Source of the DNA: Octopus vulgaris
Taxonomy: Eukaryota
DNA length: 64,000 nt
NCBI GenBank assembly: GCA_951406725.2
Contig: OX597817.1
Coordinates: 105,896,001-105,960,000, forward strand
Direction of reading: 5' to 3'
The number at the start of each line of letters is the position of its first letter. Position 1 is the first letter of the stretch. The position numbers and the translations under genes are program-made. The notes beneath the pieces were generated by a model. The model made no database searches. It saw only the letters and a list, made by a program, of their open reading frames with translations, and was not told the origin of the DNA. Below, in pieces: positions 1 through 64,000 of the stretch.

Positions 1-151
1 GTGCAGTGTTATGTGTTATGAGACGAAGATCTTTTTCATTCTTAAAATGTTGATTCACTCTTTTTTTATTCTTTGAGTAAATTCTTCACAATGACCTTCC
101 TCATTTATTATTTGTCCTAAATCCTTGAAGCTGTTATTTGTTCAATTACAT

Positions 152-208
<57 letters not shown>

Positions 209-708
209 TATGTATGTATGTATGTATGTATGTGTGTATGTATGTATGTATGTATGTATGTATGTATGTATGTATGTATGCGCGCTTACGCAACAGTATC
301 CGTGATTGTGTTTTATGTTTACACTAATCTGAAAAGCAGACGGTGGTTGTTTATGTCGTGTGTCTCTTTATGTCCCTTGACTTAGCGATTCGACATTACA
401 GATTGATAAAATAAATAGTGGGCTAAGATTTTTTACAGGTATAGATATTATCGGCTAAATCCTTGAAGGCAGTGCTCCAGCATGACTACAGTCCAATATT
501 GAAACCAGTAAAGAATAAAAAGTATATGATAGTAACTCTGCCATTTTAATACATGCACGTACATTAATATATATCAGAGTGTTTATATATGTATAACTAC
601 GTATGAATGGGGGGTATATGTGTGTTCGTGTATGTGCATGTGTGTGTGCATGTGTGTGTGTGTGTGCGCGCGTGAGTGTGTGTGTGTGTGCGTGAGTGTG
701 TGTGTGTA

Positions 709-755
<47 letters not shown>

Positions 756-1344
756 TAAAGCTCTCTATTTATACATGTTTTTGTAATATACATCTTGAGG
801 TCTGTTGACCAATTTGAGGTTGTATTGTTCCTCTTATTATTCATACTATACTGTATTTCCTGCTATAGAATTAGTCCTTGTATGAAATCGAGATTATTTG
901 GAAAGTTGTATATATTTTTATAACTGGCAGTGTAAAAGGTTCAAATATTGGTTAACAAACAGTTTACTGTCATAGAAATAGTGAAAGTAAGTTATTCTAA
1001 AAAAAAAATTAAAGTAAATTGCAATAGAAACCGGAAATGACGACAGTAACATCCCAAAATATCATGTAAACAATGTATGTATGTATCACTTTCTAACCCA
1101 CGTTTACATTAGTTGAATTATTATTCTTTTACTTGTTTCGGTCATTAGATTGTGGCCATGCTGGGGTGCCGCATTGAAGGTTTTAGTCAAATACATCGAC
1201 CCCCACAATACTTATTTTTTGAAACTTAGCGCTTATTCTATCGGTCTCCTTTTGATTGTCAAGTCGTGATGGGGGACAAACAGAAACACTAAGACACACG
1301 TGTATGTATGTGTGTGTGTATATATATGTATGTATATATATATA

Positions 1345-1405
<61 letters not shown>

Positions 1406-1581
1406 ATAAATATTAGGGAATAAATCCAAATTTACAGGGAAAAAAATCAGATTTAGGATTAAATCCAATTTTATAGTAAAATATTATAAAATATTATTAG
1501 AGACAAAACCACTATTTTGCAAAACAAACAAGGAAAGACTTAATCAATACATAAAATTTTAATAAATAGTCAAAAAAACCG

Positions 1582-1624
1582 CCACTACAATTGTTTCTTG
1601 TCTTGATCGACAATCTTCAGGTGG
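1582..1624 (-). ncRNA. Minimal type-I hammerhead ribozyme motif (family A)
   Basis: Exact reverse complement of 4465-4507. Confidence 0.85.
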
Positions 1625-3880
1625 ACTTCCAATCTAAAAAATCAATATTTTAAAATATAAAAATAATAATTTTAAAATAATTAAAGTATTAATGAAAAAT
1701 ATAAATATATAATCCATATATAACCTATATATAATCCATATATAATCAATATATAAACAATATATAAACTAAAATAAACCTATCAACAATTAAATATAAA
1801 ATATAAAATATAAAATATAAAATATAAAACAAAACAAAAAATAATAATAATATAATAATAAACTATATATACACCCATACACATATAACTAATTATATAT
1901 AACCATATCTAACTACATACACTAAATCACACACCTATATATATATATCCCTATACATACACATAAAAACGTCTAGGCAACTATAAATAAATAAAATAGC
2001 TAAATACTTCAACACAATACTTATTCATACTCCCACACACACACATACAACCCACAATCTCGCTCTAGAAACGGACAACACTTAAAATTATGAACGGAGA
2101 AATGGAATAAATGGAATTAAAAATTATATTCACTTGGTAAAACGAACACTACTTAAAAATTATGAATGAAACAATGCAATAAAACAACAGACATCGCAAA
2201 TAGACACAAATTACTACGAATTCCTTAACAAACCTACCATGATAAACCAAAACTCATAAAAACATATAATGATAAAATCTCCCTTTACTAAACTCTATAA
2301 CATACCTATATAGCAATCCCCCTAACCTAAACATTCACACACAAATACACACACGTAAACCACACACCCACGACATATACAAATACCCACCCCACTTACA
2401 CATACCTATACATACATATAAACCTCAACATATACTCCAAAAACCCACCCAACCCCACACAGACAAATAAACACATACATCCCCAAACCTAAATAGCAAA
2501 CCCATAAACACATTCACACACAAATATACATACGTAAAACACACACCATATACATATACATACTCACCAAACTCGACATATACAACAATATTAACACACC
2601 CACATTCATACAGATAAACAAACTACACAACCAAAATACGCACACACTCACACACATACATAAACACTCCAAAGAAAAACAACATTATTACACATAATAC
2701 GATATATAAAATACATCGTAAGTAACCAGAATATCAAAAATAATAATATGACATAAGGAGAAATAATATACATACTTTCAAGTCAGTTTCAAATTATGAA
2801 GTGAAATTAAATTCTAATCCGTTAAAAACATCAAACCAAATTACGTTACCATAGGAACATAACTTATGTATAAAAAAAGAATACGCTCTATGGAAGCAAA
2901 CCTCACTTAAAATTATGAATGGAGAAATAGAATAAATGGAATTAAAAATTATATACACGCGGTAAACCAACATTATTTAAAAAAATTATGAATGGATTCT
3001 TTTATAAAACTACCATGATAAACTAAAACTCACAAAAACATAAATGATAAAACCTCCCTTTACTAAACACTATAACATACTTATATAGCAATCCCTTTAA
3101 CCTATACATTCACACACAAATACACACACGTAAACCACACACCCATAACAAATACAAACACCCACCCCACTCACACACACCCACAAGTACATATAAGCCT
3201 CAACATATACACCAAACAAAATTACGTTACCAAGGAACTTAACATATGTATAAAAAGTATTACCGCTCTGTATACGAACATCTTTTAAAATTATGAATGG
3301 AGAAATGGAATAAATGGAATTAAAAATAATATTCACGTGGCAAAACGAACACCACTCAAAATTTATGAATGAAACAATGTAATAAAACAACAAACATCGA
3401 AAATAGACAAATTACCACGAATTCCCTAAAAAAACCATGATAAACCAAAACTCTTAAAAACATATAACGATAAAATCTCCCTTTGCTAATCTCTATAACA
3501 AACCTATATAGCAATCCCCCTAACCTAAACATTCACACACAAATACACACACGTAAACCCACAGACCCACGACTTATACAAATACCCACCTCACTCACAC
3601 ATACCTATACTAACTTATAAACCTCAATATACACCAAAAACCCACTCCCTCCCCACGCAGACAAATTAACACATACATCCCCAAACCTATATAACAAACC
3701 CATATACACATTCACACACAAACACACACACACGCAAAACACACACACACAACAGATACATATACTCCCTCACATATACGCATATACATACTCACTAAAC
3801 TCGATATATACAACAATATTTACACACCCACACTCATACAGATAAATAAATTATACAACTAAAAACTCACACACAATCTC

Positions 3881-4335
3881 ATGATCTCGCTACTTATGTG
3901 CTCTCTCAACGAGATACCAAGCATTGACCTTTCCATGGCTCTTTGAGCCGTTACCAGTCTTTGCTCTTCTCTCTTTGTGGTAGCCCATGTTTCACTACCA
4001 TATAACATTGCAGGCAGAACTGCACTGTTAATGAGGTTGGCGCGGGTGGTCCTGTCCAACCTTCCTTTGAGCACATCCCTTATGCCATTGAACGCCTTCC
4101 ATCCGGCCCTTACTCTCCGTGAGCTCCTTTTCGATATCTCGGCACATATTTACTTCCTATCCCAGGTAGACGTATTCCCATCGACCTGTTGGTACGTTGT
4201 CTGACCGCATGAACTTTGTTTTCATGCGGTTCATCTTGAGACCTACTGCAGAGCTTTTGATGTCGAGCTCCGTCAGCATGGTCTGAAGCTGATCCCTGTT
4301 TTCAGTGATGAGTACGATATCGTCAGCGAAACGTA
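3881..4335 (-). mobile_element. Partial duplicate of the adjacent RTE LINE fragment
   Basis: Matches about 4974-5455 apart from a 27-nt deletion. Confidence 0.9.
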
Positions 4336-4464
4336 TATATTGATTATATATGGATTATATATAGGTTATATATGGATTATATATTTATATTTTTCATTAA
4401 TACTTTAATTATTTTAAAATTATTATTTTTATATTTTAAAATATTGATTTTTTAGATTGGAAGT

Positions 4465-4507
4465 CCACCTGAAGATTGTCGATCAAGACAAGAAACAATT
4501 GTAGTGG
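4465..4507 (+). ncRNA. Minimal type-I hammerhead ribozyme motif (family A)
   Basis: CCAC-CTGAAGA-TTGTC(GATCAA)GACAA-GAAA-CAATTG-TA-GTGG: stem I CCAC/GTGG, intact core, 5-bp stem II, palindromic stem III, GUA cleavage triplet. Confidence 0.88.
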
Positions 4508-4601
4508 CGGTTTTTTTGACTATTTATTAAAATTTTATGTATTGATTAAGTCTTTCCTTGTTTGTTTTGCAAAATAGTGGTTTTGTCTCTAATAATATTT
4601 T

Positions 4602-4666
<65 letters not shown>

Positions 4667-4671
4667 TATAT

Positions 4672-5605
<934 letters not shown>

Positions 5606-7240
5606 GTCGGGGTTCTTTCAGTTTCCGGCCAATCAAATCTATTCACAAGGCTTTGAGAATCAAATGTTTCCTCTCAAAAAAGGAATCGACTCGAGTGAAT
5701 CCACAGGAATATCGCCTCCACTTCCTATTGGTTCTTTATAACTCAATCGTGCGGAATTATTGTATTCTTCATATGACCATGTCGGCTACCATGCGTTGAC
5801 ATGCAAATCACCGAAGTGCCTTCTCAGAAGTATTTGTTACTAGGTATAAATACGTTGGGACGATGTGTAGCAGCTGAGATACATCATTCCAATCTATCTC
5901 AGCTGCTATTTCTAGAATATCTAAGATATCACTAGAACGTACTATACATGTAGGTACCTGTGGACGTGATATAATGAAGGAGTTCTTTATTTTTTACATG
6001 AAATTTAGGCATGACATTGTCACTTCCGGTTTGGAATTTACTTTAATTTTTTAGGACAATTTACCTTCACTTTTTTTATAACGGTAAACTGCATGTTAAC
6101 CCAAAGTTTTATAAGAAACAGTTATTTATACTCAGTAATGCGTATCAAATATTCTTAGTTCTCACTTTTGGTTCTCTTTATCTTACATTTATAACTGATG
6201 TTCCCAAGGAAAGGCATGAGTATCACAACTATTACATTATCGTCGATCGTACCGTGTTTTAAATATATGAAAGTATCTGTTATTTATGATAACTTGTGTC
6301 AGAGTATAAAGAAATAAATTATCGGAAATGGTGCTCCACAGACATATGTTTTGATTTATATAACATAAAACTTTTACTAATTTACATATTCATCACTTTC
6401 TTCTTAGGACAAGCTATTATGATTACAAATAGTGTCTGTGTCACTTTTAATAGGATTTCTTATTTTCTTATTAATTTCTTCGGTATGGTAATATGTAATT
6501 TCACCTCATCATGCCTTCTGATAATTTTCTCAACTTTTTATTTGACAACAGTCAATGCGTTGATTTATATTAAAATATGCTGAAACGTCTTCAAATTATT
6601 ATGAACTCCATAAAAGCATTGATCTTCATTATTTTCCGTATACTAAGATATAAAAGTCAGCGCCAACAACAGTAACAATAAAAGCTAGAACAAAAGTAGT
6701 CATAAAATACAAAAGCATGGAGAACATCCTGAATTATATTGGAATTTGGGCACAAGGCCAGCAATTTCGGGGGAGGGGGGAATCGATGACATCAACTTCG
6801 GTGCTCGACTGGTACTTATTTTATCGACATCGAAAGGAAGAAAGGCAAAGTCGACTTCGGCGGAATTTGAACTCTAAACGTAAAGACGGACGAATTTCCA
6901 CTAACGACTCTGCCAACTCGCCGCCTTTTCCTGAATTATAATAATAGTAGTTACAGAATCCCCGTTCAAAACATTTTGTATGGAAAGGTTTTATTGATTC
7001 CATTCACCAATGATTCTCCTTTCTTCTTCTTTCCAAAAATTTGAGTTGGTGGAAATGAGTACAAGAAGTCGCTAACACTTCTCTTCATTTTTCCCTTTCT
7101 CTCATCACACCAGTGACTTTGTTTTTAAGAACTTCAGTTAAAGAAAAAAAATCCTTTGTAAACAGTTCTCAAACGGTGTGACATCCTAATGGGCTGCAAG
7201 TTTATATCTCGGTGCGCTTCAAACTTTTACAAACATCTTG

Positions 7241-7481
7241 GCCAGTGGCCTAGCATGTATAAAAAGTAAATAGATAACATATTCTCCATATAAAATTAGT
7301 GTACATTTAAACACAAAAGAGGCGACCCTTAACAGGCAGCCTTACATGCTAGAAGGAGCAGTCAAAACGACCAATACTAAATTTAAGAGCAGCAAATGAA
7401 AAAATTTTGTGTTTAATGTACACTAATTTTATATGGAGAATATGTTGCCTATTGACTTTGTATACATGCTAGGCCACTAGC
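7241..7481. repeat. Inverted repeat pair, about 78-bp arms (MITE/foldback)
   Basis: gtggcctagcatgtata...gtacatttaaacacaaaa versus ttttgtgtttaatgtacac...tatacatgctaggccac. Confidence 0.8.
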
Positions 7482-7593
7482 AATGAAATTTCTAAAAAAA
7501 AATTCGCTATCCTATATTTTACGTATATGAAATTCAAAGCTAGCCAGTTTCAAAAACAGCCGGATTTCTGAATTCCGGATGAGAGGTTCGGTA

Positions 7594-7630
<37 letters not shown>

Positions 7631-7632
<2 letters not shown>

Positions 7633-8452
7633 ATTTGTTGTGTAACGTCGGAACAACGCGAGAAGGTACAAAGTATAGCACAAAAGAAAACGTAAACAAA
7701 ACAAAACTGCTGTTTTACCTTATCTCTCTATATAAAGCTGAAGTTGTCTGTGTATGGCAGGTTTGGTAGCCTTTAACTAACACTATTTCCTCCGAGACCC
7801 TGCGGCACAAGTTGACCAAAATTGAGAGTATGACAGAAGAAGGTTTGCTCTTCCTTCCGTAGAAGAAAAAATTTAAATCTGACCATGTTAACACCAAAAA
7901 TTATTTACATAAAAAGGTGCTTTTTTTCTATGAAAATCCCTATTTTTTACGATTTTTTCACTGCCGTGTCGCCATTTTTCGGTATATTTCAACCAGAAAA
8001 ATGTTCACTTAAAGAGAATAACAAGCTACATAATGCAAAATTTTTACTTTTCAAAAATTCTAATTCTAAAGGGTCGAAACAAACCCGAGCAACGCCGGGC
8101 GATACTGCTAATATTTCTATATCTTGAGACTATATCCACTTCTTCAGGACATTTGGAAAAGCGAGGGATGGAAAAGTTCGTTGCTCAGACGTGTGGGAGA
8201 GGAAAGAGAAAGGGAGAGGGGGAAGAAAGGTGACATGTGCCAACTGGTGTTGCTATAGTAACCAGTCTGCGCTTGTTACCTTCCTATTCCTCCCTCTTCC
8301 TCTTTCATCCCCCACACATCTGAGCAATGACTTTTCCATCCGTCGTTTTTCGAAGGTGTCATAACCCTGAAATGAAGACATACAAGGTAGACCTGCATCT
8401 TTGTTTTCTTTTCTTTTCTTCTTGCATTGTTCCGGCATTACACAACAAATCT
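7631..8452. mobile_element. Palindromic foldback element centred near 8255, left arm interrupted by a Helitron
   Basis: agatttgttgtgtaacgtcggaacaa / ttgttccggcattacacaacaaatct at the ends; about 8148-8248 is the diverged reverse complement of about 8261-8360. Confidence 0.75.
7723..8111 (+). mobile_element. Non-autonomous Helitron
   Basis: Starts TC after A; subterminal hairpin cccgagcaacgccggg; ends CTAA before T; no TSD. Confidence 0.7.
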
Positions 8453-10020
8453 CTTAAAAGTAATACCACACAATGCTTCACCAGAACCATTCCATTTTTT
8501 TAATATACGTATGCTTGAATATCTTGAAAAACGTTATTCATAATTTTACTAATTACACGTGCAATTGATAAGACAAGGAAGTAATATTTCCAATCTAAAG
8601 CGCCGACCTACAAAACTAAAACCTATAGTTTACCACTAATGGAAAACAGTGAATGTCTAACTTCTTAATTTCTTAAAATTATAAATAACACAGTAGATCA
8701 TTATACACACACAGATACATAGACACACACTCATACACACACATGCATTTATACACACATCGATCCATCCATACAGGCAGACAGAAAGACAGACAGCCAG
8801 ACAGAACTAGATAAGATACAATCATAGACATATATACGTCAGAAAGATATCTTTGTCTAACATCTGTATTTATATATCTATACATCTGTCACGCAGCCTA
8901 AACCCATGTTTCGTTCGTTTTTGTAAAGTAATTTTGGCACATGATGCGTGTTTCTTTTTATGCGGTCTTAGTTTTCTTCGCACTAATAAATATAAATTTA
9001 ATGGTATTAGATTTAACTAACTTGAAAGGAATTATTTCATTAATTTGCCACCAAGGACCATCCAAATAGTCCATAGACAAATTAAAAAGTATTACAAAAC
9101 GTTGGAATACGGAAAAAAAGACGAGATAAAAGAAATTGTGCGTATTAAAGACATTTTACATTATATTAGAGCATGCTGAACATATTTTGTATATGACAGA
9201 AAGTAATCACAAAATAATTAAATAAAATTGTAAAACACAGATAGAATTTTAAGAAAATAGGGCAGCCGACCCATACACGGATGATGATCCTCTATCTGGG
9301 TCAGCCCACGGCTCCCACAATTCTGATTCCCCACCCCGCCACCGCCATCTCTTTTCTAAACGTATAGCCCACATAATTGTTCTTTTCAAAAGTGCTAATG
9401 GGTACTTTTGATGTCAGAGTGGCTAAGAAATAATTCACATCCAGTTAATAGTCTAAGTAAATTTCTTCGTGACATTGTTCGTCGTTTTCTCCCTCAATGT
9501 GCTGCCTTTCTCATTCTTCAACTAGTTGGAGCCTATTCACTCACCTGCTTGTATTGAATTTGTCTCGAAATGGCCTCATCTATGCTGTTAGTCAATTGTT
9601 CGTTTTTTGTGCATAGATCTGTGAATTTCCAAGCAATGTTAGGGAAGATGGGCTCCTCCTGACACTTCTTACTTGAAATCTATAAGTGGCTATTCTCTTT
9701 TTTCCTCGAAGAGTGCACCCCCCACCACCTCTTGCTTGCTTTGTCTGATGTCTCCAAAGTCTTCTATTCATGCTCATTTTCCATCTCTTTCTAATCGCAA
9801 GATGATAAGGACAGAAGTCATACCGATAGTTACGAGAAGCGGCCCTCAGTCAGTTCCTGGAAACGAGGACAAGGCGATCTCTTCCAATATTTCCAGAAAG
9901 TCACTTTTCGATAATTTAATCAAAATCTCAAGTGCCGACCTACAAAACTAAAAAGTATAATTTACTTTTAACGATAGGCAGTGTCCGAAATCTTAATATC
10001 AAAGATAACATTTGAGATCA

Positions 10021-10053
<33 letters not shown>

Positions 10054-11809
10054 ATTTATTTATTTTATTAGAGTTCTGTTTGCAATCATAACGAATATAA
10101 AACTGACTCGGCACGTAAATGCTCTATTTCAATATCTCCTTTCAAATATATCTATTAATTACTACATGTCAGGTTAGGAAAGCTCTTGAAACACTCACCA
10201 GAATTTTCCCAGCAATCCATACACTTTAACGGTAAATTTAAGATCTATTCTAACTTCAAATGAGCATCCATCTCAGTAACTGTAAACAAATTACACGTCA
10301 TTTTCTACTTATATCTAAACTATTACTGCCATTCCCCACTACCACACACACTCTCTACTTATTTCTCTCTATCTTACACACCACACACACACATACACAC
10401 TTGTCTCTCCTTGATCTTATCTCCTCCACAACAAACCGTGAAGAAGTATTTTAGCACTCAGAAAGACATTAGATTGTTTAATAAGATACGAAATCAAAAG
10501 TTTTCTACTGAATTGTCGACTCTTTATTCACCCCCCCTGTCAGTGTGTGCGTGCGTGCGTATGTGTGGTATGTGTACAGACGTTCTGGTATCTCAGCCGG
10601 TTTGAAATATTATCCAATTTCCTTTTTATTTTTTATGATTTTTATCCTGGTTTGATTGAAAGACAAATGGTTGATTAGCTTCTCTAGCGCGTTATGAAAC
10701 ATCTAGAGCAGCAAGTCAACTAGGATTTGAAACTAACCCCCTCTGCTTCACTCACACGGGAAACTGTTCCTACAACAGATAAAGCCAAGTAGATGACATT
10801 TGAAGGCTCAATTAACTACAAGGAAAACCAGTTGGTGATAGGAAACCTAGGAAATCTTTTGAGTTCTCTAAATTCTGACCTGTTCGCTTTTTATTATTGT
10901 TAAAATTAAGTCTTATACAACTCACGTTTTCCATAAGAAAGGGGAAAAGCTGCAGAACTTGGACGATTCAACACGCTTCAAAGACATCTCATCAAAGCTG
11001 ACAAAAGTAGCTGATGAGGTACTCCCTCACTTCCACTTCTATTTTTGTGAGCTAGCAGAATCTTTAGGACTCCGGACAAAAATGCTTAACAGCATTTCGT
11101 CCATCTTTATGTTCTCAGTTCAAATTTCACCGAGGTCGATTTCGCCTTTCATCGTTTCGAGATCGATAAAATAAGCACCAGATGAGCACTGGGGTTGATG
11201 TAATCGACTAGCACCCCTGTCTCACAAAATTTCAGGCTTTGTGCCTATAGTAGAAGGGCTATTTCACATTTTCTCAACAAAGATATGATAGTCAAAAACA
11301 AGCGCTGGATTTTTACAACCAAACTCAATCCGTCTTTTTACTCACGCACACACAAACTCACTCCCATACTGCTCCTCTGTGAATATTCAAATGTTTTTGC
11401 TGTGCACACCTTTGTATTGTAAATATGATCTTTCGGATTAAGTAACACTGATATTTTTCATTGTGTCATAAACGAACAATTCGATGTGTCATATATAATT
11501 GCTGACGCCAACAATATATTTTTCTTATGATTTAATTAACTGAGTAAATTTATTCTTTAGTCAGCGTACATTAATCGTACTTTGACATTGAATCATTATA
11601 ATATTATTCAGTTTGTTCCTCCGTTCCTGACAGTCTCATCCGTGTGTTACATTTAGGTCATCAAGTGAGGTTATAGCCTGAATGTAGAAATATATAAAGA
11701 AAAGGGGGAGAAAGGAAGAGAGGGTAACAAAGAAAGAAACGAAACGGGAATAGTAGAATCAGTGAAAAAATAGAAAGGGAAAACACGAAAGAGACACAGA
11801 GAGAGAAAA

Positions 11810-11901
<92 letters not shown>

Positions 11902-12263
11902 GTGTGTGTACTATTAGAGGGAGAGAGTCAGGAGGATAGAGGTCTCTATTATTCTGCATTTGTGTGTAAAAAAAACGCTGGCACAATCGAAATGTTTAAC
12001 ATATAAAACAATATTATGAAGAGCAATAAATTTACGCTTTAAAAGATATATCGGTAAACAGTTGAATTAAAGTGAAATAACCTTGGCTAACAAATAGCTG
12101 TGGAAGTTATTGTTTTATCTTTTACGTATTCCAGACCAAACCCGTGGCTATGTTGGGGCACCGCCACAATTCCCTTTTTTTTTTCTTTTCAGGTTTAAAT
12201 TCTCGGTATTATGAAAGTAAACATACACACATCGGCAGAAGGGAAAGTAGACATGATAATTAC

Positions 12264-12265
12264 CC

Positions 12266-12345
<80 letters not shown>

Positions 12346-12433
12346 TGGCAGACAAGCAGGCAGGCAGGCAGGTAGGCAGGTAGGTAGGTAGGTAGGTAGG
12401 TAGGTAGGTAAGTAGGTAGGTAGGTAGGTAGGT
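12264..12433. repeat. (CAGA)n-(CAGG)n-(TAGG)n compound microsatellite
   Basis: Read directly. Confidence 0.97.
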
Positions 12434-12879
12434 GAGTCTACCGATATATCAAGTCATGCAAATAGAAAGATATATTAATTGATATACAAATAGATATGTT
12501 GCTGACATAAAGTGAAATGAAAAGAAATGAAAATAATCTCAATTGGTAAATAACTTTTATTGGGCCTTGGTGGTGGTTGGACAGCGAAGGTGTAGTTTGT
12601 TTATATATTTTTAGTTTTTAAAGTTCCTTCACTTAACACATGCGCTTTGGTGCAATTAATTCTCTGATGCTCAATCGAAACATTTCTTTGTAAAATATGG
12701 GCAACGATAGACGACATGAGCTTAAAGGAGAATAAATGAAAGCGGTTATTTTTCAGAAAAAGAAATAATTAGAAGCAAGCATGTACTATATGTAAGATGT
12801 GTCTGCCTCTACAATAATTGCATTGGATCCACTTCAATAACACGTAACAAGAAGAAATGCGCTTCCTAATAACCTCACA

Positions 12880-13678
12880 TCAAACTGACTCCAAATGTTT
12901 CCAGTTTTCCTTTAATTTCAGAACTGTAAGGCTGCCTTACTCTATGACAGTAAATAAGGCACAAGAACAAACATTTAACAAAATTGGAATATGTTTACCA
13001 CCTCCTGTGTTCAGCCATAAGCAATTATATGTGGCATTTTCTAGGGCCAGAAAATTATCTGATGTGGTTGTAAGAGTAGTTGAGACCAACGGACAAGACA
13101 AACAAGAAGGTAAAATTCTTAAAAAACTTTCTGAATAAAAATTTTTTAAATGCTGAGAGAGTAAATCTAGTATTTTATTTATCTCATGTATATGTATGTC
13201 ATTCGTATTACATTCAGTTCATACAGTTTGTTAAGTATTTTCTATGATCACATACAATGCCTATTTCAGACACATTTAAATTGGTTTTGTATTTTTGTTT
13301 TTGTATGTATGTCACATAGACTTCGTACAGGCCTGTTTGTAATGTAGATTGTTTGTATCTTATTCAGTAAGTGCCTGTTCTTTTTATATACATATAATAA
13401 TCATATAAACTATCGTTTGTATTTATTCATTTACTTTATAACTATGTAATAAAGACCGTAAATAATAAACATTTACTAAATATATATGAATAAGTTTTAT
13501 CTAATTCATCTTTTATTTCCTTAAACTATAAAGTACATCATATTTGTCATACGTATTCATTTCAGTTATGTTTAAAAGCAGTTTTCATTAAATGGCAAGA
13601 TATCAAAAGAACGTTTTGAAAGACGTTACATAATGTTTTCAAGTGTGTTGACCGTGGAATTTACATGGGTGCTACTAG
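12880..13678 (+). mobile_element. Helitron 3' fragment (PIF1-type helicase C-terminus plus terminus)
   Basis: [42 protein letters not shown] matches Helitron helicase motifs V-VI; terminal hairpin accgtgg...catgggt then CTAG|T at 13675-13679. Confidence 0.85.
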
Positions 13679-14189
13679 TATAAAATAATTTTGATATATT
13701 TTTGTAATGCTAAAAAATGTGCATTTACGGGAAAATTCCTAAATAAAACTTGACGGGAACAGGGTAAAACATGGTCACTGATTTGAGAAGTTCTCTCTTG
13801 CACATAGAGGTAAGTCGGATATTAAAGACCATTTGCAATCTCAAAAGAGCAAAGCGAGTGTTATTGCTTGTTGATCACGGTAATATAGTTTGTTTGTTTT
13901 TTTCAGAAAAAAGTTAAGGAAAATGTGATCCGAAGTTTCTTATTCCTACCAAAGAAGCTACTTTTGCTTTTTATGGCTTGGGTTTTCTAAGTTATCCGTT
14001 GGTTTTTTAAAATTAGTCACATAACTTTTTGAGCTAAATTTTCGTCTCAACTCGGATAAAATGAGAAGCCATTATTTTGAAAGCAATTGTATGGATGACT
14101 AAATTTAAACTTGCTAAAGGCGTTGGGAGGACAATTTTTAAAGATGCTTCGAAAGAAAAAGTTCCTCCGTTTTTACAGTTGTATTCGCC

Positions 14190-14725
14190 AGCCTCTTTGC
14201 CTCCTCCGCTATCCTAAACTGGACAACCACCGTTCTGCATCCCTATCCTTTCGCTATATATATGTCACTTCCTTCGAAAGCCCCTTCAATGCTTTTTCTA
14301 CTTTTTCCATCTCCATCCATTCCACCTTCCTACTCTCCACTGAGTACACCTTGTAGGTAATGGTCTTCTTTTCCATATTTTCCATTACCCTTTGCGGGGG
14401 TAATAACTTTACGTCACTGTCCCCCTTCTGTGTTATCTTACTCAGCTCCTTCAGTCCGGCCAGGTCCATCTCTCTTTTCTTCACTTCTGCAGCCTCAGCA
14501 AAACTCTTTACTCTTTCCAAATGCTCTTCCTTTCTGTTTACCGCCTTAACGAGCTCCTCCTCTGCTGAAGACAGTTCAGACTCGCTAATGTCCAAATGCA
14601 TTCCTTTCCACTGGTACAACACTCACCAACAATCCGCTGACAAGCAGCTCAAAAAATTCCGTCCGTCTCGTCAAAAATCAACACAGCGAATAGATCGCTT
14701 CTTATCACAGACACGCTTGCTGTCC
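14190..14725 (-). mobile_element. Probable LINE 5' end / ORF1 fragment
   Basis: Intronless 122-aa E/K-rich coiled-coil-like ORF with higher GC, next to a (TA)n tract; no diagnostic motif. Confidence 0.35.
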
Positions 14726-14797
14726 ATATTAATTTTACATTATATAATATTATATATATATATATATATGTATATGGCCTGCTGTCCATATTAATTT

Positions 14798-14866
<69 letters not shown>

Positions 14867-15357
14867 TCAAAATAAGCAACAGGGTATCAAGTAATAATGC
14901 AGTATGTCCATTTAATTGAACAATGGAATTATTACATCAATTTGAATGTGATTCCATCTTCAGCTGCACAAATAAATAAATGGAATTTTAACAAGTCGTA
15001 CACAGTAATATAATTTTTCTTAAATATTTTAACAGAGCAAGAAGATAGAAGAAATTCATGTCGCTATTGTAGCTAAGAATAGACTACATCTTCTGAGAAT
15101 TGCATGGAGCATAGTAGGGTCATAGGGTTGTATGGGTTGTAATTTATTTCTAATTCATTTATCTCTTTATCAACTACTATATATACTATAATACACACAC
15201 GCGCGCGCGCTTTTCGCTGTCCATCCACCAAGCCTCAGTCAAAGTTATTTACCAATTTCATTTTTTTAATTTCACTTAAGTTCAGCTACATATCTACTTG
15301 TATATCTATTAACATATCTCTCTATCTGCATATCTGTTGATATATTTGTAAACTCAC

Positions 15358-15391
<34 letters not shown>

Positions 15392-15894
15392 GTCATTCTG
15401 TCTGCCTGTCTGTGGAAATTTTATCGGTGAGTGTGTTAAATTATAACGCACAAAAAGAAAATTACTCTCCCCAGACGCAAAAGAATATGCTTCAACACAC
15501 GAAATCATATAAAGAATCTTGCAAACCAAATCCAAAAACGAAATACCATATCTGCATTTCCTTTCTATATCTGTCTGCTCTCATAATACCCATAAATATT
15601 TAAATCTTATAACAAAAAGAAATTAGTTATGGCGGTGTCCCAGCATGGGTACAGCTTTTGGTCTAGAACATTTAAAATGTAAAAGTGTAACATCCTCAGC
15701 TATTTACTAAGATTATTTCACTTTAATTTAACTTTCTATCGATATATCTTTTAATGCATAAATTTATAAATGCAATGTTTAACATTGTTTCACTAAGTTA
15801 AACATTTCAACTGTGCCTGCGATTTGAACACTCAAATGCAGAAGAGTAGAGACCGTCTTCTCCTCTTTCTCTCTCTTACTCTTCCCTTCACCCC

Positions 15895-15934
<40 letters not shown>

Positions 15935-15941
<7 letters not shown>

Positions 15942-16735
15942 GAAAATGGAGAAACATACTTAAATCAATAAAACATCAACTATCAGATGATACCCAATCA
16001 ATACTTTATTACACCATTACATATCAGTAAAGGCATTATACAAAATATAAAGTAAATATAAATAGACAAGGAAATAGAAATATAAAATATAAAATATAAT
16101 ATGTAATTATATCATATCTGACAGCTGTTTCGGCAGTAAGGGCAGTCATACCTATTTTAACCTATAAGCCATAAAGGCAGGTATAAATGAGGCATTAACA
16201 AGGATGCCACACGGCCTCTTCAGAGAATTTAATTTGTTATAATTGTTAAAAAAATTATTTTTCCATATACATATAAATATAAAAATATAAAAATGTAAAA
16301 TATAAAATATAAAAACTTGTGCATAAACTCCATAATGCTACACATATATAATACTCATTGATACAATAATGCAAGGTAAACAAAACAAAATAAAACAAAA
16401 TATATATCAGTGTATATATTAATATTAATAAGCACAGTTATTTTACATATTTAGCTAATAGTTCTAAAAACTAACACATAGGGAGATGTATGCGCACTAC
16501 TATTTAAATTAAAATCATCCCTATACCTGAAAATAATAATAATAAAAAAAACCATAGTTCAGTTCATAAAATTATAAGCCTATAAAAGTCAATATAAATT
16601 ACTATTAATATTAATAAAAATAATAATAGATACAGTTAAGTTAGCACCAAGTACATCCATTCAAAATCGAAATAACTATGAGTTTAGTTTTTCTGTCCGC
16701 TTGATATTGATTATTCTAGATTACTCCGATTGGCT
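15935..16735 (-). mobile_element. PLE-like terminal fragment with hammerhead B
   Basis: AT-rich block bounded by (TA)n on both sides, contains hammerhead motif. Confidence 0.55.
16117..16226 (-). ncRNA. Hammerhead ribozyme motif (family B) with long stem-II insertion
   Basis: Minus strand TCT-CTGAAGA-GGC...GCC-GAAA-CAGCTG-TC-AGA; GUC triplet; palindromic CAGCTG; stem I only 3 bp. Confidence 0.7.
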
Positions 16736-16753
16736 ATATATATATATATACAC

Positions 16754-16871
<118 letters not shown>

Positions 16872-17023
16872 CAATTAAGGACTGAACACGAAAAGTGGAC
16901 AGTCAACATGCTAGATATAGACGTCAAATCGCCATTCTCCACAAAAAGTCTATGTTCTCAGATCAAACTCAACACAAAACCAAAGCAATAAACAAGTGAA
17001 AAATATACGAAATAAATATTTAC

Positions 17024-17089
17024 CCATGTACTAAATTTAGTTTCGGCTGTTATTTTCCGCAAGGAAAAGTGCAGCCATCATCAGCATGG
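17024..17089 (-). ncRNA. Hammerhead ribozyme motif (family C)
   Basis: Reverse complement of 17428-17493. Confidence 0.8.
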
Positions 17090-17427
17090 TCCCATATAAA
17101 ATGTAATTTGCTGTACTAAATGCCAACACGATACCGAAATATCGCGTGCATGGAGTACGGCCTATTACATTTGAAATATATATTTCAAATGTCTTTATTT
17201 TGGCGCGATGAGACCCGAGAAAACTAGCCTGCAGCTAATAGTTAGCAGCAGTTAATTTATCGGTTAGAGAACAAATATTTATATAAAATTAAATTTAGGG
17301 TAAAAATTGATATTTATCAATTAGAACCAGTGGTCTAGCATATTAAAAGAACGAATCCGTACTCCATGCACGCGATATTTCGGTATCGTGTTGGCATTTA
17401 GTACAGCAAATTTCATTTTATATGGGA

Positions 17428-17493
17428 CCATGCTGATGATGGCTGCACTTTTCCTTGCGGAAAATAACAGCCGAAACTAAATTTAGTACATGG
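17428..17493 (+). ncRNA. Hammerhead ribozyme motif (family C)
   Basis: CCATG-CTGATGA-T-GGCTG...CAGCC-GAAA-CTAAATTTAG-TA-CATGG: 5-bp stem I, one extra U before stem II, 10-nt palindrome in stem III, GUA triplet. Confidence 0.82.
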
Positions 17494-17735
17494 GTAAATA
17501 TTTATTTCGTATATTTTTCACTTGTTTATTGCTTTGGTTTTGTGTTGAGTTTGATCTGAGAACATAGACTTTTTGTGGAGAATGGCGATTTGACGTCTAT
17601 ATCTAGCATGTTGACTGTCCACTTTTCGTGTTCAGTCCTTAATTGGTACATATAAATATTTTAATCTTCGGATTCTTTCTTTTAATATGCTAGACCACTG
17701 GTTCTAATTGATAAATATCAATTTTTACCCTAAAT

Positions 17736-17776
<41 letters not shown>

Positions 17777-17883
17777 AAAATTCAGGGTGAATACTTGATA
17801 ATTGTAAGCACCTGTATATACCATTTAGTGGTGTAGGTGATAGAGTATATTAATCAAAATGAAAACATGATGCCAAGGATTCA

Positions 17884-17961
17884 GCGGTACATATGTTTCG
17901 GGCCTTTATTAGACGGTTTTATAACAATGCATAATGTGTGTCTATGGCCTTCTTCAGCCGC
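17884..17961 (-). ncRNA. Hammerhead ribozyme motif (family D)
   Basis: Reverse complement of 19287-19364. Confidence 0.78.
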
Positions 17962-19286
17962 GTACAATTACTACTTCAAGGACATGTATTACATTATAAG
18001 TTTTACGTTGGGGATGCAAATCTTCATAGTCGCGTACGACAGAGTGGGGCACCAACACAAAAACGAAGCGTCCATCCCGTCTTTCACTCGATGTAGTATG
18101 AGGAAGTTTGGATGTTGAGATAGAGAGGGAAGGGGTTGGGGAGGGTTGAATCTTTAGTGAGTTAGAGATCACAAAGAGGGAGGGTGGTGGGTGCAAATGG
18201 TAGTAAAAGTGTAAAAAATTACAAAAGAGTAAAAATTTTAAAAATATATAAAAAAGATATAAGAATATTAAAAATATATAAGAATATAAAAAAAAGATAT
18301 AAGAATATAAAGAAATATATAAGAATATAAAAAAAAAGTATCTAAGTATATAAATATATAAATCAATATATAAATATATAAATATCTAAATACACACAGA
18401 CGTGAAAAAAAACATGGTAATATAAATAAATAGGGATAAAGATAAAGCGAGAACTGAGGACGAAAGAAAAAAATAATAAGGATAAGGGATATAAAGGGGT
18501 TAAGAACTAACATGGTGGTCAGAAAGATGACATATTCCGGTTGTTGAAGCCTACGAGCGTAATGGCGGGTGTCATAAATCAACTAGAAAGTCTGGAGATC
18601 AAGTATATGGTCAATTTCGGTTGTCTGGTTTGTGGCTAAACAGTTTATCTACTTCCTCGTAAATTGTCTTTGTTACTAGTGGTCAACATGTACATACGTA
18701 CACGCATGCATACATATACACATATACACATACACATACCCACGTATACACATCCACACGTATATATACATACGTACTCTCGTGTAAAAATACCGACAGG
18801 GGTACGCATATACATACGTCCCGCTACGTACGGATACCTAAGCTTGCACCAGCTAAATACATAAAAGCAAATACAATAACCTGCCTCTGCATACGCACTC
18901 GTATACACACAAATACATACTCACGCATACATATGTAAAGCCCGCCCGTCTACCCACTTATATACGTATATGCGCACATACATAAATATCTCAATATACA
19001 CATACATACGGAAAAAGGTGCATGTAGTTGGGTACAAGAACTGACGCGCATACGTACGTATACACATACACGTACCTACGCACATACAGACACACTCACA
19101 CACATGAGAAAGTAAATCCCTATGCTTATGGACAAAGATATGCATACACCTACACTCACGCCCACACTCACACACATGGGGGAGTTTTTGTGTTGGTGCC
19201 CCACTCTGTCGTACGCGACTATGAGGATTTGATTCCCAAACGTAAAACTTATAATGTAATACATGTCCTTGAAGTAGTAATTGTAC

Positions 19287-19364
19287 GCGGCTGAAGAAGG
19301 CCATAGACACACATTATGCATTGTTATAAAACCGTCTAATAAAGGCCCGAAACATATGTACCGC
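19287..19364 (+). ncRNA. Hammerhead ribozyme motif (family D)
   Basis: GCGG-CTGAAGA-A-GGCC.TAGAC...GTCTA...GGCC-C-GAAA-CATATG-TA-CCGC; A.C mismatch at base of stem II; palindromic CATATG; GUA triplet. Confidence 0.8.
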
Positions 19365-19415
19365 TGAATCCTTGGCATCATGTTTTCATTTTGATATATA
19401 TACATATATATATAT

Positions 19416-19531
<116 letters not shown>

Positions 19532-19770
19532 TAACAATTGAGGATAAAATCTTTAAAAGAAATTATCAGTAGTCAGTGTGAAAAACCTCGTAAGAGAAAA
19601 AATCCGTAAATTCTTCCTCTTTGAAAATATTCATTTATATTATATTGAGGGTACTACTATTCGTAGATACCATCACGCTAAGAGGGACCAATGCGGTCAA
19701 AACTACTAAAAATAAACAAAATTTTACCGAATGCAAAACTTCAAAACACATCATTTTAAAAAAGAATTCA

Positions 19771-19834
19771 GTTACATATCACATGTGATTTCGCATTTAA
19801 TGCAGAATATGCATTTCATGTTCATCAGTGCAAC
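19771..19834 (-). ncRNA. Hammerhead ribozyme motif (family E), tandem copy 1
   Basis: Minus strand GTTGCA-CTGATGA-ACAT.AATGCA...TGCATT.ATGC-GAAA-TCACATGTGA-TA-TGTAAC; 6-bp stem I with one G.U; 10-nt palindrome; AUA triplet. Confidence 0.8.
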
Positions 19835-20269
19835 AAACTCAAGAAATATAAGAGAAAAACATAACATTACAAGCTCGATAGCCAACCGTAGAATTCGTCG
19901 TAGCATGTACGAATGTTTATCTTTACATATCTATGAAAATGGCGGGCTTATTCGCAATGCATTTCGATAACAAATTGTCTAGTCGGAATAAAAATTCAGT
20001 ATTGAACTATTCCGGTGAAAAATATAAATTAACAATTGAGGATAAAATCTTTAAAAGAAATTATCAGTAGTCAGCGTGAAAAACCTCGTAAGAGAAAAAA
20101 TCCGTAAATTCTTCCTCTTTGAAAATATTCATTTATATTATATTGAGGGTACTACTATTCGTAGATACCATCACGCTAAGAGGGACCAATGCGGTCAAAA
20201 CTACTAAAAATAAACAAAATTTTACCGAATACAAAACTTCAATACACATCATTTTAAAAAAAGAATTCA

Positions 20270-20333
20270 GTTACATATCACATGTGATTTCGCATTTAAT
20301 GCAGAATATGCATTTCATGTTCATCAGTGCAAC
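20270..20333 (-). ncRNA. Hammerhead ribozyme motif (family E), tandem copy 2
   Basis: Same motif 499 nt from copy 1. Confidence 0.8.
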
Positions 20334-20735
20334 AAACTCAAGAAATATAAGAGAAAAACATAACATTACAAGCTCGATAGCCAACCGTAGAATTCGTCGT
20401 AGCATGTACGAGTGTTTATCTTTACATACCTATGAAAATGGCGGGCTTATTCGCAATGCATTTCGATAACAAATTGTCTAGTCGGAATAAAAATTCAGTA
20501 TTGAACTATTCCGGTGAAAAATATAAATTAACAATTGAGGATAAAATCTTTAAAAGAAATTATCAGTAGTCAGCGTGAAAAACCTCGTAAGAGAAAAAAT
20601 CCGTAAATACGACGAATTCTACGGTTGGCTATCGAGCTTGTGACGTCGATAATCGCCTGGGGCTAAATGCATCAGTAACACCCCCACCACCCTGCCCTGT
20701 CCCTAGCCACATTCAGATGGCTGATGCCCCTTATG

Positions 20736-20799
<64 letters not shown>

Positions 20800-20879
20800 A
20801 CTCTATTCAAGTTATTACCTCCTTTGGCGTAAGTGTAACTCTCGAACAAAACAGACTGCAACGTAGGAACGCGTTGACA

Positions 20880-21980
20880 CTAGGCAAACAATTTTGAGGA
20901 GAAGGGGAAGTCGATTTCATCGACCCCAGTACTTGACTGATACTTGTTTTATCGACTCTGAGAGGATAAAAACAAAGTCGACTTTGGCAGTATTTGAACT
21001 CAAGAACGTAAAGCCTAAAAAAATGCCGCTAAGTATTTTGTCCTGTGTGTTAACATTTTCGACCAACTCGCCGCCTTGGTTTTCTAATTTTGGCATAGAG
21101 CCAACAGATTTTGAAGAGAGGGATAAGTGGATTACATCGTCTGCAGTACTTGACTGATACTTGTCCTATTGATACCGAAAGGAAGAAAAGCAAAGCTAAC
21201 CTTGGCGACATTTGAACTGGAGTATACAGCTGAAAGAAATGCCAATGAACATTTTGTCCGGCGTACAAACGATTCTGCCACCTTGTCGCCTGAGTAATGA
21301 AAATAATCCTTTCTACTATCGGCACAAGAACTGAAATTTCGTAGGATGGGGCTAGTCGATTACATCAACCCCATTGCTCAACTGGTACACATTTTACCAC
21401 GGATGAAAAGTAAAAGAAGAACGTAAAGACGTGGTAACGATTCTGCCAGCTAGCAGCCTTCAATAATTATAATAATAATATTGATTTCAAATTTTAGCAC
21501 AAGGTCATTAATTTCGGGCCGGCGTGCTAACGATTCTGCCAGTTCGTTGCCTTCAATAATAAGGGAGGCGAGCTGGCAGAATCGTTAGCACGCCGGGCGA
21601 AATGCTTAGCGGTATTTCGTCTACCGTTACGTTGTTAGTTCAAATTCCGCCGAGGTCGACTTTGCCTTTCATCCTTTCGGGGTCAATTAAATATGTACCA
21701 GTTACGCATTGGGATCGATATAATCGACTCAATCCGTTTGTCTGTCTTCGTTTGTCCTCTCTGTGTTTAGCCCCTTGTGGGTAGTAAAGAAATAAATATT
21801 TCGTCTGCCATCATGTTCTGAGTTTACATTCCGCCGGGGTCAACTTGCCTTTCATCCTTTCGGGGGTCGATTAAATAAGCACCAGTTACGCACTGGGGTC
21901 GATGTAATCGACTTAATCCCTTCGTTCGTCCTTGTCTGTTCCTTCTATGTTTAGCCCCTTGTGGGCAATAAAGAAATAAA
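20880..21980. mobile_element. Cluster of tRNA-derived SINEs in both orientations
   Basis: Head ggcgagctggcagaatcgttag, B-box-like gagttcaaattcc, body gaggtcgactttgcctttcatcctttcgggg. The same family recurs near 6740-6930, 11050-11260, 31955-32160, 33800-34100, 37540-37895, 51470-51655 and 60590-60795. Confidence 0.8.
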
Positions 21981-22524
21981 TGATAATATTATTTTTTGTG
22001 TCTGATAGTCACTATTCAGAAATAGCATGAACCCACCAACTTAAAGTTCAGCCTGCTTAATACATATTTTCTAAGTGAGGATTATTCAATTTTGACAATA
22101 TTTTATCATGATACTGCAAGAGTAGAATTATTATAAAGAAATTTACCATTTTTGTTGGGTGCGCAACACGCATCAAGTACACTCATCATTTATACCCCTA
22201 CTGTTCCGTTAGACGTGGAAGAACTTAATGCAAATTAATGCCCTAAAGGAGTGTTAAAGGAACACGGTTTAAGTTCTTGTAAAATTTAGAAACAGACAAT
22301 TTACTCACTCCACATCTGTCACCCTTTTGCTGCTGACTTTCTGCTTCAGCACATTTTAACTCTAACAAGAGTTCCTACTCCTATGTCGCTATTTCTCTCG
22401 TGACACAAAAGAGGAGTGGCTTCCTTTCTGTCTGCCAGTCCACTCGTCAATCTGTCTGTCTGCTTCTCTCTCTCTCTCCCTTTCTCTCTCCTCCTCTAAC
22501 TCTCTCTACCTCTTTCTCTTCCAC

Positions 22525-22639
22525 ATATAAACACACACACGCACACACATGCATACATACATAAATACATGCATACATACATACATACATATATACATAC
22601 ATACATACATACATACATACATACATACATACATACATG

Positions 22640-22716
<77 letters not shown>

Positions 22717-22827
22717 CTGTAAATGTAATATGTGACAATTATTCGGTTACCATGATAAAAATTTGTAGGTACGTGTGCGTCTGTGTGTGTGCAAATATAT
22801 ATATATATATTTGCACACACACAGACG

Positions 22828-22860
<33 letters not shown>

Positions 22861-23045
22861 TTGCACACACACAGACGCACACATACCTACAAACATACAT
22901 ACAAACATGCATGCATGCATGCATACATACATACATACATACATACATGCATACATACATACATGCAAACATACATGCAAACATACATACATGCATACAT
23001 ACATACCTACATGCATACATGCATACATGCATACATACATGCTTA
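22525..23045. repeat. Compound (CATA)n/(CA)n/(TA)n microsatellite
   Basis: Read directly; similar tracts at 154-280, 615-750, 11812-11910, 24860-25130, 38985-39300 and 39795-40095. Confidence 0.97.
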
Positions 23046-23502
23046 TGCACATTATATTTCGCATCAGTTTAACAAAAATAATTTAGTTTATATTTACAAA
23101 GAAAATAAATCTACATAATTTTCCTCCAGTAATGTAGACGATAAAATATTCATCGCTAAACTGTTTCAACAGCTATTGCTGTTTAAAGTTCATTTTAAGT
23201 TACAGTTGTTATTTAGGCCTATATCAGCTTTGATCGAGAAGAGCTGTGAACAAGAGCATTCTGGCGGCAGACATGCTGTCTTTTCACTCGTAGTTTATAT
23301 CATGTTACATTACCGAATGTGCCCTTCCATCTTCCTCAGCTAGATATGACTTGCGATAATTTTGGTTGTTGTTTTTAGCATGTTGGGAGACCATATAGAG
23401 GTTATCTCGTTCACTTGTTATTCCAATGTTCTAGTGACTCAAAATACCCAGCAACATTAACTGGAGTAGCAAACTTTTATGTCTTTCATATATATTATAA
23501 TT

Positions 23503-24643
23503 TTTGGCTGCCAATTTTCAAACTCTTCAATTTCTGTTCCAATTGATTTCATATTCGGTGTAATGATATAGTTTTATATGCTAATCAATGCCTTGAAATT
23601 CATTTTCGCCGTAAATCAATGAATAAAGAGTTATTAGCTTTTTAAGTGAGGAAATTTTGGGTAATTTTAGCCAATCGTAAGCCAAAGATACATCCATTCC
23701 CGTTTCCATAGTAACAAGGCTAAGCATGAGAACTCTTTTGTCTGCGAGAAAGTATGTGTTGACAAATATATTCTATTCATTGAAGTAGTGGCGACATGTG
23801 CTAAAAATTTACTGCTAAATAGGCCTTAAATGACGTACCCACCAATTTTTTTTATTTTGGGTTTTGAATAATCATATGAATTCCCGAGCATAGAAAACAA
23901 ATTTGCAAAAAATTTCTGAAAAATCCAAAATATGAAAAATTTACGAGGGGTTATATGGTGTGTGTAAAGCAGAATTCCGACAGTATTTCATTTGTTTACA
24001 GGCAGCGAGCTGGCAGAAACATCAGCACACCGGGCGAAATGCATAGCGGTATTTCGTCTGCCGTTACGTTCTGAGTTCAAATTCCACCTAGGTCGACTTT
24101 GCCTTTCATCCTTTCGGGGTCGATTAAATAAGTACCAGTTACGCACTGGGGTCGATATAATCGACTTAATCCGTTTGTGTGTCCTTGTTTGTCCTCTCTG
24201 TGTTTAGCCCCTTGTGGGTAGTAAAGAAATAGAAATAGGTATTTCGTCTGCCGTTACGTTCTGAGTTCAAATTCAGCCTAGGTCGACTTTGCCTTTCATC
24301 CTTTCGGGGTCCGATAAATTAAGTACCAGTTGCGTACCGGAGTCGATCTAATCGACTGGCCCCTCCCCCAAAATTTCGTGCTAGAGTAGAAAAGGAAAAA
24401 AGAAAAGTATTTCATTTGATTACAGTTGTATTTCATTTGTTTGTGCTGTCACACAAAATGACAACTTCCAAATCCTGTTTTTCTGATTGAGTGAAAATTA
24501 TCAAACTTTAGACGTCTATAACTTTTTTTTTTAATTCAGAAAAAAGTGAAATATCTACTGACATTCAATTTGGAAAACTACATTAATGTATCAAATTTTA
24601 AAATTTTCAATAAACTTTAAATTTTCGGAAATTGGCAGCCAAA
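23503..24643. mobile_element. MITE with TTTGGCTGCCAATTT terminal inverted repeats, interrupted by a SINE dimer (about 24000-24395)
   Basis: tttggctgccaattt at 23503 and aaattggcagccaaa ending 24643; looser similarity extends inward. Confidence 0.65.
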
Positions 24644-25047
24644 CTGAAAATGATGGTTTATAAAATAGACAGAACGTTTCAAATTAGGGGATGGGCATCG
24701 TGGTTTTTATCCACTTTCGTACCTTTTTTGTTTCTTTTTATCAACCCAAGTAAAATGACAGGTAAAAATTAACATCGGCGGAATTTTAACCCAGAACATA
24801 AATGTACACAACTGAATACCGCAAAGCATCTATCTGGCACTCTCCCTATTCTGTCATATACGTATGTGTATGTGTGCGCGTACGTGTACATACATACATA
24901 CATACATACATACATACATACATACATACATACATACATACATACATGCATACATGCATGCATGTATACATACATACATACATACATGCATACATACATA
25001 CATGCATACATACATACATACGTACAAACATACATACATACATAAAT

Positions 25048-25117
<70 letters not shown>

Positions 25118-25196
25118 GCATGCATACATAGCCTCAGACCGACCAAAGCCTTGTGCATGGATTTGGTAGACAGAAACTGAAAGAATCCCGTCGTAT

Positions 25197-27975
25197 ATGT
25201 ACATGTATGGAGAAACAGGGGAAGGATGCAGGTTCGCTCATCCCAGGCCCTATGGAAATTGCATCAAACCCACTCGACCAAAATGCCTTAACCAAAACCA
25301 GAACAAATACAAGCTGCCCCAGAAATATGCAGACATAGTGCGTAATGCCCCAACAAGGAGAAGGCGCACATTTGCAGAGGAAATGCAGACGGCGGCAGCA
25401 GAACAAAGAAATTTTGTGGAAATGGCAGAGAAAATTGTGGGACAACTGGCCTGGATACATCGTCTTCAGAGCCAGGGGCACTCACAACAGCACTCAAGAC
25501 CACCACAATCAAGGGACCCAGGGTGGCCACCGCTGACGCCGGCCCAGGTGCCACACCGTCAGCCTTTATTGACACCCCGGGTGTCTCACCAGTGCTTCAA
25601 CTTAGTAGAGGTAATGATATATGGTATGAGAGAGTTAGTTGAGACGCAGCCATTAGAAAATACCACAGGCCTATCCAGTCTAAACTTCCATAAGGCAAAC
25701 TGGAAGAAGATCAACGAAGAGATCCGAAAACATGACTGGAGTGACTTCATCACCACACAAGACACCAACACACATTTCCAACATTTCATGACAACAATAC
25801 AGAACATATGCCATAAGTTTGTCCCGGAGAAAAAAGCCAGCGGGCATAGGAACGTTATTCCCAGAGACAGGAAAATACTTATGAGGCGAAGAGCTAAGCT
25901 CTCGAAGCAACTGAATACACGGCAGAGAAACAATGAGGGACTCCACCTGAAACTTTTGAAACGGAAACTGCACTCAAACTTTCCTATGAGAAGGAGAGGG
26001 CAGAGAGAGAAGCCAGGGCCATAGAGAATATTAAAACAAACCCTAAAGCCTTCTTTAAATTTGCGAAAGAAACCACCTCGGTACACTGCAAGATTGGCCC
26101 ACTCTTTGATAAAAAGGGCTCTCTAACTGAGGACCCCAAGGGATAAGTGAAATACTAAAGGAACAGTATAAAAGTGTGTTCACATCCCCTCTGGGGCACA
26201 TGCAAATCACAAACCCAGAAGTTTTCTTTGATGCCACAACACTCCAAAACCAAACAACAACCATCGACCACATAGACATAACAGAGAGGGATGTAATATC
26301 TGCCATAGAAGAAATGAGAATAAACTCAGCTGCTGGACCAGATGGATTCCCAGCAGTCCTCCTAAAGACATGCAGGCATGCCCTAGCGGGACCACTGAAG
26401 AAGCTCTTCAGTGGTTCCTTGGCTAACGGTAAACTGCCCAGGGCGCTAAAAGAAGGCACCATATGCCCTATCCACAAAGGAGGGAGTAGAGCAGAGGCCA
26501 AAAACTACAGGCCAGTCTCCCTGACGTCACACATAAGTAAGGTCATGGAACGAATCATCAGAAAAAAACTGATCACGTTCCTCGAAGAAACTAACCGTCT
26601 CACTGACACACAGCATGGCTTTCGCCCAGGAAGAAGCTGCCTTACGCAGCTGTTACAACACTACGACTGGGTACTGAAACAACTACTGGATCGCTCACAG
26701 GTGGATGTGGTATATCTCGACTTTGCGAAGGCCTTTGACAAAGTCGACCACGGAGTGATATGTCACAAATTACTCAGACTCGGCATAACAGGAAAAGTAG
26801 GTGAGTGGATACATGACTTCCTGAAGGACAGAAGCCAGATGGTTGCAGCCAATGGAGCCCTCTCGGGAAAGACACCAATAGCAAGCGGGGTGCCACAGGG
26901 CACAGTCTTGGGACCCTTGCTGTTTTTGGTGGCGCTCTCTGACATGCCCTTGGTAGCACAAACAACATCCCTCACTAGCTATGCTGATGACACAAAGGTA
27001 GCACAGGCAATCAAAAACCCAGCTGATGCTGACCTTTTACAACAAGATCTGGATGCCATATACAAATGGGCTGAAGACAACAATATGCAATTTAATGCTG
27101 GTAAATTTCAAGCCTTACAATATCAAGCTGTAAACACATATACATTACAACACAACTATACTGGTCCAGGAGGGATCGAAATCCCAGTATCGAAATCAAT
27201 ACGGGACCTGGGGATAGACATGAGTGACGATGCATCTTTTTCTTCACACATCGCGAAGGTGGCGACAATGTGCAGACGACTCACTGGCTGGATCCTGAGG
27301 ACATTCCGGACAAGAGACTGCGAGACCATGTTGACACTATGGAGGACATTTGTCCTAAGCCGCCTGGACTACTGCTCCCAACTGTGGTCACCGCATAGTG
27401 TCAAACTAACCACAGAGCTCGAGACAATCCAAAGACATTTCACCAAGAGGATTTCCACCATGAAAGAAAAGAACTATTGGGAGAGGCTTAGGGAACTCAA
27501 TTTGTACTCCTTGGAACGAAGACGAGAGAGATATGCAGTGATATACATATGGAAAATCCTGGAGGGACTAGCACCAAATTTTGGAATTGAGAGCTGTTCC
27601 AATCCCCGTACAGGACGTCACTGTGTGGTGCCAAAGGTCCCGTCTTCCACATCCAGGGTAAGGAGCAGATACTGTAATAGCCTGGGGTTCAGGGGCCCTC
27701 AGCTTTTCAACAAACTGCCAAGAAAACTAAGAGATCTACATGATGCGGATGTGGACATTTTCAAAAAACATCTAGACAAGCTGCTTTCCGGGATCCCAGA
27801 TGAACCCACTGCAAGGTACGAAGGTAACCTAAGGGCAGCAGCTACAAACTCTCTCTTAGATCAGTGGCCAGCCACGGCAAACTGGACTTAGAGAGGGTAG
27901 CAACAAGGGCGGTGCCCCAGCATGGCCTCAGCCGGATGGCTGAAACAAGTAAAAGAGTAAAAGAGTAAAAGAGTA
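25197..27975 (+). mobile_element. CR1/L2-group LINE, internally deleted, inserted inside a SINE
   Basis: ORF1-like remnant (C.YG..GEGCRFAHP), linker LNFHKANWKKI, RT ORF, 3' tail (GTAAAAGA)3; SINE halves at about 25130-25196 and 27976-28160. Confidence 0.9.
26176..27891 (+). CDS. LINE reverse transcriptase (ORF2 C-terminal part, 571 aa)
   Basis: AAGPDGFP, NYRPVSLTSHISKVMER, QHGFRPGRSC, YLDFAKAFDKVDH, SGVPQGTVLGPLLF, YADD, SRLDYCSQLWSP; upstream part frameshifted, endonuclease absent. Confidence 0.93.
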   Translation: MFTSPLGHMQITNPEVFFDATTLQNQTTTIDHIDITERDVISAIEEMRINSAAGPDGFPAVLLKTCRHALAGPLKKLFSGSLANGKLPRALKEGTICPIHKGGSRAEAKNYRPVSLTSHISKVMERIIRKKLITFLEETNRLTDTQHGFRPGRSCLTQLLQHYDWVLKQLLDRSQVDVVYLDFAKAFDKVDHGVICHKLLRLGITGKVGEWIHDFLKDRSQMVAANGALSGKTPIASGVPQGTVLGPLLFLVALSDMPLVAQTTSLTSYADDTKVAQAIKNPADADLLQQDLDAIYKWAEDNNMQFNAGKFQALQYQAVNTYTLQHNYTGPGGIEIPVSKSIRDLGIDMSDDASFSSHIAKVATMCRRLTGWILRTFRTRDCETMLTLWRTFVLSRLDYCSQLWSPHSVKLTTELETIQRHFTKRISTMKEKNYWERLRELNLYSLERRRERYAVIYIWKILEGLAPNFGIESCSNPRTGRHCVVPKVPSSTSRVRSRYCNSLGFRGPQLFNKLPRKLRDLHDADVDIFKKHLDKLLSGIPDEPTARYEGNLRAAATNSLLDQWPATANWT

Positions 27976-28304
27976 TGTGCGCGTGTGTGTGTCCATCACC
28001 GTTTGAGAACCGGTGTTGGTGTGTTTACGTCCCCGTAACTTAGCTGTTCGGCAAAAGGGTTCGATAGAATAAGTAATAGGTTTAAGAAATAAGTCCTGGG
28101 GTTGATTTGGTCGGCTAAAACTCTTTAAGGCGGTGCTCCTGCATAGCCGCAGTCAAATGCAAATTACGTTCATTATCACTGGCATGGTAGAATAGGAGAT
28201 GGGAGAATGTGAGTTGTATTAAGAGTAGACAGACGGTCGATGACAAGATGGAGATAATGGTTAAACATACCCTCCATAAATAGGCAGATATACACGAGCA
28301 CCTA

Positions 28305-29831
28305 CAGTGGGTGGGTGAGGCCTTAAGGGACTACGAAGCGGTGGCAGGAGCGAAAGTCAACCGGGATAAATCGGTCGGCTTGCAACTCGGCACCTGGAGG
28401 GGCAAGTCGATGTCTTCCGACAGCGTCGTAGGACGTTGGACGGAAGGACCGGTGAAAATGCTTGGGATCTGGTTAGGTCCAGATCTCCAGATAGAGAAGA
28501 ACTGGAGCGAGGTGGCGAGAAAGATGGCTCTCCTAACTCAGACATGGTCTGAACGGAATCTGTCCTTGAAAGGGAAGGCGGAGGTTGCAGAAGTGTTTAT
28601 CGCCTCTGTAATCACTTACCGCCTAACCGTAGTGCCTTGCCCCGATTCGTGGCTGAACAAACTGGAACGCATGCTCTTTCGCTTTTTGTGGAGGGGCAGC
28701 AGACCTCTTGTAAGGCGCTCTATTTGCTGCCAAAAGCCGCTGAACGGTGGGTTAGGGATGCCGTGGCTAAAAATGCGCAGACATGCGCTCAGGCTTAGGC
28801 ACCTCTGGATTTACCTGGACGGTGAGCAGGTGTGGTCTCCGTTTGTCAAGCTGTTATTTCCACAGTTCACATCGTTTAACGAACTGAACCCATGGATCAA
28901 GTGTAGACCGAGGTTGGGCATGTGGCATGCAGAGTGCTATCAGGCACTCGTGCTTCTCTCCCAGTCGGGCAACGCCGGTGGCGGGGCTACTACCGCGTTC
29001 TTCTATAGAGGGTTAGTAGAGTTTAAGTGTGACGACGTCCTAGGAGAAACTCTGGGCTTCGACGAAAATCAACTGGCCAGCCTGTTCCAAAGAACATTCG
29101 GTCCGGGGCCTATGGATAATTACCAAAAGTCCCTGGCCTGGCAATGTTACAGAGGAGCTTTACCGGTTCGAGATAAGCTCTTTAGACATGGGTGTGCACC
29201 TTCGCCGGTTTGTGCAAGATGTAAGAGGGACAGTGAAACTGTCCTGCACGCGATTGTGCAATGCCCCAAGGTGACTGAACTCTGGACTTATGTCGAACAC
29301 CTGCTGTCGCATTCGAGAAGAGTACAACTGTCGAGCGAATCTGTAATTAAGATAGTTCCGCCGACCTTCCTGAATAGGGAGGAGCGAGCCTGTTTTCTTT
29401 CGGTAGTTGCTATGGCGAAAGAAGTAGTGTGGAAGACGAGAGTAAAAGGAATTGCAACAGGCATGTTTATCTCCAGTCTCGAGCTAATCGACTTTTTCGT
29501 TTTCCACATGAAACGGAAAATAAGGCTGGAGAAGAAATGCCTGTCGCAAAGTGTGTTTCGTAAAAGATGGAAGTCTATAGCAAGTATGTTGCGAGTGAAA
29601 GAACCTATTTAATCGAGAATGTAAAAAAGGATAAAGCAAAGTCTTAAGTGTGAGTATGTGGTTTGTGGGGTCGACCGCGTCCTCCGCTTCATTTTTTGTT
29701 AATCACTCATTCTCATTTAATTGTATATATATTAATTGTTTGTTTATTCATGTTTCGTCTCATTCGATACCCTGACCCCAACGTTTGTTTTGTCCCCTCT
29801 TTTTCTCAACCTTATGGTGAATAAAGAAATA

Positions 29832-29832
<1 letters not shown>
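28305..29832 (+). mobile_element. 5'-truncated L1/Tx1-clade LINE
   Basis: 433-aa ORF 28311-29612: GAKVNRDKS, LSLKGKA, GGLGMP, zinc-knuckle CARC..DSETVLHAIVQC; AATAAA then (CT)n at the 3' end. Confidence 0.9.
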
Positions 29833-29873
<41 letters not shown>

Positions 29874-30219
29874 TACACACACATAAACACGCGTGCACAC
29901 ACATACACACAAATATAGTAGAAAAGAGAGGGAAAATGAATTTAATCAGAGATGATGTAAGCTCAATGATAACAACAACAACAAAAATAAAAGCAATAAC
30001 AACATTAATAGCGTCCATAATACGAACAGTCAGTATCATATATCAGAATGTAAAACCAAGACAATGGGTCGGTCGCTATTACAAGTGCTAACCATGTGTC
30101 TGAAGCAATGAATAAAATAGTAGAAAGCTGTAACCTGCAATATATATATAAATATATATATATATGAACAGTTTATTGTAAACAAATTATCCATCCATAA
30201 ACGATATTTCAAGAAAAAA

Positions 30220-30785
30220 TGCCCTTGTCAGAGAGCATTTAGGAAAATTTGTAGGTGCATAGACTCAGCGAGTGTCTTCGCATCCATGGCGTACTAACCT
30301 GTTTTCCAGAGGGTGTTGGCAACAGATGTCTTGCCTGACCAGTGGGTGCGGCAATATAAGCGCTCCAGTCCTGCTAAACGTGGACTGGAGCAAGGCATAA
30401 CGGTCAGGCGGTAAGTTATTAAGAAAGCAATGTAGACATTTGCGACGTCTGCTCTTCCTTTTAGAGATAGTTTCCTTTCAACCCATTTCTGAATTAGGCT
30501 GGCCACCTTGCTTGTAACCTTGTTCCAATTCCTGTCCACCTGAAATTTCGAACCAAACCAGATCCTGAGCAATTTCACCAATCCGTATGTCCAGCAACCT
30601 ACTCTGCTCTTTGATGGCATAGACTTAGCTCTCCACTTGCTGAGCAGCCTGTCCACCGACTTGTTTGGATTTATCTTTACTTCTGTCATTGTATTCCTTT
30701 AGAATGTAATTTACTACCTGAACTTTTGTGATATCATCATGGTGACGTCATCCGCATACGCCAACACAGCTCTCCCGCATCCCAG
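30220..30785 (-). mobile_element. Degenerate L1/Tx1 LINE fragment
   Basis: Homologous to the 28311 ORF (KINPNKSV, WVERKLSLKGRA, ITYRLTVMPC); YADD codons near 30745-30759. Confidence 0.85.
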
Positions 30786-32164
30786 TAACAATATTTAACA
30801 TAGGCACGTTGCCACATATTTGTCGAGGGAGTCTCATATGTAACTGAATTTGTTATGTCGCTTCTCCAGCCTGTGTTGAATTAACCTAGTTGTAAGAAAA
30901 TATGCTATGAAATCCATATTTTCAAGAGTTCTGCGTTAAATGCTTTATTACAGCGGTACTATACTCTCTTCTGTTTTTTGAAACACTGGACGCTTAAGAT
31001 TGATCCTATATATTTTAAATTAAACAAATTACAATAATTAAGTTGGACGTCAGTAGTAATGGGCTAACTTGCTTCACTTTCGTCAGATGCAAATTACTAG
31101 GCTTGCCATTCTGTTTCCCCATTTTCGATGCATTAAACCTGTCACAAAGTAATTGAGCTTAATTATTATTTTCTCATAATTAAGATCGGTTGAAGGCATC
31201 ACATTATTACTGATATATTGCAGCCAATCAAGTGCTAACCATTAACATTAAATTAAATCACCATTTGTAAACAGGCAATAAATATTTTATTGTGTACTGT
31301 TTCTACTTTAACCTTATACCGTTATGTAAAAATATAGCACGGAGAACAAGTTTAATACATAGCAGTAATGCCTTGCGTTACTCTTTTATTGCTTATTCGC
31401 TATAACGCTCTTTTATTTTTTAAGGAGACAATATTTTTACTAGGATTGCACTACTTAAGTCTAGGAACTAGATCCTGGAAATTTCCCGTTATATAAATGT
31501 TCTTTTATTTTGTAGCATAAATTTATAAATCTTCATAACAGTTTTGTTATGTTAAAATATTCTTTTATGATAATTGAGGTTAATCAAAAAAAAAAAAAAA
31601 GGAGAAAGAAAGAAAGAAAATTGTTCATTCTGATGCCGTATCTTTGGAGCACAAAATCGTTTGTGGAGTTGCCTTCTTGTTTGAATAATAAATAAAGCAA
31701 CTATTCCATGTTCACTTTTTTTATTTTCTCTTCGTACTCGACTCATTTCAAGAAATTCTCCTTGATATTCTGCTCGTTACTGTTCACTTATGTCATTTCA
31801 AAGCATCTCTCTCTCTCTCTCTCTCTCTGAAATGTCTTCTTTTAATGAAGAATTCTCAATGATAAAAATTAAGAAAGAAATGCTCTGAAAAGAAATTTCA
31901 AAACTGTTATAACATTTCAAACACACAAAGAGATTTTTACTTATTTATTTATTTAAGGTGGTGAGCTGGCAGAATTGTTAGTACACTGGGCAAATGCTTT
32001 GTTGTATTTCTTCCGGCCTTTTACGTTTTGAGTTAAAATGCCGCTGAGATCAACTATACCTTTCTTACTTTCAGAGTCAGTAAAATAACCACCAAATGAG
32101 CACAGGAGTCGATGTAATCAACTATCTTCCTCCTCTAAAATTTCAGGTAAGGTACCAACAGCAG

Positions 32165-32248
32165 GAAGAAGAAGAAGAAGAAGAAGAAGAAGAAGAAGAA
32201 GAAGAAGAAGAAGAAGAAGAAGAAGAAGAAGAAGAAGAAGAAGAAGAA
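32165..32248. repeat. (GAA)n microsatellite at a SINE tail
   Basis: Read directly. Confidence 0.97.
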
Positions 32249-33344
32249 GGGGAGAGGAAAAGCAAAGGAAGAAAAGAGAAAGAGAAAGAAAGAGATGATG
32301 AGGAAGAAAGGAGATGAGGGGGAAGAGAAAGAAGGGAAGGAGGAAGAGGAAGACGAAAAAGAGGAGGTGGACCATTCATAGATCACAGAGACTGATTTGA
32401 TGGAGCCAAATGACACCATAATCCATACAGCATCCGTATGTTTTGTAAAGCTGGATGTACTAATACCCAGACAGTCAACGAATTTTTCCAGGTCCTTAAG
32501 GGTACCATCGAGCGTGGCAACACCTCAACTTGTATCTAATGCAGATAAAAAAAAAAGCACCATGTCGCACCTCCATCGCTGGAGAAGTAAAAAAAAAACA
32601 ACTGCTTCTAGGTTCAAGGCCAGAATAGGCCATTTAACATTATTACGTGGCGGTAAAGCTTCAGGAGATTAAAAGCTAAACCCATTGCTAGCTTATTCAG
32701 AACAGTGGAAGCAATGAGGGGAATATCAAAGATACAACGGCCTGTAGCTTGGGAATCAAACTAGAAAATTTCGGTAACAAAATCAGCGTTTTTTTTCATG
32801 CGTTTGTCATCTGATAATTTGAAGCTGTTGCAAAAAGAAAAAAAGAAAATCTCTAACCTAAGGTATTATTAGTGACTAATAATAATTCAGGCCACGCCAA
32901 GAATTTTGATACCCATCAGATCAATAATCTTGTCAAAGCAGTTAGCCTGTCAGCAAATATCTTGCACTAAGGTACAATGTTCTTGTATCCAGGCTCATTA
33001 CATTCATCGCACTTTCAAACAGTTGCACAACTTGTCTGGGACTTTTGGGTGAACCACTTTATCATGAAGGCCATAAATAATATCAAAGCAGCCTAGGAAG
33101 AAATAATCGAGAACTGCACGAACAGAGTTTGCAAGAAATTATGTTAAAAGCAGACTATCATACTCGTTTCTCTACTTATGTTATACTGGTTCATTTAGCG
33201 ATGGATTTTTGGAAAGAAATCTGGAACGCCAATCGAAATTAACACTGTGTAGCAAAATTCTTATTTCATTATATTATTATTTTTTTAAAATCTTTAGTCA
33301 GTAAGTGTTATTTCGTATTTACTTCTATGTAGAAATCAAAGAAA

Positions 33345-33668
33345 ATTACTACTATTCCCTTCAAACTTTGCTTTTGTGATCTGGACTTCAATGATTTGAA
33401 ACTGACTTATTCGCCATTACATTTCAGATAGATTCAGCGCTGAGTTGACAAAGAAGAGATATCATTATAGCAAATCTGCTCAATGCCACAGAATTTGCTT
33501 GTGAGCTGGTTGACCTCAACTACTTGAGCATGTCCTTTAGTGGCTGACAATACGTGCATCTCTGAGCATCATAGTCATTGGGGAGCACCATAGTCATGTG
33601 CTGAGAAGGATTCTTTGGGGTTTCAATAAATGTAACAAAAGCAAAGTTTGAAGAAAATATTAGCTATT
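33345..33668. mobile_element. MITE with about 30-bp terminal inverted repeats
   Basis: tattcccttcaaactttgcttttgt versus acaaaagcaaagtttgaagaaaata. Confidence 0.6.
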
Positions 33669-34749
33669 TTTCATATTTTCAAGTAGGGAATAACAGATGC
33701 TATCCAAGATCAAATATCGTGTTACACAGTGTTATTATCGTCACATTTTCAATGTTATCCCATAAGCGCAAATCTGGTCTACGAATCAGAGGAGAACATT
33801 TAATTTGAACTCAAAACGTAAAGAGCCGGAAGAAATATCACAAAATATATTCTTCCGATACTTTAACGATTCTGTCAGCTCATCGCTTTCATTGATACAA
33901 GGCCAGCAATTTAAAGGGGATGAATTAGTTGATACCACCGGCCCCAGTACTTCATTGGAACTTAATATTTTTTCTTCCTAAGAGGGATGAAAGACAAAGT
34001 TGACTCCGACCAGATTTGAACCTAGAATGTAAAGAGCCGGAAGAAGTACTACAAGGCACATCTTTTCATCGATATTTAAACGATTCTGCCAGTTCGTCGG
34101 TTTAATCAATCTTATGATAGTAACAATAACAATGATAAATCTTATACCAAGATTCATAAGCGTTTCTTTCGTGTTTCTAGACATATATAATTGACATTCA
34201 TACATATGACGCCACGGCAGTTTGATATATGAGATTGCCGTATGAACTAATATAACTTCAAGGAACGTATTTTATATCGAAATAAACTTAATGGCTCTAG
34301 AAACTCTAGTTTAAAACATAGATACGCATATTTTAAGAAAGTAAAGTAGTAATTGATAAAGAGTAGGTTCTGATAAACAGAAATAGAAAGTTGGCGGCGG
34401 TAAGACCTATGAGAATTGTGAGCAGAGAGTATATCGTTGTCCGACCAAGCGAATCTCCAAGGATCTCAGAAAATATTTGTATATATTGGAAACTAGCAGG
34501 GAGGGCCTCGAAAGAAATTTTGAAACTCCTGATAAAATCCTTCTCGGGATATTCAGTTCGAAAAAGATAACTGGATGAGTGACCACAAAACTGAGTCAGA
34601 CTAGGTGAAACTTAAAATTACAATTAATTCAGAATCTCGTTTGAAGCTGCAGGCTCAAAAGGAAACATCGCCAACACATCAGATTTATTTTAAACACACA
34701 CACACACACACACATACACACGTACATATTTGTAGGTGTACATACATAC

Positions 34750-34799
<50 letters not shown>

Positions 34800-35479
34800 T
34801 TTTATTACTTTATTCTTTCATTTGTTTCAGCCATTTGGCTGTGGTCATGCTGGAGCACTGCTTTACAGGGTTTTTCAGTCGAAGAAATTGATCCCAAGAC
34901 TTATTCTTTGTAAGCCCAATACTTATTCTTTGCCCCCACCAACGTTGGTTGTCAAACGATGTTAGGGGGTAAACACAGACACACACACATACGCGCGCGC
35001 ACGCGCGCGTATTATGTATATATGTATATGGTGCACTTTTGCGGTTTCCGTCTAAATTTGTCTAACACAGTGGTTCTCAACCATTGTTTTTTTTAATCTA
35101 TGGACCCCTTTGATCCCTATTTTACTCGGTTGGACCATTGTAGTCATTCAATGTTTACAAAATTCTATTATATATTTTAGAATTAAATATTATTAGGAAT
35201 TGTATAAAAGAAATTGCTTAAATATTTTGTGTATAACCAATTTATTATCTTTTGTGCTTTATCATTCATCTTTTACTTGTTTCAGTTATTTGGGGCACCG
35301 TCTTGAAGGGATTCAATCGAAGAAATCGACCCTGGGACTCTTTTTTGAAAGCTTGATACTTGTCCTCTTGTTTCTTTTGCTGAACCGCTAAGCTACGGAG
35401 ACGTAAAAACACCATCACCGGTCGCTAAGCGGTGATGGGAAACAAACACAGACAGAGACAGAGACACACACACACACGA

Positions 35480-36190
35480 CAGAAATTTAAGATCAAATCT
35501 AACTTTACTTGTGCCTCTGAAAACATAATTTATGTTATTAAATGCTCGGGCTGCCACCAAAACTACGTGGGTTCCACGGGACTATCACTCAGGCGCAGAT
35601 GCACACTGCATCGACAACAGATTGCATTCCCAGAATATAGAATGATACCTTTTAGTGAGCACATTGAGAAATGCGCAAAGCAACTACTGCCACAATTTTT
35701 AATCTTCCCATTTTACCAATGTGCTTTCGGATCATCAACACAAATGAGACTGAACAAGGAAACATTCTTCATTGAAAAGTACAAACCCAGACTCAACCAT
35801 CCGAACATACTGACACAGAGAAATTAACAAGGAAAAGGGAAAAAAAAAAAAAAAAATTTTTAAGCGATTATCTCCCCTACACCGGAAAAAATCACTCACT
35901 ACCTCCCCTTATTTAGAAATCTCCTGGAAATAAAAACAACGATAATTCCATGCAATATAAACATAACGTCACAAGAAATTTGAAAAGCTACACGCGAAAC
36001 CGGTAATTTCTTTAAAAATTTTAAAATTATGTCATTTTAAGGAAAGGGAAAAAAATTTTCCCAATATTCTCCAGACATTTTGACACAAATATATATATTT
36101 TTTAACATTTAAGCCTTCTGTCGTTTTTTCACACTTTACTATTTTCTTATATATTCACCCACGTGCTTTACCAAACAAACTTTCTTATCT
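35480..36190 (+). mobile_element. Penelope-like element 3' fragment (GIY-YIG endonuclease)
   Basis: FTCASENIIYVIKCSGCHQNYVGSTG.SLRRR...H...RLNKETFFIEKYKPRLN; hammerhead remnant about 145 nt after the stop. Confidence 0.9.
35973..36012 (+). ncRNA. Degenerate minimal hammerhead (family F) downstream of PLE GIY-YIG ORF
   Basis: AAGAAAT-TTGAAAA-GC(TACAC)GC-GAAA-CCGG-TA-ATTTCTT: 7-bp stem I and palindromic CCGG, but the core has two substitutions versus CTGANGA. Confidence 0.6.
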
Positions 36191-36759
36191 ATATGTATAT
36201 ATATATATATATATCGATATATATATATATATATACGACGGGCTTCTTTCAGTTTCTGTCAACCAAATCCATTTAAAAGGCTTTGGTCGGCCCCATGCTA
36301 TAGTAGAAGACACTTGGCCAAGGTGCCACGCAATGCGACAGAACCCGGAACCATGTAGTTGAGAAGCAAGCTTCTTACCACACAGCCACGCCTGCAAATA
36401 AATTTTAATAACAAAATCTTATATATCTCACCCCCAAGAACCATATGGACCTCGATTGAGAACCAGTGGTCTAACAAATCATTTGTCAGTTCCAGGCTAC
36501 AATAAACACTTGCTTATGATGTCACGCACTGGAATCGAACTCAGAACTATATGGGTTGCAAAGTGAGCATCTTCATTAAATTACACTGTCCGCATCGATC
36601 AGTATAGGTGATAAAAATTATACATAATTAATATATGCCTCTGTTAATAATGATTTCAAATCTTGGCACAATGTCGGCATTTTTTAATGTCAATTCAATC
36701 AACCCCAGTACTTGACTGATAATTATTCTATCGAACACGAAAGGCGATGTCGATCTCGG

Positions 36760-37335
36760 CAGAACAAAAGTAAAACCACTGAGTTGGCTGGCTGCGTGTG
36801 GGGTTTGAAGTCTAACGCCACAACACATACAATAAAGTGGAAAACAGTTGAAAAGTCCACACTATATGTCAACGGGTCAAAATATTTAAGCTATGCAGAG
36901 CTGAAAGAACACAGATCTTTTTCAGATCTAAGAGCTGTACCGCACCGCTGGATTTCAGATCTGAATATGTTCCTGTTAGCGAAATTGGAAAGTACCTTTC
37001 TCTCTGGATTGAGCAGCTGTACCACAAACTCTAGGCTACCATCTTTTCAGCCTTCAGTCATAACTCTAATTCTCCCTCACCACCACCACCTTTTGTTTTT
37101 TCTATTTGCTTTTTTGTTTTTCGGTTTTTCAACCTTACACCTTTTACATCTACTTCCTTCTCGCCTTTTGTGTTTTTATTCTCATATTGTCGTCTTGTTT
37201 TCAGCTTGTCATACTTTGTGGACACAGCCTGAAGATTGCGCTAAAGCACCAGATGTGTTGAAAAATGCTGTCTGATCTGTTTTCATAGCATGACACAAAT
37301 GGTATCTCATTAAGATTTACATTGTATTTATTAAA
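36760..37335 (+). mobile_element. Degenerate PLE 3' fragment
   Basis: TELAGCVWGLKS...IKWKTVEKSTLYVNGSK resembles the C-terminal part of PLE GIY-YIG domains; ACAGC-CTGAAGA...GAAA...GCTGT remnant at 37224-37271. Confidence 0.5.
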
Positions 37336-38181
37336 TAACATATATACACGACAGGCTTCTTTCCGTTTCCATCTACCAAATCCACTCACAAGGCTTTGGT
37401 CAACCCGAGGTTATAGTACAAGACACTTGCCCAAAGTGCCACCATGTGGTTAGAAAGCAAGCTTCTTACCACACGTCCACGCAGGTTTTTTTTTTAACGC
37501 TATGTTCCAGAATATTTTTAATCCTATAATAATCCTTTCTGCTATAGGCACAAGGCCTGAAATTTGGGGGACTCCAGTACTTGGCAGATACCTATTTTAT
37601 TTACCTCGAAAGGATGAACGGCAAAGTCGACCTCGGCAGAATTTGAACTCAGAACATGAAGACGGACGAAATACTACACACAAGGGGCTAAACACAGAAG
37701 GGACAAACAAGGACAGACAAACGAATTAAGTTGATTATATCGACCCCAGTGCGTAACTGGTACTTATTTCATTGACCCCGAAAGGATGAACGACAAAGTC
37801 GACCTCGGCGGAATTTGAACTCAGAACGTAGCGCCAGACGAAATACCGGTAAGCATTTCACCCGACGTGCTAACGTTTCGACCAGCTCGCTGCCCTACAT
37901 CTTGATCCTGTAATAATACCGACAATTTTCGAATTCAGATTCCGGAGAAGTAGCAGGATTGGAAATCACTTCGATGGCCAACATTTCGATGCTTGACAGT
38001 TATTTCCAGTTCAGCATCTTTTCAAAATATAATGTCGGGTACATAAGATTAAGAAGTATAAAAAAAAATCCAGTCGTATTTTATTGATATGTTAAATGTC
38101 AAGAAAAATATTAAATACTTGTAGGCCGACCAAAGCTTTCTGAATGGTTTTGATACACGGAAATTGAAAGAAGCCTGTCGT

Positions 38182-38262
<81 letters not shown>

Positions 38263-39106
38263 CCCCACAACGTTTGACAATTCAGGTTAGTTTGTTTTCG
38301 TCGCCGTGAGTTAGCGACTTGGAAAAAGTGACAAGCTTGAAAATAAGTAACCCTTCAAGGCGATACCCCGATATAGCCACAGTCCAAAGACTGAAACAAG
38401 TAAAAGATAACATCAAATTAAAATACAGATTCTTTTCAAAAAACATAACGTTTTAAATAATAAAAAGAAAAGCACTACGAAAACTTATCAATGGCTGAAG
38501 TTGACTGGCCTGCTTGCAAATATTTCAAGATTTTTAGGCCTATTTCTGTATTTATATTAATATATATTTATATTTTTCCAATAGCTTATAAAGTTTTGTC
38601 GGATAATTCATAACTGAAGTAGCATTTATTATTAAACCAAAGTTTGTAGATAAAATAACATTAAGAAGCTTCTATCCGTTCCCCCCACTTCACCCCTTTT
38701 ACTTTGATTTATCATACTTCATACTACTAAATATTCTTTCAACTTCTGCATTGAAGTGGGGAAGTTTCAAAGTTGAAATAAAAGTCTGTAAGGCGTTTAA
38801 AGAAATTGTACCCAGAATAAGATTAATATTAATAAACTTCACTGCTCAGAAGGTCAAGAACAATTTTATTGGTCCGGTCCAATAAAGGGTTTTTTTAATA
38901 TTTTTTTTTATTGATATTCAGCAGAAGATATGGATTCTTTTGATACTCCCAAATATTTCATCAATTTGGAAACCGAATTATTCATACATATATACATACA
39001 TATATACACACATACATACATGCATACAAACATACATACATACATACATACATACATACACACTCACATACATTCATACTCACATGCATATGTATATATA
39101 TATGTG

Positions 39107-39170
<64 letters not shown>

Positions 39171-39263
39171 CATATGTATATATATATATTATATATATAA
39201 ATGTATGCATTTATGTATGTATGTATTATGTGAGTGCACGCACACACGCACACACAAAAACAC

Positions 39264-39298
<35 letters not shown>

Positions 39299-40094
39299 TT
39301 GTTTCATCTTTTTTTTTTTACATATATCGTTTGTGCTCATTTTGAAGAGGAAAACGAATAAGTTTTTCTTATGGTTTTTAATATATATCTCGGTAAACGA
39401 ATAAGTATTTTTGTAGCTTGGTTAAGGCAAGCAAGAAAAACTAGTCTTTATTACCTTAACTGCTGGAGAAAAAGGCGGCAGGTTATACTACAAAAAAGGA
39501 CACACGCATCTAAAAAGAAATAAATAAAAAAAAAACACTAAGTTTCATTTTAAGGTTTTACTTCTCTAAATTTAACATTTTATGACATCCAACACGAAGT
39601 TGGTTTAATTTCACTTTGGGTGAAGGTTAGGAAACGAATAAAAACCAATTAGATATACGTACTGTAGCGTGCAGCTAATTAACTTCTGCGTCTCATCGTT
39701 TGTAACTACTGCAAAACCGCAATCACAAGTTACCACAAAAAATTTGGCATCTTTGAAATACGTCGCTTTGTGACCATGAACATGTCGAAAGTTTATGCAT
39801 GTATGTATGTATGTATGTATGTATGTATGTATGTATGTATGTATGTATGTATGTATGTATGCATGTATGTATGCATATATGTATGTATGCATGTATGTAT
39901 GCATGTATGTATGTATGTATATATGTACGTATGCATGTATTATGTATGCATGTATGTATGCATGCATGTATGCATGTAGGTATGCATGGATGTATGCATT
40001 ATGTATGCATGTATGTATGCATGTATGTATGTGTATGTGTGTATGTGTATGTATGTATGTATGTATGTATGTATGTATGTATGTATGTATGTGT

Positions 40095-40905
40095 TTCTCC
40101 TTTGAGTTTTATCGAAGTTCTCAGAGTTCAAGCCGGTCACTAACAAAGTGATATGGCTTTTTGAGTTAAGAGAGTTCCCGTATTTGCAAATAATTGGATG
40201 AGTTAGTGTGTTGGTTGAGCTGTTGATGCGCACACTTGAGTGTGTGCATCGACGGTTCAACGAATAGCCAAGTGTGTGCGTCTAAAGAATCTCAGATGAA
40301 GAATCTTTGTAATGTCTAATGAAACTTTACTGCGTCGCTAACAGATTGGATTTGGAGAATCCACGTCAGTTTCTTTTGCTCTTTCTTCGAAAGATCAAAT
40401 ATTTCGAGGGTTTTTTTTAAAGGTAAATTTGTATGTACATAACCTAGTGCACCTATGATGATAGGTACAAGAAATGGTCGACAATCTTTCTTCGGTTGAC
40501 TATTATGTATGAACATTTATTTTTCCCAAACTCTCTTCCTGTCTCGTGAAAATGTTGTGACTAGATCCAATTGTCTCTTTGTGTTGTTCATGTTGCCACA
40601 ACATAACTTTAAGTTCATCAACAAAAAATGTGTTGCGCGCATGATTTTTCTTTTAGTTTTATCTAAGTTCTTAAGAAAGTACAAATCGGTCGCTAACAAA
40701 ACGACAGGACTTTTTGAGTTAAGAGAATTCCCGCTGTTTGTAAATACGTGGTTAGCTTGGTGATTTGGTTGAGCTGTCGATGCACATTATGTATGTATGT
40801 TATTATTCAATGTTACTTCAAAATTTCTTGCTAATAGAGAAAGAGCCGGTTTCTAACCTTGATCCAAGGCTCCTTCACTGGAATTTCAAGAACATCAGCA
40901 GGGTA
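40095..40905 (-). mobile_element. R4/Dong-like LINE 3' fragments in (TATG)n
   Basis: LVPIIIGALGYV...LKKTLE...LQIQSV resembles the restriction-like endonuclease tail; 3'-UTR-like block repeated at about 40100-40235 and 40650-40785; (TATG)n on both sides. Confidence 0.55.
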
Positions 40906-41172
40906 TGTATGTATGAATGTATGTATATATGTATGTATGTATGTATGTATGCATGTATGTATGTATGTATGTATGTATGTATGTATGTATGTGTGCAGAA
41001 TCGCATGTTTTTTTTATGTATGTATTCTCATGACTATACTTGCATATCTAGATATACTCTTATATACTTAAATGATAAACTTCTGGAAAGTTTTACAGAT
41101 TTTTACAGTTCCATTGATGGCTTGGATCTGTAGTCTTCGAATCAGCTTCCTCCTTTCTGGTTTTGAGAACAA

Positions 41173-41237
<65 letters not shown>

Positions 41238-41243
41238 TATATA

Positions 41244-41407
41244 CGACGGGCTTCTTTCAGTGTCCGTCTACCAAATCCACTCACAAGGCTTTGGTCGGCC
41301 CGAGGCTATAGTAGAAGACACTTGACCAAGGTGCCACGCAGTGGGACTGAACCAGGACCCATGTGGTTGGTAAGCAAGCTACTTACCACACAGCCACTCC
41401 TACGCCT
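41244..41407 (-). mobile_element. tRNA-derived SINE head (family with internal microsatellite)
   Basis: Minus strand taggcgtaggagtggctgtgtggtaagtagcttgcttaccaaccacatgg...ggttcagtcccactgcg with Pol III A/B-box-like motifs; relatives at about 36236-36395, 37347-37480, 58370-58535 and 59435-59565. Confidence 0.8.
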
Positions 41408-42613
41408 ATATAAAAATATTAATTTGAAAAACTTGATGGAATTCACTACATTATTTTGAAAATTATCTGGATTTATATTTATTCGCTAGGTGACTATTTT
41501 CCTGTTAGTTATTTCTAGAAATGAGCTAAGTTGATAACCCTGTGTATTGGCTTCGTTATAAGACAATTTAAGGACGACGCTACGAAGGAGTTTCTGCGCG
41601 GTTGCTCGGTCTGCATTGAACTAATAAGAAAGCTTTATCACTTTTTGCCAAAGTATATTTTACTCGCAGCACATTTTAAAGCAAACAAAAATATTTTCCC
41701 GAACTTTGCGAATAAAGTTAAAAGATATGTATTAAATAAAGGTTATCGATAGGAAATATTAACGTCATATTTGGTAGTGACATTTCTGCTTGGACGTATT
41801 TGAGATAAACATCTGTTTTCAATGCCAAGATGTCTCTCATTCATTTTCGCTTGTATTTAATGTTACTGGGTGGTAAAGAATCTTCAAATTCTGATGTACA
41901 AAACTTGATTAAAATAGATAAAGCTTTTTAGCTAATGTGCTGTAGCAAGTCCTAGAATTGAAAACTTACAGCTTCAGTAACTAGACCCAAACCAGACTGG
42001 CGATATGTCCTGCTTATCAACTCGAAATATGTCCTGCTCATTAACCTCAAATATCACCCCATATTAAAGCTTGGTTTATTTTGTACCGCGCTTTTGTGGT
42101 TATATAAGCACAATCTGCGTAAACAAATCAGAGAGCGGTACTTCGGAAGCACAAGCAACAAGCCCTTTATATCGACAAGTTTTCCTTGGATGAAGTTCAC
42201 CGAGTTAAAAGGATTCTTCAACTAAGATGGTCAGAACATTATTCCCGCCTCTCACGTGATTTAATCCCATCTGTTTGTTATGGAATTGCAAACTACATTC
42301 GTCTCTAACACACCACACTACTCTGCTATAATAATATTCGATAAAAATTAATGACATTTTACAACGTTCGGAGTTGGCTTATTGTGGGACAACACGCAGC
42401 TAAACTTAATACCAATCTGTAAATACCCATTCGACCAACCCGACAGTGTCGATTATGTCCGTTATGTATGCGGGCTTGATTTTAAATCTGCAATCGCTGG
42501 ATATGGAAGCCAATTCTTTTCCTTCGGATAATCTTAAGCAAATAAAGTTTTGATAAATAGGCTTCAAATCCCATTATAGAATTCTATTAGTTAAAGGCAC
42601 ACTAGACAGTCGT

Positions 42614-43033
42614 GATTAAAATAAGGTTGTGTGCATTTATATTTTTAACATGTTCGTGTACCTTCAAACATAGAAAGACAATCACGACGTTAAGTATCTA
42701 GGAAGAGAAATTCTCCTTACAGAGAATGTATGTAAAAACACGCCGAGTTAGCCGTGAATTACGTCATCAGATTGTAGGACGCGTGTTTCTGCGTCGTTAC
42801 GTTTCATCAGCAACAAGGAATCTATCGTCCATAGTCTACTAAGAACTACCGCTCTTATATATACACAGTAAACAATAAATTTGCTGGTGTGTGTTAAGTT
42901 TTGTCAGCAAATTTATGAACGGCAGTTTTACAAAAAAAATTTTCTTCCCAGGCATTTACCGCAGCGTAAGTCTTTTTATATTTGTGTGTACACGAACATG
43001 TTAAATATAGATGTCCGGAAACTTATTTTAATA
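42614..43033. mobile_element. MITE-like element with about 45-bp inverted arms
   Basis: attaaaataagg...ttaacatgttcgtgtac versus gtacacgaacatgttaa...cttattttaat. Confidence 0.5.
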
Positions 43034-45334
43034 GCCTATTATTAATTTGGAAAATAAAAGTTTTTATTGCCTTCCTATTTTTTCAACTACCCAACAAGAA
43101 TTATTTCTATTAATTATCTTGACATTATTGCGAGTATTTCGAAGTTACCATCTTTAGCTTTAGTTTTTTCAAACGCTATGTCCTTCTGAAATGCAATCAG
43201 CTTATCAAGCGAAATGAGAATATTTTCCACTTTATTTTGCATATTCTCATAATTTTGGGTACTACTTGTAACTACACTCTTATGGACACAGGAACAAATT
43301 TTAACAATTTTACAAACTAAAATCCCGATATGCTCATATGCGTATTTTTTTTCTTTCTTAGAAATAATATATATTTGATTTATCAACTTAATACTTCCGG
43401 CCACACATCTTGACATTTATTTTCCTGTCTCCATTCTCTGTACATTTTTGCTCTTACAGCCTACCAATTTGATTCTTTCGACTCATGTTTTCTCCTACAA
43501 TCATTTTTCTTATTACTTTCAACGTTCTTACTAGGAACAACCTACCCCCGCCTCCTAGACGCACATTGTTTTGTGTACATCAATTCGTCCATCCTTCGAC
43601 AATACTATTCCATCCCTTGCCGTCTCTCATTTCCATTCTTGCACCCGAAGACTACAACTTTTTGCTGACGTAGAGTGAACATATTTTGTGAAAAGTATTA
43701 TTTACCCTACTAAGCTATTCCTGTTATTAATTTCTTAATGCATTTTTCTAACGTTTTAATGCATGTACACCCTGTACTGTATGTTTTTTTAATTTTTTTC
43801 CGTCGGAAAGCATCTCAGTCTATGACATGAAAGTCAATGAGAAAATGGGTTTCATGTTACTACATTCTATGTTACGGCGACATTTTTAGGAATGCAGCTT
43901 TTCCAAAATGTGAGGTATGCCCATATTTCTGTTGGCACTGTTAACATGTTTATATCTCTTACACCTTTCTTCTTAACAGTTATATGACTTTTGTGTGTAA
44001 AACTACACTTCTACTATGAATCCACATCGAAACAAATTTGTTCAAATAAGCAAGTCTTCAATGGAAAATAAACATTCCAACAACTTCGTCGAAAATATAT
44101 TTTACATTCATCTACTAATGTTTTTAAAATGTGCAACTCCCTTCGGAGAATACAATGCATCTCCATAACACTACGCTTATGCTGTTTTATGAGTGATGCA
44201 AACCTTTTATAGAGCTTACGCGGATGGAGTCCCAGTAGAACAAATTCTGATCATTCTGATGCTTGACTTCCATTTTTCAAAGTCGTCAAATATATTATGA
44301 AAGACACCTTAACCTCTCATTGGGTATGGCAATTTTTTTTCTTTTGTAGTCAAAAAGAACTGCTTTATAATTTGGTCTCCATCAGCAAAGCAAAGAAATG
44401 TAATTATGCTTTGTTACCAATGTCAATTGATTCATTAGCTTGCAAGCAGATTCTGAAGTTTATTCCGACACCTTACATCTTTCTTATCTAACAGATCCAT
44501 AACTCGTTTAGAAAAGATATTATTTGAGAGTGGAATTTTTGTCCTCTCTTAATTTCTAACATTTTTTAAACAGCTTTCTAAATGCGGGTAAAATTGATTC
44601 ATGCAAAATGTGTAACTTTGCGTTTTGTACCACCATTCTGCTCTCTCAGTATAAGCGATCTGAGCTTTTCAGAAAGTGATAACCTTTGTTATTTTTTACA
44701 AATAGTTTCTGTGTTCTGATTGGTTTTCCTGATAATGTTCTTGTAACGAGCTTAGCGTGTGTGAATATCTTCGTGCACTTTTGGGGTGCACAAAGCAATC
44801 ACTCACTAGCCGTTGCTTTAATAATCCAGATTCTCTACAAGTCAGAAACAACAAGACGCAGACGTAAAATATACATATAACTACTTTATTCTCTTTCTTG
44901 GTAAACAATAACAATAAGTGTGTTATCTGATGTCCTAGGTTCGGGCGCGCACCGCTATAAGTTAATAGATTGTAATATTTACAATGTCCAGCCCTAAACC
45001 AGAAAGGGGTCAAGATGGCGTCGAACAATGGAGACGATGTTGGTCTGCAACAATTTGGTAAGGACTGCTAGAAGCTAGTTCCAACGGAGAGAAAATATAT
45101 CGCGTGACGTCGCCTTCAATCGCTGGGTCCCAAGTCCCCGCTGCTGCTGGACGCTGGTGGTCAACGTCTTACGACCCCCTTGCCTCGGCTAACTGCTACG
45201 TAGGCAAAAGGGTTCTTCTTCCGGTGCTTCGCGCATGCGCGAGAGGGCCCTTCCTTTCTGTGCCTTGGTGAAGGCACCAACACGCGCGAAATACAAATGG
45301 TCGGTGCGCGAGCGCGCGTTATAATATCACTACA

Positions 45335-45348
45335 AGGCTCCCCTCCAG
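45335..45348 (-). promoter_or_regulatory. Polypurine tract
   Basis: Minus strand CTGGAGGGGAGCCT immediately before the 3' LTR. Confidence 0.7.
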
Positions 45349-46867
45349 TGCGTACGCACGAAAGGAAACTTATTGTAGTGACTGCAAAACTCAAGGTGGA
45401 CACAGATAACCAAATAGCACACAATAATATAATGGCAAAATTTATAACATACACAAGAAATTTACTAAAGGAAAAAGAGAAAAAATACTCAATGAGCAAA
45501 AATCAAGAGTGCATGCATGAAAGTGTATACGTCACAAAGTATAGAGCCTTCCGCTGAAGGGAGCGGAAGAAAAGGCAGAACTCACAGTTATTGAACCTAG
45601 GCGAAATTAAAATCCAACTTCTCTAAAGGTGGTTGATCCTGCAAAATAGCAGTTAAATCAATTGCTGCAGGAGAGGAAATGGAATTGACAGAAGCTCGCT
45701 AGTAACACAAAAGGCAAAAGTGCAAAAACATGCAGGTGTGATGCGCGACACAGATAATTTTCTGTTAATTACGTGACCAAACAGTGGTCTAACAGGGAAA
45801 AATAATTACGCCTATAAATCGGCGCAGCGCATTTGAACATCCGACGTCTTATGAGTCGGGAAAAACTAAGCTACTGCAAACGTGTTGCAAAAAACAAGGC
45901 AATACACGTGCGAAGCAAAAGGCGCATGAAATGCAATAGTGCTTGCCAGACCAAAAAACAGCAAATGAATATGCCAGTGGTTAAGCGATTATATGCTTCG
46001 TTCGTATAGGAACAAAAGTATGACATGCTGGCGCGTCATAATGGACAAACAACCCTCTCTATGTATACGTGACCGACCTAGGGTCTATAGAAATGAGGGG
46101 TGTCCACAAAAGGCAAATTCAGCATGGAACAAACAAGCGAGAAAAGCATGTGTGACGTATGTATGTGAGAGAGAGCATTTATGTGTGTGTACGTGTGTGC
46201 GACAGAAATACATACAAGGTGAATGCGAGCAAAAAAATATAAAAGAATATACAGCGCATAGAAAAAATGTCTCTCGAGTGCTATTCCAGACAAGAATTAA
46301 TTTACCAGTCTGTAATAGCCTGATGTACAATAGCAGTTCGTTCTGTAACAGAATGTTGAAATCACAAAATGCAGATGCCGGTTGAACACATATCGTGTAA
46401 CGGTTGTGGCTTCGATGCTGTGACAGGTTAACTGGAACAGAAGAATCTCGTAGATAGTCGGTGCTGTGAATTCTTGGTGTGCTAATGCACAAACGGCAAG
46501 TGGACCAAACTTCCGCGAGTTGCTATGTACATCTTGGTGGAGGTCGACGGTGTTGAAAGGCGACGTTGGTGGTGGAAGGCGACTGTAGTGGACTTGGGAC
46601 AACATCGTTCTTAGTGATGATGGCGACGAAGATAGCGACGACGTGAAGTAGACAGACGACGATGGTGATGACGAAGGTGGAGAAAAAGCATCGAATATAT
46701 GATGGCGTCCGTCATCATGGCTGTAGAATAAGAAAGAGGCTCCTTCTACAACTTTGTGGTGGCCGGAAAACAAATCGTCGAAAGATGAATGCGTAGAGTT
46801 AAATCGTGTTCCGACTTCGCAGAAAAACTGGATTTTTTGTTGTTAAGTGATCTCTGGTTTTAGACCA

Positions 46868-46887
46868 GAATCACGTCGGGGTCACCA
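46868..46887 (-). promoter_or_regulatory. Primer-binding site complementary to tRNA-Trp 3' end
   Basis: Plus strand GAATCACGTCGGGGTCACCA matches the animal tRNA-Trp 3' end including CCA; 2 nt from the 5' LTR. Confidence 0.88.
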
Positions 46888-48861
46888 CTTGTAACGAGCT
46901 TAGCGTGTGTGAATATCTTCGTGCACTTTTGGGGTGCACAAAGCAATCACTCACTAGCCGTTGCTTTAATAATCCAGATTCTCTACAAGTCAGAAACAAC
47001 AAGACGCAGACGTAAAATATACATATAACTACTTTATTCTCTTTCTTGGTAAACAATAACAATAAGTGTGTTATCTGATGTCCTAGGTTCGGGCGTGCAC
47101 CGCTATAAGTTAATAGATTGTAATATATACAATGTCCAGCCCTAAACCAGAAAGGGGTCAAGATGGCGTCGAACAATGGAGACGATGTTGGTCTGCAACA
47201 ATTTGGTAAGGACTGCTAGAAGCTAGTTCCAACGGAGAGAAAATATATCGCGTGACGTCGCCTTCAATCGCTGGGTCCCAAGTCCCCGCTGCTGCTGGAC
47301 GCTGGTGGTCAACGTCTTACGACCCCCTTGCCTCGGCTAACTGCTACGTAGGCAAAAGGGTTCTTCTTCCGGTGCTTCGCGCATGCGCGAGAGGGCCCTT
47401 CCTTTCTGTGCCTTGGTGAAGGCACCAACACGCGCGAAATACAAATGGTCGGTGCGCGAGCGCGCGTTATAATATCACTACATTCTGAAATAATTCAAGT
47501 GCGTAACCGAAATAAAGATAAAGATGATCTTTATCAGTGGAACTAAGGGTTACCATTGTGCAAATTTTTATGACTTCCTTACACTGAGCTAACCAACACT
47601 TGTTTTCTCAGACTCTAATTTTTCTCCGAGGAAAGGACGTTGTATTTTCTGGTCGAATTGACTTTCATGATTCATTATACTAATTTTACTCTGATATGGC
47701 CCTGGATTTGATTTCTCTTTGCAGCATTTTAAGCAAGTATCTTCTGCCAAGGCTCTTAAGTGAAATTGGAAGACGAATACTATTTAGCGATGTGAAAAGG
47801 TGAATGTGGCTAAGGTTCAGGTAATATTATAATCTTCTCATTTCAAACGGGTCATGATAAAGGACATCAAGAAATACTAAAACACAAGTTAAAGTTGGCG
47901 GCCACATTTATTTCTCCGCTAATAGAAGATACAGCACACTGGTACACATGAATAATTCTGTTAATAAAAATACATTGGTTTCTCGTGCAGCTTCAAAATG
48001 ATGTGCTCGGGAAAAACACATAGCATGGCGACAAAAATCTCTTCTGACAATTCTCTCCTCACTGAAAAGCATAGCGGAATAAAACTTGCTCTATGCCAAA
48101 GATCCGAACTCCATTGTGACGACCCACCCCACTGAAGAAAATAGCGAGGTAAGGCACCTTTAAATAGATAAGGGTAGGTTCAAAATGGAGCAGTCTGATT
48201 GGATGGCTTAAAGCATCCAATCGGCACGAACGGGTATGGTCGTGTGAAGTTTGCAGAACGGTGATGACCTAAAATGTGTGTACTTAAAGGTAAACTGTGA
48301 ACATGCTAGCTACAACTGTACAAACGCTCCTATACCCTCATATGAAAGGGTGCGAGAGAGTGGCATGCAGGGAGGGTGATGATGTTAAGTTGTCACTGTC
48401 CCGGAAAGTATTGGAAGATGTGGAGGGAAAACAGTAATATGCGAGGTGTATTAGTGGAAGTGGGAGGATTGAGAGCGTTGCGACGGAGACGATGGAGAGA
48501 GCGTTGGGGCCCGTCTGGAAGAATGTAACATGCCTTGCCAGATGAAGCAGATACGGAGTGATTGTAGTTCGTTGCAGAATGATGGGAAGGGCGAAAGAAT
48601 GCGCAGTGGATCCTTTAAGATCGGAAAGGGTGGTCCTACTGCCCATGTGTCTTGGAGGAGGGACTTCCAGGATTGGGGTGGAGGGAATCGTCCTTGAGTG
48701 TACTTACGTACATTTCAACTATTATAAACTTTTCACATTCCAAACACTTCTTGATTCCCTGCTTTATGTATTATTTATGTATATATACTTGCATCTTTCT
48801 CCAACACCAACGTCCCATGTGATAGGCTTGAAAATTGTTAAGAGATACACCTCTCTTTATA

Positions 48862-51450
48862 TATATAGGGAGGATTCACAAAAAACACAGAAGACGAAGA
48901 CAGGTGGTGTAGTCAACAAACAGATATATTAGTTTAACGCTCGGGAAGTGAAAAAGTCTTTAACGTTTCGAGCCTACGCTCTTCCACAAAAAGGAACGCA
49001 GAAAGAAACAAGGACAGAAAATAAAGAATGTGTAGTGGCAGAGCAATCTATCATGGCGAATGCCGAACAGAGGGGTCACACAGGAGAGCTAGGAAGAAGG
49101 GGAAATAATAAAGTAGTGGTGATCCCAAAACGAAGGTGCACGTGTGTATGAGAGCATGTATGTGCGTGTGGAAGGGGGCTGGTGACCTTGACGTGTGCGT
49201 GTGTGTAGGTGTGTGGATGATGGTATGGAGCTGGGAAGTGGTGCTAATGTGAGCGTGGTGGTGTGATGTGGTGTTGTGTGGTATGGTGGTGTGGTGATGT
49301 GTGGTATGATGGTATTAGGATGTGGGGGAGGCGAGAGTGGGGAAAGCAAGGGTGGGGTATGGATTAGGCTGAGGGTGAGAGTAGAGGTGGAGTATGTGGG
49401 TTAGGCTCAGGGTGGGGTATGTGGGTGTGGGTGTAAGGGATGGGGTGGGGTGGATGGGATAGATAGGGAATGTGGGGTTGGATTGTGTGGGGGTGGGGTT
49501 ATGAGGGAGGGGTGGCAATGTAGGGAGAGGTGGGTAGGAGTTAAGTGAAGAGAGAAGGAGAGTAGGAGTGAAGAGAAGTAGGAGTCGGAGCAAGAGAGGA
49601 GAGGTGGATGGGAGGAAATAGGTGTGAGAGGGAGAGAAGAGAGGGGAGGACTGTTAGATGAAGAGGGGAGGAGAGTTGAGCCCATGTGGGGCAAAAGAGC
49701 GAAGAGAGAAGATTAATCCTTGTTCACGGCGCAAACGGGAGTCCGAATGGCCCCTGTGCAAGGACAATCCGGACACAGACAGGTGTTGCAAAGAGTGACC
49801 GGTAGAGCGGAAATGGTGCGAGACAGGGGTGTCATTGCCGAGTCGGATGTCTCGGAGGTGTTCCACGAACCGGTCAGCCAAGCGGCGTCCCGTTTGCCCG
49901 ATGAATAGAGAAGGGCAGAGAGAGCAGGAGATGCAGTAGATGACATTGGTAGAAGTGCAGGTGAAGGAGTCGGTGATATGATAGGGTCGATGATGGGTGC
50001 CGGTGAGGAGGGTGGTGTTGGAGAAGTAAGGGCAAGTGCGGCAGCGTGGGCGGTTGGGTTAGGGAAGAAGCTGTGGACCAAGAGTTCTCGTAGGTTGTGG
50101 GCTCGTTTGAAGGAGGTGAGGGGTCAGTTAGAGAAGATGTGCGAAGTGGAGGGTCGGACTAGGGTCGCCGGAAGGCTCGGAGAGTGGTGCGTTGGAGAGG
50201 TAGAGTGGTGGGGTGGTAGGTGAGGGGAAACGGGAACGGCGGGATGGGCGCGGAGGAGAGAGCAGATGCTCGGTCCATGGAACGTGCTCTGGCAAGGGCG
50301 GTGTGGATAGTGGTAAGGGGATATCCACGTAGGATGAAGTGGCGAACCATGAGTTGTGACTGAGTCTCAAAGTCATGGTAGTCACTGCAGAGCCTGCTTA
50401 GACGGAGGAATTGGGAACAGGGGAGGGAAAGCTTGATGTATTTAGGGTAGGAGGAGGAGAAGTTGAGGTATGAATGTGAGTCTGTGTGTTTGCAGTGGAT
50501 GGAAATGGTGAGAGTAGAGTGATGACTGCTGACCGAAATGTCAAGAAAGGAGACAGAGATAGTGCAGAAGTGAAGGACAGGATGGAAAGATTTGACAAAA
50601 GAGAGGAAGGAGTCTAGATGTTAGCGGGAGAGTGAGGTCGTACCGATACAGTCGTCAATATAACGGCCGTATAATGGGGAAAAGTTAAACCGGTCCACAG
50701 CGCGCTGGCAGGCGCCCGCAAAAAGATTGACTGCTGGCGTCCACTGGGATGGTTGGCAGCCCAGGTCGGTGAAGCAGTCCTCCTCATTAGATGCTGGTGG
50801 AGTGTCGCGGAAAAGCGCACACAACCTAATAAGGCGCACAAAGCTGTGGATATCGGTACGAGTCCGAAATTCGTTGCTGGATGGAAGGAAGGGAGATGAA
50901 GCGCAGACCCCTACAGAAGAATGAGCGCTCCGCCTCAGAGAGAAGAAAATCTGGAGGAATGGTAACAACAGACTGAAGTGGAGAAGGGGTGGATGGGATA
51001 GAAGTAGGAGGCGTGGTGGGGATGGTGGAAGGCTGGGAGAGAGGGATGGATGTATGTGTGTGAGGGGTTTGGTGAGCGTATCAGGGAGGGTGAGAGTAGT
51101 GGAGTTGGGGTAGTGGCATCGGGTGTGATGGAATGGAGGAGTGAGTGGAGTTTACATTGTTTGGTGTGAGCAAGAAATTAATGAAAGAGATAATTTAAAT
51201 GAATTATGTAACGTAACGTAGTGTTTGCATGGAAGGGTGACTGAGAGGAGAAGATGGTCGATAGTGTGTATTTTGGAGAGATTTGAACGAATGGTGGCGC
51301 TCATAAGGCGGTAGAATGTAGTATGGAGTGTGGGTAGGATGGTTGTAGCAGAGTGGAGAGTGGGGGTAGAAATGGAGGCAGAAACCTTTAAGGATGAGGT
51401 GGTGATCCAAGCAGCAACTGAGAAACGAAATGTGACTACAGAAACGAGTT
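48862..51450 (-). mobile_element. Penelope-like element, frameshifted and internally deleted
   Basis: N-terminus RFCSHISFLSCCLDHHLILKGF; RT motif YGRYIDDCIG; thumb HFILRGYP; GIY-YIG tail ADRFVEHLRDIR...PVSHHF...RREQGLIFSLRSFAPHGLN; hammerhead-like 3' end next to TA repeat. Confidence 0.9.
48957..48994 (-). ncRNA. Hammerhead-like motif with variant or decayed core at PLE 3' end
   Basis: Minus strand CTTT-TTGTGGA-A-GAGC(GTAG)GCTC-GAAA-CG-TT-AAAG; stem II, GAAA and stem I present, CUGANGA box non-canonical. Confidence 0.5.
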
Positions 51451-52549
51451 TTTTTTTTTTTGAAAATTAAGAAGGCTGAAAGTATAGCAGTGTTTTGTCT
51501 GTCGCTATGTTCTGAGTTCAAATGCTGCCAAGGAAACCTTTGCCTTCCATCTTTTCAAGTCAACAAAATATATACCAGTTGAGGACTGGGGTTGATGTAA
51601 TCGACTTACCCCTCCCTCGAATTTGCTGGCCTGTGCCAAAATTTGAAACCAATATTTCATTACAAGTTTTGCTTGAATAATCAAAGATACTTCATACGTT
51701 TTATTAGTTTTACCAGTTTTATCAAAATTGCTGCTATATAGAGTTATCCAAACTTTATTCTTATAAATAATATCTGCTGTGGAAACTTCCTTTCTGTGTT
51801 AGCATCTCTACTGGTGAATCAACGAATGTTGGTGAAACTAGACTTTGCTGCAAGCATACAAGATATATGTCTATGTTGATTTTGGATTTATACGGTATGA
51901 TTATTTTTATTTTTATATTACTAAATTTATTTTATTTCTTCCATCTCACTTCACTACAAATCCCCAGATATTTGTACTCATATGAGCACTACAAAATAAG
52001 GTCATTCAATGCAGTTGCTAGTTTATGATTTGGTGTAGATTCCACTCTACATCATCTTCAGAATTGTGCATTATATTCAAATGCAAGTTGTTTTTTATTT
52101 TATTTTTTATTTTTGGAGGAAAGGCGTGTACATTTTGTTAGTGAATGGGAAACTGTGTTGCTACATAATCTAATTTCCTTGAAAATTGATTTTTTTTTTC
52201 ATTGCTCTGTTGATTCTGATGTCAAGTGGTTCAATGATACAGGACAAAGCACTAACAAGTAACATCATTTTCTTTGTAACTCTCATTAAAAATTGCTTAC
52301 AGTTTGCTATGCATGTAATTATAGAATGCATTTAGCAATGGCAAGAGTTTCTTAGGAGAGCTACTATGTATCTTACCTTCATAGTTATAAGAAACTGAAT
52401 ACCTTAATTTAAAATTATTGATATTTTCTTTTCCAAAGACATTGTTGATTTTTCAGTTTCCTATTATGCATATTGATTGTACAAAATTTAAATTAATTAT
52501 AGCAAGAATGAAATGCTCAAAAAAGAATAGCAGCAAGACAAAGTTTTAG

Positions 52550-54626
52550 GAAACTGTTTATTAAGAAAATCAAAAAAAAGCAATAAAATTGTTACAGTGA
52601 TAGATGAGCTGCTAAGTTATAAGTGGAAGCTGCAAAGTTACTCCTGATTACAGCAGATTAGCAAAGCAATTTGTCTTCATTTAAAATGTTTCTTCTTTCA
52701 AATCAACACAATTCATACTTTTCTTTCTGAGCCAGTTTGACTCTCAATGGAGGTTTTCTTCTTCTCAAACATTTGAATGGGTAGAATGGAAACCAAAGGA
52801 ATATCAGAAGAAAACCAAGAGACTATCAGAATTGAAACATTCCAAATAATATGACAGATCAACCATATTTTTAAAAGTCAAGGTTACTATCCCCTTATTT
52901 CATGTTACTTCATGTTATGTTGAATGAGTTTACCACAGATATTTTCGTTATAAAGGATGGCAGAATTAATGAAATAAAATGATACAAGTCTACATTTGGA
53001 TTGAAATTAAACACATGCACACTAAGATATATATATGTATAGGTACATGTGAATATATATATATATATGTATATATAAATATAGCTATGATTATATTGAC
53101 AAAAACACATATATGAATGTAGCTATGTGTAAATATGTGTATATGTATGATTTATATACAAACACAAAAAGCAATGTTTAATTTGATTTTAACATAAATG
53201 AAAAGTAAAACTGGGTTTATGGGGAAATAAAAGAGAATTTCAGTGTTACTACTATGACTGCTGAATGTGTTGTTACTTCTGAGAATGGCAACCTGTAACT
53301 GAAGCTGATAGCAATAGATTTCTTTTAAATGAGCCTACACTTGATTGAAGGAATTCAGATTATGCTGAGATTGTCTGAAAGTTGTAGCTTCCTCAATCGT
53401 ATACATATATATATATAAGCATTCCAAATTATAGCCGTTAGTGTTCTGATGTACTGTTTTACTAATCAGTAACTCAGTAACTGAACTTACCTATGATTAT
53501 TTTGTTAACTGTTGATGACAAAAGCTATCTATAACACACACACACACATATATATATATATAGTTATATATATATGTGTGTTAGAATCAAAATGATTGCA
53601 AACTGTGATTGTCTACATTTGTGGCAACCATCAAAAGCTTGGTTAATAACTATGACACCTTGTAGAGGTTGTCATCAACATTTATCGTTACCTGTATGAA
53701 GTGCACCTTTACTGCTATTATAATTATCATTATTATTAATATTTATTTTCATTACAAATACCAATAGCTGTAGCTGATTGTCACCATCTCTTCTCACTGA
53801 TAACAGCTTTGAATTAACTTCATATATCAACACCAATGCATACTGAATAACTGAACATAACATTATTACCAGACAAAGATTATACAGCTTGTCTTTCTAG
53901 TATGATGATTAATACATCAATAAACAAAAAATAAACTCAAATGAAAATTGAGAGCTATAGAAATCCAAACTAGCCCTCATTTTTTAAAAAATATCTACGG
54001 TAAATCTTACAATGAATATTCTTGACTATTTTACCAAAACATGTTATCACTGGCCACTGTCAACAACAATGTCAAATTCTTTCCATAATCGTTTTAGATT
54101 TCATTTTCTTTCCAAACCTGTCATTCATATTTCCATGATTCCTTAAACAGTGCCATTGGCAGAAAAGACACTTTGTTCTGTCTGAAATGCTGTCAATTAA
54201 TCTCTAAAGGCAACTTAACCAGTTAATTAATTCCTTTTACACACAATTTTATCTTCAGTTAATTTTAAATGTTATTTTCTTAATTGATAAAATCAAATAA
54301 TAATATAAGACAGATTTATTTTTAAAAACTCAGATTATACGGTATCCCAGTAATTGAAATTATGTCCTAAAACACATTTAGGGTCTGTGTACTATCTTTT
54401 AATATTATAACAAACAAAAGACAAAGGATACACATAGGTGAGGCAAATATTACAGACATTTCTATAAGTCTATATAGCCAAAGAAGTGTAATAAAATTAC
54501 TTTATTTTGATTAAAGTTAATTTGTTAATTATACTTATACACAAATGGGAGGAAAAAAAGAAACTTAAGAAAATACATTAAAAAAAATCAAGCAATTTCA
54601 GAAGACCCTATTTCCTCTGAAAATAA
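52550..54626 (-). other. Probable 3' UTR of the PTN/MK-like gene (end uncertain)
   Basis: Follows the stop codon; largely free of recognisable transposons; minus-strand AATAAA (plus TTTATT) near 54501, 54315 and 52558. Confidence 0.4.
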
Positions 54627-54754
54627 TTAACAACTTAATGTCTTCACAGCACGTTTCATACATTCTGAGTCACCATACTGCACAACTCTTTTCTTAATTT
54701 TCACTCCATTTCTGCATGGACCAAATTCTCCCCATGCGCCAAAGAAGCAACGTT
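54627..54754 (-). CDS. Terminal coding exon of pleiotrophin/midkine-like gene, module 3
   Basis: Acceptor attttgtatttttcag, phase 1. Encodes (E)RCFFGAWGEFGPCRNGVKIKKRVVQYGDSECMKRAVKTLSC then TAA (54627-54629), with the same four-Cys plus W layout. Not in the ORF track. Confidence 0.82.
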
Positions 54755-55494
54755 CTGAAAAATACAAAATCCATACAATATTAATGTTTAATTAAAAACT
54801 CATTTTTATGTGCAAAAATTCTTTATTCACAAGAACTATTTTATAGATAAGATCATACCATGTTAAACAAGGTCTTTGGAAGACTGCAATCTAAGGAATG
54901 AGAAACTTTTGTAGTGCAAGAGGTGAATTGCTAACATAACTGAAATGAGTAAAATAGTGTGTTTGCAATTATATGAACTGTTTTGCTTATAATGCTTAAA
55001 CAGGAGTTTTTTCAGTCTTCTCTCTTTTTTTTTTTTTTTCATGACAGTTTTAGAGACTTCTTGAGTAAATGGTTTCAAAATTAAATGCGAGTGAAATTTG
55101 GCCTAAAGCAAGGAGTTTCCCATCCCATTCTGAAAATGTTAATAATAGGTATAATCACAAAAAAAAATAATAAACTGTTATAATAATGAATGCAGTTGAA
55201 TGATTTGTCAACATTTCATACTTACTATGGCTATAATGCTATTTGAGTCTACTATTAAATCATTTTGCTTCTCAAACTACCTTTCAAAAGCAGCTAAAAA
55301 ACATTTCCCTAAATTCTTTCCTCACACACTTGATTACATGCTTTCTAAACTGTTCACTGTAACAGAATATCTCAACATAATCATAAATACATTTCATACA
55401 TTAAAAATACTCAAAGAATAAAATATCTATCCTGCAATTATTATAACATACAATATGAAATAACCTTATGTTGTGCTTGTATCAACAATTTGTG

Positions 55495-56690
55495 AAGGTG
55501 CATGGCTTAGTGGTTAGGGTATTTGGCTCATGATTGTAAGGTCATGTGTTCAGTTCCTAGCAACATATTGTGTCCTTGAGCAAGACACTTTATTTCATGT
55601 TACTCTAGTCCACTTAGATAGTTATCTTCTATGTAACTATTCCTATTGCTAAATTTTTAAGTAAATTGTTGATATGGCACTCTGTCGGTAATGACAATAT
55701 GGGTTCCAGTTGATCTGAGCAGAACAGCCTGCTTGTGAAATTAACATGCATGTGGCCGAGCACTCCACAGACACATGTATCTTTAACGTAGTTCTCAGGG
55801 AGATTCAGCATAACACAGAGTGTGACAATGATGGCCCTTTGAAATACAGGTGCTACTCATTTTTGCCAGCTGAGTGAACTGGAGTAACATGAAATAATGT
55901 GTCTTGCTCAAGGACACAAGGTGTTGCCAGGAATTGAACTCATGACCTTACAATCGTGAGCCAAATATCCTAATCACTAAGCCTTCACAAATTATTAATA
56001 TAGCATAACATAATGACATCAGTGCCTCTCAAGCCTAGAAATATATTTTTGATTTCTTTCTTATAAACAATCCTTTCTTTTTAGATGAGATTATTAAGTT
56101 GCCTTCAACATAGTCATTCAACACACTTTTAGCTAATCCTTAGCTAACATGACCTTTCAACCTAAAGGAAAGCATAGCAGATTTACAAGTTTTGTTCTTC
56201 TTTTCCAAGCAAAGGTGGGAACCTCTATACAGTTACTCAATCTGTCAGAAGTAGTGACCAAATTCTCCTCCAATCAAACCTTCACCATCTTAAATAAGGG
56301 AAAGATACATTGGACACTGTAGTCGTAGATATACTGAAGGTAATAAATACAGGTAATAATGTTTACGTTGTGAATGCATGTGGTTTAATAGTTAGGGTAT
56401 TTGGCTCACAATTGTAAGGTCATGAGTTCAATTCCCAGTGACGTGTTGTATCCATGAGTAAGACACTTTATTTCACGATTTTTCAGTCCACTCAGCTGGC
56501 AAAAATGAATAGCACCTGTATTTGAAAGGGCCAGCCTTGTCACACTCTGTGACACACTGAATCTCCCTCACAGCTACACTAAGGGTACACGTGTCTGTGG
56601 AGTGCTCAACCATATGCACATTAATTTTATGAGCAGGCTGTTCTATTGATCAGATCAACTGGAATCCTCATTGTAACCGACGGAGTGCCA
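55495..56690. mobile_element. Three intronic SINE copies in alternating orientation (+ about 55495-55615, - about 55676-55985, + about 56375-56690)
   Basis: Shared catggcttagtggttagggtatttggctca...ttgagcaagacactttatttca head and body. Confidence 0.8.
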
Positions 56691-57084
56691 ATGTTTATAT
56701 TGGAAGAGCAACAGAATATAGAGTATTTATTATATACAGCTGCATACAGCAGCTTTCAAGGTAAATCATTCATTCAGAATATTCACACATCACTAAATTA
56801 GAGGAAACATGCATACCAAGGTACTCCACATAATGCTAATCACTGCAAAATGAAAATAGGACCTGTTTTCAATGCAACAAACCAATTCAATACTGGATAC
56901 AATGGTTTCACTCATAACTTCTGTGACAAAAGATCAGCTCCTGATCATTTCAGCCATGTGTCACTCAATCAGTCATGACTGAGAAAATATTTCAAATAAA
57001 ATAAGTGAAAAAGAATAAACTATTTTCCTTCTCATATCAATCCTAAAATAAACACCCCTGCTGCTGTTGCTGCTGCTGCTGCTG

Positions 57085-57117
<33 letters not shown>

Positions 57118-57119
57118 AC

Positions 57120-57266
57120 CTTTTCCGCCTTTCTTGTTGCAAGACTTTGTCACTGTTTTAGTTGCTTCACACATTGAACGATCTCCACTATCTAGTGTCA
57201 TAGTCTTGGTACGAATGTTGCTTGTTGTATTACAAGCACTCCAGTCCCCATATGAATATTTGCAAC
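57120..57266 (-). CDS. Internal coding exon of pleiotrophin/midkine-like gene, module 2
   Basis: Acceptor gaaattctag, donor gtaagt, 147 nt, phase 1-1, in frame with the previous exon. Encodes (G)CKYSYGDWSACNTTSNIRTKTMTLDSGDRSMCEATKTVTKSCNKKGGK. Not in the ORF track. Confidence 0.9.
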
Positions 57267-58007
57267 CTAGAATTTCAGTGAAAAATCAAAATAATAAAAA
57301 AAAGAAATTACTTATCACTGTTACATCACTTTAGCAGAGTTATTTCTATTTACATAGTTATGGCCAATTGGCACTAGAAACACTAGTTCCCTTCAGATCA
57401 TCAACTTTTGGCACATCAAATCAGACTAGCATATAAACGAAAGATGAAAAACTCCTTAGGGTATAAGGCAAGTATCATAATAACAAATCCATGTGTTTCA
57501 GTTTAGAACACAACTCAATTTCCATCTCCAGCCAGAGGCAAAAAACATTCAGTCTACAAGAATGGGACTGGCATCAAAAATGAATCAACCCATAATATTA
57601 TGTACTAAAAATGTTAAAATGTAATAAAATTTAACCTTCTGAATTGCAAAGAAGGAATATTTGAAAGATAGATTTTCATTTTCTTTTTCCGTTTTCTATG
57701 CTCTATGCATATTATAAGTATTTCCAGTGAGTTTTTTTATACAATATAATAATGATTTAGTATATTATAAATTATTGCCACAGACTTAATGGATCTTGTA
57801 TCTTTTGTTTCAGTCATTAGACTGCAGCCATGCTGGGGTACCATCTTGAAGAACTTTTAGTCTAATGAATTGATACCAGTACTTGTATTTTGTTAATCCT
57901 AGTACTTATTCTTTTGGTCTCTTTTCATCAAACTGATAAGTTATCCGGATGTAAACAAACCAACACCAGTTGTCAAGCAGCAGTAGAAGACAAACACAGA
58001 CACAGAC

Positions 58008-58059
<52 letters not shown>

Positions 58060-58098
58060 TACATACGTACACACATATATATATATATATATATGTAT

Positions 58099-58228
58099 GT
58101 ATAACAAACTTTGGTTGTAGAACAAACAACAAATTTAAGGTCATCCACCTAACATATCACATGGATGTGATATGTTAGGTGGATGACCTTAAATTTGTTG
58201 TTTGTTCTACAACCAAAGTTTGTTATAC
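58099..58228. repeat. Perfect 64-bp inverted repeat with 2-nt spacer
   Basis: 58099-58162 is the exact reverse complement of 58165-58228; spacer GG. Confidence 0.95.
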
Positions 58229-58309
58229 TCATCTCATTTACTTGTGCACTTCTGTAGCAGTCCTATTAACCATTTTGTTCCTAATAAGAAACAATCACTA
58301 TTATTATTG

Positions 58310-58344
<35 letters not shown>

Positions 58345-58680
58345 TGAATGTATGTATCTTTACAATAGATTTTTTTCAGTTTCCGCCTACCAAATCCACT
58401 CACAAGATTTTGGTTGGCCCAAGGCTATAGTAAAAGACACTTGCCCAAAGTGCCACAGCCACACAGTGGGACTGAACCCCAGAACCATATGGTTGAGAAG
58501 CAAGCTTCTTGCCATATAGCCAAACCTGAGCCTATTAAAATATTAGAAATACAATTTTGTGTCAACTAAAATGAGGTGGTGTATGTAATTCATTAAAAAG
58601 TTCAAAGTGAGATATAAAAGTAGACAAGAAAACCTTTATGTCACTCAATGCTTGTAAAAGTGAACAGAGATAAAACATAC

Positions 58681-58830
58681 CTTTGTTATTCACATTACCC
58701 TTGCAGTCCTTAGTCTGTGGCTTGCTGGCTGGACACGAGCTGTCACTCGGAGCCTTCAAAGTTAGTGTTCGGCTTTTAGTTTTTGTAGTTGGGTCACATT
58801 TTGACCATGCTCCTTTGTTATATTTACAAT
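58681..58830 (-). CDS. Internal coding exon of pleiotrophin/midkine(miple)-like gene, module 1 in window
   Basis: Acceptor ttttcctcttgtttgtag, donor gtatgt, 150 nt, phase 1-1. Encodes (D)CKYNKGAWSKCDPTTKTKSRTLTLKAPSDSSCPASKPQTKDCKGNVNNK, matching the PTN/MK C-terminal domain pattern CKY..G.W..CD..T..K.R...L...C...TK.C. Confidence 0.88.
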
Positions 58831-60112
58831 CTACAAACAAGAGGAAAATAAATTAATAATAGAAGTTTTACTCACTAGAAGTAAAGTAGATAAACCAGAG
58901 AATGTTTAGTTTACTGCTCCTAAAACTGGGACAATTAATGCTATGAATACAACAATAATGAAACTAGGAAGGACCTTCCATGAGTTAAACATTCTCACAT
59001 TTATGAAATATTGCTATATATATTTTAGTAATTAATATTTAATTGAAGAACAAGGAAAAACTTTTTTTTTTTTAATAAACAAGAGCCAATATATTTATTG
59101 TTGTGGATGAATAGAAAACAAGATAAGGCAATATTTCAGACAGTGATCCTTCATCAAAAAAGAAAAGATAGAAAAAAATAAGGAAGGAAAAAAAATTTGC
59201 TGTTGATTCAAAAATGTAACAACATGTTACATGAATCAACATTTTTTTCTTCAAAATTTTTCCTCTCTTGTCTTAACAAAGGATCATTGTCTGAAGTCTG
59301 TGACTTATCCTTATTTCCTTTTATCCAGAGGATTAAATACCATGACTTTGTACTTTGCTGTTTTTAATGTTTCTCTTTTCTTTTCTTTTCTTTTCTTTTT
59401 GGTTTATTCTTGCTTGTTTCTCACCTGAATGATATGGCTGTGTAGTTAAGAAGTTTGCTTCTCAACCACATGGTGCCACGTTCAGTACTACAGCATAGCA
59501 CCTTGAGCAAGTGTCTTCTGCAATAATCCCAGGTTGACCAAAACCTTGTTTGGAACTGGTAGATATATGTGTCTCTTTGTCTTCACATTATGTGCTAGTC
59601 ATTAAAGGGTGTCACTGTCTTACAAACAGTGTTATTCATTTCTAATATTCTGTAAGAATATGTCTGGCCATGGGAAAATATTACCTCACTTGGAAACAGG
59701 TAAAGGTTGACAACAGGAAGGACATCAAGCCATAGAAAATTTGCTCCAATAAACTCTGTTCAATCCATAAAAGCACGGAAAAGTGGACATTATGCTGATG
59801 ATAATTATGTTCAGTGATGAGGGTGGGCAGTACTCATCACATTTTTCAGTGGTTCAAAACTGTTGTGAGGGATGAAGACATCCTCAAAATAGAGGCCTGG
59901 CCTGAATGCTTGCAAAAATATGAATGCTGTGAAAGACACCCAAAGTAGCAAGCAGTAGTGTTAACCCAGGTGATGAATTAGGTCCACCTTCCAGGTAGGT
60001 CGCAGCAGCATTAGAACTCAGAATGTTAAGAGCTAGAATAAATGCCATAAGGAGTCATCATGTTCAAGGAGCTAACAGTTCTGCTAGCTAACTGCACTAG
60101 CCTGGTATTTAA

Positions 60113-60322
60113 CCCTTTCGTTACTGTATTTATTTTGAGATGCTGTGTTTCTTTCACTTATTTTAAAGAATTTAGTAAAATAATTTAATTATCATTAAGC
60201 TAGTGTTAGGAACATAAATTGCAACTAAGGTTTGGTGGTATATTTTAATGAAAAACTTATGAAAACAAGACATTCGTACTACAGAGCCAGAGCCGGTTTT
60301 GGCCGGGTTGGTAACAAAAGGG
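60113..60322. mobile_element. piggyBac-type MITE
   Basis: TTAA TSD on both sides; TIRs CCCTTTCGTTAC / GTAACAAAAGGG. Confidence 0.85.
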
Positions 60323-61384
60323 TTAAAGTATTTAACTTGGAAGGATGAAAGAAGGTAAAGTTAATCTTAGTAGCTTTGGAACTCAAATTGCTAGAAGCAT
60401 TTTGTCCAATACTCTCATGATTCTCCCAGTTCACTGGCTGGATATCAGTTACTGCACTGATGCAGTAATTGATGTAATTTAAATATGAAATGTTGAATGA
60501 ACTTCATGAACTCTTAAAACTTCAGTAATTTCCTACATGTTGAATTCTTTACAAAAGTATCTCATTTTCTAGAGTAAAACAGATTTCAAAATTTGGGACA
60601 AGACCAGCAAGTTTGTGGGAGTGGGTAAGTCAATTACATCAGTCCCAATGTTCAATTGGTACTTATTTTAATAAAACTAAAAGAATCAAAGGCAAAGTCA
60701 ACCTCAGTGAAATTTGAACAAAGAACATACAGACGGATGAAATACTGCTAAGCATTGTTCCCAGTATACTAGAAATTCTGCTGGCTTACCACCCTTTACA
60801 ATGCAACTTACATCAACTTTATCATCAGCATCATTTTATATCCATTTTGGATTGAACTCTTATAAAGAAAATGCTGTTATAAGGTCCTGGCTCTACACCC
60901 AAACAAATTAGTTATAATAATAACATCTCTCCCAACTATGTCAGAATACTGACTATTTATGTAAGAGTCAATTATAAGAATTAGTAACTCAATCAGTGAT
61001 ATGCAGCAATCATATCAATATGAAATTAGAAATGCATGTAATGCTGGTAGTGGATTCCACCAAGAAGTTAAAGAACCAACAGAAGATTTAACATTGGTAA
61101 AGAAGTGATATGCATTACAATATCCATTCCTCATTGTATTATGCTGGCTTATGTGCCTCAATGACCCCAAAGTTTCTTTCAACTGAGTACAAGACCCCGT
61201 AGAACCTCTCTCGCTGAACAGGTCAAAAAACAGAGGCCAGACTAATATGGACCACCTCTTCTCAGAGACAAAAATGGGTTTGTCTAGGTCCAAGACTCCT
61301 ACCTAGGAAAAAGTAAAGCTACAGAAACAAGGATAACAATTCAAAACCGTCAAGCCTCGGAAGGGGACAGCCCAGAATCAAGAA

Positions 61385-62165
61385 CAGTAACAGTAAATGA
61401 ACACATACATTCACATATGAAACTGTTCAGGTTGTAACACCAGTAGCAACAGATATAAGACACAAAGAAAGCATTTGTGTAGTAATATCAATAACAACAC
61501 ATGTAACACTAACAGTTAAGTAAAAACAGTTGAAATAGTAACACTAATGTTAACAATTGTAGTACAAGTAGTAACATGAAATAATATTTTAATAAAAGAT
61601 ATAGATAACATTATGTGTAGCACAAACAGTATAATGAATAGTTCCTGTTATCATAGATATAATGCAAAAAATAATATGAGTGTATGCAAGTAACAACAGC
61701 AGTAACAGATGTAACATAAAAGTATCAGAAGAGGTTCAGGGAGTAACACCAACAACATCATAAGTAACATAAACATTAATATGGGAAACATTTCAACTTG
61801 TAACACCAGTAATAACAACTATAACAGAAGCAGTTATAATAATTATACTAACAGCAACAGATGTAACACCAACAACAACAACAGATGTTACACAAACAGT
61901 AGCATGTAAAAATAGTTTATGGATTAACACTGACAAAACAGACAATAATGTAACAGCTCTTGTAGTAACACACAGTTGATGGAGTAACACCAGTAATAAC
62001 AGATGTAACACAGATGATAATGTAACAGTTTTTTTACAAACATCAGTAACAAAATAAACATGAACAGTAATGTGAAACATAGTTCACATAGTAACACCAG
62101 TGACAACAGATGTAACAAATGTTAACATGAGAAACAATTGCAATAATGACATTTGTAACAAAGTG
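61385..62165. repeat. Degenerate minisatellite built on GTAACACCAGTAACAACAGAT-like units
   Basis: Recurrent gtaacac, cagtaacaacag and agatgtaac motifs. Confidence 0.7.
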
Positions 62166-64000
62166 TCATGAGGAACAGTTTTAATTTTTGGAATGGTTTA
62201 GTCAAAATAAAGCAGATGCTTCTTGGATGTTTGTTGGTATGGTTGATGTTTGTGAACATTTTCAAGTCCATGCAAAGCAGGAACAATATGAGGACAGACA
62301 GAATTGAAGAGGGTCCTCATTCTATAAGATAAAGATAAGGAGGAAATTGTCAGTGCAGGGCTGGAAGAGTGGGGAGGGAAGTATATGTCAAGGGTTGCCA
62401 AAGGGGGTCCGAGCGACTTCCTAGGGTTCGGCGAGGAATTACAGGGGTCGATGATAGCCAAGAGGTCGAATGGAGGTCGGCGTGTGAAAGACCAGCTCAC
62501 CCAGATGAACTGCTTCAAATACTTAGTCAGTGCAATGCTCATCCCTCACATTGATGTTGTCAATTTCAATAAAAGATATTCCAGCAATATAATGTATTTT
62601 TCACATTTCCTAACCATGAAAACAATTTCATAAAAATTGAAATTTTAATAATGTACACGAAGTTTTAAATGTAAAAAGTGTGTCATCTTCAATAGAATTT
62701 CTAGATTTGTCGTACATGTATATTTTAGCTAACATTTTAATTGCCAGCCTCAGTATCCAGTATGCATTTAAGATATGGTATGGAAGGGTAGGGTATTAAA
62801 ATATTTTAAATGAGGAGGGTGGTCAATGCGGAAGGACAAATGGCTAAAGAGGGCCAATGGTCGAAAAAATTTGGCGACCTCTAGTTATAGGTGATAAAAG
62901 ACAATTGTATTGAGTGGGCCTGAGTAAAGACAGTCTGAAATTAGCTAGCTCCAACGAGCTAAGGCTATTGCAATAATGGTAGAAACACTTCAGGTACAAA
63001 GACAAGCAACCAAGGGCATGGAAAAGTAAAGCAGTATCTGTAGATTTTCCATACTTATTTTGTAAAGTATGTGATGGCTGGAAGTTTAAGAGAATCATGA
63101 AATATATAATTTCATTTGAAATTGTATTTTTTCTCAAGGATTTGATTTATCTGATGATGTCAAATTATACAGGTTGTACTGAAGGTGTAATTTTTGGAGA
63201 GAACATCATCAAATATTATATTCTTTGTTATACACTTGCCACCGGTTCTACTTTGAGTGTTGTTATCTATTATTTTTATTTTTATATGTATAAAGAACTG
63301 AAAAACTTCAACTATGGAATGAAGTCAAAGATATAATCTATCCATAATTTTATTTTGTTATGGCTCAACAACATTAGTAAAGTTTTATCAAATCTAAATT
63401 ATTTTACTAATGATAAAAAGCATCATCGTCATCATCATATAATGTCAATGTTCTATAACGGCATGGTTGGATGATTTGATAGAATCCAAAGAGTCTAAGG
63501 ACTGCATCATGCTCCATTGTCTTCTTTGGTATGGTTTCTGTGACTGGGTACTCTTCCCAATGCCAATTTTACAGGAAATATAAATTTTGTGCATAAAAAA
63601 GATCATCTTAGTTTAATTTCATGGTTAAATTTTCATGTACAGAAACTGTAGCTGAATAACATCATAGATTAGAATCAATAAAAGTAATGATATATAACTT
63701 ATTGATTAATTGGACAATATCTCATACATCATCATCATGTGTTTCCAGAAGGTTAAATAAGTACACTGGATAGGCTTCCCCATGATCTATTTTCTAGTTT
63801 TTGGAACTTATCTCTACTAGTTAACATTACATTCATCATACCTCTATGAGGTAGAAATAGTAGTCAAATCTCACTTTATCACATACCTCATTATTTTTTA
63901 TCCACTATTTTTTATCCATCTATTTTCTTTGTAATGTAGATCCAGATACACTAGCTCTTATAAACAAAACCGGAATGTCACAGCTAAAATGCTTGTCATT

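Follow-up and report, generated by a model that had tools for sequence, protein, structure and literature searches.

Palindromic stem III in type I hammerhead motifs from probable Penelope-like element ends in Octopus vulgaris

A 64-kb stretch of Octopus vulgaris DNA (here the window, 64,000 nucleotides in full) contains 11 copies of type I hammerhead motifs that belong to seven families, A to G, each with a palindrome in stem III. The motifs lie in what are likely terminal repeats of several families of Penelope-like elements (PLEs), and the palindrome probably serves only to let two identical RNAs assemble into a homodimeric double hammerhead. The differences in palindrome between families are most likely the product of drift and not a selected pairing code. 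The design, a dimer built on a palindromic stem III, is already published for PLE hammerheads, and the seven families are unremarkable additions to a class known from work of 2014-2016.

Hammerhead motifs and their element context

Each family was taken as a single insertion event, paired copies being near-identical duplicates, and the palindrome coordinates were counted including A15.1 and U16.1. The motifs and the PLE remnants are the following.

1586-1620, minus strand: family A hammerhead, C3 to H17; palindrome 1587-1594; 4-bp stem I; U10.1-A11.1 replaces G-C
4469-4503, plus strand: family A, second copy, within an inverted 271-nt arm; palindrome 4495-4502
14890-14975, minus strand: decayed eighth candidate; CUGAAGA core, stems I, II and III and UH present, GAAA gone
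16120-16223, minus strand: family B hammerhead; palindrome 16121-16128; 85-nt stem-loop II; 3-bp stem I
17029-17084, minus strand: family C hammerhead with textbook core; folds as the hammerhead at minimum energy; 12-nt palindrome 17030-17041
17433-17488, plus strand: family C, second copy, in inverted arms; palindrome 17476-17487
17888-17957, minus strand: family D hammerhead; palindrome 17889-17896; 51-nt stem-loop II
19291-19360, plus strand: family D, second copy, in inverted arms; palindrome 19352-19359
19777-19828, minus strand: family E hammerhead, in a tandem repeat; 12-nt palindrome 19778-19789
20276-20327, minus strand: family E, second copy, on the strand of the first and 499 nt upstream of it; palindrome 20277-20288
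35468-35809, plus strand: decayed PLE C-terminus with GIY-YIG endonuclease, lying some 170 nt upstream of F
35980-36005, plus strand: family F hammerhead; palindrome 35999-36004; U3-A8 core variant; 7-bp stem I; 2-bp stem II
48962-48989, minus strand: family G minimal hammerhead, no loop 3; palindrome 48963-48966; degenerate core
49657-51151, minus strand: decayed PLE ORF that lies upstream of G, with a YIDD frame resembling that of RT and with GIY-YIG

The initial annotation had claimed that the stem III palindrome differs from family to family (CAATTG in A, CAGCTG in B, CATATG in D, CCGG in F, CG in G), and all seven were located, in each case between GAA and H17. Its wording that every family carries one holds for A to G but not for the decayed eighth candidate, whose stem III loop is non-palindromic. 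The consensus core CUGANGA...GAAA...UH, or its U3-A8 covariant, is present in 10 of the 11 copies (A to F) and is broken in the copy of G, which has U3 with G8 and U at position 6. Stems I, II and III surround the core, with the ends in stem I (3-7 bp for stem I, 2-5 bp or more for stem II). The G10.1-C11.1 pair is found in B, C, F and G and with a one-base shift in D, while no direct pair of this kind adjoins the core in E; D has an additional C ahead of GAAA. By inspection only family C is textbook-clean, and several of the hammerhead copies in the window are probably dead fossils.

A strict hammerhead descriptor matched family A alone, and looser descriptors were used for the rest. The Rfam hammerhead models gave no match at the gathering threshold, and none of the 42 Rfam matches obtained at E up to 10 over 15.5-21 kb was a hammerhead; this miss was not treated as defining, because the published minimal motifs came from RNAmotif descriptors. 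The occurrence of palindromes was compared with chance by means of a descriptor blind to them, with 150 block-wise dinucleotide shuffles as the control. Of the 11 matches to the CUGANGA core, nine (families A to E) had a palindromic stem III of at least 6 nt, versus 0.047 on average, and never more than 1, in the shuffles. The earlier claim that the folds are real was judged to be right. The scan did not pick up family G, on account of its broken core. For the core of family F (UUGANAA) the window holds 26 matches (shuffle mean 11.6, maximum 26), one of them palindromic versus 0.1 expected, which is weak on its own; its 7-bp stem I and the GIY-YIG remnant upstream lend F further support. The central 4 nt are palindromic in all six families that have a loop, compared with 8% of the 4-mers of the window, and a palindromic stretch of 15.2-16.2 plus loop 3, the mark of the dimer type, is found in all seven families.

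Several look-alikes were rejected. The remaining UUGANAA matches were set aside as their count lies inside the shuffle range, and GAAACGTA at 4328 and 5448 was judged by eye to belong to an RT-like fragment encoded on the opposite strand. The site at 40840-40860 (minus strand) has GAAA-CCGG and is without U16.1 and stem I, and the core at 37229 (plus strand) shows no hammerhead fold, the frame upstream of it having no Atlas match.

Two of the seven families, F and G, are positioned near the 3' end of a decayed GIY-YIG ORF. The remnant upstream of F matches the domain next to G (tblastn, E 1e-7) and Pfam GIY-YIG with E 7.6e-4 and 20.2 bits, under the 22.6 cut-off. The ORF upstream of G falls in Atlas GIY-YIG clusters at 0.96 and matches Pfam GIY-YIG with E 0.026, again under the cut-off; its RT pieces had no Pfam match, and a PDB sequence search with its GIY-YIG returned none. 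As no coding remnant was recognised near families A to E, their PLE origin is drawn from a terminal-repeat layout, with inverted pairs in A, C and D, a tandem arrangement in E and (TA)n flanks. The accessible part of PMC8557442 counts (TA)n targets and copies that are inverted and 5'-truncated among the traits of PLEs. The inverted arms are 100% complementary in A (1485-1755 / 4334-4604) and 97% in both C (16858-17177 / 17340-17659) and D (17845-18064 / 19184-19403), the B element is bordered by (TA)n runs, and the E repeat has a 499-bp unit in 2.2 copies (19524-20608), two units having a hammerhead. The ends of families C and D are many-copy, with 555-2375 matching records per run. A look-up of RNA data sets for 17340-18200 listed none, which speaks neither for nor against expression.

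Folding as monomers and as homodimers

When two copies were co-folded without constraint, C, D, E and F formed both stem I and stem III in trans, and the co-folds of C and D equalled the constrained double-hammerhead fold (-50.0 and -37.6 kcal/mol). The double-hammerhead model itself reportedly goes back to Forster et al. in 1988. Stem III had an energy of 0.0 to +6.0 kcal/mol as a monomer hairpin versus -1.7 to -15.8 as a self-duplex. For families A, B and G the active homodimer is not the state that the model prefers (trans pairing of stem I 0.08, 0.00 and 0.01, respectively), and in B the 3-bp stem I competes with the core. A shuffle comparison of eight folded motifs gave clear excess stability in one, family C (z -2.2).

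Alternatively, the families with long palindromes (C, E and perhaps D) might cut as monomers, with the palindrome acting chiefly as a tetraloop-capped hairpin stem and dimers optional. The minimum-energy monomer fold of C and D, and of these only, is the hammerhead, which comes at no energy cost; C and E can close a tetraloop with 4 bp (0.0 and +0.4 kcal/mol), and invertebrate retrozyme hammerheads with a 2-bp stem III cleave well as monomers, as stated in the accessible part of PMC7229834. However, a monomer could do without self-complementarity in its loop, and still all six loops show it; in C and D the homodimer lies 10.8-11.8 kcal/mol below two monomer folds. The monomeric arrangement is moreover not possible for G and implausible for F, and on balance it is an unlikely explanation.

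In the preferred homodimer reading, a transcript running through two tandem terminal repeats would fold stem II inside each copy, stems III and I would form between the two copies, and each core would cut the opposite copy after U16.1-H17, trimming the RNA to unit length. The protein of the element would probably assist cleavage. The accessible part of PMC11167929 describes protein-assisted cleavage; it also reports, for one active PLE, that no RNA-seq ends fell at the cut site and that insertion in vitro went ahead with hammerhead mutants. Since both partners are identical, stem III must be self-complementary, while the choice of palindrome would be free and could drift via symmetric changes as families diverge. 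Like-with-like pairing would then be a by-product, because stems I and III both diverge and pairing would be in cis. Within the window only family E has a pair that one transcript could dimerise in cis, because A, C and D have their two copies on opposite strands and B, F and G have one copy each.

Palindrome sequence and partner choice

The idea of a family-specific pairing code, raised in the initial annotation, survives as far as the homodimer role goes, and heterodimers are not predicted by folding; the palindrome itself as a selected code is not supported. Across all 42 ordered hetero pairs, stem I had a predicted trans pairing of 0.00 and stem III one of at most 0.12. The swap of palindromes between families proposed earlier, run in silico, did not carry the pairing over: stem III was restored in 8 of 9 pairs and stem I in none of the 9. 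A double hammerhead needs a second helix, stem I, in trans, and both helices were restored in silico only when palindrome and stem I were exchanged together. When just stem I was exchanged, stem III stayed unrestored in all 9 pairs (0.07 at most); therefore, the palindrome does discriminate.

Such discrimination could be taken as the sign of a self/non-self code under selection, in which co-expressed families would have been driven to different, longer palindromes against cross-pairing and cross-cleavage. The seven palindromes do differ, stem III supplies 38-68% of the trans helix energy, and two families have 10-nt palindromes versus a maximum of 8 among the 56 published families seen in PMC4209133. 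Because B, C and D have GGC/GCC stem II bases in common, stem III would also be the main filter in a stem-II-swapped (pseudoknotted) dimer. However, seven different palindromes are what chance provides (P = 0.95 for random palindromes of the same lengths, 0.37 with variation in the three 6-mers confined to the centre), and in 29 of 42 hetero combinations stem I by itself is enough to prevent the 1.1-2.1 pair. Nor does the set surpass random ones in orthogonality: of 400 random palindrome sets, 97-99% show less cross-pairing than the observed one, and with position 15.2 fixed 20-21% do so, which places the observed set within the null. The outer three pairs are common to A, B and D, whose hetero helices (-5.3 to -6.3 kcal/mol) match G's own helix (-5.8) in stability. 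As far as the accessible part of PMC4209133 goes, 8 of the 11 genomes that hold at least two published families reuse a palindrome, among them Aedes, where families 1 and 3 have an 8-nt palindrome in common.

Family C itself holds two palindrome lengths, which also argues against a code. Among the 12 of 33 indel rows listed, its other genomic copies show a central 2-nt deletion that keeps the palindrome, in contigs of at least 3 of 4 runs, and a 1-nt deletion that breaks it in at least 1 of 4. No substitution fell in stem III of C or D among the 40 of 92 substitution rows listed, and these gave no covariation test. Taken together, selection of the palindrome as a code appears quite improbable, and we hold an extended form of it to be equally so. 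In that form, set in a genome crowded with co-expressed PLE families, trans dimerisation would be a two-key lock between self and non-self, set by stem III and stem I. Selection would have favoured longer, family-specific palindromes because these leave the cutting, and perhaps the co-mobilisation, of short RNAs that are non-autonomous or truncated to their own family alone. Mutual avoidance under selection, if shown, would supply a function for PLE hammerheads.

A precedent for both forms is the HIV-1 dimerization initiation signal (DIS), likewise a short RNA palindrome, whose sequence biases the choice of RNA partner (PMC3187697, in its accessible part); the two-key lock is likened to the way DIS palindromes restrict partner choice among retroviruses. 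The DIS is nevertheless a kissing loop for packaging and no part of a catalytic core, it is not homologous to the present palindromes, and discrimination has been measured for it whereas here it is predicted. In the openly accessible literature (subscription papers and bioRxiv supplements were out of reach) neither a test of a family code or of heterodimers for such hammerheads nor these octopus families were located.

The palindromes could, finally, be DNA sites for protein binding or integration at the element ends, with an incidental ribozyme fold. Those of A, B and D share the form CANNTG, which we take to be E-box-like, and hammerhead cleavage was dispensable for insertion in vitro in the study cited above (PMC11167929). 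Against this stand the exact placement of each palindrome between GAA and H17, the paired stems I and II and the seven unrelated sequences, as well as a family D contig (loose end, run X7) that differs at the free core position 7. We regard a role as DNA sites as extremely unlikely.

Relation to known hammerheads

The closest relatives are the minimal, small-helix-III hammerheads of metazoan PLE pseudo-LTRs (Cervera and de la Peña 2014, PMC4209133), for which the dimer-type consensus is 'GAAAN Palind NU H' (Fig. S3). In the accessible part of that source the type is described with a palindromic 15.2-16.2 plus loop 3, dimer cleavage, an extra base after A9 and a U3-A8 variant. The present families are likewise type I with a short stem I and palindromic 15.2-16.2 plus loop 3, and they share the extra base after A9 (in C, D and G), the U3-A8 variant (in F), the presence of many families per genome, the opposite-strand pairs and, in F and G, the site 3' of the RT-EN ORF. 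They differ from the set, as far as seen, in the 10-nt palindromes of C and E (up to 8 nt among the 56 listed), in the long loop II insertions of B and D, and in having seven different palindromes, whereas most listed families (29 of 56) share the same dinucleotide. The published list is biased to short palindromes because it was drawn with a minimal descriptor. With the PLE variants of Lünse, Weinberg and Breaker (RNA Biol 14:1499), known here through PMC6765202 and PMC6466107, which cleave as dimers, the short palindromic stem III, the tandem layout and dimer cleavage, in our case predicted, are shared.

The families form a natural panel of dimer-type hammerheads with palindromes of 2 to 10 nt that are predicted not to cross-react. 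Such a panel could be used to examine stem III length against the switch between monomer and dimer and the trans action of PLE ribozymes, and it could serve as a source of orthogonal, concentration-dependent RNA switches.

Family E could be a tandem repeat of the non-LTR retrozyme type. In the accessible parts of PMC7229834 and bioRxiv 10.64898/2026.07.22.740005 such retrozymes have, as E does, one type I hammerhead per tandem unit, and a PLE origin is proposed for both; the 499-bp unit of E compares with 150-450 bp in the retrozymes.

Palindromes in stem III

The window contains 11 type I hammerhead motifs of seven families (A–G), located with descriptor scans and by inspection:

A: 1586–1620 (−), 4469–4503 (+)
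B: 16120–16223 (−)
C: 17029–17084 (−), 17433–17488 (+)
D: 17888–17957 (−), 19291–19360 (+)
E: 19777–19828 (−), 20276–20327 (−)
F: 35980–36005 (+)
G: 48962–48989 (−)

In all 11 the palindrome reported for the family sits between GAA and the cleavage-site base H17, and the initial observation that every family has a different palindrome was borne out, all seven lying in stem III. A descriptor blind to palindromes gave 11 CUGANGA-core matches, 9 of which (families A–E) hold a palindrome of at least 6 nt, against a shuffle expectation of 0.047 on average and 1 at most (150 shuffles). The palindromic hammerhead motifs of the window are real. The F core is a U3-A8 variant, for which the palindrome test alone is weak (1/26 matches vs 0.1 expected), and the core of G is broken and missed by the palindrome-blind scan. 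The consensus is matched cleanly by C alone, every other family deviating from it in stem I, in stem II or within the core; Rfam returned no hammerhead match in the window. The central four bases are self-complementary in 6/6 loop-bearing families (8% of window 4-mers are), and a monomer hairpin would leave these bases of stem III free. An eighth, decayed candidate at 14890–14975 (−) keeps CUGAAGA intact, stems I and II and UH, and has lost GAAA; its stem III hairpin (5-6 bp) has a non-palindromic loop of 6 nt, the stem III region being an imperfect 18-nt palindrome.

These motifs are new members of an already described class. The consensus given in PMC4209133 is 'GAAAN Palind NU H', the discussion naming palindromic 15.2-16.2 (stem III positions) plus loop 3, and passages of two reviews (PMC6765202, PMC6466107) ascribe short palindromic loops and dimer cleavage to hammerheads of Penelope-like elements (PLEs). 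Palindrome length is the only unusual trait, reaching 10 nt in C and E whereas the published PLE set (PMC4209133, n=56) has at most 8 nt.

Among the 12 of 33 indels listed, a central 2-nt deletion shortens the C palindrome to another palindrome in 3/4 runs and a 1-nt deletion breaks it in 1/4; one D contig differs at the free core position 7. Since just 12 of 33 indels and 40 of 92 substitutions were listed, the variation is a hint that falls short of a covariation test.

Predicted dimer folding and the proposed pairing code

Stem III energies are 0.0 to +6.0 kcal/mol for the monomer hairpin and −1.7 to −15.8 for the self-duplex. When two copies of C, D, E or F were co-folded without constraint, both stem I and stem III formed in trans, the co-fold of C and D being the double hammerhead itself; the model misfolds A, B and G, with trans values for stem I of 0.08, 0.00 and 0.01, respectively. 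Monomer folding of C and D is possible too, without energy cost. A tandem PLE transcript would bear two identical motifs that swap strands, each cutting its partner after H17, probably with assistance from protein; in the window, E alone has two copies on one strand. Passages of PMC11167929 describe protein help, RNA-seq without ends at the hammerhead site, and insertion in vitro independent of hammerhead cleavage.

The initial annotation proposed that the palindrome lets only like copies dimerise and cleave. In the folding predictions the effect held, with stem I in trans in 0/42 ordered hetero pairs and hetero stem III at most 0.12, but the palindrome as sole key did not. When palindromes were swapped between families, as had been suggested but here in silico, stem III returned in 8/9 pairs and stem I in 0/9; swapping stem I only never restored stem III (9 pairs), and swapping both parts brought stem III to at least 0.91 and one or more of the stem I junctions to at least 0.66 in 9/9 (these tests covered 9 of 42 ordered pairs, of our choice). 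A two-molecule core requires a second helix in trans, and the first stem I pair is impossible in 29/42 hetero combinations.

A palindrome selected as a family pairing code would accord with the 38–68% of trans helix energy carried by stem III, which would be the main filter in a stem-II-swapped dimer, a form beyond the folding model used. Such selection is nevertheless unlikely, as the palindromes show no sign of it for orthogonality. Compared with the window set, cross-pairing is lower in 97% and 99% of 400 uniform random sets, and in 21% and 20% with 15.2 fixed. By chance, all seven palindromes would differ with probability 0.95, or 0.37 under tight constraint, and published genomes with at least two families mostly reuse a palindrome (8/11). 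In the same source (PMC4209133, Fig. S3), 54/56 stem III sequences are palindromic, 29 being CG; these counts are our reading of its PDF text, with three ambiguous rows, in a set biased to minimal motifs. The like-with-like effect is likely a by-product. The literature searches turned up no test of family specificity, the nearest precedent being HIV-1 DIS (PMC3187697).

Probable Penelope-like ends

Retroelement fragments are numerous in the window, whose DNA is of animal origin, perhaps from a cephalopod, and rich in microsatellites. About 670 nt 5' of G lies a decayed ORF that combines an RT-like YIDD frame with a GIY-YIG domain (0.96 in Atlas to clusters of eukaryotic GIY-YIG; Pfam GIY-YIG E 0.026, below cut-off), and a second GIY-YIG end lies about 170 nt 5' of F (tblastn E 1e-7; Pfam E 7.6e-4, below cut-off). 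No coding remnant was recognisable for A–E, and we therefore only infer their PLE origin. Families A, C and D form inverted pairs of 220–320 nt, E is a 499-bp tandem, and (TA)n adjoins most of the families' elements; inverted-pair, tandem and (TA)n-flanked layouts are reported for PLEs in passages of PMC8557442. Both the C and the D end occur in very many copies (555–2375 matching records per run; 4 runs, four organism labels).

Between the inverted arms of A, an RT-like element fragment (3877–4333) is duplicated at 4970–5455 (300 nt at 100%), as if template switching during insertion had captured it. Upstream of A, a 2.1-kb non-coding stretch (1756–3876) is strongly C/A-skewed and contains internal repeats of 146–174 nt; it may represent a long 3' UTR or the body of a non-autonomous element. 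The C insertion (16858–17774) has a nested inverted structure (16858–17177 / 17340–17659), with 17250–17340 mirrored at 17650–17740 by eye.

Other features of the window

By eye, a frame at 36770–36960 (+), without an Atlas match, resembles a PLE endonuclease C-terminus; downstream, a CUGAAGA core at 37229 (+) has a possible 5-bp stem I and lacks a usable stem III. Together they are perhaps a further decayed PLE end. The remaining features are:

26131–27891, 28284–29612 (+): non-LTR retrotransposon remnants (RVT_1 E 1e-30, zf-RVT E 3e-9)
54690–54755, 57110–57265, 58670–58840 (−): short host-gene exon-like stretches, splice-like ends by eye
6785, 11079, 21568, 24005, 37672, 51477, 60632: SINE-like repeat, families D8–D11, many copies
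44740–45330, 46888–47480: two direct repeats, almost identical (99% over 300 nt reported) and spaced by about 2148 nt, probably LTRs of a young LTR element with an internal deletion
58100–58230: long inverted repeat with arms of about 60 nt beside a (TA)n run, by eye, possibly a fold-back element end
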